A DNA stretch of 64,000 nucleotides, from the NCBI GenBank assembly GCA_016704465.1, contig JADJAD010000006.1:380021-444020 (forward strand). Direction: 5' to 3'. The notes under the pieces were generated by a model that was not told the origin of the DNA, made no database searches, and saw only the letters and a list, made by a program, of their open reading frames with translations. The position numbers and the translations under genes were made by a program. This document shows positions 1 through 64,000 of this stretch, in pieces. Positions within the stretch are counted from its first letter, which is position 1. The number at the start of each line of letters is the position of its first letter. This stretch comes from Gemmatimonadota bacterium (GTDB lineage Bacteria; Gemmatimonadota; Gemmatimonadetes; Gemmatimonadales; Gemmatimonadaceae).

Positions 1-212
1 TCCAGTCCGTCGTCACCGCCGGCTGCAACTGGACGACGTCGTACGTGACCTGTCCCTTCACGACGACCGCTGTCGGGGCGACGAAGGTGTTCGTCATTTT
101 CGTCAGGGCCATCGCGAGCGGCAACACCACCATCACCGCGACCGTCACTGGACAGCAACCCGATGCAGTCCCTGCGAACAACAGTGCGGCGGCGCTGTTC
201 GTGGCGCAGTAG
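1..212 (+). CDS. 3' end of an upstream gene (partial); Thr/Val-rich surface-repeat-like tail
   Basis: Frame 3 is open from the window edge to TAG 210-212. The tail ...GNTTITATVTGQQPDAVPANNSAAALFVAQ resembles the ends of DUF11/CARDB-type repeat proteins. It is too short to be sure. Confidence 0.3.
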   Translation, partial: QSVVTAGCNWTTSYVTCPFTTTAVGATKVFVIFVRAIASGNTTITATVTGQQPDAVPANNSAAALFVAQ

Positions 213-320
213 GGCGCCGCACGGCGTGGAGGGCCGCGCAGCGGTGGCGCGAATGCAGTCATCGTGCTTGACTGCACCCGTCGACAGGTCGTATCTCCGG
301 TGTCCCCTCTGGAGCAGTCC

Positions 321-2690
321 ATGCGTATCCCTCTCCGCGGCGTCATCGCCCTCGCCGCCCTCGCCGCCCTTGTCTCCGATGGCTCGTGGCTCGCTGCGCA
401 GTCAGCTCCGGCCCCGCAAGCGCCAGGGCACGCGCAAGCGAGCACCGCCCGCTATGCGCGCGCCGACGCCTTCCTCCCGTGGAACGTGCAGGCGCTCGTC
501 TCGGGGAACCAGCTCGACCCTCACTGGCTCGAGAACGATCGTTTCTGGTTCCGGGGCGCCCGCGGGCTCGGCGGCGAATTCCTCGTCGTCGACCCGGTAC
601 GGGGAACGCGCGCCGTCGCCTTCGATCACGCACGGCTGGCCGCCGCGCTCTCGGTTGCCGCCGACACGGCGTACGTCGCCGAGCGGCTCCCGTTCACCGA
701 GTTCGACTTCGTGCGCAATGGTCAGGCGATTCGCTTCAACGTCGCCGACTCGGCGCGCTTCACGTGCGACATCGTTGCCTACACGTGCGCAGCGAAAGAG
801 AAGGCGACCGCCCCGGCGAAGGATGAGATCCTCTCGCCCGACGGGAGGTGGGCCGCCTTCTCGCGCAACGAGAACCTCTGGGTACGCGCGGTTGCCACCG
901 GGCAGGAGACGCAGCTCTCCACCGATGGCGAGGCCTACTGGGGATACGGCGTCGTGCCGGAGGGGTGCTGCCAGGAGATCACCAATCGCCGTGCCAAGCG
1001 AAAGGTCTGGCCCGTGCTGCGCTGGTCTCCCGATTCCAAGCGCATCGCCACCCATCGGTATGACGAACGCAGGGTGGAGCCGCTGAACCTCATCGAGACC
1101 GTCTCAGGCGGGAGGCCCAAGCTCCACAGCTACCGCTACGCCCTGCCCGGGGACTCCGTCGTCCCTACGTGGCAGCCGTATGTCTTCGACGTCGAGGCCA
1201 GGCGCGGGACCAAGATCGACATCGCTCCCGTTCCCGGATTCTTCACCTCCGCCGATTCCTCGTTCCGCGATGTGCAGTGGACGCAGGATGGCAGCTCGCT
1301 CTTCGTCACGGCGCGCAGCCGGGACTTCAAGAAGTACCAGCTGTTCCAGGTCGATCCCGCCAGCGGCACGGCGCGCCTCGTCTTCACCGACTCGGGACAG
1401 ACCTATCGTGAACTCAACCAGTTCAGCGGCGCGCCCAACTGGCGCGTGCTCAAAAACGGCAAGGAAGTGCTCTGGTGGTCCGAGCGTGACGGGTGGGGGC
1501 ACCTCTATCGCGTGGACGCCACCACGGGACGGGTGATCGCGCAAGTCACCAGCGGCCCGTGGCTTGTGCTCGACCTGCTCGCCGTCGACGAGACGCTGGG
1601 CACCGTGCACTTTACCGGCGTCGGACGCGAGCGGGGAGTCGATCCCTACTATCGCATGCTCTACCAGGTCGGCCTCGATGGCTCGGGATTCACGCGCCTC
1701 TCGGCGGAGAACGCCGATCACCAGGTGTGGGCCACGCCGTCGGGGCGCCATTTCGTCGACCTGTACTCGCGCCGCGATGCGGCTCCGGTCGGTGTCGTTC
1801 GTGCGCCTGACGGGCGCGTGCTGCAGACCATCGAGCAAGGGGACATCTCGCGCCTTCAGGCCATCGGGTGGAAGCCGCCGGTCGCGTTCAGCGCCAAGGG
1901 ACGGGATGGGGTGACCGATGTGCACGGCTATCTCTACTTCCCCACCAACTTCGACTCCACCGCCAGCTATCCGGTCGTCGACTACATCTATCCCGGCCCG
2001 CAGGTCGGCGCCGTCGCCTCGCGCTCGTTCGTCACCAGCGCCCCCGGCAATGGCCAGGCGATGGCCGAGCTGGGCTTCATCGTCTTCACCGTCGATGCGT
2101 TAGGCTCGCCGCTGCGCTCCAAGGCGTTCCACGACGCGTATTACGGCAACATGACCGACAACGGCCTCCCCGATCACATCTCGGCGATGCAGGCGCTGGC
2201 CTCCACCTATCGCCAGATGGACTTGGACCGCGTCGGGATCTACGGCCACTCCGGGGGCGGCTTCTCCGGTACCGACGCCATCCTGCGCTATCCTGAGTTC
2301 TTCAAGGTCGCCGTGTCGGGGGCGGGAAACCACGACCAGCGTGGCTACCATTTCCCGTGGGGGGAGAAGTATCACGGCTTGTTGGTGAAGAACGCGACCG
2401 GCGGAGACAACTACGACTCGCAGGCCAACCAGAACCTCGCCGGGAACCTCAAGGGGAAGCTCCTCCTGTCGTACGGCACGCTCGACGACAACGTCCATCC
2501 CAACATGACGCTCGCCGTCATCGACGCCCTCATCAAGGCCAACAAGAAGTTCGACGTATTCGTGTATCCCAACCGGAATCACTCGTATGCCGGAGAGCCG
2601 TACGCCATCCAGCAGACATGGGACTACTTCGTGCGGCACCTGCGGGGGGAGGAACCGCCGACGGATTTCGTGATTCGGCAGCCGCGGTAA
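321..2690 (+). CDS. Secreted dipeptidyl-peptidase IV / prolyl-oligopeptidase family (S9) serine peptidase
   Basis: Track ORF 264-2690. ATG 321 is preceded by GGAG and followed by the signal peptide MRIPLRGVIALAALAAL. The long N-terminal region is propeller-like. The C-terminal alpha/beta-hydrolase part has the nucleophile elbow YGHSGGGF, then GTLDDNVHP and NRNHSY. Confidence 0.9.
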   Translation: MRIPLRGVIALAALAALVSDGSWLAAQSAPAPQAPGHAQASTARYARADAFLPWNVQALVSGNQLDPHWLENDRFWFRGARGLGGEFLVVDPVRGTRAVAFDHARLAAALSVAADTAYVAERLPFTEFDFVRNGQAIRFNVADSARFTCDIVAYTCAAKEKATAPAKDEILSPDGRWAAFSRNENLWVRAVATGQETQLSTDGEAYWGYGVVPEGCCQEITNRRAKRKVWPVLRWSPDSKRIATHRYDERRVEPLNLIETVSGGRPKLHSYRYALPGDSVVPTWQPYVFDVEARRGTKIDIAPVPGFFTSADSSFRDVQWTQDGSSLFVTARSRDFKKYQLFQVDPASGTARLVFTDSGQTYRELNQFSGAPNWRVLKNGKEVLWWSERDGWGHLYRVDATTGRVIAQVTSGPWLVLDLLAVDETLGTVHFTGVGRERGVDPYYRMLYQVGLDGSGFTRLSAENADHQVWATPSGRHFVDLYSRRDAAPVGVVRAPDGRVLQTIEQGDISRLQAIGWKPPVAFSAKGRDGVTDVHGYLYFPTNFDSTASYPVVDYIYPGPQVGAVASRSFVTSAPGNGQAMAELGFIVFTVDALGSPLRSKAFHDAYYGNMTDNGLPDHISAMQALASTYRQMDLDRVGIYGHSGGGFSGTDAILRYPEFFKVAVSGAGNHDQRGYHFPWGEKYHGLLVKNATGGDNYDSQANQNLAGNLKGKLLLSYGTLDDNVHPNMTLAVIDALIKANKKFDVFVYPNRNHSYAGEPYAIQQTWDYFVRHLRGEEPPTDFVIRQPR

Positions 2691-2804
2691 GCCCAACGGA
2701 GTTTGCGAATCGGCCGACCCTAGCGCATCACGGAGCGCTCGCGCCGCTCCACCGAAGCGGGTCAGGTACAACTACAGCTGCATCACGCGCAGGCGCCTCC
2801 CACC

Positions 2805-4334
2805 TCACGGCTGGTGACGCTTGTAGATGATCGGATTCAGGGGAAGCTTGTCACGGTCGATGATCACGCCGTCCTTCATGACCATCCGGATCATGCGGAT
2901 GTTGGTGATGTCGGCGAGGGGATCAGCGTCCAGCATCACCATATCGGCGATCTTGCCTCGCTCAATCGTGCCGAGGGAGTCGCCCATGTGGTGCGGAAGC
3001 GCCTGCGCGCCCGTCCTTGTGCCGGCGACGATGGCCTGCGACGGGGTCATCCCGAACTCGACGAGCGCCTCGATCGCCGCGAGCGTGCCCACTCCTGGCT
3101 GGCGCATGCCCCACTGGTTGGGGTCACGCGAGAACTCGATGGCCTGCGCCACCTGATTGTCGGTCGCCGTCGTGATTGGGCAGCTTGTCTTCACGATCTG
3201 CTCGGCGTTGGCCCGCATGACGCGCGAGTTGGTGGTCCGGATCGAGTCCTCGATCATCTTCTCCGTCATCGCCGGCTTTGGCCAGCTTCGCAGTTCCGTC
3301 GGCCCGTTGCTCGCGGCACTGGCAGCGCTTGCCCCTCCGGTCCGGTTGGCGCCGGCGCGTGCCAGCGCCATCTGGTAGCCGCGCCCCGCGTGGTTGTTGC
3401 CGTGGATCGAGCAGAACGGCCTTTTCTCGCTCAGGAGCTTGAGCACCTCGTTGGTGATGGGAACTCCCCCAACCTCTGGGTGCTGAATGAGGTCGATGCC
3501 GGAGACGAGGGCGATGTACATCCCCTCGGGCGTGGTGGAGTGCGTCTCGGCCATGAGTCCGCGCGCGTGCACCGCGTCGACGATCGCCTTGAACTGTCGC
3601 TCGGAGAAGACGAGCCCGGGCTCGGTGTGTGTGTGGGTTGTCCCGCCGATCTTCACGAAGTCGACGCCTTTGTCGATGTAGGCATTGACGATGACCTTGA
3701 GCGAGTCGGGGCCGAACCAGGGCATGAGTTCACCGGCGCCCTGCGTGATCTGGTCGTTGAGCCACTCCTCGTAGTAGTTCTCCGGGTCGCGGCCCCGGAA
3801 CGTCTTGGAGAAGGTCCCGCCCCAGCCGATGATGTTCCCGGCGACGTACATGCGCGCGCCGATCGCCGTGCCGCTCTTGATCGCATCGCGCGCCACGAGC
3901 AGCGGCGCGAGCGTGCCGTACGAATCACGAATCGAGGTGACGCCGTACTTGAGGTGCATCTGCGCCCCTTCGATCGCGATGTCACTCAGCCGTTCCCAGT
4001 ATCTCGCATATTCGGCGGCGCTCGTCGGCATGCCGTTGTGCACGTTGGTGTCGACGAAGCCCGGGGTGACGTACTTGCCGGCCCCGTCGACCTTCTGGGC
4101 GCAGGCAGGCACCTGCACGTTGGCCCGCCTGCCGATTTCGGCGAACTTGCCGGCGCGCACGAGAATGGTGGCATCGGCGAGCGGCACCCCGCCGTTGCCG
4201 TCGATGACGGTGGCACCAATGATCGCGATGGCACAGGGCTGCGCGGTCGGGCGCGGCGCGGCGCTGAGCGACGCGGATGACAGGTGTACTGCGGTCGCGA
4301 CGAACGCTGGGATCCGGAGGCGGTGCATGGACAT
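2805..4334 (-). CDS. Secreted amidohydrolase-superfamily protein
   Basis: Track ORF 2805-4361. The likely start is MSMHRLRIPAFVATAV at 4334. IIGATVIDGNGG lies near the N-terminus. GFVDTNVH occupies the HxH metal-site position, with the first His reading Asn. The C-terminal GTIERGKIADMVMLDADPL is typical of the family. Confidence 0.85.
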   Translation of the reverse strand: MSMHRLRIPAFVATAVHLSSASLSAAPRPTAQPCAIAIIGATVIDGNGGVPLADATILVRAGKFAEIGRRANVQVPACAQKVDGAGKYVTPGFVDTNVHNGMPTSAAEYARYWERLSDIAIEGAQMHLKYGVTSIRDSYGTLAPLLVARDAIKSGTAIGARMYVAGNIIGWGGTFSKTFRGRDPENYYEEWLNDQITQGAGELMPWFGPDSLKVIVNAYIDKGVDFVKIGGTTHTHTEPGLVFSERQFKAIVDAVHARGLMAETHSTTPEGMYIALVSGIDLIQHPEVGGVPITNEVLKLLSEKRPFCSIHGNNHAGRGYQMALARAGANRTGGASAASAASNGPTELRSWPKPAMTEKMIEDSIRTTNSRVMRANAEQIVKTSCPITTATDNQVAQAIEFSRDPNQWGMRQPGVGTLAAIEALVEFGMTPSQAIVAGTRTGAQALPHHMGDSLGTIERGKIADMVMLDADPLADITNIRMIRMVMKDGVIIDRDKLPLNPIIYKRHQP

Positions 4335-4441
4335 GGCAGGACTGGGCTGTGGGAGTGGCAAACTGGAGCCGGGCGACCATTCGCGACGCCGGAGCGCTGG
4401 CCGGCACGCACCGGCGAGAACGAGACGCCGTACCGCGGCGC

Positions 4442-6440
4442 CTAACGAACGGCGCGCCCCTTCACCCGGAAGTCGAGAGCGGTATCGAAGCCGGCGCCGG
4501 GCCGGAGCTTGAGCACCACCTCAACCGCCTCGCTCATCTCGCGTGGCGCGAGCCGATCGGCGGAGCCGAGCTTGCCGGAGAATGCCACGGTGGACGCCGA
4601 CAGCGCGACGCCGGCCGAGTCCACCAGCTCGGCGGTCGGCTGCCCGCCAGCCGTCGCGATGCCGACGATGTCCAGGCGAAGCGGGCCGTAGACAGGTTGG
4701 CGCGAGACGTTGCGCAGTTGCAGCTGCAGGCGTGCAGTCCCACTGGCGGCGTCGTAGACGGGAGTTCCGGCCACCACCTCCACACGATCGGTGAGGTCCG
4801 CCTCCGTCAGGGCGCCCGGTACCGCGGTGGGAGCGCCGAGCGTGATGCGAGCGCCGTACAACTCCTGCTTGCCGCTGCGGCGATCGGCCCAAACCGCGTT
4901 GAAGGCGCCGTCTCGGTCGGCCGCAAGCCCGGTGTAGTGCCCGGCGAAGAGGTTGCGCGTGCCGTCGAACGAGAGCACGATGCGCCCGTTGGTGAGCGCC
5001 TTGTGCGCCTCGTCGCGCGCGCGGCGCACGAACTCGGGGCCGGTGAGCGCGAACCGCTCCATCGTCGAGAGCCTGGTCGCCGTGGAGTCGGGGGGACGAT
5101 TCGGGTCGTCGAAAGGGCTCAGGTTGTGCACGTAGGCGCCCGGCCCCTGGCTGGGCGGCGGACAACTTGCCGCTGACGACACGGTGTGGTTGGCGCTGAA
5201 GCGCTGGCCCCCGTCGATGGAAAAGGCGAACAGGTACTCCCAGCAGCGACGTGCCGGATCGCCGCGTCGATCGTACCAGGCGATCCCGATCTCACCGCGT
5301 GGCGCGACCGCGACCACGGGCGTCATGCGAAAGTCGGCGACACCAAGCGGCACGTTTCGTGTGTTGTCGTTGACCCGCAAGGGGGGCGACCAGCTTCTCC
5401 CCTTGTCGGTCGAGCGCGAAAACCAGATGTCGGAGTGGCCGCTGCGCGTATCGTCCCAGGTGGCATAGATGTGGTCACGATTCGGGCTGGTCGATGACGT
5501 ATCGGCGACGACGATGGGCAGGCTGAACGCGCGGGGGAACTCGCCGCGCCGCGCCGGCCAGATATGCGGACCGAAGTCGAACACCTTCTCAGGGGGCGAG
5601 AAGGTCTTCGCACCGTCGGTCGACCGGCGCACGAACATGGGGAGCCTCTCGTTGCGCGGGTCGCCGAGGCGGATTCCAGTACTGGTAGTAGGTGACCAGG
5701 ACGGTGCCATCAGAGAGCACGACCGGCTCGGTTGCCACGAGCTTCCCGCCGGGCTGGAGGTCGATCAGCGTCGGATCGGAAAAGCTCTTGCCGTGATCGT
5801 CGGAGTACTGGAGGAACATGGCGTACTGGTCGCGCACGAACGAATCGTACACGTCGTTCCAGGCGAGGTAGACGCGCCCGCGATGCGGCCCCTGGCTCAT
5901 GTCGACGACGAGCCGGGCATGATCGGGCTGCACCGAGGGATGAATTTCGGTGGGGCCGTCCCACGTCCACGCATCGCCGGTGGTCGTCCAGATGCGGATC
6001 GCCGCCGGCTGCGACGCCTCGGGCCCGCTCATCGCGCGCGCGAAGCTCCCGCCAATGACGCATTGCATCACGTAGAAGCGCCCGTCGGGGCCGACGACGA
6101 CCATCGGGTCGAAGGCGCCGGCTGTGTAACCAGGCAGGCTCACGGTGACCCATGTGTTCCCGCCGTCCCGGGACACCATGGTCGCGGAATGTCGGCCGCC
6201 CGTCCCGCCGTCACCCGAGCCCACCTGCGCCACGGCGACCATCACGTTCGGGGTGGTGGGACTCACCGCCACCCACATTTCGTTGTACTCGCCCGGCACG
6301 AGCCGGCGGTTCGGCCCGACCGACACCGTTGACGGCGTTGCCGCTGGCGGCGGCTGCGCCGCTGGCACCGAGCTCCCGAGCAGGGTCAGCGCGACGAGCG
6401 TGACGCACGGTGCGACTTGCGGGAACCGGGCAGTGTGCAT
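4442..6440 (-). pseudogene. BNR/sialidase-like beta-propeller exoprotein, interrupted by one frameshift near 5660-5675
   Basis: Track ORFs 5589-6887 and 4442-5710 overlap. They read ...SDGTVLVTYYQYWNP and then, in another frame, ...LGDPRNERLPMFVRRSTDGAKTF. Asp-box-like motifs are SRDGGNTW, SDDHGKSF, STDGAKTF and STDKGRSW. The start ATG 6440 (MHTARFPQVAPCVTLVALTLL, signal peptide) is preceded by GGAGA. Confidence 0.6.
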
Positions 6441-6705
6441 GGAAGGTCTCCGGTGAAACGTCGGGCGGCGCTGGGCGCGCGTACGCCGGGAGAGGTATCG
6501 CAGCGCCCCAAGATCGGTGCCGCGCGCGTGATCGTCAACGAAACCAGCGCGATGGTGCGCGGCCACGACGCCCCGTGCACACCGGTGCTGCGCAGCTGCT
6601 CTCTGGACGCGCAGCAACCGCAGCACAACATTGCAGGACGACGTCGGCGGTGGCGGCACATCCCCGCGTTCCGTACCCGCCCCGACCCCACAGGACAACG
6701 CATCC

Positions 6706-7227
6706 ATGGCCTCGATCCGGCGCCCCCTCCTGTCCGCCTGCGCCCTGGCTTTACTCAGCAGCGCCTGCTTCAATCGTGGGACGGCCGGCGGCGCGCCGCC
6801 CCCCGTGAACGGCAAGGAACGGACGCAGTTCACCATGCGATACATCGACCTGACGCCCGGCTCGGGTGCCGAGGCCGCGCCTGACAAGTGCTACTACGTG
6901 CACTACACAGGCTGGCTGACCGACGGCAAGAAATTCGACTCGTCACGCGATACGGCGAGCAACGGACAGCCGCGAACGCCGCTCCCCTTCCAGCAGGGCA
7001 AGCGGACCGTGATTCCGGGCTGGGACCAGGGCTTCGAGGGAATGAGAGTCGGGGCACGTCGCCGCCTGATCATTCCGTATCAGCTTGCGTACGGGGTCAA
7101 CGGGCGCCCGACGCTCATTCCGCCCAAGGCCACGCTCATCTTCGACGTCGAGCTGATGGACGTGCGGGATGCGCCGCCGGCTGCACCGCAGGGCGCCCCA
7201 CCGGCGCGCTGCCCCACCTGGTCGTAG
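6706..7227 (+). CDS. FKBP-type peptidyl-prolyl cis-trans isomerase, lipoprotein-like signal
   Basis: Track ORF 6631-7227. ATG 6706 gives MASIRRPLLSACALALLSSAC. FKBP motifs are YVHYTGWLTDGKKFDSS, IPGWDQGFEGMRVG and LIFDVELMDV. Confidence 0.9.
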   Translation: MASIRRPLLSACALALLSSACFNRGTAGGAPPPVNGKERTQFTMRYIDLTPGSGAEAAPDKCYYVHYTGWLTDGKKFDSSRDTASNGQPRTPLPFQQGKRTVIPGWDQGFEGMRVGARRRLIIPYQLAYGVNGRPTLIPPKATLIFDVELMDVRDAPPAAPQGAPPARCPTWS

Positions 7228-7234
7228 CCGCGCT

Positions 7235-7819
7235 ATGTCCCGTCACATCGCAGCCCTGCTTGCGGCATTGCTCGTCGTGGTACAGCCCATGGCGGCGCAG
7301 TCGCTTCCCCACGTCGTCTTCGGCACGGAGCGTGGCGAGATCGAGGTTGAGGTCGACACGATCCGCGCCCCGATCACCGGAAAGAACTTCCTGCGGTACG
7401 TCGAGGGTGGATTCTTCACGAACGGCTCATTCTTTCGCGTCGTCCGGCCGGACAACCAGCCGAATGACTCGATCCGGATCGACGTGATCCAGGGGGGACA
7501 GAGTCGCGAGCCGCGTCGCCAGGGCTTTCCGCCCATCGAGCTTGAACGAACGGCCGTCACCGGAATCACGCACGTCGATGGCGCCATCTCGATGGCGCGC
7601 GGCGGGGTGTCGAGCGCCACCTCGAGCTTCTTCATCTGCCTCGGGCCGCAGCCCTCGCTCGACTACGGCGGCATGCGGAATCCGGACGGCCAAGGCTTTG
7701 CCGCCTTCGGGCGCGTAGTGCGTGGGCTCGACGTGGCGCGCCGCATCCAAGCCGAGGCAGCCAACGGCCAGAACCTCGTCACCCCCGTGCTCATCCTCGA
7801 CGCCAGACGCACGCCGTAG
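7235..7819 (+). CDS. Cyclophilin-type peptidyl-prolyl cis-trans isomerase (secreted)
   Basis: Track ORF 7169-7819. ATG 7235 gives MSRHIAALLAALLVVVQPMAAQ. Cyclophilin-like motifs are PITGKNFLRYVEGGFF, FFRVV, FFICLG and GFAAFGRVVRGLDV. Confidence 0.85.
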   Translation: MSRHIAALLAALLVVVQPMAAQSLPHVVFGTERGEIEVEVDTIRAPITGKNFLRYVEGGFFTNGSFFRVVRPDNQPNDSIRIDVIQGGQSREPRRQGFPPIELERTAVTGITHVDGAISMARGGVSSATSSFFICLGPQPSLDYGGMRNPDGQGFAAFGRVVRGLDVARRIQAEAANGQNLVTPVLILDARRTP

Positions 7820-7906
7820 ACGCGACGAGCGGTTCGGACCACAACGTAGAGGGGGGCGCGATCCAGTCGGATCGCGCCCCCCTCGCCTTGCATCGTGTAC
7901 CGCGGA

Positions 7907-9199
7907 CTACGGATTCTTGTCCGCGCAGACACGCACGTTCGGGTTCGCCTGCTCCGAGAGCGTCAGGATGAACACCACATCTGTTCCATAACTCACACCA
8001 GCCTTGTACGGACCCTTGGGCCAAACGTTCGCCTCGGCGCGTGTGTACTGCCGCATCAGTCGCCGCAGGTCGCCCGCCCGGTGACCGGTGCCGAACAGCC
8101 AGAAGGCACGCTCGCGGAAGAGCAGGTCCACGCGGGTTTCGAAGCTGCCTGGGTCTGCCAACGGCGCCATCGCCGGCGTGATGCCGGTCGCCCGCAGCGC
8201 GTTGAGGATCCCGAGCCACCCGTTGCCGGTCGTGGCGTTGTCGTTCCGGTTGGCCTGGAGGGCCGCCTCGGCCTCGATCAACCGCGCTTCAATCCCGGTC
8301 ACCATCGGAATCGGCGAAGACAGCGAGCCGTACTTCCCGAACACCGCGACGCTCGTAATGCCATCGGTCCCCACGCCGTTCGCCGTCGTGGGAATGCGCG
8401 GATCTGCCGCGCTCACGAAGTTCAGGCCATTCACGCCCTCACGATCCGAGACGGTGATCGTGCGGAGATTGTTGCCGTTGAAGACCAAGTTGGTCTGGCC
8501 GGCGACGGTCAGTGTCGCCTCGGCATTGAACACGTAGTTCGTCGGGACGCCGCTAACGGCCGCCGCCGCCTGCGCATACTGGGCACGATTGAGCAAGGCG
8601 CGACCGCGTGCCACCTTGGCCAGGTTCAGCACCCGGGCGCTGTCGGCGCCGTAGACGAGCGCCGAGTCGAAGTTCGCGATGGCGACCTTCAGCACGCTGT
8701 CGCTCGTGAGCGGGCCGCTGAAGATTGCCTCCGTTCCATTGATGTCGGTGAGCGGGGTGCCGTTGCAGCTCGTCTCTCCGATGAACAGCTCGGCCAGCCC
8801 CTTGGTGGCAAAGAGCTGTCCCATGCGCGAGCGCGGCGTGGGGGCAAACTGCCGGCGGGACTCAATTGCCTGCTGCGTCTGCGTCCGCACCCGGTGCATA
8901 AGGATCGGGCCATACTCGGTGAAGGTCAGCGACTGCGACCGGAAGTCGATGTCGGCCTGTGAAATGAATGCCGTGGCGAACTTGAACTCGTCGCTGAAGA
9001 TGCCGGTGTTGTACGCGAACGTCATGAACGGCGACATGATCGACGCGAGGGCGCCGCTCGTGAGTGCCTCGGCGCCCGCCGCGTTGGCGAGCTGTTCCGG
9101 CTGCACCACGTCGGGTGAGTCCACGTCCGTCAGCGAGGAGCAGGCGGACGCGAGCAGGAATCCGGCCGCGGTGGCGAGCCGATAGAATCGCTGGGTCAT
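7907..9199 (-). CDS. SusD/RagB-like nutrient-binding outer-membrane lipoprotein
   Basis: Track ORF 7907-9214. The MTQRFYRLATAAGFLLASAC lipobox start is at 9199. The size is about 430 aa, and the gene lies 12 bp downstream of a SusC-like gene on the same strand. Confidence 0.7.
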   Translation of the reverse strand: MTQRFYRLATAAGFLLASACSSLTDVDSPDVVQPEQLANAAGAEALTSGALASIMSPFMTFAYNTGIFSDEFKFATAFISQADIDFRSQSLTFTEYGPILMHRVRTQTQQAIESRRQFAPTPRSRMGQLFATKGLAELFIGETSCNGTPLTDINGTEAIFSGPLTSDSVLKVAIANFDSALVYGADSARVLNLAKVARGRALLNRAQYAQAAAAVSGVPTNYVFNAEATLTVAGQTNLVFNGNNLRTITVSDREGVNGLNFVSAADPRIPTTANGVGTDGITSVAVFGKYGSLSSPIPMVTGIEARLIEAEAALQANRNDNATTGNGWLGILNALRATGITPAMAPLADPGSFETRVDLLFRERAFWLFGTGHRAGDLRRLMRQYTRAEANVWPKGPYKAGVSYGTDVVFILTLSEQANPNVRVCADKNP

Positions 9200-9210
9200 C
9201 GGTCGGCGCC

Positions 9211-12200
9211 TCACAGTCCGAGGGAAAGTCGAATGATGAAATACTTGGGGAGCGGCGAGACCGGGTTGTCATAGCCCAGGTCCCAGACCGTGCCGAAGTT
9301 GCCGGTGAGGTCGGGGTTGGCGGTGACTTCCGGATCCAGGCCGCTGTACTTCGTCCATAGCGCCAGGTTGCGCGCGCTGAACGTCACGGAAGCCGTCCGG
9401 GAGCCAAGCAGGTTCTTGAGGTTGCGTGTGGCATCCCACACGATCGAGGCTTCGGCCCATCGGGTAAACGTGCCGTCTTCTGCGTAGCCCGCGTACGTCA
9501 GCGTCGGTCCGGCAAAGCCGGCGTAGGCCGCCTGCGACGCGACGGAGGCGTTGGGGTCATTGCGGGCCTTGCACGACCCGAAGCTCGCGCACTTGTTCAG
9601 TTCGGTGAAGTTCGTCTGGATGAAGTTGCCCTTGTAGACGAACATCGAACTCAGGCGAAGCGCTCCGTTGAAGAGGGAGAGACTTGGCGTCACCGTGAGC
9701 ATGTCGGTCGGGTTCGTCACCCCGATGAAGGTGATCGAATCGTCGACCTGGACCTCGCTGATCTGCAGGACACCGTCGTTGTTGGCGTCGTTGTAGCCGC
9801 GGATCTTGCGGTCCCACATCCCGAACAGCGGGAAGTCCTGGACAAACTTGATGAAGCGATCTTCCGGTGGACGCAGGCTGGAGTCGAGTTCGAGCAGCTT
9901 GGAGTGGTTGATCGAGCCGTTGAGGCTCAGGTCAAACTGCGCGCCTCGCGCCTGGAAGACGGTGGCGGTAATGATGCCCTCGACGCCGCGGTTGCGCACG
10001 CGCCCCACGTTGTCGAGCTGTCCGGTGGCGATCAGCCCAGCCGAGCGCGGATAGGAGCGCTGTACCAGCGCATCCTTGCTCTTCTTCTCGTAGGCGGTCG
10101 CCTCCAGGCTGATCCGGCCGTCGAAGAAGTCGATGTCGAAGCCGCCTTCGAGCTCTGTCGTGCGCTCGGGTGCGAGGTTCGGGTTGCCGAGCGTCTGCAG
10201 CTGTGCGCCTGATGCCGTCGTGCCATTGACGAAGACCGTGGCCAGCTGCAGCCGCGTGAGCGCGGCGTCGGCCGGCGGCTGTACGCCCGAGGACCCGTAG
10301 GCCGTGCGGAACCGGAAGCTGGAGATCGCCTTGGTCTTCGGGAACCAGTCTTCGCTCGAGACGAGCCAGGAGACGCTGGCCTTGGGATAGTAGGCCGTCT
10401 TGAAGTTCTTGCCGAAGGTGCTGGCCCCGTCGGCGCGCATGGCGCCGGTGACGAACAGCCGGTCGTTGAGCGCGAACTGCTGCTCCACGTAGCCACCTGC
10501 GACTACCGACTGGATCGTCGCCTCGGCGTTGGAGACGGTTGCGGCGCCGGCGACCGTACTCGATCCCGGCGGAAGGTTGGCGGCGATCGCCGTCGTGATC
10601 CCGCGGTCGCGTCGATTGTACTGCGCGCCGACCGACGTCTTGGAGACGATCGACGGGAGAAGGTTGAAGGTGGCGGTCGTGCCAACATCGCCGGTGAACA
10701 GGACGGTGTTGGAGCGCGAATCGAGACGTCGGCCGAGGCTCGGCGCCAGGGCGGTGCCTCCCTCGCCGCGGCGCTGCAGGTTGTCGGAGAAGTTGGAGCT
10801 GACGTCAACGCCGACGGTGGCACGCGCCAGGAGCCATGGGAGCGGCGTGAAGTTTCCGTTCGCGGAGCTCGTCAGGCGCACGAGCCGCTCGGCCGCTCGG
10901 GTGGCGAACGACTCACCGGGGCGGCGCTGGTTGAGCCAGCCGTCGTAGTCGTCCTTGAATCCCCGTCCCCAGGCCGCGTCGGTGAAGACCGTGTTGGTGG
11001 GAATCTGGCTGCGCTGGAACTGGAGGCTGTTGGAGAGGTTGAGGTCCGCCTTTGGGCCAAGCATCGCCGAGGCGTTGGCGCGCATCGCCGCGCGATTGAG
11101 GTAGTTCGGGTGGATCTGTTCGTCGGGGATGTCGGCGCCCCCGCGCTCGACCTTCAGGCGCGAGATCTCGGAATCGGACAGCTCGAGGTAGCCACGCTCA
11201 CGTTCCCAGTCGCCAGCCACAAAATATCGGAACTGCTGTGCGCCGCCCGACACCTGCGCACCAGCCTGACGACGATAGCCGGTGCCGACCGGTGAACTGA
11301 TGGCGTCGGCCATGGGATTCCACTGGCTGACGCTGTCCACGGTGCACTGACCCGCCGTCCGCGCGAGGTTCACGCAGTTTACCTGCTGCCCCAGCGTGTT
11401 CTTGCCGAAGGCGTAGTAGTTCTCGTTCCACTTCGTCGGGCCGGGGATCACCCCTCCCTCGCCAAACAGGGTCCACTTGGGAGAGCCGGCGACGCCGCGC
11501 TTGGTCCGGATCACGATGACGCCATTGGCGGCGTCCGTGCCGTAGAGTGTGGCGGCGGCGGGGCCCTTCACGATCTCCATTGACTCGATTTCGTCCGGGT
11601 TGATCGCCGTGACCGATCCGGCCGTCCATCCGTAGGACTGGATGTTGGTGCCGCCCCCGCTCCCTGCGCCCGTCGTATTGTCGACGCGGGCGCCGTCGAC
11701 GATGATGAGCGGATTGTTCGGCTGCGACAGCGAGTTGAATCCGCGGATGCGGATGCGCGGCGCCGATCCAGTCATCCCGGCGTTGGCAAAGGTCATGAGC
11801 CCGGCGACGCGTCCCTGCAGCAGGTCGCCCACCGAAGTGATCGGGGCGGACATCGTGAGCGAGTCGGCGCGCAGCGTCGAGACGGCGTTACCGAGCTCGA
11901 CCCTGCGCTGGTCGCCGGTCGCGGTGACGACGACCTGCGAGAGTTGCGATGCCGAGCGCTCGAGCGCGAAGTCCGCCACCACCTCCCCGTTGTCCGACAC
12001 CGTGACTCGCTCCGTCTTGGGCGCGTAGCCCAGCATGCGGACGGTCACCGCGTGCGTTCCCGCGGGAACCTGGCCCACCACGTAGCGACCCTCATTGTCC
12101 GCCACCGCACCTAGTCGGGTGTTGGCAATGACCACCGTTGCTCCCGCTACCGGTGTTCCGGATCCCTGCTCGGTAATCCTGCCGCGAATCGTGCCGGCGA

Positions 12201-12318
12201 AGCGGACAGACTCCCGCTCGCTGTCGGGGCTTGGGGGGCCATGACTGCCGGCACCCAGCATCGGCGACGAAGCGAGGCCGAGGGGCAACAACATGGCCGG
12301 CAACAGACTGAGGCGCAT
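9211..12318 (-). CDS. SusC/RagA-type TonB-dependent outer-membrane receptor
   Basis: Track ORF 9211-12681. ATG 12318 is preceded by AAGGAG. The signal peptide is MRLSLLPAMLLPLGLA. A CarboxypepD_reg-like domain reads GTIRGRITEQGSGTPVAGATVVIANTRLGAVADNEGRYVV. The plug motif is INPDEIESMEIVKGPAAATLYGTDAANGVIVIRTKRG, followed by a roughly 800-aa barrel. Confidence 0.9.
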   Translation of the reverse strand: MRLSLLPAMLLPLGLASSPMLGAGSHGPPSPDSERESVRFAGTIRGRITEQGSGTPVAGATVVIANTRLGAVADNEGRYVVGQVPAGTHAVTVRMLGYAPKTERVTVSDNGEVVADFALERSASQLSQVVVTATGDQRRVELGNAVSTLRADSLTMSAPITSVGDLLQGRVAGLMTFANAGMTGSAPRIRIRGFNSLSQPNNPLIIVDGARVDNTTGAGSGGGTNIQSYGWTAGSVTAINPDEIESMEIVKGPAAATLYGTDAANGVIVIRTKRGVAGSPKWTLFGEGGVIPGPTKWNENYYAFGKNTLGQQVNCVNLARTAGQCTVDSVSQWNPMADAISSPVGTGYRRQAGAQVSGGAQQFRYFVAGDWERERGYLELSDSEISRLKVERGGADIPDEQIHPNYLNRAAMRANASAMLGPKADLNLSNSLQFQRSQIPTNTVFTDAAWGRGFKDDYDGWLNQRRPGESFATRAAERLVRLTSSANGNFTPLPWLLARATVGVDVSSNFSDNLQRRGEGGTALAPSLGRRLDSRSNTVLFTGDVGTTATFNLLPSIVSKTSVGAQYNRRDRGITTAIAANLPPGSSTVAGAATVSNAEATIQSVVAGGYVEQQFALNDRLFVTGAMRADGASTFGKNFKTAYYPKASVSWLVSSEDWFPKTKAISSFRFRTAYGSSGVQPPADAALTRLQLATVFVNGTTASGAQLQTLGNPNLAPERTTELEGGFDIDFFDGRISLEATAYEKKSKDALVQRSYPRSAGLIATGQLDNVGRVRNRGVEGIITATVFQARGAQFDLSLNGSINHSKLLELDSSLRPPEDRFIKFVQDFPLFGMWDRKIRGYNDANNDGVLQISEVQVDDSITFIGVTNPTDMLTVTPSLSLFNGALRLSSMFVYKGNFIQTNFTELNKCASFGSCKARNDPNASVASQAAYAGFAGPTLTYAGYAEDGTFTRWAEASIVWDATRNLKNLLGSRTASVTFSARNLALWTKYSGLDPEVTANPDLTGNFGTVWDLGYDNPVSPLPKYFIIRLSLGL

Positions 12319-12966
12319 GAGTTCTCCTTTCAATTGTGCGGGGCACCGATGTGCGGGACAGTCTGGTGCGACGACGACACACGAGACCGCGAGAATCAGT
12401 GGCGATAGTGCATCATTATTCGCATACAAATATGAAGACGTCAAGTAAGCCGCTGCACAATGCGACACACGCCGCGCGCCGCTGTCGCAATTCCACACGT
12501 GATGCGTTCGCGCGCACGCGATTTGATGTGAGGCGCGCGCTGCGAGGGACGGATGCGCGATGTTTGACGCTCGGGAAGGAGCCGAACCAGGTCGGCCGCT
12601 GAGACGGACGATGCCAGCTACATCATCAACACTGTTGGGTTTGCCACAGCACGAGTGCGCGAGCGACCGACCCGATCGCACGTCCCGAACGATTCGGGGA
12701 TTTCCGGGCGTTGAGTCACTGGACCTTCATGCACCGGGCTGCATGACTTGCGGTACGATGGACCACTCGGGCGTTGTGCCCCATCTGGTGCCCGACGGCG
12801 GAAAGACGGCCGAACGGGTCGCCTCACACCGGCTCCCCTGCGGGATCTGGGACCCAGAGACCAGACCGGCGCCGTCGCTGCTTCACGCACGGCGCTAGCT
12901 GCCTCAGCATTGCGCACCGCCTGCGGATGTGGTACGCTCGCAGTCTCCACTCACTTGGAGCTGACC

Positions 12967-14010
12967 GTGACTCTTCGCATCTCGCGCGTCACCCTGCTCA
13001 CGCTGATTGTGGCCGCTGCCGCGCTGCATCCCCACCAGCTCGCGGCGCAGGACAGTACCGCGGCGCCTGGCACCGGCGTCTGGCGCAACTATGACTTTGT
13101 TCGCGGCGACAGCATCTGGTACGCCAGCGACTTCCGCGATGAGCGTGTGGGTCGCTTTCCGGCCAGCCAGCTGGAATTCGTGAGCGGGAACATGGAGATC
13201 GTCGAGCGGAACGGCGCAAAGCTGCTTGAAGCCAAGAGCGCGGCGGTGGTGCGTATCCCCCTCCCAACCGAACTTCCTGCGCAATATTCCGTCGAGTTTC
13301 GGCTGGAGATCGGTGCGGCCAATTTCTTTACCAGCCTGTACAGCTCGCCGCACGAGGGGTCGAACGGACGTTACGCCACGGACTACGTGCACCTGTACTC
13401 ACGTCCGGGCATTTACCGCGGCTCGGCGGAGCGTTCGGCCGCCACGGAGCGCTCGTTCGTCAAGAACATGGTGCCGATTCGCCTGCAGGTTGACGGCGAG
13501 TACGCCATTCTTTACGTGGGCTCGACACGTGTGGGCATGGTGCCTAACGCGAATTTCGCCCGAAGCAAGACGCTGCAGCTCTCAATGAACGGGCAACCGG
13601 GGCGCGAAACGTACCTGAGTGACATCGTGGTTGCCGTGGGGTTGGATCCGCTGTACGAAACGCTCCTGAAGACGGGGGAAGTCACGACGTATGGCCTCTA
13701 CTTCGACGTCGACAGCGACCGTCTGCGTCCGGAATCAACGCCGCAGCTCGACGCGCTCACCAAGATGCTGACCGATCACGCGGATCTCACAGTCGCGATT
13801 GAAGGTCACACCGATGCGACAGGCGACGACGCACACAATCAGTCATTGTCCGAGCGACGGGCGGCAGCAGTCGTTGCATATCTCACGACGAATGGAATCG
13901 CGGCGGCTCGGCTCGCGGCGGTTGGCAAAGGAGAATCGGTGCCCGTGGGAGACAACGGGACTGCGTTGGGTCGAGCGCAGAACCGACGCGTCGTGATTCG
14001 CAAACAGTAG
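12967..14010 (+). CDS. OmpA-family (peptidoglycan-associated) protein with unknown N-terminal domain
   Basis: Track ORF 12748-14010. GTG 12967 follows GGAG and gives the signal-like VTLRISRVTLLTLIVAAAAL. The C-terminal OmpA_C domain reads TVAIEGHTDATGDDAHNQSLSERRAAAVVAYL...NRRVVI. Confidence 0.8.
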   Translation: MTLRISRVTLLTLIVAAAALHPHQLAAQDSTAAPGTGVWRNYDFVRGDSIWYASDFRDERVGRFPASQLEFVSGNMEIVERNGAKLLEAKSAAVVRIPLPTELPAQYSVEFRLEIGAANFFTSLYSSPHEGSNGRYATDYVHLYSRPGIYRGSAERSAATERSFVKNMVPIRLQVDGEYAILYVGSTRVGMVPNANFARSKTLQLSMNGQPGRETYLSDIVVAVGLDPLYETLLKTGEVTTYGLYFDVDSDRLRPESTPQLDALTKMLTDHADLTVAIEGHTDATGDDAHNQSLSERRAAAVVAYLTTNGIAAARLAAVGKGESVPVGDNGTALGRAQNRRVVIRKQ

Positions 14011-14028
14011 CGCCACCCTGCCAATCAT

Positions 14029-15465
14029 ATGAACCGCCTGTTCACCGCCTGGCTGCTCGCTGCCCTGCTCCTCCCCGCGCCCTCCCTTGCCCAGCAGAAG
14101 GAGACGTTCGACGCCTGGGCGCCGCAGCGTGAAATGATCCGCCGAGGACAGCAGGCCGTCTTCATGTGCAACGGACTCTTCACCTCCAACCGAACGCTGG
14201 AGCAGGTCTTCGCGCAGGAACTGGCGTTCTTCCCCGAGCCGATCGGGACGCCGCGGGGTGGTGACTACCTGGTCGACAAGGCGCGGAAAGCGGTGGCCAT
14301 CGGGTCGCCATGGAGCGGAGCGCCGGTCATGCGCGCCGCGTTCCGCGAGGGACTGGGCTGCGTCGTCATGTCGCCGGATCAGGGCTTCGAGGACATCGAC
14401 GCACTCCCGATCCTGAAAACGCCGCCGCTGGCCGGCGACCCGGCCACCATCCCGTGGCCCAACGGGGACCTGGTGAAGAAGCAGCCCCTCCCCGCGAACG
14501 TGGACGCGGCAGCGTTGCAAGCGGCATCGGATTGGGCGTTCAACCGGCCGACGCCCGAGCAGGTCACGCTGAGCCTCATGGTCATCCAGAACGGCCAGAT
14601 CATCCACGAACGGTATGCCCCGGGCGTGGACATGCACACCCGCACGCGCACCTGGTCCACGGCCAAGAGTATCGCCGGGACGCTCATCGGCATCCTGGTA
14701 GACCAGGGAGAGCTGCGCCTCGACGAACCCCTTGGCTTCGCCTGGCAACCGAAGGCGCTGCTGTCCGAGAGCGACCCGCGGAACGCCATCACGCTCCGGC
14801 ACGTGCTGAACATGTCGAGCGGGCTGTACCCCATCGACAACGCTGGACTCGAGTACGCCACGGGCTCGGGCCTGTCGTACTGGGCGGGGACCAGCTCCGT
14901 GCAGGGCGCGCTCCACAAGGCGCTGGTGCGCACGCCCGGCACCGTGTGGGACTACGAGAACTACGAGACGCTGCTGGCGGTCTACAAGATGAAGCAGGCC
15001 ATCGGCGACCCGCAGGCGTACCTGGAATTTCCCCGCAAGGCGCTGCTGGACAAGCTCGGGATGCGCAGCACGCTGCTCAGCACCGACCGCTTCGGCGACT
15101 TCATCCTCAGCAGCCAGGTCTACACCAACGCCCGTGACCTGGCGCGACTCGGCATCCTCTACCAGCAGGGCGGCATGTGGAACGGTGAGCGCATCCTGTC
15201 CAAGGAGTGGATCGACTTCGAGCGCACGCCGGCGCCGGCCACCGCGAAGATCGGCAATGCCTACGGCGGCCAGTGGTGGCTCGTCCCCGACAACCGGAAG
15301 GGCGAGGTACCGGCGGACGCGTATACCACCGCGGGCAATCGTGGCCAGTACGTGATCGTGGTCCCCTCGAAGCACCTGGTCATCGTCCGCCGCGGGCTCG
15401 ACTGGGGGCGCCAGGGTTTCGACCAGTGGGGGATCACGCGCGAGGTGTTGAAGGCGATTCGTTAG
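14029..15465 (+). CDS. Beta-lactamase-fold serine hydrolase (class C / DD-peptidase-like)
   Basis: The signal peptide is MNRLFTAWLLAALLLPAPSLA. The SxxK motif is in WSTAKSIAGTL. Length is 478 aa. Confidence 0.85.
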   Translation: MNRLFTAWLLAALLLPAPSLAQQKETFDAWAPQREMIRRGQQAVFMCNGLFTSNRTLEQVFAQELAFFPEPIGTPRGGDYLVDKARKAVAIGSPWSGAPVMRAAFREGLGCVVMSPDQGFEDIDALPILKTPPLAGDPATIPWPNGDLVKKQPLPANVDAAALQAASDWAFNRPTPEQVTLSLMVIQNGQIIHERYAPGVDMHTRTRTWSTAKSIAGTLIGILVDQGELRLDEPLGFAWQPKALLSESDPRNAITLRHVLNMSSGLYPIDNAGLEYATGSGLSYWAGTSSVQGALHKALVRTPGTVWDYENYETLLAVYKMKQAIGDPQAYLEFPRKALLDKLGMRSTLLSTDRFGDFILSSQVYTNARDLARLGILYQQGGMWNGERILSKEWIDFERTPAPATAKIGNAYGGQWWLVPDNRKGEVPADAYTTAGNRGQYVIVVPSKHLVIVRRGLDWGRQGFDQWGITREVLKAIR

Positions 15466-15602
15466 GCGGGCACGGCCGGCGCGACCGTACGAGAAGCAGC
15501 CTGTTCCTTCAGCCGGTCTCGAGCACCAGTCGCGCCATTGTCACCTGCCGAATGCCGTTCTCGACCGGTGACGTCGGCGATGGTGGACGGGTCACTCGTT
15601 GC

Positions 15603-16211
15603 ATGGCCACCAGTCTCCGCGTACGGCGCACGGTACGACGCGTGCTGCTGCTTGCCAGCATGGGCCTGGGCATGCCGATCGGCGCTCAGCGCCCGACGGT
15701 ACAGCGGAACGTGGCGCTCGGGGTGCTCTGGCAGTCAGCACCCTCGTTCATTTGGGAGCGCGGTGTCCTTGTGGACGCTGGCATCCGAATTCCCGTTGGC
15801 GCCTGGTTGTACGTGCATCCGAACCTCGAGATGTCCCGCTCCACGTTCTCCGGTTCGGGCGGGGACATTTGCATACCCGTTGATCGCCAACCTACCGAAC
15901 AACTGCCTCGATGTTTTGACCGGCCACTGCACGAAGTCACCGGTGGACTTGGCGTGCGTTTGGAGGGCGCGAACACCACGCACAACCGGAGGCACCTCCG
16001 AGGCGCCATCGGTTTCGCCGTGCTGCGGAGCTTCGAGCAAGCCAATCCCGGCGAGCGGGCGCATTTCGTGGTCCCCGAGGCGGCCCTCGGCGTTGGCTCA
16101 CGCCTGACTGGACCCGCCTGGGGCATGGAGGCACGCCTGCGCCGCCTGTCGCGGTGGGGCACGGAAGGCCCGCACACGCAACTGGCCCTGCGTACCTTCG
16201 TAACGTGGTAG
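15603..16211 (+). CDS. Hypothetical secreted / outer-membrane beta-barrel-like protein
   Basis: This is the inner part of track ORF 15207-16211. ATG 15603 gives MATSLRVRRTVRRVLLLASMGLGMPIGAQ. The C-terminus ends ...ALRTFVTW (aromatic terminus). I recognised no family. Confidence 0.4.
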   Translation: MATSLRVRRTVRRVLLLASMGLGMPIGAQRPTVQRNVALGVLWQSAPSFIWERGVLVDAGIRIPVGAWLYVHPNLEMSRSTFSGSGGDICIPVDRQPTEQLPRCFDRPLHEVTGGLGVRLEGANTTHNRRHLRGAIGFAVLRSFEQANPGERAHFVVPEAALGVGSRLTGPAWGMEARLRRLSRWGTEGPHTQLALRTFVTW

Positions 16212-16314
16212 CGGCGGTCACGATCGACGACCGACACGCTGTTCCGTACGATCGCGTCGCAACGCCAGCGGTCGCGCCGGGCTGACTGGCATCGGCGATG
16301 CACGCACCCGCCGC

Positions 16315-17571
16315 CTAACGCCGCACCTCGTACCGCCGAAACCCGAAGCCCAACCGCTTCGCCGCCGGGTGCTGGATGGGGACGGCGACGCCGAGGCTCC
16401 CATCCTGCAGGAACGACATCCCCAGGTACTCGCCCGCGGCGCTGCGCACGGTCGCCGTGTCTGGAGGAAAGCCCCCTTCGAACGCCTCCGGACGAAACAC
16501 GGACGCGCGCGCGACCCGCGGCGCCGAGTCACCCGCGGACTCAATCCACGCCACGGAGGCCGTCAGGCTGTCGCCCATGCCGGTGAACCAGGTCGCGGCG
16601 AGCTGGCCGTCGCCACGTGCAATGAGATAGGGGAAGTACGTCACGGCACTGTCGCGGGCGATTTCCCAGGTAGTCCATGTGGCGCCCTGGTCCCGCGAGC
16701 GCGCCAACCACATCGCCCGCTCATGCGCCCACAACAGGAAGAGTGCGCCCGTCGAATCCCAGGCGACGGGTTCGACCCAGCGCGGCTGCGGCGCCTCGCT
16801 CCAGGTCGGGGGATTGGTCGTCGTGTCGCGCATCGCCTGCCACGCCCTCGTGCCAGGGGGGGTGCGCTTGGTCCAGGTCGCACCGCGATCGGTGGAGACA
16901 AAGAGCCAGTCCTCGCCAGCATTGAACGAGTTGCCGGAGACGGAGATCGGAACAACGCGGGCCGCCAGCTCCCCGGTCGGGCCGATGGCGAAGTGGCTCG
17001 ACCCTCCCATCGGGTGAATGCGCGACAGTTCGGTCCAGGTGCGCCCGCCGTCGACGCTGCGCACGTGCGTGACGCCGGCACCGTCGTTCCAGATGGCGTG
17101 CGCGCTGTTCGTCGCCGAGACATCGATCCACGGGCGATCGTCGAGGCGCGTGTCGGAGAGCTGCTGCCACTGCCAGGTCGCACCGCCATCGCGGCTGGTC
17201 GCGAGATCGATGCGCGTCCCCACGGACTCCGTGCGGTCGAAGCTCATGTGGAGGAAGTACAACGTGCTGTCGGGTCCCACGGCAAGCTCTACATCGGAGT
17301 TGCCGACCGCACCGTCAGCGCGAGTGCCGATGTTGACGGTCGCCCACGAGTGACCATTGTCGTCGCTGCGATAGAGGTGCGGCACGGTGTCGCCGTAGCC
17401 GGCGACGAAGATGCTGCCCGACGGGTGCTGCACCACCATGGGCTCCCGACCAAGCCGATTCACGAACTCGCTGGAGTCAACAAGGACGAGCGATGGGGTC
17501 GCTGGGACGGCGGGAGCGCGATCGCCGCACGCGGCGACGCAGAGAACGGCGATGCTCAGCAGGCCACGCAT
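16315..17571 (-). CDS. BNR (Asp-box) repeat beta-propeller lipoprotein, sialidase-like fold
   Basis: The lipobox is MRGLLSIAVLCVAAC. Five Asp-boxes are present: SDDNGHSW, SRDGGATW, SVDGGRTW, STDRGATW and SRDQGATW. Confidence 0.8.
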   Translation of the reverse strand: MRGLLSIAVLCVAACGDRAPAVPATPSLVLVDSSEFVNRLGREPMVVQHPSGSIFVAGYGDTVPHLYRSDDNGHSWATVNIGTRADGAVGNSDVELAVGPDSTLYFLHMSFDRTESVGTRIDLATSRDGGATWQWQQLSDTRLDDRPWIDVSATNSAHAIWNDGAGVTHVRSVDGGRTWTELSRIHPMGGSSHFAIGPTGELAARVVPISVSGNSFNAGEDWLFVSTDRGATWTKRTPPGTRAWQAMRDTTTNPPTWSEAPQPRWVEPVAWDSTGALFLLWAHERAMWLARSRDQGATWTTWEIARDSAVTYFPYLIARGDGQLAATWFTGMGDSLTASVAWIESAGDSAPRVARASVFRPEAFEGGFPPDTATVRSAAGEYLGMSFLQDGSLGVAVPIQHPAAKRLGFGFRRYEVRR

Positions 17572-17991
17572 GCGGGGGCTCCGTAGGTTGTGAGGGCGTC
17601 AGGACGTGCCTGACCAAGCGGTTTCTTACCGAGAGGTAACAGCGCAAGCAGTTTTCGTCGAAACACTCGGCCGGCAACTGTCAGGCGACACCGCTGACCT
17701 GACAAGAATGCACGGCGTACTCCGCGTCGGCGATCCCCCGGTACCGCCGTATCGCACGACGGGCTTCTCGAAGCGCACACTGCCGGCGTCGACGTCCAGC
17801 AGGTGTTCCCTCGGGTCGCCGGTTCCGGAAGAGTGAGGAGGAGGTCCCGGACGGCCTGCGGGCTGCCTCGCCTAGCAGCGTTCTACGCGGTTGGGCATCG
17901 GACGGCGCTCCCGACGCTCCGTCCTCGATTGACCACCGTGCGGCCGCGCCGCAGCTTATTCCTTGGACGGACAGGATTCAGGGTGACGACG

Positions 17992-18423
17992 ATGCATACG
18001 CCGCAAACCATTCGAGCCGCAGCCACGGCGCTCTGTATCGCAGGAGCCAGCCTCGCGTGCCACGGGTCGCCGACTTCGCCCGCCACGGAGCTGACGGTCA
18101 GCCTCCGTGCCATCGCCGACGGCGCATTCGAGATGCGCGTCAGCAACACGGGCACCGGCCCGGTGCTGCTCTCAGGCTGCCCGGACGCGCCCAGTTTTGT
18201 CGTGGAACGACGCGACGGCGAGCGGTGGTCAGAATCCACGTCCTTCAATGTTATGTGTATTGCGATCCTCACCCCGAAGACGCTCGCCCTCGCGCCCGGC
18301 GACACCGTTGTCCGGCGCGTGGACGTGGCGCAGCGGGGTACCTTTCGCGCGCGCCTGTACGTCGGGCCGGACTACGGACGACCGCAGCAGGTGCTCACGT
18401 CGGGTCCCGTATCCTTGCCGTAG
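17992..18423 (+). CDS. Small hypothetical lipoprotein
   Basis: This is the inner part of track ORF 17803-18423. ATG 17992 gives MHTPQTIRAAATALCIAGASLAC. No family was recognised. Confidence 0.45.
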   Translation: MHTPQTIRAAATALCIAGASLACHGSPTSPATELTVSLRAIADGAFEMRVSNTGTGPVLLSGCPDAPSFVVERRDGERWSESTSFNVMCIAILTPKTLALAPGDTVVRRVDVAQRGTFRARLYVGPDYGRPQQVLTSGPVSLP

Positions 18424-18603
18424 CGGCCGCCATTTTCCTTGGTCGGCACAACAGCGCCTGCAGCCGATAGCAAGGGGTGCCTGAGCGCTTCGCGCGCGTG
18501 AGCAGAACGTGACTGCCGCTTTCGACGCGCGCCAGGCACGGAAACTCCACAGAGGAGTGACGCATGTACCGCTCGATATTCGTTGGACTGTTACTCGGAA
18601 GGC

Positions 18604-18616
18604 GGGGGGGGGGGGG
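18604..18616. repeat. Homopolymer G13
   Basis: The sequence ggc(g)13cgg is read directly from the window. It lies in a region with no secure gene call. Confidence 0.9.
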
Positions 18617-18808
18617 CGGATTGCCCTCGCCGTCTGTTGGAGGGCCGGGCGGGTCGTGGCGTCCGCAGGCACAGCCGACTCGGGCCGGGACTGTATCCGC
18701 GCACGCCCGCCGGCGCAGCATGTCCTTCAAGAGCGCGCTCGTCGGCGCTCTGGTGCTCCCCACCGTCTGGATCGTGCGTGCCTCGACACGATAGCCGCGA
18801 GGCCGCTG

Positions 18809-19372
18809 GTGCAGTTCGATTCCAGTAATCCGGTCGTCGCGCTTTGCATCGCCGGCATTCAAGTGGAGGGCGATGCCGCCGAGGCGCGCGCGCGCTTCGA
18901 GCGTGCGTGGGCAATCCGAAAGGATGACTTCGACGCGTGTGTCGCGGCGCACTACCTGGCGCGGCATCAGCCGGACGCCCGCACCACGCTGCACTGGAAC
19001 GAGGTCGCACTCGCTCACGCGGAACGCGTCGAGGACAGCGAGCGTGAGGCGCTCCTGCCCTCGCTCTGTCTCAACCTCGGCGATTCCTACCTAGCAGTCG
19101 GCAGCCTGGCAGACGCGCGCCGCCTGGCGCAACGCGGGCTCAGCGCTGTAGAGGCGCTCCCCGCGGACGGCTATCGTGAGTTCATCCGCGGCGGCCTGAC
19201 TCGACTCGAGTCACGCGTCGCAGCCGCGGAGTCGTTGGACGCGGCCACCCGGGGCGCCGAGCCGGCGCTCGGTGACGGTCCGGGCAGGATCTACGTGGTG
19301 GAACCGACCGGTCCGATCGCCGACGACCCCAACCTGCCGGACAAGAAGTTTCCGGGAAACCCGACGAAGTAG
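18809..19372 (+). CDS. Hypothetical helical-repeat (TPR-like) protein; start uncertain
   Basis: This is the C-terminal part of track ORF 18509-19372. In-frame GTG 18809 follows GAGG. The Ala/Leu/Arg-rich helical sequence reads ...AEARARFERAWAIRKDDFDACVAAHYLARH...LGDSYLAVGSLADARRLAQRGL. Confidence 0.4.
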   Translation: MQFDSSNPVVALCIAGIQVEGDAAEARARFERAWAIRKDDFDACVAAHYLARHQPDARTTLHWNEVALAHAERVEDSEREALLPSLCLNLGDSYLAVGSLADARRLAQRGLSAVEALPADGYREFIRGGLTRLESRVAAAESLDAATRGAEPALGDGPGRIYVVEPTGPIADDPNLPDKKFPGNPTK

Positions 19373-19397
19373 TACCGCTCGCGTACTCCACTTCGCG

Positions 19398-20909
19398 TCA
19401 CGGCACCCGCACTTCCAACACCCGGCCGCGATACGCGCGTGGGTCGACCGCTGCCACGCGCTTTGTCATCCGCTCGCTGGCCACGAGCGACGTGATTTCT
19501 ACGTCGACCGGTGCCAGCGAGGGGAGCGCCACGTGCACGGGCGTGATGCCCTGCGAGTCGTATCCGCCCCCGGTGTCCACGAGCCGCGCGCCGAGCAGGC
19601 GTCGAGTGCCCGCGACATACACGCGCACCTCGCTTCCGGCCCGCGTCGCCCGGCCGCGCGCATCACGCACCGCCACCTGCAACGACCGCGCAGCGACGCT
19701 GCCGGGCAGCGTACTCCGGAACAACGGGTGTGTGCCGGCCGTGTGGTTGTTGGTGAGGGCGAGGTCGAGGTCGCCGTCGCGGTCGAAGTCGGCCCACGCC
19801 ACGCCGTGGCTTCCGTTGTTGATCGCGATGGCGGGTGGCATGACGTTGACGAAGCGGTCGCTACGGTTATGGAAGAAGTGGTCGGGGGTGTCGCGCTCAC
19901 CGGTGAGGTACGACACGACGAACAGGTCGAGCCGTCCGTCATGGTCAGCGTCGCCCCAGGCGGCACTGACAGAGTGATAGTCGCCCGCCAGCCCCACCGA
20001 CTCGGCGACGTTGGTGAAGCGAGCGCCGTCGTCGCGATACAGGGCATCGGGGCCATAGTTGGCGACGAAGAGGTCGAAGTCGCCGTCGTTGTCGAAGTCC
20101 CCGAGCGCGGGTCCCACGCCGCCCAGGTCGGCGGCGCGGCCCCGTTCGGACAGGCCGAGCGAGTCGGCCACGTCCATGAAGCGCCCGCCAACGTTGCGGT
20201 AGAAGCCGTTGGCGTCGCCGTCCTGGTTGGCCACGAACGCGTCCAGGTCGCCGTCCTGCTCCCAGTCCCACCAAGTCACGCCAACGGTCTTGCGCAGGTC
20301 GGCGATGCCGAGCGCTGCGGCCACATTGGTGAAGCGCCCGCCGTCGTTGCGGTACAGGGCGTTCGGGCGATCGCGGAAGGCGACGAACAGGTCGACGTCG
20401 CCGTCGTTGTCGTAGTCGATGAAGGCAGGCTGGCGGGTGGTACCGCGATCGATCAGGCCTACGACTGGCGCCACGTCGCCGAATCGCGCCCCGCCGCCCG
20501 GATTGCGATACAGCTTGTTAGGCACGGTCGCTGCAGGGGTGAAGCCGACGTACAGGTCGGCGTGCCCGTCGGCATCGAAGTCGCCCCACGCCGCGGCGCG
20601 CACCTCGAGCGAGTCGTCCAGGCCCAGCGCGGCGGCCACGTCGGTGAACGTGCCGCCGTCGTTGCGATAGAGCCGGGCACGCACGCCGCCGCGGAAGCCG
20701 ACATACAAGTCAAGGTCGCCATCGTTGTCGAAGTCGGCCCACGCGTTCGGCTGGCCGCCCGGGGTGACGAACAGCTCGGGTTGTACCGACTCGAAGGCGG
20801 GCATGACGACCGCGTCTCCCCCCAACATTGGGACCATCGTCACGCCAGCCCCAGGGCGCGACACGCCGCCCCCGCAGGCGGTGAGCATCGCGCATGCAAT
20901 CACAAACAT
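19398..20909 (-). CDS. FG-GAP/VCBS-repeat protein with ASPIC/UnbV-like C-terminus (CRTAC1-like), lipoprotein
   Basis: Track ORF 19398-20972. The start MFVIACAMLTAC is at 20909. There are seven repeats of the type DFDNDGDLDLYV / GDFDADGHADLYV / DYDNDGDVDLFV. Confidence 0.85.
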   Translation of the reverse strand: MFVIACAMLTACGGGVSRPGAGVTMVPMLGGDAVVMPAFESVQPELFVTPGGQPNAWADFDNDGDLDLYVGFRGGVRARLYRNDGGTFTDVAAALGLDDSLEVRAAAWGDFDADGHADLYVGFTPAATVPNKLYRNPGGGARFGDVAPVVGLIDRGTTRQPAFIDYDNDGDVDLFVAFRDRPNALYRNDGGRFTNVAAALGIADLRKTVGVTWWDWEQDGDLDAFVANQDGDANGFYRNVGGRFMDVADSLGLSERGRAADLGGVGPALGDFDNDGDFDLFVANYGPDALYRDDGARFTNVAESVGLAGDYHSVSAAWGDADHDGRLDLFVVSYLTGERDTPDHFFHNRSDRFVNVMPPAIAINNGSHGVAWADFDRDGDLDLALTNNHTAGTHPLFRSTLPGSVAARSLQVAVRDARGRATRAGSEVRVYVAGTRRLLGARLVDTGGGYDSQGITPVHVALPSLAPVDVEITSLVASERMTKRVAAVDPRAYRGRVLEVRVP

Positions 20910-20978
20910 CCAGGTTCTGGCCACCCGATTCTCCCTATCGCGTGTGACAGTGCAGCTGCACCGCCGTCGCAAATCCGG

Positions 20979-21833
20979 TCACGAACCACTCTCAGTGAAC
21001 ACGTGCACGTCGCGCTGCGGGAAGGGAATGCTGATACCCTCCGCGTCGAAGGCTTCCTTCACCGCCTTGGTGAAGTCGAACTTGACACCAAAGTAGTCGC
21101 TGCTGTTCACCCACGGACGCACCACGAAGTCCACGCTGCTGTCGCCGAGGTTGGCGACGGCGACGACGGCGGGCGGATCCTTCAGCACGCGATCGTCCTC
21201 GGCCAGGAGGCGTTCGATGACCTGCTTCGCCTTGTTGAGATCGTCGCCGTAGCCGACGCCGACCGTCATGTCCACGCGGCGAGTCGGGTGGGCGAAGATG
21301 TTGGTGATCGAGCCGCCCATGACGGCCGAGTTGGGCATGATGATCTGCACGTTGTCCGGCGTCTTGAGCTCGGTGGTGAGGATTCCCACCACCACAACAG
21401 TGCCCGTTTCGCCACCGGCCTTGATGAGGTCTCCAGCCTTGAACGGCTTGAAGATGATGAGCAGCACCCCGGAGGCGAAGTTGGACAGCGAACCTTGCAG
21501 GGCGAGTCCGACCGCCAACCCCGCCGCACCGATCACCGCCACGAACGATGTGGTCTGCACACCGAGCTTGCCCACCGCGGCAATGACGATGAAGACGACG
21601 AATGCGCCGTACACGAGGCTCGAGAGGAACCCGACGAGCGTGGCATCGGTGCCGCGCTTCTCGAGCGCGGCGACGGACAGCGTTTGCACCTTCCTGGCCA
21701 GCCAGAGGCCAACGACCAGGATGAGGATGGCAGCAACCACTCGGAGTCCGTACTCCGCGAGATACGCGAGCATGCGGTCACCGACGGAGGAATCGAAGGA
21801 AGTCGCAACAGATTGCAGCAGGGCAGGGATCAT
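20979..21833 (-). CDS. Small-conductance mechanosensitive channel (MscS family)
   Basis: Track ORF 20979-21896. The start MIPALLQSVATS is at 21833. Three TM helices are followed by the beta-domain signature VGILTTELKTPDNVQIIMPNSAVMGGSITN. Confidence 0.9.
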   Translation of the reverse strand: MIPALLQSVATSFDSSVGDRMLAYLAEYGLRVVAAILILVVGLWLARKVQTLSVAALEKRGTDATLVGFLSSLVYGAFVVFIVIAAVGKLGVQTTSFVAVIGAAGLAVGLALQGSLSNFASGVLLIIFKPFKAGDLIKAGGETGTVVVVGILTTELKTPDNVQIIMPNSAVMGGSITNIFAHPTRRVDMTVGVGYGDDLNKAKQVIERLLAEDDRVLKDPPAVVAVANLGDSSVDFVVRPWVNSSDYFGVKFDFTKAVKEAFDAEGISIPFPQRDVHVFTESGS

Positions 21834-22233
21834 GATGCAGGGACGTGTTGGTGGATGTGACCTGGCACGTAGGCGTTGCTTGCAGTCGCAGTTCACGAGC
21901 GCGACTCACCATCGCGACTCACACAGGTGCCGTGTCGTACGTCGTTCATAATACGACATCGGCCAACGCCGCGCGCGCATCGATCCGCTGGCAGCATCGG
22001 TGCATACCAGCGACACCGCCCGTAACCCTAACCGCTGACTACATCCGCGACTTCGTCACAGCGCATCGAGGTCGACGACGACGGCGCGCACCGCCCTCAA
22101 GTATCGACGACGCCCCAAACGTGCGGGAGTATCCCGCGAACGTCGCCCCCAGCCCCTCGTCGCGGAACGACGCCCCGCGCGGCGACGTTGATCACCGGGC
22201 ACGCCGCCCCGACTCACGCGCAGCGACCCACCT

Positions 22234-22255
22234 CCCGTCCCCCGTCCCCCGTCCC
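22234..22255. repeat. Tandem heptad (CCCGTCC)x3; the complementary strand is G-tract rich
   Basis: Read directly from the sequence, about 160 bp upstream of the first usp gene. The same heptad tract occurs at 24994-25023. Confidence 0.9.
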
Positions 22256-22417
22256 AAGTAGGGGTTTCGCCTCGCCCTATTGGTAGAGTCGCTGGGAGCG
22301 CAGGGCGCATCGCCGTGCTATCGTCCAAGCGGTCCCCGCTCCATCATGGTCGCCGCATCTCTCTGACTCGGCGCCGGACTCTGGTCGAGCGCATTCGCCT
22401 TCACACGGGAGCCCCTC

Positions 22418-23353
22418 ATGTTCACGTCGATTCTCGTCCCGGTGGACGGATCCGGCCTTTCGGAGGCCGCACTCACGGTGGCCGTCCCACTGGCGCGCCA
22501 GTACAACGCCGAACTGCACGTCGTCACGGTGCAGGCTCCCCCACCCAGACTCAGCGGGAGCGGTGGCGCCCCGGTCACGGACACGCTGTTCGACGTCGAG
22601 CGGCGGCAGGCCGCCATGGAGTACCTGACGCAGCTCGGCGCCCGAATCTCGGCTGAGGCCGACGGCGTTCGCATCCATACGGAGCGCCTCGAAGGTCGCG
22701 TCGCTGATGCGCTCGCCGATCGCGTTACCGAGCATCCGCACGACCTCGTGGTCATGACCACGCACGGCCACCGCGGGGCCAGCCGGCGCTGGCTGGGGAA
22801 TGTGGCCGATAGCCTGGTGCGCATGAGCCCGGCCCCGGTGCTCCTGCTCACCGACGCCAGTCTCGGCGCCACGCCGGCCGGCGCCCCTCCCTTCGCCAAC
22901 GTGCTCGTCCCCATCGCGCCGACCGAAGAGAGCGAAGAGATCCTGAGCGACGCCATCGCGCTGGCCGGCGTCGCCGCGTCGTATCTGCTGTTCGCGGTGG
23001 TCGAACCGCTGCCGTTCTTGCCGCGTTCGCCGCTCGATCTCATGTCGGTGACCGACGCGGCGGGCGAGGAATCACACGCACCCAGGTCGGAGTTCGACGT
23101 GGCGGTCGCGCACCTTGACGAACTGGCGGCCGCACTGCGGCGCCGCGGGCTGACGGTGCACACCAGCGTGGCGATCCATCGTCACCCGGCCGAGGCGATC
23201 CTCGCCCAGGCGGCTGAGCTGTCGTCACCGCTCATCGCGATGTTCACCCGCGGGCACGGCAGCACTCGGCGCTTCTTCCTCGGCAGCGTCACGGACAAGG
23301 TGCTGCGCGGAAGCAGCGTGCCGGTCCTGCTTCGCGCCCCCGACAGGAGCTGA
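22418..23353 (+). CDS. Tandem-domain universal stress protein (UspA family)
   Basis: The start is MFTSILVPVDGSGLSEAAL. The second domain begins NVLVPIAPTEESE. The C-terminal motif is GSTRRFFLGSVTDKVLRGSSVPVLL. Confidence 0.85.
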   Translation: MFTSILVPVDGSGLSEAALTVAVPLARQYNAELHVVTVQAPPPRLSGSGGAPVTDTLFDVERRQAAMEYLTQLGARISAEADGVRIHTERLEGRVADALADRVTEHPHDLVVMTTHGHRGASRRWLGNVADSLVRMSPAPVLLLTDASLGATPAGAPPFANVLVPIAPTEESEEILSDAIALAGVAASYLLFAVVEPLPFLPRSPLDLMSVTDAAGEESHAPRSEFDVAVAHLDELAAALRRRGLTVHTSVAIHRHPAEAILAQAAELSSPLIAMFTRGHGSTRRFFLGSVTDKVLRGSSVPVLLRAPDRS

Positions 23354-24294
23354 TGCCCATGGGTGAGCCTGCCCACCCGATTCCACCGGTCACCACGCAC
23401 GAGCGCGTGGTCATCGGCGTCGACTTCTCCGAGGCGTCGATCGCCGCGATCCACTGGGTCCGGCGGGCGCTCGCGCCAGACGCGGAGTTGGTGCTCGTAC
23501 ACGCCATCGAGGTGCCCGAACCGCCGCCCTTCCTGCGCGGACTGCACGCGCCGCGCGAGGACGTCGTCTCGACGGCGAGACGAGGTGCCGAGGTCCGCTT
23601 CCGCGAGTTGCGCGCTTCGGTGGCCCCTGGGCGCGTGTGGACCGAGATACGCGTCGCGCGCGCCAGCGAGTGCCTGGCGACGGTGGCGAGCGAGTACGGC
23701 GCAAGCCTGGTGGTCATCGGGACGCATCGCGAGCGCCCTGGCGTGTGGAATCGGCTGGGGACGACCGCCGAACGCGTGCTGTCCATCTCCCCGGTGCCGG
23801 TCGTGTTGACGACGGGCGAGCTGCGCGATGCGCCGCAGCACCTGCTTGTCCCGGTAGACGACGCCGAGAGCTTCACGCGGCTGCTCGGCTGGCTGCAGGC
23901 GCTCATGCGCGTGCACGGCAGCCGAGTGACGACGCTGCATGTGGTGCCGTCGTCGACCCTTGGGTACCTGCTCACCGGGGTCGGCGTCGGCGTCGGTTCG
24001 GTGGCACCGGTGGTCACCGCCCCCGACGACCTGCTCGCGCTCGAGGCCGAGCAATGGAAGCAACGCCTGCTCGCCGCCGGGTTGGACGCGGATCGGGTCA
24101 GCTGCGAAGTGATCTTTGGCGAGCCTGGACGGGCGATCGTCGAGGCCACCACTCGGCTCTCTGCCGACATGATCGTGATGGGGCGATCGGGGGCTGGGAA
24201 GATCCGGCGTGCCCTCATGGGGAGCGTGACCCGCGAGGTGCTGCGCGGGGCGACCTGCCCCGTGCTCGTGATCGTGGAGGGTGGGGGCGAATAG
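23353..24294 (+). CDS. Tandem-domain universal stress protein (UspA family)
   Basis: The start overlaps the upstream stop (TGATG). Domain starts are ERVVIGVDFSEAS and HLLVPVDDAES. The C-terminal motif is GAGKIRRALMGSVTREVLRGATCPVLVI. Confidence 0.85.
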   Translation: MPMGEPAHPIPPVTTHERVVIGVDFSEASIAAIHWVRRALAPDAELVLVHAIEVPEPPPFLRGLHAPREDVVSTARRGAEVRFRELRASVAPGRVWTEIRVARASECLATVASEYGASLVVIGTHRERPGVWNRLGTTAERVLSISPVPVVLTTGELRDAPQHLLVPVDDAESFTRLLGWLQALMRVHGSRVTTLHVVPSSTLGYLLTGVGVGVGSVAPVVTAPDDLLALEAEQWKQRLLAAGLDADRVSCEVIFGEPGRAIVEATTRLSADMIVMGRSGAGKIRRALMGSVTREVLRGATCPVLVIVEGGGE

Positions 24295-24407
24295 TCCGGG
24301 CGAGCCGCCATCGGCGCCGGAGTGCGCTCCCTTGAATCATCCGGGCCGGGTGACACGTAGGTCAGGGAGCATTCGTTGTCCCCCCCACCCCTGCCTCGGA
24401 GCTTGTC

Positions 24408-24656
24408 ATGGGACTCATCTTCGCCGCCGTATTCGGACTCATTGTCGGCGCGCTTGCCCGCATGTTCTACCCCGGCCGTCAGGACATGTCGATCCTCAAG
24501 ACGATGCTGCTGGGCATCGGCGGCGGCTTTGTGGCTGGCCTGATCGGCCGCATGGTCGGCTGGTATCCCGCGGGTCAGGGCGCAGGACTCATCGCGTCAG
24601 CGCTAGGTGCAATGCTCCTGATCTGGGCCGTGGGAAAGATGCAGTCGAACGCGTAG
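24408..24656 (+). CDS. GlsB/YeaQ/YmgE-family small stress membrane protein
   Basis: 82 aa and Gly-rich, with TM helices: MGLIFAAVFGLIVGALARMF...LLGIGGGFVAGLIGRMVGWY. Confidence 0.85.
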   Translation: MGLIFAAVFGLIVGALARMFYPGRQDMSILKTMLLGIGGGFVAGLIGRMVGWYPAGQGAGLIASALGAMLLIWAVGKMQSNA

Positions 24657-24993
24657 GCGCTGGGGGGCGCCGGCGAGCTGCACGTCACGCGAGTGCACGT
24701 CGCGGCCTGCGCCCCCAGCGACCCACCCCCCCCACCGTTCCAGCCACCTCAACATCTCGGAGCGCGTCCGTCCGGTAGACGTCCGCGTGGCCCACCAGAC
24801 AGCCCACGCCCCCGCCGCACCCCACCCGGCGGATCGCGCGCGTAAGCCGCCCGCGAGCCCACCTGCCGAACGAAGTCCCCCGCCCGCGCCCGCGGCCCAC
24901 TCCGGAAAGGAGCGGGCCGCGTTTTTTCATCGCGCCCGACCGACCCAGCCCCGCCTCCTCACCCTCGGACGGAGGTACCCAGCCTCTCTGTCT

Positions 24994-25023
24994 CCCGTCC
25001 CCCGTCCCCCGTCCCCCGTCCCC
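24994..25023. repeat. Tandem heptad (CCCGTCC)x4, directly abutting a TTGACA box
   Basis: Read directly from the sequence. The complement has four or more G4-5 tracts separated by AC. Confidence 0.9.
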
Positions 25024-25073
25024 TTGACATCCTCGCCCTCGACCCCGACTTTGTTTCCCACTCGAACAAAGTC
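25024..25073 (+). promoter_or_regulatory. Putative promoter (-35 TTGACA at 25024-25029) plus palindromic operator GACTTTGTT-N9-AACAAAGTC (25047-25073)
   Basis: A perfect 9-bp inverted repeat with a 9-nt spacer ends 58 nt upstream of ATG 25131. A near-identical site lies at 55838-55860. Confidence 0.6.
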
Positions 25074-25130
25074 TGGTTCGGACCCCCCGCTCGGTCCGGT
25101 CACCAGCCCGCCATTCAGAACGAGGCACGC

Positions 25131-28100
25131 ATGGGTCCGATTCGCCCCCCCGCTCCCCGACTCCTGCACAGGCGCTGGGTTGCGGTCGCAACCGCCGCGG
25201 CGCTCGCCATCCTCCCCGCCCAAACGCTTTCCGCCCAGACGCTCTCCGCCCAGCGCGTGCAGGTCGTCAGCGACGCCTCCGGCTCGCGTCTCCAGGTCGA
25301 CGGCAAGGACTTCCTGGTTCAGGGGATGAACTGGGACTACTTCCCGATCGGGACGACCTACTCGTACAACTTCTGGGGGCAGTCGGACGCCTTCATCAAG
25401 ACGGCGCTCGATCGCGAGATGTCGCTGCTCAAGAGCATGGGGGTCAACGCGATCCGCCAGTACAACGGCGTCCCCCCCAAATGGGTGCGCTACATCTATG
25501 AGCAGCACGGGATCTTCACCGTCCTGAACCACCCGCTCGGCCGCTACGGCTACACCGTCCGCGGCTCCTACGTCCAGAACACCGACTACTCCGACCCCGA
25601 CGTGCGCAAGGCGCTCGTCGCCGAGGTCGCCGCGCTGGTGGAGCAGTTCCGCGGGACGCCGGGCGTGCTCATGTGGCTGCTCGGCAACGAGAACAACTAT
25701 GGCCTGAGCTGGAAGTCGGCAGAGACCGAGGACCTCCCCGTCGGCGAGCGCGACGCCGCCAAGGCGCGCTACCTGTATTCGCTGTTCGGCGAGACGATCC
25801 GCGCCATCAAGGCGATCGACACCGAGCACCCGGTCGCCATGGCCAACGGCGACCTGCAGTACATCGACATCATCGCCGAGGAGACCAAGGGGCTCGACGT
25901 CTTCGGCGCCAACGTGTATCGCGGCATCTCGTTCGGCGACCTCTTCCAGCAGGTCAAGACCAAGCTGGATATCCCGGTGATGTTCACCGAGTTCGGCGCC
26001 GACGCCTGGAACGCCCGCGAGCTGCGCGAGGACCAGCAGTCGCAGGCGCGCTACCTGCTGGGGCAGTGGGAGGAGATCTACCTCCAGACCGCAGGCAAGG
26101 GACGCGTAGGGAACGCGATCGGCGGCATGACCTTCCAGTGGTCCGACGGCTGGTGGAAGGTGAAGCAGGAGGAACGCCTCGACGTGCACGATACCGACGC
26201 CGGGTGGGGGAACGACGCCTACGGCGACGACTACACGCCCGGCGAAAACAACATGAACGAGGAGTGGTGGGGGGTGGTGGCCAAGGGGCCGGCCGACTTC
26301 CGCGGCCACTTCCAGCTCTTCCCGCGCGCCGCCTTCTATGCGCTGCAGCGCGCGTACGCGCTCGCGCCGTACGGGGCGGGGACAGATCCCGCGGCGATCC
26401 GCTCGCACTTCGCCGGCATCCTCCCCTCGGAGATGGAGCTGCGCGCGCGCGGCGACCGCGCCGCCCTCGCCTCGAGCATCTCGGAGCGCGTGCGTGTGAG
26501 CGGGATGCGCCTGGAACTCTCAACGTTCAGCACCGGCGGCACGAGCATCAGCACCCCGTCATCGGCAACGCCGAGCCCCAACACGTATCCCTCGTTCCAG
26601 GGCTTCGACCGGCTGGAGTCGTTCTTCGCCGAGGTGCAGGCCCAGCCGTCGCAGAACGTGCTGGCGACCATGTCGTTCAACATGCTCGGCAACGTCCCGA
26701 CGAATCCCATTGACGAGATCTTCTACGAGAACCGCGGCCGCCCGCGCACCTTTGTCCAGGCCGACGGCAGCAACTACACCAACACCGGGATCGAGCGCTT
26801 CAAGATGTACCGCGCCAGCGTGGCGTGGGACGAGCGCGACTTCCGCCTCGACGGCTTTTATCGCACCGGGCATTACCACTGGGGCTATGAGGGCGACTTC
26901 TTCGGCCTGTACCGCGAGGCCAACTACGGCCCCAACATCGACATCTACAACGGCGACGCCCCGTTAGGGCGTGGAGTTCACCGGCAAGCGCAAGTTCGAG
27001 GGACTCAAGCTCGCCGCCGGCCCGCAGCTCTGGTGGGGAGCCAACCCCACCGTCCTGGCCAAGTACCGCCGCAAGGTCGGCGCCTTCGACGTGACGACCG
27101 TGTTCCAGGAGGATCTCACGGCGCTCGGCGGAACAGCCTCCTCGTTCGCCGTCCCGCTCCCCGTGCAGCGTACCGCGACCTTGCACCTGGCCACCACCCG
27201 CGGCCGAGCCGGCCTCGAGGTCGGCGGCATCTGGGGCGGGAACACCAAGAACGGGCGCATCTTCCAGATCGCCGACGGCGAACCCGGCAGCTACCGCGTG
27301 CTGCAGGACCGCCTGCGCGATAGTGATGCGTTAGGCGCCAAGGCCAAGGTCACCTATTCGCGCGGCCGCTGGAACTGGTACGCCCAGGGGGCCGCGATGG
27401 GGATCGTGGCCGAAGGGGGACCGACGGCCACCATGACCTACACCGGCTGGGGGCTCAAGGACAGCGGGAGCGGCAACCAGTGGAACGCCCTCTCCGGCTT
27501 CACCTACGCCGTCGGTAACTTCCAGATCGCCCCCAACTTCCTCTGGCAGAAGCCGCTCGTCGGCCCCGTGCCCAACGACGTCCCCGCCCCGGGGCGTCCG
27601 CGCAACATCCTCGCCGACCCGTTCGTCGTGCGCGGCAACCGCGAACAGGTCGCCGGCGAGCTGCTCATCTCGTTCGACCCGACGCCGGCCACGTTCATGT
27701 ACGCCTGGGACGCCGACGTGCGCGAGGATGCCCGCTTGGCCATGAACCTCGGCTTCATCTTCCGCCACCTCCCCACCACGCAGGACGCCGCCGTCGGCAT
27801 CTTCGCCGACGGACGCACGCTGTTCGCCTTCCCCGGCGCCCCGCCGGCCAAGGACCTGTGGGAGGTGCGCTCCCGCATCGTCTCGCGCGTCACCCCCGAC
27901 CTGCGCTTCATCGTCAACCTGTACGGCGGCCCGGCACAGCCTAACGGCAACAGCGCACGCACCGTCAAGCGCTACGGCGGCGACCTGCGCCTCGCCCATG
28001 GCCAGACCAAGGTCATGGCCGCGGCCAAGTTCAACGACTGGGGGCCGTTCGACTACCATCGCGACTTCAACCTCACGTTCCCCTCGCAGCTCATGGGCGA

Positions 28101-28314
28101 CGTGTCGTACGTCCTCGGCCTCCCATCCTGGTTCAACGTGCCGGGGACCCGTTTCGGCCTGCGCGGCACCTGGCGCACACTCGATCGCTTCTCCCCCCGC
28201 TATTGTCCGGATCGCATCCCCGACGCCACCGGGACCGCCGTCTGCGACCCGACCGCTCCGGCCAAGACCGGCCGGGAATGGGAGATTCGTTCGTATCTCA
28301 CCGTCGGATTCTGA
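25131..28314 (+). CDS. Clan GH-A (TIM-barrel) glycoside hydrolase fused to a large beta-barrel-like C-terminal region; frame broken once at 26963-26970
   Basis: Track ORFs 25131-27323 and 26971-28314. The signal peptide is ...AAALAILPAQTLSA. The acid/base-type motif is LLGNENNYGL and the nucleophile-type motif is VMFTEFGADAW. The second frame continues ...VEFTGKRKFEGLKLAAGPQLWWG and ends with an OMP-type terminal strand, EWEIRSYLTVGF. Deleting one G from TTAGGGC joins the frames as ...GDAPLGVEFTG... Confidence 0.65.
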
Positions 28315-28366
28315 CGAACGCCAGGCCGCCTCGCGCGGCCGCCGTTCGCCTGGAGAGAGGAGCTGC

Positions 28367-30595
28367 ATGACCGAGTCGATGGACACCGAGCAGGCCGAGC
28401 CCACTTCGGGCTCGGCCTTTCTCGAGGAACGCATACGCACCCTCCTCCAGCAGATGACGCTGGAGGAGAAGATCGGGCAGATGGCGCAGGTCCCGAGCGG
28501 GGGCGGTCACCTCCCGCACCACCTGCGTGAGGCGATCCAGCGCGGGCAGGTGGGCTCCGTGATCAACGAGGTGGACGTCGCCACCGTCAACGAGTTGCAG
28601 CGCACCGCGGTCGAGGAGTCCCGGCTCGGCATCCCGCTGCTCGTGGGACGCGACGTCATCCACGGCTTCGCCACCGTCTTCCCCATCCCGTTGGGCCAGG
28701 CCGCCAGCTGGAACCCGCGGCTGGTCGAACTCGGCGCGCGCATCGCCGCCCACGAGGCGGCCTCGCGCGGCGTGAACTGGACCTTCGCCCCCATGATCGA
28801 CATCTCGCGCGACCCGCGCTGGGGGCGCATCGCCGAGTCGCTGGGCGAGGACCCGTTCCTGACCGGCTCGTTAGGTTCGGCGATGGTGCGCGGCTTTCAA
28901 GGCGAGGACCTCTCGGCCCCGGGTAGCATCGCCGCCTGCGCCAAGCACTTCGCCGGCTACGGCGCCAGCGAGAGCGGCAAGGACTACAACACCACCAACA
29001 TCCCCGAGGGGGAGCTGCGCAACGTCTACCTCCCGCCGTTCCAGGCGGCGGTGGATGCCGGCGTCGCTTCGATCATGACCTCGTTCAGTGACCTGAACGG
29101 CGTCCCGGCGACCGCGAACACGCTCATCCTGCAGCAGATCCTGCGCGATGAGTGGGGCTTTGACGGGTTGGTCGTGAGCGACTGGGACTCGATCCACCAA
29201 CTGGCGGTGCACGGCTTCACCGCCGGCGACCGCGACTCGGCGTTCGAGGCGGCGACTGCGGGCGTGGACATGGAGATGGCCAGCCAGACGTACGCCCACC
29301 ACCTGGCCTCGCTCGTCCACGACGGTCGCATGACCATCGAGCACATCGACACGATGGTGTCGAACATCCTGCGCACCAAGTTCCGGCTCGGGCTCTTCGA
29401 CACGCCGTACACCGACCCGTCGATGCTCCCCGACATCGCCGCCCCCGAGCACCTCGCCGCCGCGCGACACGCTGCGGTGGAGAGCCTCGTATTGCTCAAG
29501 AACGACGTTCGCGTGCTCCCGCTCTCGGCCGAGTCGCTCGCGTCGGTGGCAGTCATCGGCCCCTTGGCCGACGATCCGCAGGAACAGCTCGGAACGTGGA
29601 TCTTCGATGGCGATGCACGGCACAGCGTCACCGCGCTGCAGGCGATCCGGGACATGGTCGGCGACCGGGTAACCGTCCATCACGCCCGCGGTGTGGACAC
29701 GACGCGCAGCCACGATCGCAGTGGATTTGATGACGCCGTGCGCGCCGCCGAGCAGTCCGACGTCGTCGTGATGTTCCTCGGCGAGGAGGCCATTCTCAGC
29801 GGCGAGGCGCACTGCCGTGCGGACATCGCGCTCCCCGGCAACCAGGAGGCGCTGATTGACGCGCTCGCCGCGACCGGCAAGCCTCTCGTGCTCGTCCTGA
29901 TGACCGGGCGCCCGCTCGCCCTCGAGCGCGTGGTGCCGAAGGTGCACGCCGTGGTGTGCGCCTGGCACCCGGGGAGCCTCGGCGGCCCCGCCATCGCCGA
30001 CGTGCTGTTCGGCGTCGAGTCGCCTTCTGGCAAGCTCCCGGTCACGTTCCCAAGAGTGACCGGCCAGATCCCCATCTATTACAGCCACAAGCACGGCGGA
30101 AAGCCCGGCACCCCTGAGACCTTCGTCCACATCGACGACATCCAGGCGAGGGCGCCTCAGCTCTCCGTCGGCAACACGTCGTTTCACTTCGACGTGCATT
30201 ACTCCCCACTCTATCCGTTCGGGCACGGCCTGTCGTACACCACGTTCGAGTACGACAGCGTGCGGGTCGATCCGCCGGAGCTGGCCGTGAGCGGCACCAT
30301 CACCGTGAGCGCCGAGGTGACCAACACCGGCGATCGCGACGGCACCGAAGTCGCGCAGCTGTACGTGCGTGACCTCGTCGGGAACGTCACCCGCCCCGTA
30401 AAGGAGCTCAAGGGATTCCAGCGGGTCTTCCTTGCGGCGTACGAGCGACGCACCGTCTCGTTCACGCTCACGCCCGAGGATCTTTCGTTCTTTGGCCGAG
30501 CGAACACGCGCATCGTCGAGCCCGGGCGTTTTCATGTCTGGATCGGCGGGAGCAGCGACACCCAAACGCGCGCAGAGTTCGACCTCACTGACTGA
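28367..30595 (+). CDS. GH3 beta-glucosidase (BglX-like)
   Basis: Inner part of track ORF 27998-30595. ATG 28367 follows GGAGAGAGGAG. Motifs: LEEKIGQM, GRDVIHG, KHFAGYG, the nucleophile region GLVVSDW, and a C-terminal FnIII-like domain. Confidence 0.9.
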   Translation: MTESMDTEQAEPTSGSAFLEERIRTLLQQMTLEEKIGQMAQVPSGGGHLPHHLREAIQRGQVGSVINEVDVATVNELQRTAVEESRLGIPLLVGRDVIHGFATVFPIPLGQAASWNPRLVELGARIAAHEAASRGVNWTFAPMIDISRDPRWGRIAESLGEDPFLTGSLGSAMVRGFQGEDLSAPGSIAACAKHFAGYGASESGKDYNTTNIPEGELRNVYLPPFQAAVDAGVASIMTSFSDLNGVPATANTLILQQILRDEWGFDGLVVSDWDSIHQLAVHGFTAGDRDSAFEAATAGVDMEMASQTYAHHLASLVHDGRMTIEHIDTMVSNILRTKFRLGLFDTPYTDPSMLPDIAAPEHLAAARHAAVESLVLLKNDVRVLPLSAESLASVAVIGPLADDPQEQLGTWIFDGDARHSVTALQAIRDMVGDRVTVHHARGVDTTRSHDRSGFDDAVRAAEQSDVVVMFLGEEAILSGEAHCRADIALPGNQEALIDALAATGKPLVLVLMTGRPLALERVVPKVHAVVCAWHPGSLGGPAIADVLFGVESPSGKLPVTFPRVTGQIPIYYSHKHGGKPGTPETFVHIDDIQARAPQLSVGNTSFHFDVHYSPLYPFGHGLSYTTFEYDSVRVDPPELAVSGTITVSAEVTNTGDRDGTEVAQLYVRDLVGNVTRPVKELKGFQRVFLAAYERRTVSFTLTPEDLSFFGRANTRIVEPGRFHVWIGGSSDTQTRAEFDLTD

Positions 30596-30603
30596 CCACC
30601 ACC

Positions 30604-32441
30604 GTGACCACTCACGACACTCATATGAAAGATTCCACGCAGGATGACACCACGCCCGCCCGTGTGATGGACTTGCTCGCGCGAATGAGCCTGGACCAGA
30701 AGTTGGGGCAGATGCTGCAGCCCGAGCGTTTGTCCGTCACTCCCGACGACGTACGCGCGCATCACTTCGGCTCCATCCTGAGTGGTGGCGGCTCCACGCC
30801 AGGGGAGAACCGTCCGACCGACTGGGTCGCCATGAACGACGCCTACTGGGCCGCGTCGATGAGTGACGAGGAAGGCCGCGTCCCCATCCCGTTGCTGTAC
30901 GGCGTCGATGCCATCCACGGCAACGCCAATGTGTTAGGCGCGACGGTCTTCCCGCACAACATCGGGCTGGGGGCGGCCAACGATCCCGACCTGCTGCAGC
31001 GCATCGCCGAGGCGACCGCGAAGGAGATCCTGTCCACCGGCGTCGAGTGGACCTTTGCCCCGACGCTGGCCGTGGCGCGCGACATCCGGTGGGGACGCAC
31101 GTACGAGTCGTACTCCGAGGACCCGGCCCTCGTCGCGAGTTATGCCGGGCGCTTCGTGCGCGGGCTGCAGGGCGATTTAGGGCGCGACGGCGTGGTGGCA
31201 TGCGCGAAGCACTGGGTCGGCGACGGCGGCACACGGGACGGCTTCGACCAGGGGGAGACCGACATTCCCGAGCGCGAACTCGTCGAGACCCACATCGCTC
31301 CGTATCTCCCGGCGCTCGCCGAGGGGGTGCTGACCGTCATGGCGTCGTTCAACAGCTGGAACGGGGTCAAGTGCCATGGGCATCGCTACTTGTTGACCGA
31401 CGTGCTCAAGGCGCAGCTCGGCTTTGCGGGCTTTGTCATCAGCGACTGGGACGGCGTGGACTACCTGGACGCCGACTACGCCACCGCCATCGCCAAGGCG
31501 GTCAACGCCGGCGTGGACATGCTGATGGTGTCGGTGGAATGGCGCGCCTGCCTGGAACACCTCAAGCGCCTCGTGAGCGACGGGACGATTCCGCTGACGC
31601 GCATCGACGACGCCGTGCGGCGCATTCTGCTGGTGAAGCATCGTTACGGCCTGTTCGAGCGCCCGCGTCCCGGCAAGCGATACTGGTCCAGGCACAACGT
31701 GCTCGGGGCGCCCGAGCATCGCGCGATTGCCCGCGAGGCCGTGCGGAAGTCGCTCGTGTTGCTCAAGAATGAAGGGGGCGTGTTGCCCATCGATAAGGGG
31801 GCGCGCATCCTGGTCGCCGGGCGCAACGCGGACAACCGGGGGCATCAGTGTGGCGGGTTCACCGTGGCGTGGCAGGGGGCGTCGGGGAACGACTTCATCC
31901 ACGGGGGGACATCGATCTGGGAGGGGATTCGGGAGGTGGCGCCGCAGGCGGAGCTCAGCGTCGATGGCAGCGCTGCGGAGGCAGGGTCGCATGATGTGGC
32001 GATCGTGGTGATCGGGGAGCGGCCGTATGCGGAGGGGATGGGGACCTGCGGGGGGCGGAGACGGCGGGGGCGGGGTCAGGGCCGGGGGGGAAGCACAATC
32101 GGTTGAAGCCGTATGGCGACACGCTGGAGCTGGCGGCGTTGCATCCTGAGGACTTGGCGACGATTCGGGGGATTCAGGAGAAGGGGATTCCGGTTGTGAC
32201 GGTGTTGGTGTCGGGGCGGCCGTTGGTTGTGAATCGGGAGTTGGAATGCTCGGCGGCGTTTGTGGCGGCGTGGTTGCCGGGGTCGGAGGGGGGTGGGGTT
32301 GCCGACGTCTTGTTTGGCGCGCAGGAGTTCCAGGGGAGGTTGTCGTTTGCGTGGCCGGGGACGGGTGATGCGACGACGGCTGTGGCTCGGGGGGAGGAGT
32401 CGCTGCTTTCGCGCGGGTACGGGCTGCGGCTGGCGGTGTAG
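30604..32441 (+). CDS. GH3 beta-glucosidase / exo-beta-glucanase, frame broken once in a G-run near 32034-32045
   Basis: Track ORFs 30604-32106 and 32103-32441. Motifs: LDQKLGQM, GVDAIHG, KHWVGDGG and GFVISDW. The first frame ends ...ERPYAEGMGTCGGRRRRG*. The other frame reads GDLRGAE...KPYGDTLELAA...VSGRPLVV...WLPGSEGG. The start could be GTG 30604 or ATG 30625. Confidence 0.75.
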
Positions 32442-32491
32442 GGGTGAGGTGGGGCTCGCGGTTGAAGTCGGCTGCGGGCGGCTGGTGTGCG

Positions 32492-32522
32492 AACCGCGAG
32501 GTGCCTTGGGCATCTCGCGGTT
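32492..32522 (+). terminator. Hairpin AACCGCGAG-N13-CTCGCGGTT followed by TTTG
   Basis: A 9-bp perfect stem lies 50 nt after the GH3 stop. The T-tract is weak. Confidence 0.35.
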
Positions 32523-33048
32523 TGTCCGTCGGAGGGGGCCAAATACGGCGCGGACTTCACGTGCTTTGGCGGGCGCTACGAGAGTGGTCCCTCTTGTAGC
32601 GGTCCTCGCCGGGATGGAGCAAATTCACCCTCGCAGCGACGGATTGCGTCCCACGTGCCGGTCCGTCGTTGTTCAACGTGCGGCGGGGGGCAGCACCTGG
32701 TCCGCCGGCCCCCTCCGATGGCTATTGTGATTATCACGTGTTGTGTCGCATGATAATCCGGGCGGTTCCCGGGGAGCCCGGTGTCGAAGTCGGTGACTCT
32801 CAAGGGTTTGGATCGCCCGACGCGAATGCGACTGTCCGGAATTCGCATGCGCGGCGCCGGGCTGATAATGTGGTGGTTGCAGGTGTTCGCTGGATTCTCA
32901 ACTTCCGGTGAAGTAGCGTTGAACTAAACCGCTGCGCGGTAGTTGTTGTTGAGGACGGTTCTCCGAGCGGGGCCGTCCTTTTGCGTGTAGGGGAGTGTCC
33001 GTAACGTCGCGGGTGCAGGTCCTGCTTCCCCCGCTGACGGAGGTTTCG

Positions 33049-33924
33049 ATGCAGACGCTCACCGACCGGATGAGCGAAGACATGCGGCTGCGTGGCTTCG
33101 CGCGCACGACCCAGCTGGCGTATCGCGGTGCCGTGGTCCGATTGGCCGCGCATTTCGCGCGATTGCCCGACACGTTGGACACGCTCACCGAAGCCGAGCT
33201 GCGCGCGTTCTTCGTGGAGCTGGTCACGACGCGCCACGTGTCGCGCAGCACGTTGATCGTGTATCGCACCGGCATTCGGTTTTTGTACGAAGTGACGTTG
33301 CAGCGCACCTGGCCGGTGTTCGATCTCGTGCGCCCGGCGAAGCGCCACGTCCTGCCCGTCGTGCTGTCGCCCGAGGAAGTGCGCGCGCTGCTGGCGTCCG
33401 TGCAGGATCTCCGCGCCCGCATGGCGCTGATCGCGATCTATTCGTGCGGGCTCCGCGTGTCCGAAGGCGTCAGTCTGCACACCCGGGACATCGATAGTGT
33501 CCGCATGCTCGTCCATGTGCGCGCCGGCAAAGGCGGGCGGGATCGCTATGTGCCGCTGCCGCAGCGCACGCTCGAGCTGTTGCGGGTGTACTGGCGCACC
33601 GCCGCGCCGCGCCCCCGGTTCGGGCTCCCGCGTGGCCCGTGGCTCTTCGCGAATCGCGCAGCCACCGGCCCGTTGCAGGCGACGAGCCTGCAGAAGACGT
33701 TTGCGGCCGTCGTGCGCCGCAGCGCGCTGACCAAACACGCGTCGATCCACACCCTGCGGCATTCGTATGCGACGCATCTGCTCGAGTGCGGCGTGCATCT
33801 CCGCGCGATTCAGGAGCTGTTGGGCCATAAGAGTCCGGCGACCACCGCCGTCTACACGCACATCACCCCGCAGGTGACGAGTGTGTTGCAGCGCACGCTG
33901 AATGCCCTGATGGCCCCGCTGTAG
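33049..33924 (+). CDS. Tyrosine site-specific recombinase (phage-integrase family; Xer-like, not IntI-like)
   Basis: Inner part of track ORF 32995-33924. ATG 33049 follows GGAGG. Motifs: CGLRVSE, GKGGRDRYVPLP, HTLRHSYATHLLECG and LLGHKSPATTAVYTH. The GKG-to-LRH spacing is about 79 aa, so the IntI-specific insertion is absent. Confidence 0.85.
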   Translation: MQTLTDRMSEDMRLRGFARTTQLAYRGAVVRLAAHFARLPDTLDTLTEAELRAFFVELVTTRHVSRSTLIVYRTGIRFLYEVTLQRTWPVFDLVRPAKRHVLPVVLSPEEVRALLASVQDLRARMALIAIYSCGLRVSEGVSLHTRDIDSVRMLVHVRAGKGGRDRYVPLPQRTLELLRVYWRTAAPRPRFGLPRGPWLFANRAATGPLQATSLQKTFAAVVRRSALTKHASIHTLRHSYATHLLECGVHLRAIQELLGHKSPATTAVYTHITPQVTSVLQRTLNALMAPL

Positions 33925-33943
33925 CCTCCCGGCGGGACCGGCC

Positions 33944-35074
33944 ATGACCGTGGCCGCGGTCGTGCGAGAGTTCGGGCCGGCGTACGTGGCGCGCTTCGGC
34001 GCCACGATGCCGCCGGGCCATCGGCGTGCCCTCGAGGACCTGGCGGCCTGTCGCACCGCCGCCATGGGCGGACACGTCACGCAGTGCGACGCGTGCGGCC
34101 ACGAGCACTTCGTGTATCACTCGTGCCGCAATCGGAGCTGCCCGTCGTGTCATGGCGCGAGCACGCGCGCGTGGCTCGCCGCGCGCGCGACGGAGCTGCT
34201 CCCCGTGCCGTACTTCCATGTGGTGTTCACGCTCCCCGCCGACTTGCGGGCGATCGTGCGCACCCATCAGCGCGTCCTGCTCCCGGTGCTGCTGCAAACG
34301 GCGGCCGCCTCGCTCCAGGCGCTCGCCGCCGATCCGCACCATCTCGGCGGCACCGTCGGCATGCTCGCCGTCTTGCACACGTGGACCCGCACGCTCGTCT
34401 ATCATCCGCATGTGCACTGCTTGGTGCCCGGCGGCGCCCTCGCGCCCGATGGGGTCACGTGGCGCCCTGCGCGTGGACAGTATCTGGTCCCGGTGCGCGC
34501 GCTGTCGGCTGGCTTTCGCGCGCGCTTCCTGTTGCGCCTGAAGCGGGTCCTCCCCGCGGTCGTCGTGCCGGCCACCGTGTGGACGACGCCCTGGGTCGTG
34601 TACGCGAAGCCCACGGTGCAGGGCGCGGCCCTCGTGCTTCGGTATCTCGCGCGGTATGTCCATCGCGCGGCCATCACCGACGCGCGCATCCTGCGCGTCG
34701 ACGCCGCGACCGTGACGTTTCGCTATCAGGACGCCCGAGCGCGGGCGTGGCGCACGATGACGCTCCCGGGCGAGGAGTTCCTGCGGCGCTTCCTGCAGCA
34801 CGTGTTGCCGCGCGGCTTGCATAAAGTCCGCTACTACGGCTGGTGGCGCCCGCAGGCGGCGGCCGTCCGCGTGCGGCTGCACCAGCAACTCACCGCCCCG
34901 GCGTCCCGTCCCCCTCCGGGTGATCCGCCGCCAGACGCCGCAGCCGCGCCCGCCCCCGGCTGCCCCCCCTGCCCACCCTGCCCACACTGTGGGGCCGGGC
35001 ACCTGATCCGAACGCGACGCCTCCTCCGTACGCACACGGTCGCGTCCGACCGGACGCGCGCGAGGCCGCCGTAG
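33944..35074 (+). CDS. IS91-family (Y2, HUH-type) transposase
   Basis: The N-terminal zinc-binding region is CDACGHEHFVYHSCRNRSCPSCH. The core motifs are LHTWTRTLVYHPHVHCLVPGGAL and YLARYVHRAAI. Confidence 0.85.
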   Translation: MTVAAVVREFGPAYVARFGATMPPGHRRALEDLAACRTAAMGGHVTQCDACGHEHFVYHSCRNRSCPSCHGASTRAWLAARATELLPVPYFHVVFTLPADLRAIVRTHQRVLLPVLLQTAAASLQALAADPHHLGGTVGMLAVLHTWTRTLVYHPHVHCLVPGGALAPDGVTWRPARGQYLVPVRALSAGFRARFLLRLKRVLPAVVVPATVWTTPWVVYAKPTVQGAALVLRYLARYVHRAAITDARILRVDAATVTFRYQDARARAWRTMTLPGEEFLRRFLQHVLPRGLHKVRYYGWWRPQAAAVRVRLHQQLTAPASRPPPGDPPPDAAAAPAPGCPPCPPCPHCGAGHLIRTRRLLRTHTVASDRTRARPP

Positions 35075-35418
35075 TGCGCGCGCCGTCGTCGCGTCGTCCC
35101 GTACCCCCACCACCCGCCCGTCCGGCGCGCGCCACCGCCCGTGGCGTCGACGGGTCGCGCGCATGCGTCGGCCAAACCCCCGTGCGCACCGGCGACGATG
35201 CGTCCCCCACGTCACAGCCACGACCGACACGCCGCGCGCGCCGGACGACACGGCGCGGTCGCCCCCGGTGGTCCAGGTAGCGCCGAGCGCGCAACGGGTG
35301 CAAACTCCATAGAGCCAGGTCGGCGGTTCAGTTCAACTGAGGTTTGGCGTCGGCTGCGCGACGCAAAACCTCTGATTCGTTCGGCCGCTCCATCACTCTC
35401 CGGGACTCGGGTTAAGGA

Positions 35419-36513
35419 ATGACATTTCGACCGCAAGAGCCTGCCGAGCCACTTCGCTACACGGTAGAAGGAGTCGTACTGGAAAGTGATGAGGGAGACG
35501 TGAGATTGGCGGGCACATTCACTCGCCCACAATCAGGCCTCAGGACAGCCGCCGTCCTACTCATTCCGGGATCGGGCGCTCATGACCGTGACGAGCAGGT
35601 GTGTGGACATCGCCCATTCCTCGTCCTCGCGGATCACCTGACCCGTTCCGGAATTGCCGTGCTGCGTTTGGATGATCGCGGTGTTGGCGAATCGACGGGC
35701 GACAAGGATCAGTGCACGCACAACGACCTACTGCGGGATGTGCGCTTGGCGCTGGAGTTTCTGGCCGCGCACGAGGATGTCGATGCAACCCGACTTGGCC
35801 TCATCGGCCATAGCGAGGGAGCCGTGTTGGCGGCGGCCGCTGCGACGCGGTACAAGCAGCTTGCGTTGATAGTGCTCATGGGGTGTCCGACACTTCCGGG
35901 CGAACAGACTATTCACGAACAGTCAGCGCTCATCTCCCGGCAGGCAGGAGCTACCGATGCACAAGTTGCACACGAGCGGCGAATGAATGAAGAGGTGTTT
36001 GCGGTTCTCAAGTGCCCAATCAGACACGAGTCTGCGCGCGAGCAGATTCTTTCGATTCTCGCATCCCACCTGAAATCTTGGCAGGACCAGCCGGTCGAGG
36101 ATGACGAAGTGGCAACGCACATTAACCGGATGGCTGATACCGTGCTGACGCCGGCTTTTCGGTCGTTCTTGAACTGCGAGCCTGCCCTCCATTTTCGGCG
36201 GGTTCGCTGCCCCGTACTGGCTCTCTTCGGCGAACTCGACATTCAGGTGCCACCGGCCTTGCATATGCAGGTGCTTAGGGAAGCATTGTCGGCAGCAGGC
36301 AATCCTGATGTCACAATCGAGGAGTTTCCTGGCTTGAACCATCTTTTTCAGACTGCAACAAGCGGCGCGATATCGGAATACGAGGTGATTGAAGAGACCA
36401 TCGCGCCTTCGGTGCTGGAGCGACTTTCCGATTGGATTCGTTCGCGCACTCATGACGGCGCTGCCGAACAACAGCATGCAGCGGACGTCGCTGCGCGCCG
36501 CCGCTCATGCTGA
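35419..36513 (+). CDS. Alpha/beta hydrolase (cassette ORF 1)
   Basis: The nucleophile elbow is LIGHSEGAVLAA. Also present are LLIPGSGAHDRDE and the late motif GLNHLF. GC is lower than the flanks. GTTAAGG precedes the ATG. Confidence 0.8.
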   Translation: MTFRPQEPAEPLRYTVEGVVLESDEGDVRLAGTFTRPQSGLRTAAVLLIPGSGAHDRDEQVCGHRPFLVLADHLTRSGIAVLRLDDRGVGESTGDKDQCTHNDLLRDVRLALEFLAAHEDVDATRLGLIGHSEGAVLAAAAATRYKQLALIVLMGCPTLPGEQTIHEQSALISRQAGATDAQVAHERRMNEEVFAVLKCPIRHESAREQILSILASHLKSWQDQPVEDDEVATHINRMADTVLTPAFRSFLNCEPALHFRRVRCPVLALFGELDIQVPPALHMQVLREALSAAGNPDVTIEEFPGLNHLFQTATSGAISEYEVIEETIAPSVLERLSDWIRSRTHDGAAEQQHAADVAARRRSC

Positions 36514-36522
36514 GCGTTCGGC
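36463..36522 (+). other. attC-like site (60 bp): GCCGAAC ... GTTCGGC
   Basis: The sequence is GCCGAACAACAGCATGCAGCGG-acgtcgctgcgcgccg-CCGCTCATGCTGAGCGTTCGGC. The outer 7-mers are perfectly complementary, the spacers are unpaired, and the inner arms have one bulged base. The site overlaps the last 17 codons of the hydrolase ORF. Confidence 0.6.
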
Positions 36523-36598
36523 AGACCGATGAGTAGCAGCGTATTTGCTGCGCACTACGCCACGCTCCAGCGCTTTTCCGGCTTTGATGGGACATTGA

Positions 36599-36904
36599 GT
36601 GCTGCATCACTTCCTCCTCCTTCGAGATCGCTTGGCCGGCAAGTTGTTCGGTCTCACGGTCCTTGCCGTTCTTGTCGTGGGGTGGGCGTGGGTCACCATG
36701 CGGGCGCGCTCCCTCCATGATCGGGAGGACTGGGTCTGGTGCCAAGGCGCCTACGCGCGCGCTAAGACGGCTGCTGAATCCACCGGGCTTGACGCCTCCT
36801 ACCCACCCAACCGCGGGCGTTCAACGGTACTGAGCTTGCGATGTCGCGATCGGCGACGCCAATTCGAGCAGCCGTCCGTCGCACCTACTCGGTCCAATCC
36901 ATAG
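36599..36904 (+). CDS. Small hypothetical membrane protein (cassette ORF 2)
   Basis: 101 aa with one TM-like segment (KLFGLTVLAVLVVGWAWV). It is bracketed by attC-like sites. No family was recognised. Confidence 0.35.
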   Translation: MLHHFLLLRDRLAGKLFGLTVLAVLVVGWAWVTMRARSLHDREDWVWCQGAYARAKTAAESTGLDASYPPNRGRSTVLSLRCRDRRRQFEQPSVAPTRSNP

Positions 36905-36914
36905 TGCGCGCGCT

Positions 36915-37012
36915 GCCGAACGGACGCTGCAACAGACAGCGGATCTATTGAATCGTGCGGCCTGCGGCCGCACTCTATTTGCCTCCGCTGCAGTTGAGCT
37001 CAGGCGTTAGGC
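36915..37012 (+). other. attC-like site (98 bp): GCCGAAC ... GTTAGGC
   Basis: The left arm GCCGAACGGACGCTGCAACAGACAGCGG pairs with the right arm CCGCTGCAGTTGAGCTCAGGCGTTAGGC. The central hairpin is GTGCGGCC-tgc-GGCCGCAC. The site starts 10 nt after the ORF stop. Confidence 0.55.
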
Positions 37013-37172
37013 CGCTAGTAAGGCGATCGAAGCGAGCAAGGAACCGCGCCGCCACCCGCGGGATGCGACGGAGGAATAGCGGCTTCCAACGACGGCAGCG
37101 TTTCCAGTCAGCGACGCGTACCTGACACATATGGCTTGCTTAGCACGCTGACACATCTACAGGGAGGGGAAG

Positions 37173-37937
37173 TTGACCAATGCACTCGAAGGTCGCACCG
37201 TCAGACTCAGGCCACCGGCAACGGCCCTGATCTTCACTCTGAGCCTCGCCACCTTGGCGTGTTCGAGCGATCCAACGCAACCTGTCACGTCCGCTCCCGA
37301 TCTCGGCAAGCCGTCGGTTGCGCTGGCCACCCTCGTGACCAGCTCCGGGATTGCCGATCAGTTCACGACGCTCAACACCTCCGTCTGGTGGCAATCGGCA
37401 TACCAGACTCCCACGAAGAACGGCTACTTTCGGACTTCGAACGCCACGGTCGCTGGTGGGAATCTGGAATTGTGGCTACCGAAGAACACGTATGACGGTG
37501 GGCAAGTGGAGACCAGGCTCTCGTACGGGTACGGGACATACGAGGCGATCATGAAGTGTTCGCCCGCCCGCTCAGCCCTTTGCACCGTGTACTCGTATGC
37601 CAGCAATGGGGATGAGATTGACATCGAGGTCTACTACAGCGGCGGCTGGAAGCTCGACTTCCTAGTATGGAAGCGCGGGGTGAAGAGCTGTCGACAAGCG
37701 ATTGCGGCGCCGTTCGATCCGAGCGCTGCCTATCACACCTACACATACGCCTTTTCGTCATCAGCAGTCCGATTCTACGTTGACGGCGTATTGAAGTCTT
37801 CGTGTGTGTCGACACTGAGTCTGCCAGCTCCGAGTATGAAGTTTCTCTTGTCCGCATGGCAGCCCAGCTGGCTGAACGTAAGCAAGCCTACAAGTACGAC
37901 CGCCACGCGCGTAACGGCCGCCTACTATCGTCCGTAG
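37173..37937 (+). CDS. GH16 / concanavalin-like glucanase-fold lipoprotein (cassette ORF 3)
   Basis: The TTG start follows GGGAGGGG. The lipobox is LSLATLAC. The GH16-type catalytic strand is SNGDEIDIEVYY (ExDxE). Confidence 0.7.
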   Translation: MTNALEGRTVRLRPPATALIFTLSLATLACSSDPTQPVTSAPDLGKPSVALATLVTSSGIADQFTTLNTSVWWQSAYQTPTKNGYFRTSNATVAGGNLELWLPKNTYDGGQVETRLSYGYGTYEAIMKCSPARSALCTVYSYASNGDEIDIEVYYSGGWKLDFLVWKRGVKSCRQAIAAPFDPSAAYHTYTYAFSSSAVRFYVDGVLKSSCVSTLSLPAPSMKFLLSAWQPSWLNVSKPTSTTATRVTAAYYRP

Positions 37938-37968
37938 TCCAATGAAAGATGCAAAGGGCGCGGGAGCG

Positions 37969-38217
37969 GCCTAACAAGCGCTTGAGGCTGGCGCCAGCGC
38001 GCTCCGCGCGCTGGCGCTCCGTTGAAATGCGGCGCAGCTTAAGCGTAGCGTTGAGGATGTAGGATAAGTCGACGGTCGAATCCGAACCGTTCGTTGTGGA
38101 AAATTCGACGGCCACAGTTGCCCCAGGATCGACGATCGCCTCATCGATGATGGTTTCGGTATGGAGGAAATCGGATCAAGCGGCGGGGCTCGGACTTATC
38201 TTACAGCCTCGTTAGGC
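37969..38217 (+). other. Long attC-like composite (249 bp): GCGGCCTAAC ... GTTAGGCCGC
   Basis: The outer 10-mers are perfectly complementary. Internally there is a 12-bp GC hairpin (37990-38020) and a second pair of arms, GAGGATGTAGGATAAGTC (about 38054) and GACTTATCTTACAGCCTC (about 38193). This may be two sites enclosing an ORF-less cassette. Confidence 0.4.
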
Positions 38218-38233
38218 CGCTTCCCAATTGCTG

Positions 38234-39106
38234 ATGACTCGTCGCAGCTCGACGCTCTGGCGCCGCTTTGAACTGGTCGTTGCCTCCTTGGAGCGAGCGC
38301 TGAGTCCCCAAGGCGCGGTCGTTACGTCTCCAGATCGCTTGCGCGATCGGGTCACCGGTCGACTCCGCGAGGTGGACGCGACCGTGCGCATTGTACGTCC
38401 CAACGGAACCGAGGAGCTGACAGCAATCGAATGTCGACGCCGGAAATGCCGACAGGATGACCCGTGGATCGAACAGCTCGCCTCGAAGCAGCACAAGATC
38501 GGAGCCGATCGCGTGATCGCCGTCTCCTCTAGGGGATTCTCCGAATCTGCCAAGCTGTCGGCCAATCACTTCGGCATCGCTCTCCGCACACGTGCTGAGC
38601 TTTCCGACCCCCGCGAAGTCGAAAAGTTGTTCGCTGGCTATTCGTTGGCGGCAACCATTACGGACTTCCAAGTGTTCTCGATCGATCTAGTCGATCGTGA
38701 CGGGGTTCAGTTGCCTCGACACGAACTGGAAGCGCTCTTTTCGAGTACCTCACTCGATACCAAGTTCCTTCTCGACGAGAACGGGCGTCCATGGGGCTCA
38801 GCTGATGGCGTCTGCCGCAGGATTGGCGATCACGACGTCCCAGTCGATGGCACGCCAGTAGAGAAGTGGTCGACAATCATATTTCCCGCACGCCTGGCCT
38901 TCGTGCGCCTTACAAGCGGACTTCGAGAGCTCGGCTCAATGAGACTTGGAGTCCGCTTCGCACGATACACGCGCTCTTTTACGAAGTCCTATTCCGCCTC
39001 GTATTCATCGCTCGACGCGAAGCTGACGACAGTTCTGTCTGGCGACGCGGTCCTCGATGGCGGGGAACGACTGGTCATGACGGTTCATCTCGCTGAGCCG
39101 TCGTAG
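38234..39106 (+). CDS. Hypothetical protein with N-terminal PD-(D/E)xK (restriction-endonuclease-like) signature (cassette ORF 4)
   Basis: Track ORF 38228-39106. ATG 38234 lies 16 nt after GTTAGGC. The N-terminal 120 aa resemble Mrr-type nuclease cores: FELVV...REVDATVRI...LTAIECRRRK...VIAVSSRGFSESA. The C-terminal roughly 170 aa are unassigned. Confidence 0.5.
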   Translation: MTRRSSTLWRRFELVVASLERALSPQGAVVTSPDRLRDRVTGRLREVDATVRIVRPNGTEELTAIECRRRKCRQDDPWIEQLASKQHKIGADRVIAVSSRGFSESAKLSANHFGIALRTRAELSDPREVEKLFAGYSLAATITDFQVFSIDLVDRDGVQLPRHELEALFSSTSLDTKFLLDENGRPWGSADGVCRRIGDHDVPVDGTPVEKWSTIIFPARLAFVRLTSGLRELGSMRLGVRFARYTRSFTKSYSASYSSLDAKLTTVLSGDAVLDGGERLVMTVHLAEPS

Positions 39107-39147
39107 CCCGCCGCGGCCTAACGGTAGTTGGAGCAGACGGCGGAACC

Positions 39148-40390
39148 TGCCTCACTTTGGTTGACACTTCCACCTAACTGAGATCGGAGGTGTCTGATGC
39201 CACGCGCGGGGCCGAGGAAGATTCAGAAGTACAGCGATGCGTTCAAGCTGACGGCGGTGCGCATGACCCAGCAGCCGGGGATGCAGGTGAAGACGGTGGC
39301 GGCGGGACTCGACATTCACCCCTTCATGCTGTCGCGCTGGCGCAAGGAAGTGCGCGACGGCGTCATTCGTGGGCGTCTCCCGCGCCGCACACCGGCCGGT
39401 CCGTCCCGGGATCTGGTGCAGCTGCAGGCTCGAGCGAGCGCGCACGCGCTGTTGCAGGAGGAGCACGACCTCCTAAAAAAAGCCATCCGGTTCTGTTCCG
39501 CTCGAAGGCCGAAACGTTCGCCTTCATCGACACCCAGTACGCCACGTACGGCGTGACGCGGCTCTGTCGTCGCTACGGGGTCACGCGCGCCGGGTATTAC
39601 GCCTGGCGCCGCCGCCCCCTCAGCGCCCATGCGCAACAGGACCGGACGTTGCTCACCGAGATTGCGCGCGTCTTCGCCCAGCACCACGGCCGCTACGGCA
39701 GTCCGCGCATCCATCAGGTGCTGACGACGCGTGGCTGGGCGGTAAGCCGCCGTCGCGTCGCCCGCCTAATGTACACCGCCGGGCTCCGCGCCAAGGCGGT
39801 GCGCGGCTATCGCGCGAAGGTCGGCACGCATCGCTTCTACGAACAGCATCCCAACCGCGTGCGCGCCCTCGCCGTCCAGCGTCGCAATCAGGTGTGGGTG
39901 GGCGACATCACCTACCTCACCGTCGCAGGCGAATGGCGCTACCTGGCCGTCGTGATGGATCGCTTCTCCCGCCGGATCCTCGCGTGGACCCTGCAGCGGC
40001 GCCGGGACGCACGGGTGACCACGGCCGTCCTACGGACCGCGGTGCGACACCGCCGCCCCCCGGCGGGCCTCACGTTTCACAGCGACCGCGGGTCCGAATA
40101 TCTGGCCGCCCCGTTTCGCGATCGCCTCCGTGCGCTCGGCATTCAGCAGAGCGCCAGCGTCAGCGGTCCGGGAGACAATGCGCACATGGAGTCCTTCTTC
40201 CACTCCTTCAAGGCCGAGGCGGTCCGCGGCGTCGCGTTCGCGACCGAGCGCGCGCTCCGGCAGGTGCTCCGGCACTACTTCCGCTACTACAACCACACCC
40301 GCTTGCATTCCGCGCTTGGCTTTCGGTCTCCAGTTGACTACGAGTCGGAGGCGGCGTAGTTCCCTACGAGCTGTCAACCAAAGTGGAGCA
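39148..40390 (+). mobile_element. IS3-family insertion sequence (about 1243 bp)
   Basis: The terminal inverted repeats TGCCTCACTTTGGTTGACA (39148-39166) and TGTCAACCAAAGTGGAGCA (40372-40390) match at 17 of 19 positions and have TG...CA ends. The element carries the orfA/orfB transposase with an A7G slippery site. No clean direct repeat was seen; the flanks are GGAACC and GGATCC. Confidence 0.85.
39197..40359 (+). CDS. IS3-family transposase OrfAB (programmed -1 frameshift at AAAAAAAG, 39475-39482)
   Basis: OrfA (track 39197-39556) has an HTH region, SDAFKLTAVRM...FMLSRWRKE. OrfB is in the -1 frame (track 39190-40359) with a DDE core: WVGDITYL, FHSDRGSEY and NAHMESFFHSFKAE. Confidence 0.85.
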
Positions 40391-40519
40391 GGATCCCAAG
40401 GGATCTATCGTGTGCGCGCGGCTCCCCCGCGCGCTCTATCAAGTTCCCTTGCAGGTGAACTAGGACGTTATGCCGTCAAGTGAGCGTAGGTGCTCGCATC
40501 AACAGAGGGAGTCGTCGCT

Positions 40520-41347
40520 ATGTCGAACTACTCCGAGGCAGTGAATGAGCACTATGGCCCGACTGACATCTCCGCGCGGATCATCGAGAGGCTAAAGGAC
40601 GCGGGGAAGGACATCGGCAATCTCTCCCGGGACGATCTTTCTCCATTCGATGAGTTTCACACTGGCGGGCGAGAATCGACGCGCGAACTCGCTCGGTTCG
40701 CAGCACTTCGGCCTGGCCGCAAGCTTCTCGATGTGGGGAGCGGAATTGGCGGCCCGGCGCGTACCCTAGCGGCAGAATTCGCGTGCGAAGTAACCGGGGT
40801 GGATCTCACCGAGGAGTATTGCCGAGCCGCCGAGATGCTCACTGACAAGCTCGGCCTAGGGAGCAAGGTTCAGTTCCGATGCGCCAATGCCCTCGACATG
40901 CCCTTTGCCGACGGGTCGTTCGATGTTGTGTGGTCGCAGAACACCTTGATGAACATTGAGGACAAGATGCGACTGTTCCAGCAAATTCGTCGCGTACTGC
41001 GGCCTGGAGGGATCTTCGCATTCGAGACGGTCCTGGCCGGAACAACCCCCGATATCCACTTTCCTGTGTTTTGGGCCGATTCTCCGGCGCTGAGCTTTCT
41101 GCCCAAGCCCTCAGAACTCAAGGGACAACTATCGTCCGCAGGTCTACGCGAAACCGCGTGGGAAGATACAACAGCGCGATCGATCGCGAATCAACGGAAG
41201 CGCAAAGGAGCCATCCAACGCGACGGACCGCCTGTGCTTGGCCTAGGAGTCATTGTGCCGAAGGACGTACTTGCGAAAATGGACAATGTCCTCCGCAATA
41301 GCGAAGAGTCTCGAACCATGACAGCGCAGGCTGTGTACACCGTATGA
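40520..41347 (+). CDS. Class I SAM-dependent methyltransferase (cassette ORF 5)
   Basis: Track ORF 40490-41347. ATG 40520 follows GAGGGAG. SAM motif I is LLDVGSGIGGPARTLA. Also present: FDVVWSQNTLMNI and LRPGGIFAF. Confidence 0.85.
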   Translation: MSNYSEAVNEHYGPTDISARIIERLKDAGKDIGNLSRDDLSPFDEFHTGGRESTRELARFAALRPGRKLLDVGSGIGGPARTLAAEFACEVTGVDLTEEYCRAAEMLTDKLGLGSKVQFRCANALDMPFADGSFDVVWSQNTLMNIEDKMRLFQQIRRVLRPGGIFAFETVLAGTTPDIHFPVFWADSPALSFLPKPSELKGQLSSAGLRETAWEDTTARSIANQRKRKGAIQRDGPPVLGLGVIVPKDVLAKMDNVLRNSEESRTMTAQAVYTV

Positions 41348-41389
41348 CGGTTGAGTGCAACGAGCAAATGCAACACGCATGAATGCCAC

Positions 41390-41450
41390 GCCTAACCACT
41401 CGGTTGAGCCGACTTGCCTTCGGCAAGCGGCTCACCTCGGACGGTTCGAC
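41390..41450 (+). other. attC-like site (61 bp): GCCTAAC ... GTTCGAC
   Basis: The sequence is GCCTAACCACTCGGTTGAGCCGACTTGCC-ttc-GGCAAGCGGCTCACCTCGGACGGTTCGAC, an imperfect palindrome with bulged bases that starts 42 nt after the ORF stop. Confidence 0.55.
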
Positions 41451-41627
41451 ATCAGCCTGACTTCGCCGCTATTTCCAGCGATGTCTCATGCTCGTCCCAC
41501 CATTTCGAATCGCCTCCCGAAGGAACTAGCACTCATCTACCGCTGATAGCCTGAGGTGCATGACGCGTGCAGTCGACTCCTCAGGTAATACTCTCTCTCC
41601 GAGATCGCCACTTGGGCGCAGACAACA

Positions 41628-41654
41628 ACGGGCGCCCCTCATCAGGGCGCCCGT
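41628..41654 (-). terminator. Hairpin ACGGGCGCCC-N7-GGGCGCCCGT downstream of the 41680-43512 gene
   Basis: A 10-bp GC stem lies 26 nt beyond the stop and is followed on the - strand by TTGTTGTC. It also marks the right edge of the lower-GC island. Confidence 0.5.
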
Positions 41655-41679
41655 CGTCATTCACGTCTCGATCCGCGAC

Positions 41680-43512
41680 CTACTTGGACGCCGCCGCGAG
41701 ACGCCGGATCTCGCCGGCCATGGTACGCACGCGCGCACCGTCCTTCGCTCCAGCGACATCCTTGTCCACGTCCCGCGCGAGTGCGTTCAACGCGGTTGCA
41801 CGGGCGACACCACTCTTCATCTCCGCGATGTCGAGAGCGGAGGAGATGGCTGCCGTTCGCGCCGATGCGAGCCCGCTGTTCCGCACCAGCTGATCGAGAT
41901 ACGACCGCACGACAACGAACGCAGGCGGCCACGTCATCTTCGGCTGGCTCTGCGGGTTGTAGGCATCGAATCGCACCAGCTTCGCCGCCGCAATCTCGTT
42001 CGCCGACAGCTGAGCGCTCGGCGTCAGCTCCAGGATGTCCATCCCGCGGTCGAGCTCCGACGAGAAGATCAGGCCGTTCCAGTAGTACGCCCCCCACGAA
42101 CCGCCGATGGCATTGCCTCCGCCTCGCACGTTGGGATCCACAGGTGGTTGCGGCACATCGGCGCCCCGTGGAGGAGTGATGGAGCCGCGGTCGAAATACC
42201 CGATCTCGAAGGCCGAGTCGGCGCTGGTGAAGTCCATGATGTTCACGCCACCCTGATACCACCCCTGCACGTACAGGTCGCGCCCGGGCACCGGGATGAT
42301 CCCGCCGTTGTGCGATACGCAGTTCTCCTCGGCAGCCTGCGCCGATGGGAGCTTGAAGTAGGCACGCTGCGTCTGCTTCTTCTTCGCGTCGAGCGTGATC
42401 ACCGTGTTGCCGCCCAGCTCGATCATGCTCGACGCCTGGCACATCGGGCCGGTGCCGCCGCCCCACTCATCGGTCTGGATCAGCTTCTTCCCATCGTTGC
42501 TGAATGCCGCCGTATGCCGGCCCTGGAAGTTGTTCGTATCGGTGAGCGCGTCGAGGCGAACCGGCTTCTCTGGGTTCGAGATGTCCACGACGATCGAGTG
42601 CGTGGAGCAGGACGCCGCGAGCAGGTTCATCTCGGGATACGCCGTCACGTCGTGGCAATTGCGCGGTCCGGTCGGCATCTCCGGATCCGGCGCCGTGCGG
42701 TTGGCCATGGCCGCCTGCCGGCGCGGGTCTGCCGGTGCGCAGAACTGCTTGCACTCCCCCTCACCATCGAGGCCGGTGAAGATGCGCGCCCCCGGAATCA
42801 CGTGGGCCTGCTCGGGGTGATCGAGCGGCACCTTGATGATGTCGAGCTGGAAGAGCGAGTTCGTGGGGTCGGAAGGGTCCGTGCCGTTGTTGCACCCCGC
42901 CAGTTCCGTCTCCGGCCGGGCGGCCTGCTGTCCCGAGACGTACAGGTATATGGTCCGTGGATCCTTCGGGCTGGGAACCAAGGTGTGCGTGTGGGAGCCT
43001 TTGCAGGTCTGCACGTTCTTCACGAGCTTCGGCGCCTTCGGATTGGACACGTCGAAGATGCGCACGCCGGCCATGTGGTCCTTCGGATCCTGCACGCCGC
43101 CGTCGCCGCAATCGTTGCGGTTGCCCGCCCCCTCGGCGGACAGGAAGAGCAGGTTGCCGACGATGGTCGGATCACCCTGCGAGGTGATGCACTTCGTCGC
43201 CGACGCCATCACGGGGTTGGCGGGGTCCGTAATGTCCCAGATCGTGAAGCCGGCGAAGTTGGCCTGGTAGACGTAGTGCGTGCCGAATGCCAAGTCCGAG
43301 TTGATGTACTTCAAGCCGGCCGCCGAGTCGAATGCCGCCGGCTTCTTCACGTGCGACACCTGCTTCATGTTGCTGATCGCAATGCCCGCGTCATACCGGC
43401 CGGGCTTGAGGTTGCTTCGGGGATCCTTGCTGGTCGGATACGTCTGTGCCAACACAATCGACGGCACGACGCTGGTCGCCAGCAGCAAGATGAAGCCACG
43501 CATCATACGCAT
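41680..43512 (-). CDS. Secreted beta-propeller-like hypothetical protein (possibly LVIVD-repeat/COG5276-like)
   Basis: 610 aa with signal peptide MRMMRGFILLLATSVVPSIVLA. It is cotranscribed with a DUF305 gene. The family assignment comes from memory of this gene pairing, not from a clear motif. Confidence 0.45.
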   Translation of the reverse strand: MRMMRGFILLLATSVVPSIVLAQTYPTSKDPRSNLKPGRYDAGIAISNMKQVSHVKKPAAFDSAAGLKYINSDLAFGTHYVYQANFAGFTIWDITDPANPVMASATKCITSQGDPTIVGNLLFLSAEGAGNRNDCGDGGVQDPKDHMAGVRIFDVSNPKAPKLVKNVQTCKGSHTHTLVPSPKDPRTIYLYVSGQQAARPETELAGCNNGTDPSDPTNSLFQLDIIKVPLDHPEQAHVIPGARIFTGLDGEGECKQFCAPADPRRQAAMANRTAPDPEMPTGPRNCHDVTAYPEMNLLAASCSTHSIVVDISNPEKPVRLDALTDTNNFQGRHTAAFSNDGKKLIQTDEWGGGTGPMCQASSMIELGGNTVITLDAKKKQTQRAYFKLPSAQAAEENCVSHNGGIIPVPGRDLYVQGWYQGGVNIMDFTSADSAFEIGYFDRGSITPPRGADVPQPPVDPNVRGGGNAIGGSWGAYYWNGLIFSSELDRGMDILELTPSAQLSANEIAAAKLVRFDAYNPQSQPKMTWPPAFVVVRSYLDQLVRNSGLASARTAAISSALDIAEMKSGVARATALNALARDVDKDVAGAKDGARVRTMAGEIRRLAAASK

Positions 43513-43553
43513 TCAGGGTTTCTCCGGAGGAGGCAACGTGGGGCGATTCACTC

Positions 43554-44162
43554 TCAAGGGAGCTGCGACAGCAGGCGCCGCATGATACCTATTTCGGCGG
43601 TCTGGGACGTGACGACATCGTTAGCGAAGACATTGGCATCCACTTCCTGACCGGCGCCCGGGGACTTGAAGAGGTCGTCCACCATTTTGAGCGCGCCGGC
43701 GTGGTGCTTGATCATTCCGACCAGAAAGAGCCGGTCAAAGGCAACGCCCTTCGCCTCGCTCATCGCCTTGAGCTCGTCGTCGGTGAGCATGCCGTCCATC
43801 CGCATGCCATGCCAGGAGGCCGTGTCCGGGGCGAACTGCCCATGCCGGCGGAGCCACTCCTGCATGATGACGATCTCAGGCACCTGCGACTGGTCGATCT
43901 TCCGCGAGAGCTTGAGCACCTGCGGATTGGCGCCGTTCGACTCCGCCATCCGCGACATCACGATGGCCTGGGCGTGGTGGGCGATCATCCCCTGCATGAA
44001 CTCGACATCCGCCTTCGTATAGAGCGCGCCCTTCGGGATGACGATCTCAGCGCCCATGCTGTGCTTGCTGTGATCCATGCCCGCCTGTGCGACGGCGCGT
44101 GACGAGGCGCCGGCAAGCAGGCAGGCAACGGTGAAAGCGAGTATCGGACGAGACGCAGTCAT
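43554..44162 (-). CDS. DUF305-family (ferritin-like four-helix) periplasmic protein
   Basis: A signal peptide is present. The characteristic motifs occur in duplicate: FMQGMIAHHAQAIVMS and FLVGMIKHHAGALKMV. Confidence 0.8.
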   Translation of the reverse strand: MTASRPILAFTVACLLAGASSRAVAQAGMDHSKHSMGAEIVIPKGALYTKADVEFMQGMIAHHAQAIVMSRMAESNGANPQVLKLSRKIDQSQVPEIVIMQEWLRRHGQFAPDTASWHGMRMDGMLTDDELKAMSEAKGVAFDRLFLVGMIKHHAGALKMVDDLFKSPGAGQEVDANVFANDVVTSQTAEIGIMRRLLSQLP

Positions 44163-44270
44163 GGCAAATGTGCTCCGGAGGCAACCGACTTATGAAGCAC
44201 GCCGGCGGAGAATGGCGCAAGGGAGGACCCGCGATCTCGCACGAATACGTGGCGAGCATATGGAGCGTTT

Positions 44271-44741
44271 ATGCCCATCCGTGGGGGCCGGTGCAGCCGG
44301 GCGCCGGCGCCGGTGTCCCTTCGTGCCTCGTGCGCGCGGAACGCATTGACGCACGCCCTCCGCGCCATCGGCTTGGGCAGGGATCTGTCCCAAGCTCAGG
44401 TGACATTCAACGGATTCGCGAAGCGGTTCGTGATCCGTGACGCCGAAGGCATGTACTTCGTGCCCGTCGCGGACGTCGACCGCGTGGAGGCGGACGGTGA
44501 CTACGTGGCGGTCATCGCCGGGGGGCGACACCACCTCGTGCGTCAAGCAATGCACGTCCTCGAATCGCGGCTCGACCCGGCGGAGTTCGTGCGCGTGCAC
44601 CGGTCGCACATGGTGCGAATCGAGCGGATCCGCCGGGTGGAACCGTGTGGCCACGGCGAGTACGAGCTGACGCGAGCGGACGGCATCCGGGTCACCTCGA
44701 GCAGGAGCTACCGGGAGCAGGTGCGGCGGCTGCTCCGCTGA
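44271..44741 (+). CDS. LytTR DNA-binding domain protein lacking a receiver domain
   Basis: The LytTR domain reads KRFVIRDAEGMYFVPVADVDRVEADGDYVAVIAGGRHHLVRQAMHVLESRLDPAEFVRVHRSHMVRIERI. Only about 50 aa precede it, and only 108 bp separate it from the divergent DUF305 gene. Confidence 0.7.
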   Translation: MPIRGGRCSRAPAPVSLRASCARNALTHALRAIGLGRDLSQAQVTFNGFAKRFVIRDAEGMYFVPVADVDRVEADGDYVAVIAGGRHHLVRQAMHVLESRLDPAEFVRVHRSHMVRIERIRRVEPCGHGEYELTRADGIRVTSSRSYREQVRRLLR

Positions 44742-44768
44742 CGCGCTGACACCAGTCGCGCCCCAGGG

Positions 44769-44790
44769 GTGGCGGAGACATCTCCGCCAC
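44769..44790 (+). terminator. Hairpin GTGGCGGAG-acat-CTCCGCCAC after the LytTR gene
   Basis: The perfect stem lies 28 nt after the stop. There is no T-tract. Confidence 0.35.
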
Positions 44791-45390
44791 GACCCGCACG
44801 TGCGCCCCGAGCTCCCCGGACGCCGCGGCGCCACCTCCTACGCCTTCCGCGCCTTTCGCGCCCCCAGCACCGTCGCCTCCTGCTGCGGCGCCAGCGCGAA
44901 CCGCTGCGCCCTCTGCCTCGCCTGGCGCGCTACATCCGCGTTACCGCCACCAACCCCGCGCTGTACGCCGTGGCCCTTGCGACACCGCGTCTTCCGGGCC
45001 GGGCAGACACACGTGCGCGCGATCGGATCGCAGGCACAGTGTTGTGCGCTCGCTCCGCTCGCACCAGTTCCTTCGGCTGCAACTGAGCGTCGCTGCTGAT
45101 ATGACTTGGTTGTTGTCAGGGGTTGGGGCACGATCGTGAGAACAGCGTACAGTTGGACCGACGTGGGCGGGAGGCAGCATGCCCTCGCTGCTCAATTACA
45201 CGTCGGGCGGTCGCGGGCTGATGTCCGAGATTCGTCGTGCGACCATCACGGTCCGTTAATACGCGCACCATAGGCCGACCGGTCGTGCGCACGGGGATGG
45301 GAGTGGTGGCAGTGATCTGGATAGCGAGCAGCGCGAGCGCCGTCGGCACCGACGACATGACGGGAGGGCGTGACGCTTCCCACGGCACGG

Positions 45391-46008
45391 CTAGAAATTG
45401 AAACCGAAGTGCAGGCCCGGCTGCCCGTAGAAGAATCGTGGCCATCTATCGTCCACCTGTTTGAACGCATCTGGCATTCGTGACTGATACGGACGATGCG
45501 TAATGGCGATGGACGGTTGGAAGAACACCCTGTCCCTGAAGAGTCTCACGTGGTACCCGATGGAATACGTATTAAAGACTTGAAAGCCCTTGTCGATCTT
45601 CACATCGCTATCGTCTACAAACGTTTGCCACGCAGGCATCACGTCTACCTGCCCGAACCAACGCTTCCGGAAGAATCGTTGATAGTTCAGTGACACGCCG
45701 TGCTCCCGAATATGGCCTGGGAACCCTTCTCCTTCCGCTTCGAACTTGCTGCCATAGGGAATGCCGATCGGCCAGCCATATCTCCATGTCTTGAACTCGA
45801 GCGACACGACATCGTGTCCTGTGATGCGATAGCCTACGTTCAGGTAGGTCATCTCAGGCGGATTATTGTCAGGGACAAGATTCGCCAGCATGAACAGGGT
45901 ACTGCCGACAAAGTACCGCTTGAAGGTGCTGTCTTGTGCGGCGTACTGTGCTCTCGCTTGGTGAGGGCTGGCCATCATCACGGCCAAGGCGAAGACGACA
46001 GTTCTCAT
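45391..46008 (-). CDS. Hypothetical outer-membrane beta-barrel protein (low-GC gene)
   Basis: This is the inner part of track ORF 45391-46959. ATG 46008 gives the signal peptide MRTVVFALAVMMASPHQARA. The protein has alternating-hydrophobic strands and a C-terminal ...GLHFGFNF. GC is clearly lower than in neighbouring genes. Confidence 0.5.
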   Translation of the reverse strand: MRTVVFALAVMMASPHQARAQYAAQDSTFKRYFVGSTLFMLANLVPDNNPPEMTYLNVGYRITGHDVVSLEFKTWRYGWPIGIPYGSKFEAEGEGFPGHIREHGVSLNYQRFFRKRWFGQVDVMPAWQTFVDDSDVKIDKGFQVFNTYSIGYHVRLFRDRVFFQPSIAITHRPYQSRMPDAFKQVDDRWPRFFYGQPGLHFGFNF

Positions 46009-46080
46009 GTGTATACTCTTGCTTACTCGGTTTGAGAGCATGGTGACCGCGGCGCAGGGCGCTGCCACGTGTCGTTGGCA

Positions 46081-46917
46081 TACCAGCACACTCCCGCATT
46101 TCCGGCCTGTCTCCACGCGCGCGTGTGCTGCGGCGATGTCGTCGAGCGAGAAGCGTGAGTCGATCAGCGGTGTGAATCGTCCGTCGGTCGCCATGGCGAC
46201 GAGCGTGCGCAAGTCCTCCACGCGCATGCGGGCGTACGGTGCGTTACCCACGGTGTCGCCGATGACAGGATAGCGAATGCCTTCGGACGCGAAATCGGTG
46301 CGCGTGTAGTCGACCACCTGTGTGGCGCCGAGTTGTTGGACCAGCTGGCGATTGGCCCCACTGCAGACCGCCGTGACATCCGCGACGGCGGCGACGGCGA
46401 GCTGCACCATCGCGGACCCCACCGTTCCCGAGGCGCCGTTGATGAGCACGCGCTCGCCGGCCTCGAGCGCGCCGCGTCGGAAGCAGTCGAGCGCGGTGGT
46501 ACCGCCAAAGGCGAGTGCTGCCGCCGAGGTGTAGGAGAGCGCCGCTGGTTTGTGCGCGATCGCGGCGTTCGCGGTCATGCAGCAATACTCCGCGTGGGCG
46601 CCAAGCTTCAGGCCTGGATATGCCACCACCGCATCGCCACAGGCAAAGTTGCGCACCGACGCACCAACGGCGAACACAGCACCGGAGCATTCGCTTCCCA
46701 GCACGGCCTGTCGCGGCGCGGTCACGCCGAATGCGAGTCTCCCTGCGAGGCCAACGCCGTGCGGCATGCTGAGGCTGCGCATTCTCCAGTCGGCGGACGA
46801 CACGGTGGATGCGCACACGCGAATGAGCACCTCGGCGGGACCGGGCTCTGGCCACCGGATCTGTTCAATCTCGACCACGTGCGGCGGTCCGTAGCGTCGG
46901 ACCACCCCTGCTTTCAT
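46081..46917 (-). CDS. Zinc-type (MDR) NADPH:quinone oxidoreductase-like protein; no stop codon of its own
   Basis: The start is MKAGVVRRYGPPHVVEIEQIRWPEPGPAEVLIRV (ATG 46917). The Rossmann motif is VLINGASGTVGSAMVQLA. The conserved end is ...AHARVETGRKCGSVLV. The frame then runs on without a stop into the next gene, to 45391. Confidence 0.6.
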
Positions 46918-46931
46918 GTGCGATGACATGG

Positions 46932-47672
46932 TCAGGGCGTGGCCCTGCGACGGCCCCACCTCCAGGCTGTGGTCACGCCAACCCTGATCGCGTAGAGCTC
47001 GGCATTCGAACGTTTGATATCGAAGGCGAGCGAGCCATCCGGATTGTCCGACACGCCGCCCTGGATGAGGTAGTTGCGGCGACCGTGTCCCTGATAGGCC
47101 ACGCCAACGTCGATGGTGGTGCTCCGGTGCACCGGCACGTGAATGCCAAGGCCGCCACTCCAGGCCAGCCCGGTATCGCCGAAATTCTCGTCGCCTGCGA
47201 CGATGTTCGGCAGGATGCCCCCACCGAGTCCGCTCACGGTTGCAATGCGGCTTACCCCGAGCAGTCCGTAAGCGTATGTACGGAGCGGTCCGACGGGGAA
47301 TGCAAACTGAGGACCCACGCCGAACGAGAGGATTCCGTTGGCCGTGGTGACATCCACCGCAATCCGACAGCCCGGAGTGGTGCCGACGCAGGTGCGCTGA
47401 CTCTCATGACCGTAATTGAGCCAACCGCCCTGGAGACGGATCGCGGCCAGACCATGGCGGTCGATCCGGAGCAGGACGTGCGCCTGTAGCCCTGCGGCGT
47501 TGTTGACGTTCTGTTTGAATGCGCCGACCGGTTGGCCAATGTCGGCGGCCAGACCAACGTACCACCGTGGAATGACCACGGTACTGGAGTCGACCGCAGG
47601 CGGGCTGGCCTGTCCCGACAGCGGGGATCCGACAGAACCGAACCCGACGAGCAAGGTGACGACGAAACGCAT
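46932..47672 (-). CDS. Hypothetical outer-membrane beta-barrel protein
   Basis: The signal peptide is MRFVVTLLVGFGSVGSPLSGQA. The sequence is Gly/aromatic-rich with alternating strands. No family was recognised. Confidence 0.55.
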   Translation of the reverse strand: MRFVVTLLVGFGSVGSPLSGQASPPAVDSSTVVIPRWYVGLAADIGQPVGAFKQNVNNAAGLQAHVLLRIDRHGLAAIRLQGGWLNYGHESQRTCVGTTPGCRIAVDVTTANGILSFGVGPQFAFPVGPLRTYAYGLLGVSRIATVSGLGGGILPNIVAGDENFGDTGLAWSGGLGIHVPVHRSTTIDVGVAYQGHGRRNYLIQGGVSDNPDGSLAFDIKRSNAELYAIRVGVTTAWRWGRRRATP

Positions 47673-47698
47673 GGCAGAAAAGCGATGGGTGAGAAAGA

Positions 47699-47776
47699 CC
47701 TTACAGTGTAAGGTTCAACGTACGCCGTAAGCGTGACGGAGTCAAGCCGCCTGGCCGCTTGCCTTACACTGTCAGT
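47699..47776. promoter_or_regulatory. Two copies of a TetR-type palindrome: CCTTACAgTGTAAGG (47699-47713) and CCTTACAcTGTCAG (47762-47775)
   Basis: Read directly from the 120-bp divergent intergenic region between the 46932-47672 gene and the TetR gene. Confidence 0.5.
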
Positions 47777-47792
47777 ACCTCTAGTGTACCGC

Positions 47793-48443
47793 ATGCCTGC
47801 TGCCCGACGCCTTCCACTCAGCCCGGATCGCATTCTGCGCGCTGCCATCAAGCTGGCCGATCGGCAGGGGCTCGAGGCGCTCTCCATGCGAAGGCTCGCC
47901 ACGACGCTCAAAGTCGAGGCGATGTCGCTCTACAATCACGTCGCCGGCAAAGACGTGTTGCTCGACGGCATGGTGGATATGATTATCGGCGAAATCACAC
48001 TGCCCGAGCGCGGTGGTGATTGGAGATCCGCCATGCGTGCGCGCGCCATGTCCGCGCTTGCGGTGCTGACGGCCCATCCGTGGGCGCCGATGCTGATCGT
48101 GTCGCGCATCAACGCCGGACCCAACATGCTGCGCTACATCGACGCAACGCTCGGCACGCTGCGCGAGGCAGGACTCTCATGGGAAGAGACGGATCGCGCG
48201 TGGAACACCATGGACAACTACATCTACGGTTTTGCGCTGCAGCAGCAGAACTTCCCCGTGAACCCGGACGACTACGCGTCGGCCGCCGCCAGCTACCTGC
48301 CGATGTTGCCCGCCGACCGCTATCCGTACATGCATGCAATGACCGCTCGCGTTGCAGACGGTTCGCACGACGGCACGCTCGACTTCGGCTTCGGCCTGGA
48401 AGTGATCCTCAACGGACTGGAGCGGCTGCGAGAGCAACAATAG
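47793..48443 (+). CDS. TetR-family transcriptional regulator
   Basis: Inner part of track ORF 47733-48443. The HTH region is ILRAAIKLADRQGLEALSMRRLATTLKVEAMSLYNHVAGKD. Confidence 0.85.
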   Translation: MPAARRLPLSPDRILRAAIKLADRQGLEALSMRRLATTLKVEAMSLYNHVAGKDVLLDGMVDMIIGEITLPERGGDWRSAMRARAMSALAVLTAHPWAPMLIVSRINAGPNMLRYIDATLGTLREAGLSWEETDRAWNTMDNYIYGFALQQQNFPVNPDDYASAAASYLPMLPADRYPYMHAMTARVADGSHDGTLDFGFGLEVILNGLERLREQQ

Positions 48444-48455
48444 GGACGGTGTAGC

Positions 48456-48764
48456 TGGACCGTGTTCCATCCGCCCCGCGGCAGCGGGTGAGCGGGGCTG
48501 CGGCCCGTCCTGATCCTCAGTCACGACGTCGTCAACGCGCGCCCCGGGACGGCCATCGCCTTCGCCCGCACCAGCCAACCGCAGCAGGCGGGGTTTTCCC
48601 TCAGGCTGGAGTCGGCCGGCGTGAACCTCCCGAAGCGCTCGTCGGTAAAGAGCAGCCAGATTCGCACGATCGCTGCGGAACGAATCGGCCGGCGCATCGC
48701 GCGTGCCTCACACGAGGAACTGGCGCAAGTGCCCGAAGGGCTCAAAGAGATTCGTGGCGCCTAA
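48456..48764 (+). pseudogene. MazF/PemK-family toxin remnant (no start codon, in-frame TGA at 48489)
   Basis: The frame reads WTVFHPPRGSG*AGLRPVLILSHDVVNARPGTAIAFARTSQPQQAGFSLRLESAGVNLPKRSSVKSSQIRTIAAERIGRRI. It begins 3 codons after the TetR stop, and there is no antitoxin gene upstream. Confidence 0.5.
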
Positions 48765-48936
48765 CGGGCGCTGGGGCAGACGCGGGCACGACTGACTCGT
48801 GCGCCTTCGGGGCGCACTCGATATGACGCCCGCGCTGCTCAACGTGGACGTCTACCCCGCTTCCGACTGGGGTTGCCACCGCAGGTCGATGTCCGGCATG
48901 GCCGACTAGCAGTTCACCCCCGACTTCGAACCGGAA

Positions 48937-49140
48937 GTGCTGCGCACGTGGCCTTACCTCCGACGCGAGTGGTGTACGTGGGTGATCGAGCATGCCGTGC
49001 GAGAGGAACCCCAGGAGAACAATCGGGTCCGATTCTGGGCCGCGATTCCGGAGCTGGAAGGACGATACCTCCGCGTCGTCACCCTGGCCGACCGCACAAC
49101 GATTCACAACGCCGTCCTCGACTGCGGGTTCGTCCCATGA
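48937..49140 (+). CDS. Small hypothetical protein, translationally coupled to the next ORF (toxin-like partner?)
   Basis: 67 aa: ...WVIEHAVREEPQENNRVRFWAAIPELEGRYLRVVTLADRTTIHNAVLDCGF. The stop overlaps the next ATG (ATGA at 49137-49140). Confidence 0.4.
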   Translation: MLRTWPYLRREWCTWVIEHAVREEPQENNRVRFWAAIPELEGRYLRVVTLADRTTIHNAVLDCGFVP

Positions 49141-49634
49141 AGCTCAACTACCATCCCGACACGGATTCGCTCTACATCGACCTCTCCGAGCAACCCAGTG
49201 CGGAGCGCCGAGAAGTCTCGGCCGGCATCGTGCTCGCCTACGACGCCGACGGCAATCTGGTCGGGATCGACATCGACAATGCGCGTCGCAAGGTCCGGTT
49301 GGAGCAACTCGTGCTGAGTCTCCTCGACGCCTCCATCGAGCGCATCGCGGGTCAACGAACGCTGCACCAGCCGGGCGGGACGCGGTGGCGCTGCCTCTGG
49401 CCGCGCTTCAATTTGAGCCGCGAAAGAAGCCGCAGAACGCCTACCGCCTGGACCGGCTCGTCGATGATCCGGTGGTGGTCGAGCTCCAGGCAGTCGAGAA
49501 GCTCGCACCCGTGCACCCGGCGCAGCTCCTCACCTACCTCACGCTGTCCCCGCGCCGCATCAGCTTGCGCATCAACCTCCACACCCTGCACCTCCGCGAC
49601 AGATGCAGGCGCATGGTCCACGGCTAGCAGCTGA
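49137..49634 (+). CDS. DUF2283-like small protein whose frame runs on into gene debris
   Basis: The N-terminus MKLNYHPDTDSLYIDLSEQPSAERREVSAGIVLAYDADGNLVGIDIDNA matches the DUF2283 pattern, which is normally about 70-80 aa. Here there is no stop until 49634. Confidence 0.5.
   Translation: MKLNYHPDTDSLYIDLSEQPSAERREVSAGIVLAYDADGNLVGIDIDNARRKVRLEQLVLSLLDASIERIAGQRTLHQPGGTRWRCLWPRFNLSRERSRRTPTAWTGSSMIRWWSSSRQSRSSHPCTRRSSSPTSRCPRAASACASTSTPCTSATDAGAWSTASS
49385..49627 (+). pseudogene. C-terminal fragment of a GxxExxY-family protein
   Basis: The frame of track ORF 48992-49627 reads YRLDRLVDDPVVVELQAVEKLAPVHPAQLLTYLTLSPRRISLRINLHTLHLRD. This is typical of the family C-terminus. The N-terminal GxxExxY half is missing. 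Confidence 0.5.
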
Positions 49635-49712
49635 CGGGCCGACGGGCGGTAGAGCCGGGAGATCGCCGCAATTGCGCCAGTCCCCCTCGTTCTCCCTTGC
49701 CTCGTGGTCGCG

Positions 49713-51260
49713 TCAGGTCGCCGCCGCGGCCGCACTCCCGCGCCGCCGCTCCAACTCGACCCGCACGTCGTGCGCGCGCTCCTCCGTGATCGGATACGTC
49801 GCAATCGCCCAAATCGCGATCCCCGAGGTGAGGAATGGAATGAAGGCATCGCAGATACGCATGAGCACGATGGTCTGCGCGCTTTGCGCCCCCGCCAGCT
49901 CCACGCTGAAACCGGTCGCGTTCAACAGGAACCCACCCATCGCCAGCGCGGCCGCCATGCCGAGCTTCACGACCCACCAGAAGATCGAGCCGAACATCCC
50001 CTCGCGCCGCTGGTGCGTCTGCAGTTCATCCACGTCCACGACGTCGGCGATCATCGAACCCATGAGGGTGAACAGCCCGCCCAGGCCGAACGCGATCAGC
50101 GGGGCCGGCAGGAGGAGGAGCAGCGGATACTGCGGGTCGTAGCACAACCACTTGAGCGCATATCCCACCATCGACACGCCGGTGGACACATAGAAGGCCG
50201 TGCGCTTGCCGACGCGGGTGCTGAGCCACGTGATGAAGAAGATCACCAGGAAGGTGGAAGCCGCGCCTAACGTTCCCGAGTAGCCCGCATACTTCGCCCC
50301 CAGCTCCTGGTTGCCGCCGAACACGTAGTAGATGATCACGTAGAACTGGAACGACGAGATCATGATGAAGCCGTTGAACACCAGGAACGTCGCCGCGCAC
50401 AGCTTGATGAACGGCTTCGACTTGAGCGTCGTCCCGAATCCCTTCGAAAACTCGGCCAGGTTGCGGCGCATGGCCCCCCAGCGGCTCTCGACCCGCGCCT
50501 GCTGCTCGGCGGTGACCGCGGCGTGCTGAAAGCGCTCGAGCAGGAAGATCGCGGGCAGGATACCGATGGCGATCGTCATGATCCCGATGCCCACCGCCAG
50601 CCACCGCGCGCCCTCGACCTGTGTGGGATACCAGTCCTTGTTGGACATGATCCACAGGAACCACGGCGACACGAGGTACGCGAGCTGGCCGATGAAGTTC
50701 TGCACCCCCATGAGGCGGGTGCGCTCGTGATAGTCGGGGGTGAGCTCGTAGCCTAACGCGACCCACGGCGTGGCAAAGATGGTGTAGGCCAGGTAGAAGA
50801 TGATCGACCCGACCAGGAAGAACCAGAAGTAGAAGGTCTCGCTGCGGCCGAGCGGCAGCTGCCAGAGCAGCGCGTAGATGATCCCGGCCGCGATCGCACC
50901 AATGAAGATGTAGGGTCGGCGTCGCCCCCACCGCGAGCGCGTGTTGTCCGAGATGTACCCCATGAGGGGATCGGTGAGCGCGTCGGTGATGCGCGGTAGC
51001 GCGCCCAGTAGCCCGACGAGGGCCGGGTTCATCCCCAGCCCCAGGTTCAGCACGATGACCATGCCGCCAATGGCTGCTGCGAGCATGTTGTTGACGAACG
51101 CTCCCATGCCGTACGCGATCTTGCGCGGGAACGAGATACGGTCCTCGGGCGCGGTCTCGAAGTGGACGGCATGCTCCGCCGTCCGACCGATGCCGAGCTT
51201 CGCGTGCCAGGCGGCGACGGCGCGTTGCGCGAGTGTCCGGCGCGGGGTGCGCGCGCTCAT
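49713..51260 (-). CDS. MFS transporter, glycoside-pentoside-hexuronide (GPH):cation symporter type
   Basis: Inner part of track ORF 49713-51392. The start ATG 51260 overlaps the GH16 stop (ATGA). There are 12 TM-like segments. The motif LGALPRITDALTDPLMGYISDNTRSRWGRRRPY is typical of MelB/GPH. Confidence 0.85.
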   Translation of the reverse strand: MSARTPRRTLAQRAVAAWHAKLGIGRTAEHAVHFETAPEDRISFPRKIAYGMGAFVNNMLAAAIGGMVIVLNLGLGMNPALVGLLGALPRITDALTDPLMGYISDNTRSRWGRRRPYIFIGAIAAGIIYALLWQLPLGRSETFYFWFFLVGSIIFYLAYTIFATPWVALGYELTPDYHERTRLMGVQNFIGQLAYLVSPWFLWIMSNKDWYPTQVEGARWLAVGIGIMTIAIGILPAIFLLERFQHAAVTAEQQARVESRWGAMRRNLAEFSKGFGTTLKSKPFIKLCAATFLVFNGFIMISSFQFYVIIYYVFGGNQELGAKYAGYSGTLGAASTFLVIFFITWLSTRVGKRTAFYVSTGVSMVGYALKWLCYDPQYPLLLLLPAPLIAFGLGGLFTLMGSMIADVVDVDELQTHQRREGMFGSIFWWVVKLGMAAALAMGGFLLNATGFSVELAGAQSAQTIVLMRICDAFIPFLTSGIAIWAIATYPITEERAHDVRVELERRRGSAAAAAT

Positions 51261-52045
51261 GCGCGCACGTACACGCGGACCCAGTCCACGAGCATCGTCT
51301 GCGGGAAGACCGTGCCACCGTCCGGCGGCCCCACGTAGCCGCCGCCGACGGCGAGGTTCAGGATGATGTAGAACGGGTGGTCGAACACCCACGCGCCGGA
51401 GACGTAGCTGCGCTTGACCTCATGGTACAGCCGACCATCGACGCGCCATTCGATCTGGTCCTCGTCCCACTCGACAGAGAAGATGTGGAAGTCGTCATCA
51501 AACCGCCCCTCGCCCAGGTCGAACCTGCGGGTCAGGGCGTTGCCCGCCGAGTAGCCGGGCCCGTGCAGCGACCCATGCACCAGGTTGGGCTCCTGCCCGC
51601 GGTATTCCATGATGTCGATCTCGCCCGCCTGCGGCCAGCCGACCTGGTCCACGTTGGCACCGAGCAGCCAGAAGGCCGGCCAGAGCCCGCGACCCGTCGG
51701 GAGCTTCATGCGCGCCTCGAACCGGCCGTACCGCTGCTCGAGCAGCCCCGCGGTGGTGAGGCGCGCCGAGGTGAAGGCACTCCCCAGGAACGACTCGGCG
51801 CGGGCGACGATCGCCAGGTTGCCCGCGCCGTCCAGCGAGGCGTTGGACGCGCGATCGGTGTCGTACTCGAGCTGCGCGTTCCCCCAGTCGGTGCCGACGT
51901 CGTAGCGCCAGTTGGCCTGGTTGGGCCGCGTCCCCGCCGCCCCGGTGAACTCATCCTCCCATGTGAGGACCCAGGGGCCGGGCGGTTCGGTGCAGCCGAC
52001 GAGGCCGGCCAGCGCGAGGACGAGCGGGAGGGTGAGTCGGCGCAT
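51257..52045 (-). CDS. GH16 endo-beta-1,3-glucanase (laminarinase-like) lipoprotein
   Basis: Inner part of track ORF 51257-52534. The start is MRRLTLPLVLALAGLVGC. Motifs: WEDEFTG, WPAFWLLG, the catalytic GEIDIMEY, and FHIFSVEW. Confidence 0.9.
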   Translation of the reverse strand: MRRLTLPLVLALAGLVGCTEPPGPWVLTWEDEFTGAAGTRPNQANWRYDVGTDWGNAQLEYDTDRASNASLDGAGNLAIVARAESFLGSAFTSARLTTAGLLEQRYGRFEARMKLPTGRGLWPAFWLLGANVDQVGWPQAGEIDIMEYRGQEPNLVHGSLHGPGYSAGNALTRRFDLGEGRFDDDFHIFSVEWDEDQIEWRVDGRLYHEVKRSYVSGAWVFDHPFYIILNLAVGGGYVGPPDGGTVFPQTMLVDWVRVYVRA

Positions 52046-52074
52046 GGACTGCACGGGAGAGGGGGACGACCCGC

Positions 52075-53313
52075 CTAACGCGGGCCCACGGAGGGAAAGA
52101 GCGATGGGTCCGCGAGCGCGGCGTCGAGGATCAGCGTCGCGGCGCCGATCGCGATGCCGCGCGGCCCCAGGGCGCTGGTGACGATCTCGGAGGTGGCCAG
52201 CGAACTCACGAAGGTTCGCCGCAGCACGGTCTCGCGGAGCGGCACCAGGAGGCGCTCGCCCATGCGGGCGATCCCCCCACCGATGATCACCGCACCGGGG
52301 TTCATCAGGTTGAGCACGTTGGCCACGGCGATCCCCAGGTAGGTGGCCGCGTCGCGAATCACGCGCTCGGCGAGCGGATCGTCCTGGAGCGCGGCGTCCT
52401 CGATGGCGCCCACCGTGAGCTCGCCACGATGCAGCACGCTGTCCGGGTAGTCCGGGAGAAGGTGCCGCGCGCGGCGCACCAGCGCCGAAGCGCCCACGAA
52501 CGTCTGCAGGCATCCGCGGTTGCCGCAGTCGCACGGATCGCCGGAGAGGTCGATCGTCAGGTGCCCGATCTCACCCGCCACCCCGCCCGCCCCACGCGCG
52601 ATGCGCCCGCCAACCATGTGCCCGGCGCCCGCGCCCGTGGCAACCTTGATGTAGGTGAAGTCCTGCTGCCCGCGTCCGGCCCCCCACCACCGCTCGGCCA
52701 ACGCGCCGAGGTTCGCATCGTTGTCCACGTGGACCGGGACGCCGAACTGCTGGCGCAGCGCCTCGAACCCAGTGCGCCCGTCCCATGCCGGGAGCACGTG
52801 CGTGGAGAGCCGCTCCTGGTGCTTGGGGTCCACCCAGCAGGGGACCGCCACGCCGATGCCGACCAGCCGGCTGCGCACCCCGCCCCACCGCGCGAGACAT
52901 CGCTCGCAGAACTCGGCGATCAGCGCACGTGTCCCCGGCGCATCCGCGCGCACCGGGAACTCGCCATGCTCCCACTCCAGCACCCGCCCGCGCAGGTCGG
53001 TGAGCGCCACCGAGACGTGCGTCGCCCCCATGTCCACACCGAGAATGACGCAGGCGTCGTCCTGGAACTCGAGCACGATCGGGCGGCGCCCTCCGCTGGA
53101 CTCCCCCTCTCCCGCTTCGCGCACCAGGCGCGTCTCCAGCAGTTCACTCACGACCTCCGAGACCGTGGAACGCGAGAGCCCCGCCTGCCGGGCAATGTCG
53201 GCACGCGAAATCGCCCGCTCGTGCCAGATGAGGCGAAGCAACGAGTGCGTGAGCGTCGCGGGACGCGCGACCTCGGCGATTCCTGTCACCTTCCCTTTCG
53301 ACGACTGGGGCAC
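52075..53313 (-). CDS. ROK-family transcriptional repressor (NagC/Mlc/XylR-like)
   Basis: The N-terminal winged HTH is ISRADIARQAGLSRSTVSEVVSELLETRLV. The ROK sugar-kinase-like body has VGIGVAVP, GAGHMVGG and the Cys cluster GDPCDCGNRGCLQT. Confidence 0.85.
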   Translation of the reverse strand: MPQSSKGKVTGIAEVARPATLTHSLLRLIWHERAISRADIARQAGLSRSTVSEVVSELLETRLVREAGEGESSGGRRPIVLEFQDDACVILGVDMGATHVSVALTDLRGRVLEWEHGEFPVRADAPGTRALIAEFCERCLARWGGVRSRLVGIGVAVPCWVDPKHQERLSTHVLPAWDGRTGFEALRQQFGVPVHVDNDANLGALAERWWGAGRGQQDFTYIKVATGAGAGHMVGGRIARGAGGVAGEIGHLTIDLSGDPCDCGNRGCLQTFVGASALVRRARHLLPDYPDSVLHRGELTVGAIEDAALQDDPLAERVIRDAATYLGIAVANVLNLMNPGAVIIGGGIARMGERLLVPLRETVLRRTFVSSLATSEIVTSALGPRGIAIGAATLILDAALADPSLFPSVGPR

Positions 53314-53333
53314 TCGTTCCTCCGCGACATGGC

Positions 53334-55772
53334 CTACTTGTGCAAGAGCACGTTGTCGACGAAGAACGTGGGGAGATCGCCGACCAGGATCATCTGGGCA
53401 AGATGGCCCCGTGTCGTGAGTCCCGTGAAGGCGGTGAGCGGGATGTCGAAACGCACCCAGTTGCCGGTGGTCAGCGGCGGCGTCGAGGCGCGCGAGAGCG
53501 TCAGCTCGTGCTCCGCGTCGTCATTGCCGCCGAACGCACCGTTCGCGCCGAAGTCCACCAGCTTGATGCGGAAGTTCTTCGGCGCATCGGTCGGGTCCGG
53601 CGTCCACAGGTCGAGGGTGAAGTGGGTCATCGCCGTGGCGTTGATCGTCTGCGACGTGAATTCGATGCCGGCAAAGACCACGTTGGTGTACTTCTTCACG
53701 TCGTTGCCGGCGACCTGCACGTCGGCGACATCGGCCTGGTCCCACCCGGCGGACCAGGTGTCGATGGTCCGGTTCGGGTAGGCGTTGCTGAACAGCGAGA
53801 TCACGTCGCCGGCTGCAAACGTCGGCGCCGGGGCAGGACTCACCGGCGCGGTGAGGGTGGCCGAGGTCGAGAAGTACACGTTGTCCAGGAAGAACGTCCC
53901 CAGGTCCCCGACGAGGATCATCTGGGCGAGATGCGCCCGTGCCGTCAGCCCGGTGAAGTCGGACATCGGGATGTTGATCGAGACCCACGACCCGGTCACG
54001 AGCGGCGGCGTGGACGACGCGTTCACGGTGTACTCGTGCTCCGAGTCGTCGCCCCCGTCGAACGTGCCGTTGGCACCGAAGTCCACGAGCTTGATGCGGA
54101 ACGACTTCGGCAATGCCGTGGCATCCGGCGTCCAGACGCTCATGTGGAAGTTGGTCATCGCCGATGCGTCGATCGGTGCCGACGTGAACTCGATCCCGGC
54201 GAAGACGACATTCGAATACTTCTTCGTGTCATTGCCCGCCACCTGCAGGTCTTCGACGTCGGCCTGGTCCCAGTCGGCCGACCAGGTGTTGACCTGGCGA
54301 TTCGGGTACGCGTTGCTGTACAGCGAGATGACGTTGCCGGCCGGGGCGGTCGGCGTCGGCGCAGCGACCGGCGGCGATGTGGGGACCGGGACCTTGTAGA
54401 AGTAGACGTTGTCCAGGTAGATGGTCGGAGAGGCGCCGGCGATGATCATCTGGGCGATGTGCCCGCGCCCGGTCAGTCCGGTAAAGGCCGACAGCGGAAT
54501 GTCGAGACTGTTCCACGCGCCGGTGGAGAGCGACGGAGTCGAGGTGCGCGACAGCGTGACTTCGAACTCCGAATCGTCATTGCCGCCGAAGACGCCGTTG
54601 GCGCCGAAATCGACGAGCTTCACGCTGAACCTCGACGGATCCTGCGTCCACAGGTCGATGTGGAGGTGCGTCATCGCAGACGCGTTGAACTGGTTCGAGA
54701 TGAACTCGACACCGGCGAAGGCGAGCTTGGTGTACTTCTTGGCCACGTTGCCGCCGACCGGCACATCGGCGACATCGGCCTGGTCCCACGTGGCGGACCA
54801 GGTATCGACCGGGCGATTGGTGTAGACGTCGCTGAACAGCGAGATGACGTCGGCAGGGGCGCGCGTCGGCACCGGCGATGCGATGGTGGGAGGGGCAGCG
54901 GCGTTGAGCGTGATCGTCCCGGACGCGTCGGTCGAGCCGAGCGAGGCCGTGACGGTCGCCGCTCCGGCCCCGACGACCCTGATCGAGCCGTCGGCCGCAA
55001 CCCGGGCAACCGTTTCGTTTGAGGAGCGGAAGGTGAAGTATGCCGGCGCAGCGCTCACCGTCTGGTCTACGCCCGCCACCGCGAACGTCACCGATGTACC
55101 CGACACGCTGAAGGTGGCACCGACCTCGTCGTAGATCGTCGCGGTCGTTATTGCCGGGCGCGCGTTTGCGACCGTGCTGAGGTTCTCGAACTGGATCTCG
55201 TCGAACCAGATGGTATTCCCGACTCCGTTCTCGGGACCCTCGGCGAAGAAGAAGGCCCCGCGCTCCCGCTCGAGCTTTGCGGCCAGCGGGATCGGGATGA
55301 CGTACTTCTTCCACGAGGTGGTGAGCGCCAGGCCGTTGACCTGGGCGACGTAGGGCGAGTTGCCCGAGTTGTCGTTACCGAAGCCGGCGACATCGAGCGA
55401 CGCGTTGGACGCGGCCTTTGCGTAGAACGTCAGGGCGTTGTAGCCCGTGAGGTTGCGGGGGACGATGGCGACGAACGCGCCACCCGCGTAGCCACCCGAC
55501 GCATCACCGGGGGCAGGGATCGCGACCTTGATCGCCGCCGCCCCTCGAAATCGCGTCGCCGGATCGACCGAGACGGCATCGACCTTGGAGCCACCAAACG
55601 CCTCGAACGACACACCGGCGTACACGTCGTTGAAGATCGCCGCCGTGGTGGGAAAGGCCGCCGGGGCCAGGGTGTCGAGATCCCGGGCGCAGGCCGTCAG
55701 GACCGCGAGGGAGGCCACGAGCATGGCGCCAACCAGAGGCGGGAAACGACGCGAATATGAAGACGGGGGCAT
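53334..55772 (-). CDS. Surface glycan-binding-like lipoprotein: CBM-like domain, Big_2-like Ig domain, then three tandem beta-sandwich modules of about 165 aa
   Basis: Inner part of track ORF 53334-55880. ATG 55772 follows GGAG. The lipobox is AMLVASLAVLTAC. Three repeats share ...VISLFSNAYPNR.IDTWSA.WDQADV...KLVDFGANG.FGG.DD.E...AQMILVGD...DNV. Confidence 0.7.
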   Translation of the reverse strand: MPPSSYSRRFPPLVGAMLVASLAVLTACARDLDTLAPAAFPTTAAIFNDVYAGVSFEAFGGSKVDAVSVDPATRFRGAAAIKVAIPAPGDASGGYAGGAFVAIVPRNLTGYNALTFYAKAASNASLDVAGFGNDNSGNSPYVAQVNGLALTTSWKKYVIPIPLAAKLERERGAFFFAEGPENGVGNTIWFDEIQFENLSTVANARPAITTATIYDEVGATFSVSGTSVTFAVAGVDQTVSAAPAYFTFRSSNETVARVAADGSIRVVGAGAATVTASLGSTDASGTITLNAAAPPTIASPVPTRAPADVISLFSDVYTNRPVDTWSATWDQADVADVPVGGNVAKKYTKLAFAGVEFISNQFNASAMTHLHIDLWTQDPSRFSVKLVDFGANGVFGGNDDSEFEVTLSRTSTPSLSTGAWNSLDIPLSAFTGLTGRGHIAQMIIAGASPTIYLDNVYFYKVPVPTSPPVAAPTPTAPAGNVISLYSNAYPNRQVNTWSADWDQADVEDLQVAGNDTKKYSNVVFAGIEFTSAPIDASAMTNFHMSVWTPDATALPKSFRIKLVDFGANGTFDGGDDSEHEYTVNASSTPPLVTGSWVSINIPMSDFTGLTARAHLAQMILVGDLGTFFLDNVYFSTSATLTAPVSPAPAPTFAAGDVISLFSNAYPNRTIDTWSAGWDQADVADVQVAGNDVKKYTNVVFAGIEFTSQTINATAMTHFTLDLWTPDPTDAPKNFRIKLVDFGANGAFGGNDDAEHELTLSRASTPPLTTGNWVRFDIPLTAFTGLTTRGHLAQMILVGDLPTFFVDNVLLHK

Positions 55773-55837
55773 CGAAATAGCTCCGGTTGGTGCGGACCTG
55801 GCGAGCCGGACGGGCGCCGAAACGGGCAGTCGACGGG

Positions 55838-55887
55838 CTTTGTTTGGCGAGCGAACAAAGAATGCTGTCCGCAGGCGCATGTGTCAA
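55838..55887 (-). promoter_or_regulatory. Operator CTTTGTT-N9-AACAAAG (55838-55860) plus - strand TTGACA box (55882-55887) upstream of the 55772 operon
   Basis: The half-sites and 9-nt spacer are the same as at 25047-25073. TTGACA lies 21 nt upstream of the operator (19 nt at the other locus). Confidence 0.6.
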
Positions 55888-56070
55888 GAACAGCGTGCGC
55901 CAAATTCGTCCCGGCGGACGGTTCCAGCCTGTCCGAGGCTGCGCGTTCGGTGGCCGCGAAGCTGGCGCGCCGGTCACCGATACTTTGTTCGACGTGGAGC
56001 GGCGGCACGCGGGCGCAGGCAAGCTGCACGTCACGCGAGTGCACGCCGCGCCCTGCGCCCCCAGCGACCG
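55881..56070 (+). pseudogene. Remnant of a universal-stress-protein gene
   Basis: KFVPADGSSLSEAARSVAAKLAR parallels ILVPVDGSGLSEAALTVAVPLAR of usp 22418. An internal deletion and frame change follow. PVTDTLFDVERR matches 22567-22605, and KLHVTRVHAAPCAPSD matches the 24668-24722 repeat. Confidence 0.45.
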
Positions 56071-56076
56071 ACGTCC

Positions 56077-59000
56077 CTACCGCCGCAACGCTTCCAGCGC
56101 CTCCCGCTCCTGCACCCAGTACGGCTTGGGGAAGGGGCGCGCACTCGGCCAGACGCGATCCAGCGTGGCCCCATCGAACAACTCGCCGTCCTTCATGACG
56201 TAGCGGATGTCGGTCGAATTGCGGATGTCGTCCAGCGGATTGGAGTTGAGCACGACGAGGTCGGCCAGCTTGCCCGCTTCCAGCGACCCCAGGTCCCGGC
56301 CGTAGCCGATGGTCTCGGCGCCGATGACTGTGGCAATGCGCAGCGCTTCCATCGGCGTCATGTCGCCGCTCTGCAGCATCCAGAGCTCCCAGTGCGCGGC
56401 GATCCCGTCCTGCTGGCCGTGCGACCCGAGTCCCGCGCGCCCACCCGCGCGCACGATGTCGCGCACGCCGCGGGCGATGGCTGGGAAGTTGTAGTCTTCC
56501 TCCACGATCATCGGCCGGCGGCGCGCCTGGCGGGTGAGCAGCTCGGTGGGCGTGAAGAAGGCCGCCTTGGCATCCTTGTCGAGGTCGATGCGTGCCCGCC
56601 AGTACGTGTCGCCGGCCGGCGCGCCGTAGGCGACGACGAGCGTCGGTGTGTAGGCAATGCGCGAGTCGGCCATGACCGTGATGACGTCCTTGTAGAGCGG
56701 GACGTGGCCGATGGAGTGCTCGAGCGCGGTGAAGCCGTCGATGGCCATGGTGATGTCGGCCTTGAGGTCGGCGGCCCCTTCGTTCGTCGCGCTGATCCCT
56801 TCGGCCATCGCCGCCTGCAGGATCCACTGCCGCTGGATGCGGCGCGGTTGCAGGTACTGCTTGAGCGAGTTGACCCCCTGCCCCTTGTAGCGACGCACCA
56901 CGTTCAGGGCGTCGTCGTAGGACTTGATCGGGGTGTTGTTGCTGGTGAGGGGGAAACCGGTGGCGTAGATGCGCGATCCGACCATTTCGCCGGCATCGAT
57001 CAGCTCCCCCCACGCCACGTTCCAGCGCGTCCCGCTCGGGTTGCGCGTGGTCGTCACGCCGTAGGCGAGGTTGGCGGCGATCGACCATTCCTGGTCGGGG
57101 GCCATCTCGCGTCCCGTCTTGGGGTGGGCGTGCACGTCCACGAGGCCGGGGATGATCGTCTTGCCGCTGACGTCGATCACTTGTGCACCTGACGGCGCGG
57201 CAATGCTGGGCCCCACCTGGGCGATCCGGTTGTTGGTGACGAGCACGTCGCCGCGCTCCAATACTTCCTCGCCCGTCATGGTCACGATGCGTGCGCCGCG
57301 CAGCAGCACGCTCCCCTGCGGCGTGGCGCGCGGCACCGAGAGCGCGATCGTCGAGCGCGAGACGCCCCAGGTTGCGCTGTCGGCTGAGGACATGACGCGA
57401 TCGGTGGCCGCCCGATAGTAGTGGTTGGCGAAACTCCAGGTGATCGTGCGTCCGCCATCGCCCCACTCCGCGTAGTTGGCGCCCTGTGTGGTGAGGCGGC
57501 GCAGGGGAACAGACGGCGAGGCGAAGTTGACGGCGAGCCCGTCACTGCCCGCATCGGCGAGCGGGAAGACATAGAGGTCGTCCCGATCGAGCACCATCAC
57601 GTGTCGGCCGTCTGGTGCAACTCGCGCCGAGATGCCGAGGGCCTGGTTGGTGGTGATCTTGGCGTGGGTGAGCTTGTCGGTTCCATCCAGGCGCACGGAG
57701 ACGAGCGCCGCGGTGGCCGAGGCGTTGAAGCCCGGGGTCGGATTGGGCACCGCCTCGGTGAAGAAGACGCGCGTTGGTCCGGCCGCCGCCGCAGAGACGC
57801 CCGCCGGCTCGGACGCTGCCGAGGTGATGCGGCTCGCGACGCCGCCAGCCGCCGGGACCCAGCGCAGCTCACCTAACGAGGCCACGGGACCACCGCCCAG
57901 CCCGGCCTGGCGCGGGGACCAGGCCACCACGATGCGGTCCCCCTCGGGCGACCAGCGCGGCGCGGTGATCCACGCCGGGTCGCGGGTCAGCTGCATCGGC
58001 GCCCCCGTCCCGTCGGCGCGCGCCTTCCACAGCGCCCCGCCCGACGAGTCTGACCATGTCACGTACGCCACCCACGCCCCGTCGGGCGACCAGGCCGGGA
58101 AGTATTCGCGTGCTGCTGCGCGCGTCAGCCGGCGCGGGGCCGCGATCGTGGCACCGTCGCGCGCGGCCAGCCAGAGCTTCCCGAGCGCCGAGAAGGCGAC
58201 TTGGCGGCCGTTCGGTGTCTCGCTCACCGATAGCAGCTGCGTAACCGGCAGTGGCGCGTCGCTCACCGAGAGCGGGACCGCGTGCCGCTTTGCCATCCCC
58301 AGCTCGACATTTGCCGAGAACGGGATGACGGCCACCGCGCGGGTGGCGAGGTCGACGCGCTTGATCTTGCCGCCGCCGTAGAAGACCACGGCGCGCGAGT
58401 CGGGGGTGAAGGCGTATCCCGGAAAGACATCGTTCGGGGCATATCCCTCCGAGTCGTCGCGCTGCGTCTCGCCGACCAGCCAGCGGTCCTCCTGCGTAGC
58501 CAGGTCGCGCACGCGGAGCGCCGTCCTGGTACCGGCACGCGTCGCGTAGACCAGCCACTTTCCGTCGCGCGACACGATGGGGCGCAACCCGCCCCCTGCG
58601 CCAGCGGTCATGGGCGTCTCGGTCCCGGTCTGCCGATCGAAGGCAATCACCTGGTAGGCACCGAGGTTCTCGCCCGTGTAGCCGCCGCCGTGCGACCCGA
58701 AGTAGAGCGTGCGCCCGTCGGGAGAAAAGGCCGCGCCGGTGTTGGTCGTCTTTCGGGTCGGCGCGGAGGGGAAGAGCTGCATCCCGCTCCCGCCATTCAC
58801 GTGGTACATCCACAGCGGCACGTTGGTCAGGTAGTTCTCGGCGCTGGGATACGGACCGAAGCGACGGGCGACGATATAGTTCCCGTCAGGAGTCCAGGCT
58901 GGGGAGGAGAGCGCGTTGTCGACTTCCTTGGTTATGCGGCGGGCCCCCGAACCATCGGCGCGGACGAGCCACAGGTTATCGCTGCCGTCCCGGTCGGAGA

Positions 59001-59346
59001 TGAAGGCGATGGTTTGGCCGTCGGGCGACCATCGCGGCATCGCATCCCACGCCATGCCGCTCGTCAGGCGCGTCGTCTGGCCGCCGGCGATCGGGATGGT
59101 GTACAGGTCGCCGAGCAGGTCGAAGACGATGCGCTGGCCATCGGGCGAGACGTCCACCGAGAGCCATGTCCCCTCGTCTGTGGTGAAGCGCAGCGTGCGT
59201 TCGGGCTGCAGGGGGAGCGCCACTACCGTGTCGGCCGGAACGGGGGTGGACTGCTGCGCCTGGAGTGGCAGCGCGATCGTGATGGCCAGCAGAAGACCGG
59301 TGCGGCGTGCAGCGTGGCGCGGCGCGGGGAGGCGGAGAGGAGTCAT
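56077..59346 (-). CDS. Secreted TolB-like beta-propeller(s) fused to a C-terminal amidohydrolase domain
   Basis: Inner part of the 1428-aa track ORF. ATG 59346 gives the signal MTPLRLPAPRHAARRTGLLLAITIALPLQA. Repeated WSPDG/SPDG propeller blades are present. The amidohydrolase part has IPGLVDVHAH and a C-terminal GSLEAGKLADLVVLNSNPL. Confidence 0.85.
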   Translation of the reverse strand: MTPLRLPAPRHAARRTGLLLAITIALPLQAQQSTPVPADTVVALPLQPERTLRFTTDEGTWLSVDVSPDGQRIVFDLLGDLYTIPIAGGQTTRLTSGMAWDAMPRWSPDGQTIAFISDRDGSDNLWLVRADGSGARRITKEVDNALSSPAWTPDGNYIVARRFGPYPSAENYLTNVPLWMYHVNGGSGMQLFPSAPTRKTTNTGAAFSPDGRTLYFGSHGGGYTGENLGAYQVIAFDRQTGTETPMTAGAGGGLRPIVSRDGKWLVYATRAGTRTALRVRDLATQEDRWLVGETQRDDSEGYAPNDVFPGYAFTPDSRAVVFYGGGKIKRVDLATRAVAVIPFSANVELGMAKRHAVPLSVSDAPLPVTQLLSVSETPNGRQVAFSALGKLWLAARDGATIAAPRRLTRAAAREYFPAWSPDGAWVAYVTWSDSSGGALWKARADGTGAPMQLTRDPAWITAPRWSPEGDRIVVAWSPRQAGLGGGPVASLGELRWVPAAGGVASRITSAASEPAGVSAAAAGPTRVFFTEAVPNPTPGFNASATAALVSVRLDGTDKLTHAKITTNQALGISARVAPDGRHVMVLDRDDLYVFPLADAGSDGLAVNFASPSVPLRRLTTQGANYAEWGDGGRTITWSFANHYYRAATDRVMSSADSATWGVSRSTIALSVPRATPQGSVLLRGARIVTMTGEEVLERGDVLVTNNRIAQVGPSIAAPSGAQVIDVSGKTIIPGLVDVHAHPKTGREMAPDQEWSIAANLAYGVTTTRNPSGTRWNVAWGELIDAGEMVGSRIYATGFPLTSNNTPIKSYDDALNVVRRYKGQGVNSLKQYLQPRRIQRQWILQAAMAEGISATNEGAADLKADITMAIDGFTALEHSIGHVPLYKDVITVMADSRIAYTPTLVVAYGAPAGDTYWRARIDLDKDAKAAFFTPTELLTRQARRRPMIVEEDYNFPAIARGVRDIVRAGGRAGLGSHGQQDGIAAHWELWMLQSGDMTPMEALRIATVIGAETIGYGRDLGSLEAGKLADLVVLNSNPLDDIRNSTDIRYVMKDGELFDGATLDRVWPSARPFPKPYWVQEREALEALRR

Positions 59347-59622
59347 GCGGTGATCCGTGGCGATTGACACGAGCGGCGGGTATGGCGGCAGGTCGCTCGG
59401 CGGCTGCGGCGACACCGGCGGGGTGGCGGGGCAGCATCGCGGGAGCGACTGCAGGACGGAGGTCGGGCGAAGATGCGGCGTGGCGCGGGGGGTCGCAACG
59501 CGCGTCCGCTGGCGCGGATGCGTCGTCGCGGACACGCGGGCCAGGGGTGACACCGCCACCTGCGTCTCGCCGTAAGGCGTACAGAATTGTATACTAATTA
59601 CCTGCCCCCATCCCCACATGCC

Positions 59623-61215
59623 ATGACGCACCGTTTCCACTCTCGTGCGAGCGCCATCGGCGCCCGGCTGGCCGCGCTCGCCCTCATTGGCGCGCTCGCC
59701 TCCCTCCTCGCCCCATCCGCCGCGACCGCGCAGCGCACGGACCGGCGCGCGACGCTCGCCGAGCTGGATCGCTACATCCCGAAGGCGCTGGCGGAATGGA
59801 ACGGCGCGGGCGTCGCTGTCGGGATCGTGGAGAACGACTCGCTGGTGTACGCGCGCGGCTTCGGCGTGCGCGAGGTGGGCAAGGCGGATCCGGTCGATGC
59901 CGCGACCGTCTTCGCCATCGGCTCCAATACCAAGTTCTTCACCGCCGTGGCCGCCGCGATGCTCGCCGACGATGGCGTGCTCTCGCTCGACGACCGGATC
60001 ACCCGGTTCCTGCCGCAGTTTCAGTTGTACGATCCGTGGGTCACCCGCGAGTTCACCCTGCGCGACGCCATGTCGCACCGAAGCGGGCTGGGACGGCGCG
60101 GCGACGCGTTGTGGCACGGCACGCCTCTGTCCCGCGACGAAATCGTGCGCCGCGTGCGCTACCTCGTGCCCAGCAGCTCCTTCCGCTCGGAGTACGGGTA
60201 CCAGAACATCATGTTCCTCACCGCCGGGCAGACGATCGCTGCGGCGGCGGGCAAGAGCTGGGACGACGTCATCCGTGACCGAATCTTCCAGCCGCTGGGC
60301 ATGGTCGCGTCCAACACCAGCGTCAAGCAGCTGGCGGGGCGCCCGAACGTCGCGTCGCCGCACAACCTCGCTCCCGGAGAAACGCGCCCGGTCCAGATTC
60401 CCTGGATGGACATCGACAACATCGCCCCGGCCGGCTCAATCAACTCCAACGTGCAGGACATGGCGCGGTGGATGCGATTCATCCTCGGCGGCGGCACCGC
60501 AGGAGGTCGTCAGCTCGTCAAGCAGTCCACGCTCGCCGACATCACCGGACCGCACAGCATCGCCACCCGCGTCGTCGCCGACACGCTCAACCCGACCCGA
60601 CACTTCTCGCTCTACGGCCTCGGCATCGGCATCTCGGACCTGCACGGCGTGAAGGTGCTGCAGCACACGGGCGGCATCGACGGGATGCTGTCGTTTGTGG
60701 CAATGGTACCGGAGCGCAACCTGGGCATCGTCGTGCTCACCAACGTGGCCGGGCACAATGCGCTGTATACCGCGGTTGGAAGCCGCATCCTCAACGACTT
60801 CCTCGGCGGTCCCACGCGCGACTGGAGCGCGATTGCCCTGCAACAGACGCGGCGCGCCGAGGAGGAGGCGGCGAAGCGCGCGCAGGCACGGTACGCCGCG
60901 CGGGTCGTGGATGCGAAGCCTTCGCGCGCGCTGGGGGAGTACGCCGGTATCTATCGGCACGAAATGTACGGCGACGCCACGATCACGCTCGAGGACGGGA
61001 CGTTGCGACTGCGATATCCCGCCGCCGTGGACGTACGGCTGCGGCACCTGCACTACGATACGTTCCTGGGGGGCGCGCCGAGCACCCCGCCGGACTCGCC
61101 AGATGGGGCGGTGGTGCGCTTTGCGCTCGACGCTCGGGGACGCGTGGCGTCGGTCGATGTAGAGGGCATTGCCGAGTTTGCTCGTGTGCGCGACACGGAG
61201 GCGGGCGCGCGTTGA
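59623..61215 (+). CDS. Beta-lactamase-fold serine hydrolase with C-terminal lipocalin-like extension
   Basis: Inner part of track ORF 59587-61215. A signal peptide is present. The SxxK motif is in FAIGSNTKFFTAVAAAML, and YQN is also present. Confidence 0.85.
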   Translation: MTHRFHSRASAIGARLAALALIGALASLLAPSAATAQRTDRRATLAELDRYIPKALAEWNGAGVAVGIVENDSLVYARGFGVREVGKADPVDAATVFAIGSNTKFFTAVAAAMLADDGVLSLDDRITRFLPQFQLYDPWVTREFTLRDAMSHRSGLGRRGDALWHGTPLSRDEIVRRVRYLVPSSSFRSEYGYQNIMFLTAGQTIAAAAGKSWDDVIRDRIFQPLGMVASNTSVKQLAGRPNVASPHNLAPGETRPVQIPWMDIDNIAPAGSINSNVQDMARWMRFILGGGTAGGRQLVKQSTLADITGPHSIATRVVADTLNPTRHFSLYGLGIGISDLHGVKVLQHTGGIDGMLSFVAMVPERNLGIVVLTNVAGHNALYTAVGSRILNDFLGGPTRDWSAIALQQTRRAEEEAAKRAQARYAARVVDAKPSRALGEYAGIYRHEMYGDATITLEDGTLRLRYPAAVDVRLRHLHYDTFLGGAPSTPPDSPDGAVVRFALDARGRVASVDVEGIAEFARVRDTEAGAR

Positions 61216-61268
61216 TTGAATCGGGGGCGCACCTTGCGCTGACCGCCACCCATGCGGACACTACGTAC

Positions 61269-61883
61269 ATGTCACTCCCTCTTCTCCGGCGCCCGCTGCT
61301 CGGCGCCCTCGCCGCCCTTACCCTGCTCGCCGTGCATCCCATCGGCGCCCAACAGCTCGGCCCCGTCGATGGGGCCGACCTCTCCCCGACCGACACCGGC
61401 CGCGTTCGCGCCGGGATGCTCGCCCCCGACTTCACCTTGGAGTCGTTCACCGGTGAGCGCATCAAGCTCTCCGACTATCGAGGCAAGAAGACGATCCTGC
61501 TCGCCTTCTATCGGGGGCATTGGTGACCCTACTGCGCCCGTCAGCTCGGTGAGCTGAGAGCCCTGTTGTCCCCCGCGCAGCGCGCGAACACCGAGATCCT
61601 CGCGGTGTCGATCGACGATCGTGCCAAGATCCAGCTCATGCTGGACCGCGTCGCCAAGGAGTACGGACCGCCCGCGCCCGACTTCACCTTCCTGTCAGAC
61701 CCAGGGCACCGAGTCATTGACCGGTACGGCCTGAAGAACGAGGGCAACCCGAACGGGATCCCGCATCCCACGGTTTACGTGATCGACAAGAAGGGGATGG
61801 TGCGCTGGAAGTTCACCGAGGTGAACTACAAGATCCGTCCCACGAACGAGATGATCCTCAAGGCGCTGGGTGAGGTGCAGTAG
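61269..61883 (+). CDS. Secreted AhpC/TSA (PRX-like) thiol-disulfide oxidoreductase with in-frame TGA at the first redox Cys position (candidate selenoprotein, codon 86)
   Basis: Track ORFs ending at 61526 and starting at 61566 are in the same frame. Read through TGA 61524-61526, the sequence is ...KTILLAFYRGHW-U-PYCARQLGELRALLSPAQRANTEILAVSIDD...PHPTVYVIDKKGMVRW. Family consensus here is FYRGxWCPxC. Confidence 0.6.
61541..61557 (+). other. Hairpin UCAGCUC-GGU-GAGCUGA 15-33 nt downstream of the in-frame UGA (bacterial SECIS candidate)
   Basis: A 7-bp stem with a G-starting apical loop. A possible lower stem is CUGCGC (61532-61537) with GCGCAG (about 61575-61580). Confidence 0.4.
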
Positions 61884-61989
61884 GGAGACTGCTGCGCATC
61901 GCCCTGCGGCGTGAACGACAGAGGCCGGCGTCGGGAATCCACCCCCGCGCCGGCCTCGTCGTGTCGCTGCCTGCGTTCACTGCGCCTGC

Positions 61990-63935
61990 TTAGCGCCCTC
62001 CCGCCGCGCCGTCGGCGCGCGTGACACCGGATCCCATCCCCTTGAGGTGCTGGTCGAAGTAGGCGACGATGTCCTGGTACATCTGCATCGTGTTCTCGCG
62101 CCGGCGCACGTAGTAATTCTCGTTGGGGTAGGTCTTGAGCACGAACGGCTTGTAGTTCATCTCCAGCCGGTCGGCGAAGATGCGCAGGCTTCCGAGCGCG
62201 GGAGCGCGGCGCCCACGCCGTGCAGCAGCATCAGCGGCGTCTGGATGTCGGTGATGTTGAAGATCGGCGACGACGCCTTGTACTTCGCCTCGTTGGTGGC
62301 CAGCGGGCCGAACTCGTACTCGAGGAGCTTGAGGTGGCGCAGCTCCTGCTCCTGGATCATGTGGATCCAGTCGCCGTAGCCCGAGACCGAGACGCCAGCC
62401 TGGAAGACGCCCGGCGCAAAGGCCGCGGCGGCCAGCGTCATGCAGCCGCCGTAGCTGGTGCCGGTGATCCCCATGTGCTGGCCGTCGACGTACGGCAGCG
62501 TGCGCAGGTACTCCACCCCCGCCGTCACGTCCACGAGGTCACAGCGCCCCCAGCACCCATTGTTCGCGTCCTCGAACACTTTCCCGTATCCGGAGCTCCC
62601 CCTGATGTTAGGCAGCAGGACCGCGTAGCCGCGCATGGCGAGGTACTGCACCTCGGACTGGTACGTGTCGTTGAACGACGAGGTCGGACCGCCGTGGATA
62701 TACAGGATGCCCGGGGCCTTCTTCCCGGCTGGCAGCACCGGCTCGTACAGGTAGGCACTGACGGTGAAGCCGTCGGGGGTCTTGTAGCTGATCTTCTTCG
62801 GCCGGATGAGCGCATTGCTGATGTAGGTCGGACCGGCCGACTGCGTGAGGCGGCGGGGACTTCCGCCGGCGGCCGGCACCACGTACAGGTCGGCCGGATC
62901 GACCGGTGTCTGCATGGTGTAGGCGATGCGCGTGCCGTCGGGGGACCACTGCGCGTTGGAGACCATCCCCACGGCTCCGGGCGACGCGACGACCCGCGGC
63001 GCGCCTCCGGTCACACCAACGACCCGCACGTCCTGCATCCCGTTCCACAGCGCCGCGTACAGGATCGATTTTCCGTCTGGCGACCAGCTGGCGTCGCTCT
63101 GGTTCGCGGCCTCGGCCGCCACCTGGCGGGGCGTGCCGCCCCCCATGGGGACGGTCCAGTAGTTGACCCAGCCGCTGCGATGTGACCGGAAGAGCAGCGT
63201 GGAGCCATCGGGCGAAACGCGCGGATAGCCGAAGTTTCCGCCGGCCTGGTAGTCGAAGAAGTCGGTGTCGCTGACGATCACCCGCGGCGTGCCGCGCCCG
63301 CCGGCGTCGAGCTCCAGCACGTCATGGTCGAGCCACTTCTCGTCCATGCGCGCGTAGACGACCTTGGCACCGTCGGGCGTCCACGTCGGGAAGACTTCGT
63401 AGCGCTGGTCGGTCGTCAGTCGCTCGGCCGCACCGCTGGCCACATCGGCGATCCAGACGTCATAGCTCCCGTACTTGTCGCCGGCGAGCGCGAGCCGACG
63501 CCCGTCGGGCGACCAGGAGTACGAGTTGATGCGCCCCCCGAGCCGAGTGACCTGGCGCTCGCGCCCGTCCACCAGCGACCTGACGAACAGCTCGGCGGAT
63601 GCGCCGGCTGCAGAGATGTAGGCCAGGTGCGTGCCGTCGGGCGAATACTGCGGCTGGTGGGCCTGCAGGAAGGCGATCTCGCCCATGCGGATGTTGAGCG
63701 ACTCGGGGAAGCCGCCATCGGCGGGGATCGTCCACAGGTCGGAACCGCCGAGGGATCCTCCGATGAGGAGTTTGCGGCCGTCGGGCGCCCACTGCACCAC
63801 CCCCCCGACGACCGACCGGATCGACGTGACTTCCTCGGCGCTCAGGACCTGACGAGCACCCGACGGCTGGGCGTTTGACGATGCGGCAGCCGCCGGCAGA
63901 AGGGCGACGACGAGCAGGTGACGCGTGAGGCGCAT
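61990..63935 (-). CDS. S9-family serine peptidase with N-terminal TolB-like propeller; frame broken once near 62185-62215
   Basis: Track ORF 62157-63935. The signal is MRLTRHLLVVALLPAAAA. There are multiple WSPDG blades. The nucleophile is GITGTSYGG. After ...TPLMLLHG the family C-terminus continues in another frame (LRIFADRLEMNYKPFVLKTYPNE...VAYFDQHLKG) to TAA 61990-61992. Confidence 0.7.
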
Positions 63936-64000
63936 GGCACTTCTCCGGATGAATGGTTCGGCGGCCTGCGGGCAGCCACAGGAGCCAACTTATCGACGGG

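Follow-up and report, generated by a model that had tools for sequence, protein, structure and literature searches.

Does the recurrence of a short DNA word through a run of genes reflect codon content, or a signal that is read on the DNA itself? The question is raised by a stretch of 64,000 nucleotides (the window) from the MAG of an uncultured, soil-type Gemmatimonadota bacterium; all genomes compared with it are likewise uncultured MAGs. The first-pass annotation had listed 19 exact GTTAGGC/GCCTAAC heptamers in the window, 14 of them extending to CGTTAGGC, as well as the variants GTTAGGT at 28870 and 57871 (reverse complement) and GTTAGGGC at 26963. All of these were found as described, except that the copy listed at 50752 starts at 50751 (Table 1). 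The Leu-Gly readings at 2099, 30933, 50265 and 50751 and the four CGT-TAG stop readings are likewise correct. The rough chance estimate given at that time was right in indicating an excess, but the true expectation is lower: in dinucleotide-preserving shuffles GTTAGGC is expected 2.78 times (maximum 7) against 19 observed, and CGTTAGGC 0.91 times (maximum 5) against 14. Within-gene shuffling of synonymous codons in the called ORFs of the window gives 1.7 heptamers and 0.75 octamers, compared with eight and five observed.

Table 1. Copies of the heptamer and of CGTTAGGC in the window, with their sequence context.
Feature	Position	Strand	Context
CGTTAGGC	2098..2105	+	GCG-TTA-GGC (Ala-Leu-Gly), in frame, DPP-IV/S9 peptidase gene 264-2690
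CGTTAGGC	4440..4447	-	CGT-TAG-GC, TAG stop of gene 4442-5710(-)
CGTTAGGC	13542..13549	-	Antisense to putative ORF 12748-14010(+), where it reads G-CCT-AAC-G (Pro-Asn)
CGTTAGGC	15460..15467	+	CGT-TAG-GC, TAG stop of beta-lactamase-family gene 14029-15465(+)
CGTTAGGC	16313..16320	-	CGT-TAG-GC, TAG stop of BNR-repeat gene 16315-17571(-)
Heptamer only (TGTTAGGC)	20517..20523	+	Long ORFs overlap on both strands
CGTTAGGC	27329..27336	+	6 nt past stop of GH gene 25131-27323; nCG-TTA-GGC in frame within putative ORF 26971-28314
CGTTAGGC	27939..27946	-	Directly upstream of GH3 start (27998)
Heptamer only	30933..30939	+	GTG-TTA-GGC (Val-Leu-Gly), GH3 gene 30604-32106
attC core, R' type (CGTTAGGCC)	37005..37012	+	Integron cassette array; origin separate from genome-wide copies
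attC inverse core (GGCCTAAC on + strand)	37969..37975	-	After GH16 cassette
attC core (CGTTAGGCC)	38210..38217	+	Precedes Mrr_cat cassette
attC inverse core (GGCCTAACG)	39116..39123	-	IS3-family insertion next
attC inverse core	41390..41396	-	After methyltransferase (Methyltransf_11) cassette
CGTTAGGC	48759..48766	-	+ strand GCC-TAA-CG: reverse complement, TAA stop of short ORF 48492-48764(+)
CGTTAGGC	50265..50272	-	ACG-TTA-GGC (Thr-Leu-Gly), MFS_2 transporter gene 49713-51392(-)
CGTTAGGC	50751..50758	-	GCG-TTA-GGC (Ala-Leu-Gly), MFS_2 gene 49713-51392(-)
CGTTAGGC	52073..52080	-	CGT-TAG-GC, TAG stop of ROK regulator gene 52075-53313(-)
Heptamer only (TGTTAGGC)	62607..62613	+	Antisense in gene 62157-63935(-), where it reads CCT-AAC (Pro-Asn)

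The enrichment is strong genome-wide against both Markov and codon-shuffled null models. The genome holds 1,211 copies of CGTTAGGC where order-2/3 Markov models predict 46–49, and its ORFs hold 854 against 48.2 ± 4.7 after synonymous-codon shuffling; homopolymers aside, CGTTAGGC is the top 8-mer. Its density is even over all 22 contigs, mostly at 1.5–2.5 copies per 10 kb, and only the small contigs C5, C22, C11 and C20 (~10–19 kb, with one to three copies each) depart from this range (0.5–3.1). Copies show no preferred position along genes, their number per gene follows a Poisson distribution, and no flanking consensus surrounds them genome-wide. Compositionally atypical genes carry 1.0 rather than 2.8 copies per 10 kb.

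The main coding context is [Ala/Ser/Thr/Pro]-Leu-Gly written as nCG-TTA-GGC, which accounts, sense and in frame, for 63% of the copies in this genome; other copies read as opposite-strand Pro-Asn, form stop codons or lie in further frames. About half of the TTA codons in the genome belong to in-frame copies (635 of 1,334 fall within CG-TTA-GGC), which bears out the initial remark that TTA is otherwise rare. Relative to the codon-usage baseline this class is ~20–30 times more enriched than the other frames, and the stop-codon and opposite-strand copies are strongly enriched too. Most copies were said to be co-oriented with transcription, and in this genome they are (~4:1), but in the densest congener, G001, the sense:antisense ratio is only 57:43; the co-orientation arises because some frames accommodate the word cheaply. 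In G001, CGTTAGGC fills about half of the synonymously compatible sites (31–61% in each of the four open frames), and the peptides that it encodes are over-represented, [ASTP]LG at 1.52 and Pro-Asn at 1.78 times expectation, compared with 0.9–1.1 in genomes without the enrichment. In G001 the word fills every open frame in either orientation, and in the sister lineage G321 a related word sits mostly in other frames; both findings support the proposal that the signal lies in the DNA and not in the protein or the codons.

Orthologue comparison shows that copies are made by point substitution and not by insertion, including substitutions that change an amino acid, such as Phe or Val to Leu. At 2098..2105, the G010 and G007 orthologues also have CGTTAGGC, and G009, G004, G012 and G005 have GCC-TTC-GGC/GGG (Ala-Phe-Gly). 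Both copies in the transporter gene are common to G002, while G009 has ACG-GTC-GGC (Thr-Val-Gly) at 50265..50272 and GCA-TTA-GGC at 50751..50758. Once made, copies are retained at corresponding positions in orthologues (odds ratio 7.5, p = 2.6e-6): where an [ASTP]LG site of G000 carries the word, the orthologous site of the other species does so in 69% of cases, compared with 22% where G000 lacks it, and non-word 8-mers at such sites are identical in only nine of 69. CGTTAGGC is thus almost certainly a lineage-specific, hyper-abundant DNA word that is made by substitution where the coding sequence tolerates it and is then held.

Among relatives, this enrichment is patchy and lineage-restricted, with a dialect. 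It is found in 13 of 13 genomes of the genus, where the copy number spans a seven-fold range (1,085–7,821), and in about ten other genera of the same order; G001 has one copy per 715 bp, an 83-fold enrichment. The G321 lineage uses the related word GCGGGTTAGG instead, mainly as CGG-GTT-AGG or its complement, and in the remaining phylum CGTTAGGC is under-represented. Even close relatives differ, as G284 lacks the enrichment and G231, G288 and G394 have it. Enriched lineages are scattered over a ComEC tree, with five to seven changes in bootstrap trees and at least two forced. The word has ~1,200 copies here and up to ~7,800 in a relative; the searchable literature holds no earlier report of such a word for Gemmatimonadota.

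What would such a word do? Of the four candidates named by the first-pass annotation, an uptake signal fits best; a methylation or restriction site and an integron site are not supported, and a polar motif is refuted. We tentatively propose that CGTTAGGC may be an uptake-signal-like self-recognition word for natural transformation. The uptake machinery would include a DNA receptor with a preference for fragments that contain the word, and recombination of the preferentially imported alleles would spread and maintain it by molecular drive, against selection at the codon and protein levels. Receptor specificity would differ by lineage (CGTTAGGC here, GCGGGTTAGG in G321), and the receptor would be present in only some lineages. 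The size of the excess, its action on DNA, its origin by substitution and its maintenance may be taken as favouring this possibility. The same could be said of the lineage dialects, the ComEC import channel, the prepilin-like genes (at least seven) and the spacing in G001, which is a little more regular than chance would give (CV 0.88, with too few gaps below 200 bp). Uptake sequences reshape the proteome and are scarcer in newly acquired genes (PMC2817400); the peptide inflation in G001 and the low density in atypical genes match this pattern. Other observations count against the proposal. The in-frame TTA bias is not predicted by a frame-blind drive at equilibrium. ComEC occurs in 39 of 40 genomes, enriched or not, and therefore does not discriminate the enriched ones, and none of the enriched genomes has a ComP-type receptor match that passes the family cut-off. 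The scatter of enriched lineages would further imply that a determinant was repeatedly lost or horizontally transferred, and none was found. Moreover, every comparative signature listed is also expected from a repair-bias drive or from a selected chromosomal binding site.

In the former case, an enzyme recognizing CGTTAGGC or near-matches would resolve mismatches toward the word during repair or gene conversion, so that it accumulates and persists without serving the cell. This is rather unlikely, even though it would account for the sharp definition of the word (position 2, a G, is nearly invariant, with NCA-TTA-GGC found twice against 628 NCG-TTA-GGC, and intermediates such as CTA and TTG show no enrichment), for the extreme occupancy in G001 and, given a mobile enzyme gene, for the patchy distribution. 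At NCG-Leu-GGC sites CTG is lost preferentially (CTG:CTC of 0.46 here versus 0.69 in genomes without the word), which fits a two-transition path, and Elhai's model for HIP1 is a precedent (PMC4390886). On the other hand, a single mismatch enzyme would not restore all eight positions, and profiling of methyltransferase families and Vsr yielded no candidate enzyme: none of the C5, N6_N4 and N6 families or Vsr tracks the enrichment among the genomes compared. The enriched genomes G119, G183, G283, G231 and G394 have no PF00145, PF03852 or PF01555 matches, and their PF02384 match is a weak partial one found in every genome; G288 and G289, also enriched, lack the C5 enzyme and Vsr but have PF01555 matches. 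In the latter case, CGTTAGGC would bind a chromosome-organizing or nucleoid protein, with selection keeping the genome-wide site density, a function that Xu et al. proposed for HIP1 (PMC5861425). Conservation at orthologous sites, a uniform density across the contigs, a slight shortage of copies very near each other and independence of orientation are in line with this. We nevertheless regard it as improbable, since the seven-fold range within one genus ill suits housekeeping architecture, complete absence from G284 is hard to reconcile with presence in its close relatives and copies in this genome are spaced as if at random (CV 1.04).

The remaining explanations have little to recommend them. 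A methylation or restriction-related site was suggested at first pass. A restriction-modification, BREX-type or other methylation system would suit a short asymmetric word whose determinant is apparently gained and lost from lineage to lineage. Genomes usually avoid the targets of restriction systems; CGTTAGGC is instead enriched 25- to 80-fold, and, as none of the three main DNA methyltransferase families or Vsr follows the enrichment, such a system is very unlikely. Secondary sites of an integron integrase were suggested because the heptamer equals the attC core GTTRRRY. It is indeed the core used in this order's cassette arrays: five copies in the window are true attC cores, arrays in unenriched genomes use the same word, CGTTAGGC recurs at ~500–650 bp spacing in the arrays of other genomes, and we estimate the probability that a random 8-mer matches the local core at well below 1%. 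This reading is largely refuted, however, and we give it scant credence: copies outside arrays lack an inverse core, hairpin partner or attC-like flanks, they arose by in-frame substitution and not by insertion or excision, and the next base is C after array cores but G or A after the genome-wide word (C in 7%). IntI scores above the cut-off in 28 of 40 genomes regardless of enrichment, and 8,000 active sites within genes would be highly disruptive. An RNA or translation signal on the rare TTA codon, such as a pause or tRNA-Leu(UAA)-dependent control, would explain the in-frame share, the concentration of TTA codons within the word and the excess of this class over other frames, and a tRNA-Leu(UAA) gene is present. 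It is rejected as highly improbable given the filling of all frames and both orientations in G001 (43% antisense), the frames used in G321, the enriched stop-codon and opposite-strand copies and the uniform, Poisson placement. Finally, the 8-mer has a density of about one copy per 5 kb, close to that of Chi in E. coli, and might be a polar motif that acts when DNA is replicated or repaired, as do Chi (RecBCD/AddAB) and KOPS (FtsK). A polar reading, of which the first pass named a chromosome-organising form, is refuted and barely conceivable: neither the G-rich strand here nor the 20-kb pieces of G001 reveal replication polarity, the former carrying only 56% of the copies (56:44) after correction for available sites (occupancy 15.9% versus 12.4%) and the latter each showing mixed orientations.

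Comparison with known systems places CGTTAGGC among hyper-abundant words. It resembles the skewed octamers Chi and KOPS in length and density, but lacks strand polarity and exceeds expectation far more. With integron attC sites it shares the array core, five times in the window; the genome-wide copies have no other attC feature and a different 3' neighbour, and lie in frame inside conserved genes independently of IntI. HIP1 (GCGATCGC), an 8-mer over-represented 15- to 300-fold in cyanobacteria whose function is still debated (PMC5861425, PMC4390886, PMC13756078), has lately been argued to act in DNA uptake itself (PMC13756078; bioRxiv 10.1101/2024.09.10.611283). Like HIP1, CGTTAGGC is propagated by substitution and conserved at orthologous sites, with some lineages lacking the word or using an alternate; unlike HIP1, it is not a palindrome, has no cognate orphan methyltransferase tracking it among the C5, N6_N4 and N6 families searched and is confined to parts of one order rather than being phylum-wide. 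The USS of Pasteurellaceae and the DUS of Neisseriaceae differ in that preferential uptake is only proposed for CGTTAGGC, which is known from MAGs of uncultured organisms, and in that no ComP-like receptor was found in enriched genomes; CGTTAGGC is also patchy even inside a genus-level group and forms no inverted pairs as terminators. The frames used by USS correlate with preferred codons (PMC2817400), but the frame favoured by CGTTAGGC contains the codon that is rarest in the genome. In common with both, it is an asymmetric word of 8–12 nt present in thousands of copies on both strands with no replication polarity; substitutions place it in genes with a reading-frame bias, it inflates the peptides that it encodes, it is less frequent in atypical or new genes, and it is lineage-specific with dialects.

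In the genome that holds the window (G000), the octamer CGTTAGGC, which contains the heptamer GTTAGGC, is a lineage-restricted and orientation-blind word that is made by substitution, is kept between species and reshapes codon and peptide usage. The assembly comprises 6.11 Mb in 22 contigs at 68% G+C, and the window corresponds to C6:380021-444020; for one window gene, every named relative belonged to an uncultured Gemmatimonadota MAG with the label Gemmatimonadaceae or Gemmatimonadales. All 19 GTTAGGC/GCCTAAC heptamers that the first-pass annotation placed in the window are present, with a single start off by one base (50752, correctly 50751); 14 of them extend to CGTTAGGC, and the three near-variants it mentioned were also found. 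The excess over chance that it suspected is real: dinucleotide-preserving shuffles give an expectation of 2.78 heptamers and 0.91 octamers for the window, and the observed counts lie above every shuffle. Genome-wide, G000 contains 1,326 heptamers and 1,211 copies of CGTTAGGC (608 forward and 603 reverse), compared with 46-49 expected under order-2 and order-3 Markov models (25-26-fold). A synonymous-codon shuffle was performed per gene, which preserves the proteins and the codon usage of each gene, including the TTA codons contributed by the word; the called ORFs, which are crude ORF and codon-likelihood calls on genomes that are all MAGs, hold 854 copies versus 48.2 +/- 4.7. These nulls replaced a maximal-order Markov null, which is uninformative because all sub-words of CGTTAGGC are enriched too. 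Most of the 22 contigs have a density of 1.5-2.5 per 10 kb, and four small contigs of about 10-19 kb with 1-3 copies each have 0.5 to 3.1 per 10 kb; since the density is similar across contigs, a binning artefact is excluded. Once homopolymer runs are set aside, CGTTAGGC is the top 8-mer of the genome. The runs themselves (see the table), owing to which G7 and G8 head the k-mer tables, are almost certainly assembly or sequencing artefacts.

The word is short and has sharp boundaries. Across 1,325 heptamers, C precedes in 91% and G or A follows in 81%; the flanks otherwise lack a consensus, with a strict three-base periodicity of fixed phase. An extended element or repeat was ruled out, as the consensus stops at C-GTTAGGC-(G/A) and the rest is codon periodicity. 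When the 1,211 copies were sorted by a codon-likelihood classifier, 761 (63%) fell in the sense frame nCG-TTA-GGC (Ala/Ser/Thr/Pro-Leu-Gly), 152 in the antisense frame in which the gene reads G-CCT-AAC-G (Pro-Asn), and 55-88 in each of the four other classes. The antisense Pro-Asn class is real and of high margin in the classifier, and strand mis-calls were ruled out as its source. TTA is the rarest codon of the genome, and CG-TTA-GGC accounts for 635 of its 1,334 occurrences in called ORFs; a tRNA-Leu(UAA) gene is present. ARAGORN also called a tRNA-SeC(tca) and one tRNA-like with a four-base anticodon (accg), the latter possibly spurious. The word creates stop codons as well, and such copies are among the four other classes: CGT-TAG-GC ends about 80 genes, which makes much of the TAG stop usage a side effect of the word, and GCC-TAA-CG, on the other strand, ends about 30. 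Copies are spread evenly along genes with a Poisson-like number per gene, and this uniform placement rules out a translation ramp or position effect; their spacing along the genome is near random (mean 4.9 kb, CV 1.04), except that gaps below 500 bp are slightly too few. A depletion of near-cognate words, hinted at by an order-1 null, was dropped after a codon-aware table, which showed that variants one base off the word and still bearing TTA do occur, as decay products.

Features with coordinates in G000 (window positions unless a contig is named)
Feature	Position	Observation
Gene end	4442-4444	CGT-TAG-GC, Arg-stop
Gene end	15463-15465	CGT-TAG-GC, Arg-stop
Gene end	16315-16317	CGT-TAG-GC, Arg-stop
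Gene end	52075-52077	CGT-TAG-GC, Arg-stop
GH gene	25131-27323	
ORF	26971-28314	Overlaps the GH gene at its end and the GH3 gene at its start; counterparts 78-83% identical in three other genomes of the phylum (G004, G009, G002)
Gene model	25131-28314	Provisional
GH3 gene	27998-30595	
Tyrosine recombinase	32995-33924	Just 98 bits; sits with an IS91-type Y2 transposase
Cassette array	~35.4-41.5 kb	Five copies of the word as attC cores
ComEC domain (PF03772)	C8:294894-295682	
Integron integrase (TIGR02249)	C15:4689-5627	Outside the window; 401 bits, cut-off 265
Homopolymer runs	C1:372794-377287	Outside the window; 1,711 G, 335 C and 2,423 C
G runs	C1:1071587-1071680	36-55 nt
G runs	C4:670753-671225	36-55 nt

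To compare frames, we used occupancy, the share of sites able to hold the word with the protein unchanged. In G000, it is 14.2% for sense Leu-Gly and 14.5% for antisense Pro-Asn, 1.6% for sense Val-Arg and 2.2% for antisense Leu-Thr; relative to the codon-usage baseline, the enrichment of the in-frame TTA class is 20-30 times that of the other frames. The decisive case is G001, the congener with the densest word, which carries 7,821 copies in 6.1 Mb. Data on genomes other than G000 are from 100-400-kb samples, and in the 400-kb sample of G001 there is one copy per 715 bp (559 versus 6.7 expected, 83-fold) at a sense:antisense ratio of 57:43. Occupancy of compatible sites over the four open frames reaches 56%, 61%, 47% and 31%, and TTA occupies 174 of the 208 NCG-Leu-GGC sites. 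Even the proteins are affected; relative to the product of residue frequencies, [ASTP]-Leu-Gly occurs at 1.52x and Pro-Asn at 1.78x, whereas these ratios are 0.89-1.12 in four word-less genomes. CGTTAGGC is a feature of the DNA and not of codons, and TTA and TAG usage in these genomes should not be taken as translational regulation.

The distribution of the word among 401 genomes of the phylum is patchy. All 13 genomes of the genus of G000 hold 1,085-7,821 copies, compared with 160-450 for the reversed control word, whereas the word is normally under-represented in the phylum (2-60 copies versus 100-300 for the control). Enrichment is confined to parts of one order, namely genera g1, g18, g21, g27, g29, g31, g32 and g36 and, weakly, g9 and g12 of family f1, and genus g65 of family f2. 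Close relatives can differ greatly: within g29, G284 has 66 copies versus 3,479-4,141 in G231, G288 and G394 (about 60-fold), G299 has 17 versus 4,469 in G295 (about 260-fold), and G049 is without the word next to the enriched g65. In a ComEC protein tree, which is a single-gene tree with two rows misplaced on long branches, the enriched genomes form several groups interleaved with others; the enrichment label changes 5-7 times in bootstrap trees, and at least two changes are forced by well-supported branches. No alternative hyper-abundant word was found in the word-less genomes G083, G032, G056 and G062. A scan for the 6-mer core GTTAGG nevertheless identified a dialect in G321 of family f2, which holds 2,145 core copies and just 54 of CGTTAGGC. 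G321 uses GCGGGTTAGG instead (99 kb hold 40 copies versus 0.1 expected), with CGGGTTAGG at 58 copies versus 0.5 expected, and most copies of its word read CGG-GTT-AGG or the complement instead of surrounding TTA; in G000, therefore, the TTA frame is merely the cheapest site. The contigs of G321 (C1-C10, labelled L260-L269) also contain a second repeated word, TAGCCAATAG / GGCTATTGG, with 18-24 copies in 99 kb where fewer than one is expected; this second word may belong to a longer repeat element. The high GTTAGG count of G207 was rejected as a dialect, being due only to its low G+C (54%). For these MAGs, the word provides a sharp marker in taxonomy and binning. The on/off pairs G284 versus G231/G288/G394 and G299 versus G295 are ideal for finding the determinant, and together with the word of the second lineage they make the word-making machinery testable through gene content.

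How copies arise is visible in codon alignments of orthologues from six congeners. Substitutions without length change occur at word sites, for example ACG-CTG-GGC to ACG-TTA-GGC and, in either direction, GCC-TTC-GGC and GCG-TTA-GGC or ACG-GTC-GGC and ACG-TTA-GGC; an insertion footprint was ruled out, as the alignments show substitutions alone. Many word sites differ by amino acid between species (Ala-Phe-Gly, Thr-Val-Gly, Glu-Leu-Gly and others), so the driving force is strong enough for protein change. Conservation at orthologous positions, one of the checks proposed in the first-pass annotation, is pronounced in 157 orthologous gene pairs with a synonymous codon identity of only 54%. At shared [ASTP]-Leu-Gly sites, the other species also has the word at 24 of 35 sites (69%) where G000 has it and at 20 of 89 (22%) where G000 does not (odds ratio 7.5, p = 2.6e-6, the latter only indicative given the phylogenetic non-independence of the pairs). 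As a control, 8-mers other than the word match between the species at only 9 of 69 such sites (13%). The CTG:CTC ratio at NCG-Leu-GGC sites is 0.46 in G000 versus 0.69 in word-less genomes, and therefore CTG has given way to TTA somewhat more frequently than CTC has, in line with a two-transition route. Copies become denser the more typical a gene is in composition, from about 1.0 per 10 kb in atypical genes to 2.8 in the most typical, as expected if copies build up with residence time.

Several explanations for the word have to be weighed. Copies born by substitution could be made by a repair or conversion bias, which we consider unlikely. Profile searches for seven families were run over 21 enriched and 19 other genomes, and C5 methyltransferase (PF00145), Vsr (PF03852), N6_N4 methyltransferase (PF01555) and N6 methyltransferase (PF02384) did not track enrichment in this set. 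PF00145 and PF03852 are both missing from G009, G109, G119, G183, G283, G231, G288, G394, G289, G295 and genus g65, and occur in several unenriched genomes; very-short-patch repair bias of the Dcm/Vsr type was rejected on their absence from many enriched genomes. No convincing member of these four methylation or repair families was found in enriched G119, G183, G283, G231 and G394. The methylation site and orphan methyltransferase proposed in the first-pass annotation likewise found no support in PF00145, PF01555 or PF02384, the three methyltransferase families searched. That the copies form a chromosomal binding site seems to us improbable. The polar chromosome-organising motif suggested earlier did not hold up: site-corrected occupancy in G000 is 15.9% on the G-rich strand versus 12.4% on the other, and orientation relative to GC skew is 56:44. 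In G001, every 20-kb piece mixes both orientations, with 286 adjacent copies in the same and 253 in opposite orientation. Chi and KOPS octamers are characterized by a strong one-strand replication skew; its near-absence in G000 and G001 excludes a KOPS-like motif and makes a Chi-like role very unlikely. The remaining rivals have small odds.

The coincidence with integrons deserves separate consideration. Besides an IS3 insertion, the cassettes of the window array comprise an alpha/beta hydrolase, a GH16 protein, an Mrr-type nuclease and a small-molecule methyltransferase, and cassette arrays of unenriched genomes carry the same word at 500-650 bp spacing. By our own estimate, the chance that an arbitrary 8-mer matches the local attC core is well below 1%. 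The integron integrase scores above cut-off in 28 of the 40 genomes, in both groups, and none was found in enriched G119 and G394; that of G000 lies on another contig, and therefore the window array is without its own integrase nearby. Secondary recombination sites, also suggested at first pass, were rejected on the lack of a conserved partner core or flank across 1,325 heptamers, the origin by substitution, the untracked integrase and a different 3' neighbour, which is C after array cores and G or A after the genome-wide word (C 7%). Integron attC and attG sites have a core and an inverse core in a foldable site, or lie at cassette junctions; among the copies of the word, attC cores are confined to the five in the array. 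It is conceivable, if a long shot, that an uptake specificity was seeded by the attC core CGTTAGGC and the word was then driven through the chromosome. On this view, no other repeated word would have been as frequent as the core in the ancestral genomes and among the cassettes they shared, and a receptor with a preference for it would have spread the word chromosome-wide, repeatedly or through transfer of the receptor gene. Natural transformation would then be coupled to cassette capture, and the coincidence hints at such a link between transformation and cassette exchange. In Vibrio, natural transformation feeds integron recombination (PMC12614218).

We tentatively propose that CGTTAGGC is an uptake-type self-recognition word, a reading that we hold as possible. 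The first-pass annotation had an uptake signal among its candidates; the full set of signatures matches, and from it we infer the mechanism. As for the competence genes that it suggested looking for, the ComEC domain occurs in 39 of the 40 genomes, without separating enriched from other genomes, and G000 has at least seven prepilin-like genes, one typical type IVa pilin among them, so that DNA import machinery is plausibly present. The seven prepilin-like proteins share a conserved N-terminal G-F-[TS]-L motif, with starts at C1:372689(-), C4:90263(-), C6:69813(+), C6:78151(+), C7:505070(-), C17:14320(-) and C17:14972(-). The sequence-specific receptor of Neisseria is ComP, and that of Pasteurellaceae is not ComP. 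ComP_DUS (PF16732) gave only sub-threshold generic pilin matches in the enriched genomes, an absence that is weak evidence; none of the seven profiled families accounts for which lineages carry the word. However, an uptake word leaves the TTA-frame surplus of G000 unaccounted for, part of which may be explained by the ease of Phe/Val/Ile/Met to Leu changes and by the two-transition CTG route.

To our knowledge, hyper-abundant short words occur only in a few bacterial groups, namely Pasteurellaceae, Neisseriaceae and cyanobacteria, and their purpose is disputed. Nothing relevant to the word, or to uptake sequences in Gemmatimonadota, came up in a literature search. The present case is from an uncultured phylum and the force is extreme, with about half of the compatible sites converted in one species, proteins altered and most use of the rarest codon attributable to the word. 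Like the uptake signals USS and DUS, whose signatures are taken from Findlay and Redfield (PMC2817400) and Bakkali (PMC1939737), CGTTAGGC has copy numbers in the hundreds to thousands, far more than composition and codon usage predict, in both orientations and without polarity; its copies are born by substitution in coding DNA, with inflated peptides, frame bias and scarcity in atypical genes, and it is restricted to a lineage with a related dialect. The cyanobacterial octamer HIP1 (PMC5861425, PMC4390886) is similarly conserved between species beyond neutral expectation and is matched by CGTTAGGC save in two respects. HIP1 is a palindrome, whereas the reverse complement of CGTTAGGC is GCCTAACG, and HIP1 co-occurs with a cognate orphan methyltransferase, unlike CGTTAGGC with the three methyltransferase families searched. 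HIP1 itself is now argued to act in DNA uptake (PMC13756078).

What the first reader, a model, noticed from the sequence alone, without database searches (positions are those of the whole stretch)
25024..25073. Shared TT-N9-AA palindromic operator links two beta-glucan operons to the ROK regulator
GACTTTGTT-tcccactcg-AACAAAGTC (25047-25073) lies 58 nt upstream of the GH-A/GH3/GH3 operon. CTTTGTT-tggcgagcg-AACAAAG (55838-55860) lies 66 nt upstream of the operon encoding the glycan-binding protein, ROK regulator, GH16 and GPH symporter. In both cases a TTGACA hexamer lies 19-21 nt upstream of the operator, so a bound repressor would cover the -10 region. I saw no other copy in the window. E. coli ROK repressors NagC and Mlc recognise sites with the TT(N9)AA arrangement. 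The ROK protein at 52075-53313 is therefore the obvious candidate, and it would be autoregulated.
Basis: partly seen in the sequence, partly recalled or inferred. Interest (0 to 1): 0.6.

Follow-up and report, generated by a model that had tools for sequence, protein, structure and literature searches.

The report
ROK repressor operators, laminarin gene cluster
Two copies of one 23-25 bp palindrome sit on the core promoters of two beta-1,3-glucan (laminarin) degradation operons in a Gemmatimonadota genome. They are almost certainly the binding sites of the sugar-sensing ROK-family repressor encoded in one of those operons, which makes this a well-supported but ordinary sugar switch in a little-studied phylum.

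Summary
TTTGTT-N9-AACAAA occurs at 25050-25070 and 55839-55859. These are the only two copies in the 6.1 Mb genome (about 0.007 expected) and no one-mismatch copies exist. Each lies downstream of a perfect TTGACA and overlaps the predicted -10.

- In 61 related genomes, the four with an orthologue of the ROK regulator (79-81% identity) are the same four with two perfect palindromes, on the same contig as that gene.
- In 80 further loci from Gemmatimonadota and Eisenbacteria (ROK 59-79% identical), 64 carry the site, and four control patterns give 0. The sites lie upstream of the lipoprotein-ROK-GH16-GPH operon and of the convergent GH-A/GH3/GH3 operon.
- The consensus is ACTTTGTTCG-N5-CGAACAAAGT. 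A matrix built from other genomes finds only these two sites in this genome.
- The geometry matches NagC/Mlc operators (23 bp, TT/AA at +/-5,6). The protein's wing (GGRR) is the type that pairs with C/G at +/-11, as seen here.

Binding, repression and the inducer remain inferred.

Special to this genome: about 17.6 kb of mobile DNA splits the normally contiguous 13.4 kb cluster, and two hydrolase genes show frame breaks.

Verdict: new member of a known kind, with low to moderate interest.

The parts
25048..25072 (.). Operator O-A: ACTTTGTT-TCCCACTCG-AACAAAGT. The 23-bp core is 25049-25071. It lies on the promoter of the GH-A/GH3/GH3 operon.
   Evidence: Sequence. PWM score 30.7 bits, one of only two genome hits above 12 bits. 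Arms conserved and spacer variable in four congeners and in 24 listed A-type promoters.
25024..25029 (+). -35 hexamer TTGACA of the GH-A operon promoter. The -10 candidate GACTTT at 25047-25052 (17-nt spacer) overlaps the left arm of the operator.
   Evidence: A perfect TTGACA lies exactly 20 nt before TTTGTT in 19 of 24 listed A-type promoters. The -10 is inferred from spacing only and was not called by the consensus scanner.
25131..28314 (+). Gene A: clan GH-A-like TIM-barrel hydrolase with a long C-terminal part. It is about 1091 aa in intact orthologues. Here it is split by a frame change near 26968-27047 (ORFs 25131-27323 and 26971-28314).
   Evidence: Weak Pfam Glyco_hydro_2_C hit. tblastn of the intact L064 orthologue maps to two frames.
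27998..30595 (+). Gene B: GH3 beta-glucosidase, BglX-like.
   Evidence: Pfam GH3 N and C domains plus Fn3-like. NCBIfam BglX 721 bits, above the cutoff of 666.
30604..32426 (+). Gene C: second GH3, whose best partial match is an exo-beta-1,3/1,6-glucosidase model. The ORF ends at 32106. The last ~120 residues of orthologues are encoded in another frame up to 32426, with a frame change near 32034-32043.
55837..55861 (.). Operator O-D. On the minus strand it reads TCTTTGTT-CGCTCGCCA-AACAAAGC. The 23-bp core is 55838-55860. It lies on the promoter of the lipoprotein-ROK-GH16-GPH operon.
   Evidence: Sequence. PWM score 34.6 bits, the top genome hit. Footprint. Matches the 61 listed D-type promoters.
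55882..55887 (-). -35 hexamer TTGACA of the D-operon promoter. The -10 candidate CATTCT at 55864-55859 (17-nt spacer) overlaps the first two operator bases.
   Evidence: A perfect TTGACA lies 22 nt before TTTGTT in 35 of 61 listed D-type promoters, with a range of 20-23 in most others. CATACT is the usual -10 candidate. Not called by the scanner.
53334..55772 (-). Gene D: 812-aa predicted lipoprotein (LTAC lipobox). It has no confident family match and is the first gene of the regulator's operon.
   Evidence: Only a sub-threshold Big_2 hit. No NCBIfam or PDB match. Syntenic in nearly all orthologous loci.
52075..53313 (-). ROK-family transcriptional regulator (412 aa). It has a winged HTH (ISRADIARQAGLSRSTVSE), a wing with SSGGRRP, a ROK sugar-binding domain and a His/Cys zinc motif.
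   Evidence: Pfam ROK 2.3e-56 plus HTH families. End-to-end alignment to Mlc 1Z6R, VC2007 1Z05 and Lmo0178. Best NCBIfam model is NagC (216 bits, below the equivalog cutoff). Family alignment.
51257..52078 (-). GH16 endo-beta-1,3-glucanase (laminarinase). Its start overlaps the ROK stop.
   Evidence: Pfam GH16. E = 1e-75 to solved beta-1,3-glucanases and laminarinases.
49713..51260 (-). GPH-family glycoside:cation symporter. The true start is probably near 51260, abutting the GH16 stop. The longest ORF starts at 51392.
   Evidence: Pfam MFS_2 4e-62. TIGR00792 gph. The orthologue alignment starts at 51260.
32900..49650 (.). Not part of the regulon. This is a genome-specific ~17 kb insert that separates the two normally adjacent, convergent operons. 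It carries an IS91-type transposase, a tyrosine recombinase, cassette-like genes, a TetR gene and others.
   Evidence: In G002, G004, G009 and dozens of other loci, genes C and G are only ~0.4-0.5 kb apart. Pfam Y2_Tnp/Zn_Tnp_IS91, Phage_integrase and TetR. Earlier scan notes.

Best explanation
The two palindromes are operators of the cluster-encoded ROK-family regulator, a NagC/Mlc-like winged-helix plus sugar-binding protein. A ROK dimer, or a dimer of dimers, recognises the two half-sites ACTTTGTTCG and CGAACAAAGT.

Each operator starts inside or right after the -10 hexamer, 17 nt downstream of a perfect TTGACA, and runs across the expected transcription start. The bound protein would therefore block RNA polymerase, that is, repress by promoter occlusion.

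The regulon is strictly local. It comprises the operon lipoprotein D-ROK-GH16 laminarinase-GPH symporter, which makes the regulator autoregulated, and the operon GH-A hydrolase-GH3-GH3. Together these form a beta-1,3-glucan (laminarin-type) utilisation system.

A sugar made by these enzymes, most likely laminaribiose, a short laminari-oligosaccharide or glucose, would bind the ROK domain and release the repressor.

Shown here: uniqueness of the sites, their conservation, their co-occurrence with the regulator, the promoter geometry and the family architecture.

Inferred: binding itself, repression rather than activation, and the effector.
For: 1. Uniqueness. There are only two exact copies in 6.1 Mb and none with one mismatch, against about 0.007 expected. 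A 27-position matrix built solely from other genomes' sites gives 34.6 and 30.7 bits for these two sites and nothing else above 12 bits.

2. Phyletic co-occurrence. Among 61 relatives, the full-length ROK orthologue occurs in G000, G002, G004 and G009, and exactly these have two perfect sites on the same contig. Fisher p = 2.9e-5.

3. Wide conservation. 64 of 80 orthologue loci (ROK 59-79% identical; Gemmatimonadota and Ca. Eisenbacteria) carry 66 exact and 18 one-mismatch sites in 1.17 Mb. Four permuted control patterns give 0. The sites lie upstream of D and upstream of A.

4. Footprint. In diverged intergenic DNA only the -35, the operator arms and the RBS/start are conserved, while the operator spacer varies.

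5. Geometry. A perfect TTGACA lies 22 nt (D promoters) or 20 nt (A promoters) before TTTGTT in most of the 61 D-type and 24 A-type promoters listed.

6. Family fit. NagC/Mlc operators are 23-bp quasi-palindromes with invariant TT/AA at +/-5,6 and a specificity position at +/-11 (PMC4288165). Thermotogae ROK regulators bind 23-bp palindromes, and BglR controls laminarin/beta-glucoside genes and responds to glucose and cellobiose (PMC3553997). Here TT/AA are at +/-5,6, C/G is at +/-11 in 88% of half-sites, and the wing has the NagC-type G and R at the two specificity positions.

7. The HTH recognition helix SRSTVSE is almost invariant in the family, matching the invariant arms.

8. All departures from dyad symmetry in 74 unique sites are one-sided, with no compensatory pair apart from a single TA at +/-3. 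This is as expected for protein half-sites.

9. ROK is the only DNA-binding protein in the conserved 13.4 kb cluster.
Against: - There is no experimental or transcript evidence.
- The -10 elements are weak by the E. coli consensus (CATTCT, GACTTT) and were not called by the promoter scanner, so the exact overlap with the -10 and +1 is inferred from spacing.
- The protein is below the NCBIfam equivalog cutoffs for NagC and Mlc, so rules taken from those proteins are analogies.
- Variation in the wing (GGRRP vs GGRPP) does not track the base at +/-11 across loci.
- Sixteen of 80 loci lacked a site at one mismatch or fewer. Most of these are short contigs that end before the promoter, two have two-mismatch sites, and one (L114) has none.
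Confidence: 0.88

Rival explanations
1. ROK binds the palindromes but acts as an activator, or as a dual regulator, rather than a repressor.
For: NagC can activate some promoters (established knowledge of the family). The -10 elements here are weak, and weak promoters are often activator-dependent.
Against: The site lies downstream of the -35 and over the -10/+1 region at fixed spacing in about 80 promoters. This is a repressor position, whereas activator sites normally lie at or upstream of -35. The characterised local ROK sugar regulators of Thermotogae are repressors released by sugars (PMC3553997). The -35 is a perfect TTGACA.
Confidence: 0.06
2. The palindrome is the operator of a different transcription factor, for example the TetR gene at 47733-48443 or a regulator encoded elsewhere. 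Its link to ROK would then be only by neighbourhood.
For: No binding data exist. A TetR-family gene lies between the two operons in this genome.
Against: The TetR gene sits in a genome-specific insert that is absent from the compact cluster of relatives. The motif is absent from congeners that lack the ROK orthologue. The 23-bp TT-N9-AA architecture is that of ROK operators. No other DNA-binding gene is conserved in the cluster.
Confidence: 0.03
3. The inverted repeat works as a nucleic-acid hairpin, such as a 5'-UTR stem-loop, attenuator or processing/stability element, and not as a protein-binding site.
For: The extended repeat could form a 10-12 bp stem with a 5-nt loop.
Against: The arm sequence itself is invariant over 59-80% protein identity. 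In 74 unique sites every deviation is one-sided, with no compensatory change apart from a single TA at +/-3. With the -35 at a fixed 20-22 nt, transcription should start inside the palindrome, so the RNA would lack the left arm.
Confidence: 0.02
4. The two copies are a chance coincidence or a dispersed repeat.
For: None beyond the short length of the arms.
Against: About 0.007 copies are expected per genome and two are seen, both on the promoters. 84 sites in 80 orthologous loci against 0 for controls. The flanks outside the -35 and the operator are unrelated.
Confidence: 0.01

Closest known systems
NagC and Mlc operators of Escherichia coli (ROK-family repressors; PMC4288165)
   Same: The operator is a 23-bp quasi-palindrome with TT/AA at +/-5,6 and an informative position at +/-11. 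The protein has the same winged HTH, G/R-rich wing, ROK domain and zinc motif, and aligns end to end with Mlc. The wing is NagC-type (G and R at the two specificity positions) and is paired with C/G at +/-11.
   Different: It is not an orthologue: 216 and 189 bits against equivalog cutoffs of 650 and 530. The arms are far more strictly conserved (TTTGTTCG) than the loose NagC/Mlc logo. It controls beta-glucan genes rather than amino-sugar or PTS genes. Each promoter has a single operator, with no sign of the two-operator loop of nagE-nagB. It is a local regulator, not a global one.
BglR (TM0032) and the other ROK sugar regulators of Thermotogae (Kazanov et al. 2013, PMC3553997)
   Same: It is a local, autoregulated ROK repressor of a laminarin/beta-glucoside utilisation operon. 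The operator is a 23-bp palindrome close to the start of the controlled operon. The regulon is inferred by the same comparative-genomics logic.
   Different: The operator sequence differs (BglR site AATTTCTTTCTGAGGAAGATAGA). The phylum differs. Orthology to TM0032 was not tested. The effector here is unknown. Transport is by a GPH symporter rather than an ABC system.
XylR of Bacillus/Firmicutes (ROK xylose repressor)
   Same: It is a ROK repressor of a sugar operon that binds a palindromic operator over the promoter region and is released by the sugar (my own knowledge; a XylR structure, 4IJA, matches the protein at 1.5e-20).
   Different: The sugar, the operator sequence and the gene content all differ.

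Membership tests
ROK-family transcriptional repressors (NagC/Mlc/XylR type) | N-terminal winged helix-turn-helix fused to a C-terminal ROK (actin-fold sugar-binding) domain | tested here: met
   Pfam ROK 2.3e-56 over residues 91-397, plus MarR/IclR/HTH_24 hits over 23-66. Aligns over residues 24-398 with Mlc 1Z6R and 3BP8.
ROK-family transcriptional repressors (NagC/Mlc/XylR type) | Zinc-binding His/Cys signature (H-x9-C-x-C-G-x2-G-C) | tested here: met
   GHLTIDLSGDPCDCGNRGC is present. H251, C261, C263 and C268 are invariant in 14 family members. The usual Glu after the last Cys is Q/A/V/T in this family.
ROK-family transcriptional repressors (NagC/Mlc/XylR type) | Gly/Arg-rich wing (linker) after the HTH | tested here: met
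   SSGGRRP is present. G74, G75 and R76 are invariant. In the Mlc alignment, G and R fall at the two positions that distinguish NagC (G, R) from Mlc (R, P).
ROK-family transcriptional repressors (NagC/Mlc/XylR type) | Operator is a ~23-bp palindrome with TT/AA at +/-5,6 | tested here: met
   CTTTGTT-N9-AACAAAG. The frequency of T at -5 and -6 and of A at +5 and +6 is 0.95 in 69 unique sites. Literature rule.
ROK-family transcriptional repressors (NagC/Mlc/XylR type) | Specific binding of the protein to the operator, relieved by a sugar effector | not testable with these tools
   This needs EMSA, DAP-seq or reporter assays.
NagC or Mlc orthologue (NCBIfam equivalogs NF047937, NF049930) | Score above the curated equivalog cutoff | tested here: not met
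   216 bits against 650 (NagC) and 189 bits against 530 (Mlc). It is a distinct ROK subgroup, not NagC or Mlc.
Local beta-glucan regulon of BglR type (Thermotogae) | The regulator gene lies inside the controlled beta-glucan utilisation cluster and has its own operator upstream (autoregulation) | tested here: met
   ROK is the second gene of the D operon, 20 nt after D and overlapping GH16. The operator is upstream of D in nearly all loci.
Local beta-glucan regulon of BglR type (Thermotogae) | Orthology to TM0032, and glucose/cellobiose as effectors | not tested
   No comparison with TM0032 was made. The effector cannot be determined in silico here.

The most novel reading that the evidence does not exclude
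The ROK protein and its almost unchanged 25-bp operator may be the conserved master switch of a self-contained beta-1,3-glucan utilisation module with no SusC/D genes seen. The module would be shared, probably by descent and lateral transfer, across Gemmatimonadota, Eisenbacteria and neighbouring uncultured phyla, and would respond to a laminari-oligosaccharide rather than to glucose. In this genome the module has been cut in two by an integron/IS insertion, yet both operators are intact, so the regulator would now act in trans over 30 kb.
Probability: 0.45. Interest if true: 0.4.

Novelty: new member of a known kind. Interest (0 to 1): 0.3.

Why it matters
Gemmatimonadota and Eisenbacteria are abundant in soil, sediment and wastewater but are barely cultured, and almost nothing is known about their gene regulation. 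This operator-regulator pair gives three things:
- a precise, testable regulatory element;
- a marker for laminarin-type beta-glucan utilisation loci in metagenomes;
- about 80 aligned natural promoters that define the -35 and spacing of sigma-70-type promoters in these phyla.

It also extends the NagC/Mlc pairing of wing residues with the +/-11 base to a distant lineage. Conceptually it is a standard sugar-operon repressor, so it does not change our understanding of regulation.

Tried and rejected
- The consensus promoter/terminator scanner called neither promoter, because the -10 hexamers match TATAAT at only 2-3 of 6 positions in this genome. The promoter assignment therefore rests on the universally conserved TTGACA and its fixed spacing.
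- I looked for covariation between the ROK wing (GGRRP vs GGRPP) or HTH and the base at operator position +/-11 or +/-10 across 80 loci. There was no clean correlation, so it is not used as evidence.
- PDB sequence searches for gene A and gene D found nothing, and NCBIfam found nothing for D. Their functions remain open, and I did not spend structure predictions on them.
- The three exact TTTGTT-N9-AACAAA copies in G018, a genome without the orthologue and with lower G+C, score poorly with the full matrix (below 8, 14.7 and 21.9 bits) and lack CG at +/-3,4. I treat them as unrelated or chance.
- The G030 copy scores 30 bits but precedes a mannitol-dehydrogenase/PfkB operon. It lies 16 kb from a 30%-identical ROK paralogue with a different recognition helix, so the link is unresolved.
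- The TetR gene at 47733-48443 was considered as an alternative regulator and rejected, because it lies in a genome-specific insert.
- Two literature searches found no description of this regulon or motif.

Full report
**Observation**

- Site 1: GACTTTGTT-TCCCACTCG-AACAAAGTC at 25047-25073. A TTGACA lies at 25024-25029 and the ATG of the first plus-strand hydrolase gene is at 25131.
- Site 2: CTTTGTT-TGGCGAGCG-AACAAAG at 55838-55860. A minus-strand TTGACA lies at 55887-55882 and the minus-strand ATG of an 812-aa lipoprotein gene is at 55772.

The core TTTGTT-N9-AACAAA has only these two matches in the window even with two mismatches allowed (0.13 expected). In the whole 6.1 Mb, 68% G+C assembly it has two exact copies, no one-mismatch copy and nine two-mismatch copies. 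About 0.007 exact copies are expected from base composition.

**Genes**

The window is C6:380021-444020 of a Gemmatimonadota (Gemmatimonadaceae) metagenome-assembled genome.

The minus-strand operon is tightly packed:
- lipoprotein D (53334-55772), with no family match;
- a ROK regulator (52075-53313);
- a GH16 enzyme (51257-52078) that matches solved endo-beta-1,3-glucanases/laminarinases at 1e-75;
- a GPH symporter (49713 to about 51260).

The plus-strand operon encodes:
- a clan GH-A-like TIM-barrel protein;
- a BglX-like GH3 (721 bits, above the NCBIfam cutoff);
- a second GH3, whose best partial match is an exo-beta-1,3/1,6-glucosidase model.

Together these make a beta-1,3-glucan (laminarin-type) utilisation system.

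**The regulator**

The 412-aa protein has a winged HTH followed by a ROK domain.
- It aligns end to end with Mlc (1Z6R), VC2007 (1Z05) and Lmo0178.
- It keeps the His/Cys zinc signature and a wing reading SSGGRRP.
- Its best NCBIfam models are NagC (216 bits) and Mlc (189 bits). Both are far below the equivalog cutoffs, so it is a separate ROK subgroup and not an orthologue of either.

**Link between regulator and motif: close relatives**

Among 61 related genomes, only G000, G002, G004 and G009 have a full-length orthologue (79-81% identity). These same four each have two perfect palindromes on the contig that carries the gene. Fisher p = 2.9e-5.

In the three relatives the two operons are convergent and adjacent. 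They form one 13.4 kb cluster bracketed by the two palindromes, with ROK as its only DNA-binding protein.

Alignment of the four promoter pairs shows that only three things are conserved in otherwise diverged DNA: the -35, the two operator arms and the RBS/start codon. The operator spacer varies.

**Link between regulator and motif: distant relatives**

A profile of 14 family members retrieved 80 loci from Gemmatimonadota and Candidatus Eisenbacteria, with orthologues 59-79% identical.
- 64 loci carry the palindrome. That is 66 exact and 18 one-mismatch sites in 1.17 Mb, against zero for four permuted control patterns.
- Most loci without a site are short contigs that end before the promoter. 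Two have two-mismatch sites.
- The sites lie upstream of D and upstream of A in the arrangement [site] D-ROK-GH16-GPH > < GH3-GH3-A [site].
- The consensus from 69 unique sites is ACTTTGTTCG-N5-CGAACAAAGT.
- A weight matrix built from these foreign sites scores the two window sites at 34.6 and 30.7 bits and finds nothing else above 12 bits in the genome.

The regulon in this organism is therefore just these two promoters.

**Mechanism**

In the orthologous promoters a perfect TTGACA precedes the first T of TTTGTT at a near-fixed distance:
- 22 nt in D promoters (35 of 61 listed, with most others at 20-23 nt);
- 20 nt in A promoters (19 of 24 listed).

With a 17-nt spacer the -10 hexamer is CATACT (CATTCT here) for D and xACTTT (GACTTT here) for A. 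It therefore overlaps the left edge of the operator, and transcription should start inside the palindrome. A protein bound to the 23-25 bp site would cover roughly -12 to +14. This is promoter occlusion.

This part is inferred. The -10 elements are weak by the E. coli consensus and the simple scanner did not call them.

An RNA or DNA hairpin role is unlikely. In 74 unique sites every departure from symmetry is one-sided, with no compensatory pair apart from a single TA at +/-3. The transcript would also lack the left arm.

**Comparison with known systems**

NagC and Mlc operators are 23-bp quasi-palindromes in which only TT/AA at +/-5,6 are invariant. The base at +/-11 (C/G for NagC, A/T for Mlc) is read by wing residues: G and R in NagC, R and P in Mlc (PMC4288165).

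Here TT/AA fall at +/-5,6, C/G is at +/-11 in 88% of half-sites, and the wing residues aligned to the two Mlc positions are G and R. The site and the protein therefore fit the NagC-type pairing. Across the 80 loci, however, wing variants (GGRRP vs GGRPP) do not track the +/-11 base, so I treat this as consistency and not as proof.

The ROK regulators of Thermotogae also bind 23-bp palindromes. BglR (TM0032) is an autoregulated repressor of laminarin/beta-glucoside genes that is released by glucose and cellobiose (PMC3553997). That is the closest functional analogue.

By analogy, the effector here is probably glucose or a beta-1,3-linked disaccharide. This is a guess. The canonical sugar-contacting NDAN and ExGH motifs are conserved in the family, while the Glu after the zinc motif is replaced by Q/A/V/T.

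**What is particular to this window**

- The two operons are 30.8 kb apart instead of forming a contiguous cluster. About 17 kb has been inserted between the convergent 3' ends. It carries an IS91-type transposase with a tyrosine recombinase, a TetR gene, and DUF305 and ADH-like genes. According to earlier notes of this scan it also carries an integron cassette array and an IS3.
- Genes A and C are interrupted by frame changes relative to intact orthologues (1091 and 625 aa). Without reads I cannot tell whether these are homopolymer assembly errors or decay.
- A strong terminator-like hairpin followed by T6 (24891-24927; -27.3 kcal/mol, z = -4.05) insulates the A promoter from the upstream gene.

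**Novelty**

I found no paper describing this regulon or motif. Several earlier agents of this scan reached the same reading for the equivalent locus in other genomes. Those notes agree with mine but are not independent evidence.

The element is a new member of a well-known kind: a local ROK sugar repressor with a palindromic operator. My confidence is 0.88 that these are ROK operators working by repression. Confidence in any particular effector is lower. Interest is low to moderate.

Noticed in passing
window 32900-49650: About 17 kb of genome-specific DNA splits the normally contiguous convergent cluster. It holds a tyrosine recombinase (32995-33924) with an IS91-type Y2 transposase (33944-35074), a TetR regulator (47733-48443), and DUF305, ADH-like and DUF2283 genes. 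Earlier notes add an integron cassette array and an IS3.
   Followed up: partly
window 26968-27047 and 32034-32043 (also 28349-28403): Genes A and C are broken by frame changes relative to intact orthologues (A 1091 aa and C 625 aa in L064). The N-terminus of B also aligns best in a different frame. These are either homopolymer assembly errors or real pseudogenisation, and could not be checked against reads.
   Followed up: partly
window 24994-25023: A (CCCCGT)n tract ends exactly at the -35 TTGACA of the GH-A promoter. It is absent from the aligned promoters of the three congeners, so it is not part of the conserved regulatory element.
   Followed up: partly
window 24891-24927: A strong intrinsic-terminator-like hairpin (GCGGCCCaCUCC-GGAAA-GGAGcGGGCCGC followed by U6; -27.3 kcal/mol, z = -4.05) lies about 100 nt upstream of the GH-A promoter. 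The simple terminator scan missed it because of the bulge.
   Followed up: yes
L046 (G030:C153) 18848-18868: A near-perfect copy of the same operator (TTTGTTCGTTTAACGAACAAA, 30 bits) lies in the divergent region before a mannitol-dehydrogenase-family/PfkB kinase operon. It is 16 kb from a 30%-identical HTH-ROK paralogue with a different recognition helix. It may be a second sugar regulon that uses a similar operator.
   Followed up: partly
L124 7390 and 7482; L128 3875, 6935, 7083: Some Eisenbacteria-type loci carry two or three operator copies close together (92 bp apart in L124). This could allow cooperative binding or looping as at nagE-nagB.
   Followed up: no
genome contig C8:63644-63664 (outside the window): A different good palindrome, TTAGTTAGC-G-TTGCTAACGAA, turned up among the two-mismatch hits. 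It is probably the operator of another regulator. Its context was not examined.
   Followed up: no
window 53334-55772 (gene D) and 25131-28314 (gene A): Both conserved first genes of the two operons lack any confident family or PDB sequence match. D is an 812-aa lipoprotein. A is a GH-A-like barrel plus about 600 aa of unassigned sequence. Both are candidates for novel glucan-binding or uptake functions.
   Followed up: no

Follow-up and report, generated by a model that had tools for sequence, protein, structure and literature searches.

A five-cassette integron array most probably survives in the chromosome of an activated-sludge Gemmatimonadota MAG, at positions 35379-41450 of the 64-kb stretch of DNA analysed here (the window); we give this reading a probability of about 93%. 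Formally the array is a CALIN, a class delimited by at least two clustered attC sites without intI or an intI pseudogene nearby: five attC sites lie within 6 kb, and tblastn of the 64-kb window with IntI1 returned nothing beyond one tyrosine recombinase (32995-33924), which is no IntI. The label ‘CALIN-like’ used in the first-pass annotation of this DNA, which had seen no IntI in the window, is therefore correct. The IntI1 sequence used for this search and for the alignment is a provisional one; the NCBIfam result given below is independent of it.

The array is of an already well-known type and the element itself is real. The first-pass annotation had also placed it in a lineage with poorly described integrons; integrons have previously been reported in Gemmatimonadota at phylum level (PMC8618304), so its novelty is lower than assumed earlier.

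Composition of the array

The five plus-strand ORFs on which the array had been proposed are present and belong to the families suggested for them (Table 1), with Pfam returning Hydrolase_4/Abhydrolase, Glyco_hydro_16, Mrr_cat and Methyltransf_11 for four and no family for the 101-aa ORF. Their spacing from the sites was likewise as claimed: the first ORF overlaps its site, and the stop codons of the next four lie 10, 31, 9 and 42 nt from theirs. The reported dip in GC was recovered (windowed GC of 0.59-0.60 in the array versus 0.66-0.70 around it) and extended to codon usage, with GC3 of 0.61-0.73 in cassette ORFs versus 0.82-0.90 in host genes. The cassettes had been called promoterless, and a search for sigma-70-like promoters found no plus-strand site in 35000-41500.

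Table 1. Positions of the array, its insertion sequences and related sites in the window.
Feature	Position	Strand	Basis and remarks
IS91-family element	32918-35378	+	NCBIfam NF033538; Pfam Y2_Tnp and Zn_Tnp_IS91; comparison with L007
Tyrosine recombinase gene of IS91-family element	32995/33049-33924	+	TIGR02249; IntI alignment
Y2/HUH transposase gene of IS91-family element	33944-35074	+	Pfam; NF033538
R' core GTTCGGC of IS91-split attC	35379-35385	+	comparison with L001, L004, L006
Cassette 1, alpha/beta hydrolase	35380-36516	+	ORF 35419-36513 (Pfam); 60-nt attC 36463-36522
Cassette 2, 101-aa ORF	36517-37006	+	ORF 36599-36904; 98-nt attC 36915-37012
Cassette 3, GH16 lipoprotein-like	37007-38211	+	ORF 37173-37937 (Pfam); composite attC 37969-38217
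Cassette 4, Mrr_cat (PD-(D/E)xK)	38212-40467	+	ORF 38234-39106 (Pfam); IS3-interrupted attC 39116-40473
IS3-family insertion sequence inside attC 4	39142-40396	+	inverted repeats; Pfam; ends uncertain by about 3 nt
Cassette 5, SAM-dependent methyltransferase	40468-41444	+	ORF 40520-41347 (Pfam Methyltransf_11, 5e-26); 61-nt attC 41390-41450
Decayed attC-like remnant	45140-45208	+	weak covariance match (E = 0.15); 3' half resembles family consensus
Solitary attC of the same family, degenerate R' (GTCTACC)	48759-48856	+	covariance E = 3e-16

attC sites

We took as an attC core an R'' box ending in AAC and an R' box starting with GTT (RYYYAAC / GTTRRRY), 57-141 nt apart. All heptamers listed in the first-pass annotation lie where it had put them, and AAC...GTT cores occur at all five sites; three R'' boxes and two R' boxes match the consensus exactly. 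GCCGAAC (R'') and GTTCGGC (R') each depart from it at one position, and GTTATGC at site 4 and GTTCGAC at site 5 are each one base off. The attC lengths are 60, 98, 88 (body of site 3), about 103 (site 4 minus the IS) and 61 nt. Site 3 had been read as a plain 249-bp attC; it is instead a composite of an 88-nt attC body (37969-38056), which is the part matched by the covariance model, and, lying in the R' core, a 157-nt stretch with inverted repeats at its ends (38053-38209).

Folding of sites 1, 2, 3 and 5 as bottom strands, a check proposed with the original claim, gave z-scores of -3.5 to -5.1 (site 1, -5.1; site 5, -4.8), with none of 200 shuffles as good. In the fold of site 1 a G and a T bulge out of the R''/L'' arm. 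The window sites belong to an attC family of 93-100 nt, with about 72% mean column identity, that is common to many Gemmatimonadaceae MAGs. In the family consensus three columns (16, 21 and 23) are unpaired on the R''/L'' arm versus one on the other arm, and by their position these are candidates for the extrahelical bases that mark the recombinogenic strand; compensatory double changes were found at 14 of 20 predicted stem pairs (alignment A2, 16 attC family members).

A covariance model was trained on 16 attC sites that all lie on other contigs, outside the window. Being made within a single attC family, it tests membership of that family rather than generic attC character, and on that footing it matched site 2 (E = 4e-26), the right part of site 4 (2e-9), site 3 (4e-6), site 1 (3e-4) and site 5 (0.027), the scores of the short sites 1 and 5 (60-61 nt) being modest. 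All five matches are on the plus strand, the lone minus-strand match at E ≤ 0.01 being a palindromic echo of site 2, and the 64-kb window holds no match with E < 0.1 outside 36.4-48.9 kb. Rfam 15 at gathering thresholds gave no match in the window. Downstream of the array, the solitary attC at 48759-48856 is preceded by a 5'-truncated PemK/MazF toxin ORF (48491-48763; Pfam PemK_toxin, 1.7e-16) and followed by a DUF2283 gene (49137-49355; Pfam, 1.2e-15).

Exchange of cassettes between arrays

The same units of ORF plus site, a search for which had been recommended, recur in metagenome arrays: the exact hydrolase protein is present on 12 other contigs and the exact GH16 protein on 19, with differing neighbours. 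Homology blocks stop at core sites. Contigs L001, L004 and L006 share only 35378-37016 with the window, and the 101-aa ORF of cassette 2 is also called in L001. Beyond the G at 37006 the window runs on as TTAGGCC into the GH16 cassette and L001 as TAACACC into a different, 162-aa cassette; L008 matches the window from the TT of this junction onward, and in L008-L010 the GH16 cassette is preceded by a different cassette of 177 aa. Of the five cassettes, the hydrolase, 101-aa and GH16 ones are seen to move as units, since their neighbours differ in L001, L004, L006 and L008-L010.

The crossover point was assessed by comparing the four variable bases after GTT with the reverse complement of R'' across 73 consecutive attC pairs from 13 arrays. 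These bases match the R'' of the next attC in 51 of 73 cases versus that of the same attC in 9 of 72, a value that none of 10000 permutations reached. Four of the five window cassettes have a perfect match between the post-GTT bases and the R'' of their own attC. The original attC and cassette reading is therefore upheld by the independent covariance model, the compensatory changes in the stems, the G|TT signature linking R' and R'', and the identical cassettes in different arrays.

These data also dispose of the view that the palindromes are REP-like or terminator-like repeats of the host set among ordinary chromosomal genes. The sites are indeed GC-rich imperfect palindromes after genes, and one holds a terminator-like hairpin with a T-rich tail (36955-36973); however, their matches keep to one strand (the echo of site 2 aside) and to 12.5 kb of the window, individual gene-plus-site units pass from one array to another and break at G|TT, the cassettes are foreign to the host in composition and relatives carry different genes at this place. 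We regard this view as refuted by the strand-limited matches, the mobility of the units and the G|TT signature, and leave it a vanishingly small probability.

Truncation by an IS91-family element

At its left end the array is truncated by an IS91-family element, which sits in an attC core at its GTTC. The transposase scored 392 bits against profile NF033538 (cutoff 125). The terIS-side end is GTTGAACTAAACCGC, with the left junction set by comparison with L007, and the right end, ...CTCTGATTC, directly abuts GTTC, with a subterminal hairpin at about 35340-35373; relative to the uninterrupted junction in L001 there is no target duplication. An HUH/Y2 transposase, a subterminal hairpin, GTTC at the oriIS end and the lack of a duplication agree with the IS91 family, in which GTTC or CTTG abuts the oriIS end downstream of tnpA, no target is duplicated and subterminal palindromes occur (PMC13181058). 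Since GTTC is the target preference of the element, its insertion in an attC is explained.

The motif GTTCGGCCGC, reported at 35379 ahead of the first ORF, does lie there on the plus strand; we identify it as the R' core belonging to an upstream attC, which the IS91-family element has split. Its identity as attI was considered and rejected, because L001, L004 and L006 have an intact attC at that place, ending ...CAGCTTCGGCGTTCGGCCGC upstream of 35378, and match the window only from 35378. Ahead of cassette 1, attI and a Pc promoter are absent and the oriIS end of the IS91-family element is found instead.

The recombinase at 32995-33924 is the usual partner of IS91-like transposases and not an IntI. 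It could in principle be the integrase of the array itself, which would make the locus a complete, if atypical, integron: its best NCBIfam match is the integron-integrase subfamily (3e-49), and its gene precedes the cassettes and shares their strand, the arrangement of intI in L129, L130 and L037. We hold this to be very improbable. Against TIGR02249 (integron integrase) the protein scores 168 bits, below the cutoff of 265 and no better than with the XerC/XerD models, and in the alignment it is 33 residues short in the IntI-specific domain, which IntI1 and the Gemmatimonadaceae IntIs have. It lies, moreover, inside the IS91-family element, which in L007 is a simple insertion in an attC, and the same recombinase and transposase gene pair is known from non-integron plasmid contexts in other phyla (Herpetosiphon; Aromatoleum, ISAzo26). 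A complete integron has intI beside its array; here the one tyrosine recombinase of the 64-kb window is without the IntI-specific domain.

A probable IS3-family element in the fourth attC

The element splitting attC 4 probably belongs to the IS3 family, whose members have a DDE (rve) transposase in two frames, terminal inverted repeats and a target duplication of 3-4 bp; it has 25-nt inverted repeats and Pfam domains rve, HTH_21 and rve_2/3. Relatives with 80% (L050) and 72% (L044) identity occupy the same attC position, and no consistent target duplication was found among the insertions compared. Three insertions at one attC position suggest that this IS3 subgroup targets attC.

Related arrays and the source of the integrase

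Over 32916-47936 the window and the sister genome L007 are 99.68% identical. Left of the IS91-family element L007 retains at least seven further attC sites, an intact attC plus six others, and its array begins without intI, beside amidohydrolase and TetR genes. To the left of the element the host DNA is a GH3 region that is non-array and unrelated to L007, the break falling exactly at the end of the IS. The window lacks an integrase because the IS91-family element sits at the head of the array with non-array DNA beyond it, which separates the five cassettes from whatever once preceded them, including any integrase and cassette promoter.

The junction at about 32917 might also stem from misassembly at an IS present in several copies, the true array continuing to the left as in L007. 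Rightward of 32916 host and sister agree at 99.7% identity, leftward of it they are unrelated, and repeated IS copies are classic points of mis-joining, yet a real IS-mediated deletion or recombination would look identical, and we think an artefact unlikely. It would alter only the history of the array, not its identity.

Complete integrons of this kind occur in Gemmatimonadaceae. True IntI genes lie directly upstream of the same attC family in L130, L129 and L037, and their products have 48-57% identity to the IntI1 sequence used here across the IntI-specific domain. In the complete examples (L129, L130, L037 and L131) intI is on the cassette strand and not divergent. Arrays L063 and L089 have at least 10 attC sites each, and toxin-antitoxin cassettes (BrnT/A, ParE and PemK) occur in arrays of the family. 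In the relative L132, whose LVIVD protein falls in the same 90%-identity cluster and whose DNA is 89% identical, entirely different cassettes occupy the same place, and homology with the window starts at 41439, at the R' core of cassette 5.

We also weighed whether the array is not orphaned but forms the far end of a complete sedentary chromosomal integron, displaced by an IS91-linked rearrangement, with intI elsewhere in the genome and cassettes still exchanged in trans. The MAG carries, on a separate contig of 502,676 bp, a second, partial copy of the hydrolase cassette that is 96% identical, and must therefore have at least one further cassette locus; the complete difference in cassette content between close relatives implies recent IntI activity in the lineage; and about half of CALINs occur in genomes that encode IntI (PMC4889954). 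On the other side, no intI of this MAG was found, and the sister array in L007 likewise starts without one. We put the chances of this extended reading a little short of even.

For the truncated array itself we propose the following history. Each unit, a promoterless gene with its attC, would have been inserted as a circle by an IntI that cuts the core between G and TT and that was once encoded upstream or is still encoded elsewhere in the genome. The IS91-family element then landed on a GTTC that forms part of an attC R' core, and a rearrangement linked to it probably removed the upstream part of the array. The IS3-family element split attC 4 later. The cassettes would now be largely silent unless read through from the IS.

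Comparison with known systems

The array resembles the CALINs described in 2016 (PMC4889954) in having no intI nearby, in the implication of an IS in separation from the integrase and in its typical size of five sites; nothing essential differs, and here the truncating event is directly visible, the R' core of an attC being occupied by an IS91-family element. With sedentary chromosomal integrons (Vibrio VCR, Xanthomonas) it and the related Gemmatimonadaceae arrays share a single lineage-specific attC family, long arrays, toxin-antitoxin cassettes and content that varies strongly between strains, but the host here is a member of the Gemmatimonadota, intI is co-oriented with the cassettes in the complete examples and the window is without intI. 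An intI gene on the cassette strand has also been described for the Treponema-type ‘inverted’ integrons. Lastly, repeated presence inside attC at a fixed position recalls the attC-targeting elements (the IS1111-attC group of the IS110 family and group IIC-attC introns), whereas here the elements are of the IS3 (DDE, rve domain) and IS91 (HUH) families rather than IS110-family members or introns.

Gene cassettes and attC sites

The first-pass annotation had read five plus-strand ORFs as an integron-style gene-cassette array. These ORFs fall into Hydrolase_4/Abhydrolase, no family (101 aa), Glyco_hydro_16, Mrr_cat and Methyltransf_11, and each is either overlapped by an imperfect palindrome or followed by one starting 9–42 nt after it; the palindromes begin with NNNNAAC and end with GTTNNNN, and the heptamers were found where the annotation had placed them. 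The stretch had also been described as less GC-rich than its surroundings, which is so (windowed GC 0.59–0.60 in the array vs 0.66–0.70) and extends to codon usage (GC3 0.61–0.73 for the five cassette ORFs vs 0.82–0.90 for host genes of the window): the array region is compositionally foreign. No sigma-70-like site was found on the plus strand within the array.

A plain heptamer search gave about 110 matches per strand in the GC-rich DNA of the window and was hence useless, while Rfam at gathering thresholds gave no match in the window. A heuristic attC finder, which overlooked many sites, was replaced by a covariance model built from 16 inter-gene palindromes on three contigs carrying the hydrolase/GH16 proteins, none of them from the window. 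These palindromes form one family of 93–100 nt, for which RNAalifold predicted 20 pairs, 14 with compensatory double changes. Run on the whole window with filters off, the model matched the sites ending cassettes 1–5 (site 2, E = 4e-26; right half of site 4, 2e-9; site 3, 4e-6; site 1, 3e-4; site 5, 0.027), together with two previously unlisted sites further downstream (see table). All of these matches lie on the plus strand, the sole minus-strand match at E ≤ 0.01 is a palindromic echo of site 2, and no match with E < 0.1 was found beyond 36.4–48.9 kb of the window; dispersed REP-like or terminator-like repeats are therefore ruled out. The bottom strands of sites 1, 2, 3 and 5 also folded far more stably than shuffled sequence, with z-scores of −3.5 to −5.1 and 0/200 shuffles as good.

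The exact hydrolase protein occurs on 12 other contigs and the exact GH16 protein on 19, most of them from wastewater metagenomes and carrying arrays of small same-strand genes. Three other loci (L001, L004 and L006) share with the window only 35378-37016, comprising the hydrolase and 101-aa cassettes, and carry a different 220-aa cassette upstream. At 37006 the window reads ...CAGGCG followed by TTAGGCCGCTAG and then GH16; at the equivalent position, L001 reads ...CAGGCG followed by TAACACCGC and then a 162-aa cassette, and in L008–L010 the same TTAGGCCGCTAG is preceded by a different 177-aa cassette. In each comparison the neighbours of a shared unit differ, and similarity stops at the core site. 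For the methyltransferase and Mrr-like proteins, exact look-ups returned no record, so the evidence for cassette mobility covers the other cassettes. The MAG to which the window belongs has, on a different contig, a partial copy of the hydrolase cassette (96% identical); a look-up of this second copy (P0136) found nothing.

A cassette inserted at G/TT brings the TTNNNN of its own attC as its first bases, so that the variable bases of each R' core box are expected to pair with the R'' box of the next attC. Across 73 consecutive site pairs from 13 arrays, scored on four variable bases per R', agreement with the next R'' was perfect in 51 (mean 3.47 of 4), against 9 of 72 (mean 2.39) for the R'' of the same site; 0/10000 permutations reached the observed total of next-site matches. 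Within the window, four of the five cassettes are perfect. Judged from sequence, we consider this signature decisive for integron-type cassettes and, with the covariance model and the shared units, it upholds the attC interpretation.

Integrase and relatives

The window had also been said to contain no IntI and its array to be CALIN-like. A tblastn search with IntI1 (manually entered query sequence) found one tyrosine recombinase in 64 kb. On TIGR02249 this protein scores 168 bits against a cutoff of 265, with XerC/XerD scores as good, and its alignment shows 33 residues missing from the IntI-specific domain (LPxAFxRKxPxAxxxWxWxWVFPA...), a domain present in IntI1 and in three Gemmatimonadaceae IntIs. 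Downstream of its gene lies an IS91-family transposase gene (NF033538, 392 bits), and the same pair, in the same order, occurs away from integrons on Herpetosiphon and Aromatoleum (ISAzo26) plasmids. On score, missing domain and transposase partner it was rejected as an IntI; as the sole tyrosine recombinase fails the IntI tests, the window holds no IntI. This makes the locus a CALIN in the sense of Cury et al. (PMC4889954) and bears out the earlier claim. Record P0064 was discarded as evidence on intI in this genome because it belongs to another assembly.

A scan with a 24-nt attC motif covered one genome per species, with many single matches due to chance. Its multi-hit loci were in Gemmatimonadaceae/Gemmatimonadota MAGs, except for L086 (JADZDL010000270.1). 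This 3-kb contig, assigned to a Planctomycetota MAG but probably mis-binned, has five Gemmatimonadaceae-family attC sites and, at 99.5% identity, the left end of the IS91-family element seen in the window. At multi-hit loci the covariance model found up to ten or eleven sites per 8 kb, always on one strand, and the lineage attC family, used as a probe, located arrays in about a dozen Gemmatimonadota MAGs. At L037 (STL-GEM2), L129 (GCA_045804265.1), L130 and L131, the array is immediately preceded by a true IntI gene on the cassette strand. The IntIs of L037, L129 and L130 are 48–57% identical to IntI1 and ungapped across the extra domain; the L131 call is based on a 165-aa sequence homologous to the IntI fragment of L037 (58% identity across 98% of that query). 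In these complete integrons intI was called in pieces (117+201 aa, 223 aa, 165 aa), through either decay of the gene or frameshift errors of long-read assembly.

The LVIVD protein beside the array matches MBK6487181.1 exactly, a protein from a ‘Gemmatimonadetes bacterium’ MAG whose locus tags begin IPF98_. In L132, a relative with an LVIVD protein in the same 90%-identity cluster, an entirely different set of cassettes occupies this place, and the two sequences are homologous from the R' core of site 5 onward.

Insertions into the array

L007 (GCA_963851945.1) is 99.68% identical to the window over 32916-47936 and unrelated further left. Here the IS91-family element is a simple insertion between an attC and the hydrolase cassette, and its bounds in the window are therefore those in the table. 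In L007 the element is preceded by an intact attC that ends in ...CAGCTTTGGC (model E = 6e-21), with six further attC sites upstream, and followed by GTTCGGCCGC, with which the hydrolase cassette begins. No intI was found at the start of L007's own array. Three traits reported for the IS91 family (PMC13181058) are seen in the element: a subterminal hairpin towards the right end, lack of a target duplication, and a GTTC abutting the end downstream of tnpA. This GTTC belongs to the R' core GTTCGGC.

In the window, the left flank of the element consists of a complete GH3 gene, a terminator-like hairpin and ~400 bp of other DNA. The gene has a normal stop and then the hairpin at its end, and the idea that the IS had cut it was dropped. 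Most likely, two IS copies recombined or a deletion took place next to the IS, although the junction may instead be an assembly join at a repeated IS. The GH3 beta-glucosidase itself spans two overlapping frames, probably through a frameshift that is either a sequencing error or the mark of a pseudogene.

Site 3, first annotated as a 249-bp site, is indeed an attC but a composite one: an 88-nt body ending GTTGAGG is followed by a 157-nt segment and then AGGC. The segment may be a small transposable element, with MITE no more than a guess, since a search of the window and of 134 loci gave no further copy.

An IS3-family element splits attC 4. Its relatives in L050 and L044 are inserted at this attC position too; the attC interrupted in L050 is demonstrably that of its own cassette, and in L008 the left flank and IS are as in the window, followed by 13 other cassettes. 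Three IS3 elements (72–99% identical), in the attC sites of different cassettes, all lie in the L'' inner arm directly after ...GCAGAC, with no evident target duplication, and the IS3 right end, GTGGAGCAGGATCC, resembles an attC arm. The missing duplication had suggested that attC 4 may be a chimera; a duplication-free parse fits all copies in the L050/L008 alignment. Such positional agreement hints that an IS3-family subgroup in Gemmatimonadaceae targets integron attC sites specifically, to which we give a little under even odds.

Downstream remnants

The solitary attC ~7 kb downstream of the array has an R' degenerated to GTCTACC. The small ORF after it overlaps the start of the DUF2283 gene, the two looking like a toxin-antitoxin pair, and this part of the window is a remnant cassette region. 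In L132, the start of the LVIVD-DUF305(-LytTR) block, G/TTGGGC, agrees with the R'' of the far-end attC in 4/4 variable bases, as if the block were a 3.3-kb two-gene cassette. A 205-aa ORF adjoining the decayed attC has GC much below its surroundings (0.58 at 45–46 kb), a signal-peptide-like start and no Pfam family.

Coordinates of features in the window and in compared loci
Feature	Sequence	Position	Strand	Remarks
GH3 beta-glucosidase	window	30592-32441		frames 30592-32106 and 31995-32441, joined in G-rich stretch ~32040-32100
IS91-family element	window	32918-35378		
Tyrosine recombinase	window	32995-33924		
Five cassette ORFs	window	35379-41450	+	
157-nt segment	window	38053-38209		19-nt terminal inverted repeats; GTT both sides; inside R' core of attC 3
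IS3-family element	window	39142-40396		
LVIVD, DUF305, LytTR block	window	41451 to ~45100	-	host-like GC3; attC-bracketed in window and L132
Decayed attC	window	45140-45208	+	E = 0.15
205-aa ORF	window	45394-46011	-	
Remnant region	window	48491-49355		5'-truncated PemK/MazF toxin ORF ending in solitary attC, then small ORF, DUF2283 gene
Solitary attC	window	48759-48856	+	E = 3e-16
LVIVD-DUF305(-LytTR) block	L132	8762-12149		
IS3 relative	L050	2146-3495		80% identical
IS3 relative	L044	~4594 downward	-	72% identical
IS3 relative	L008	2913-4210		
intI	L129	6234-7195		
intI	L130	1193-2020		
intI	L131	10001-10498		
intI	L037	1-585		

Discussion

The array is a CALIN belonging to a chromosomal integron system of Gemmatimonadaceae, and an IS91-family element inserted in an attC core has cut it off. 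The only part that might be new is the apparent preference of an IS3-family subgroup for attC sites; if true, attC-targeting IS3 and GTTC-targeting IS91 elements would be agents particular to this lineage, disrupting, reshuffling and orphaning cassette arrays, and their insertions would show a CALIN-forming route in action. A full-text literature search found no paper treating Gemmatimonadetes, integron and attC jointly.

The array in the window leaves knowledge of how integrons work unchanged. It yields an attC family specific to the lineage, with which further arrays can be located, and it provides a clear, well-bounded case of integron cassettes in Gemmatimonadota, a phylum for which integrons have already been listed (PMC8618304) but hardly described. 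It also gives a direct view of insertion sequences severing an array from its integrase, which is one of the proposed origins of CALINs.
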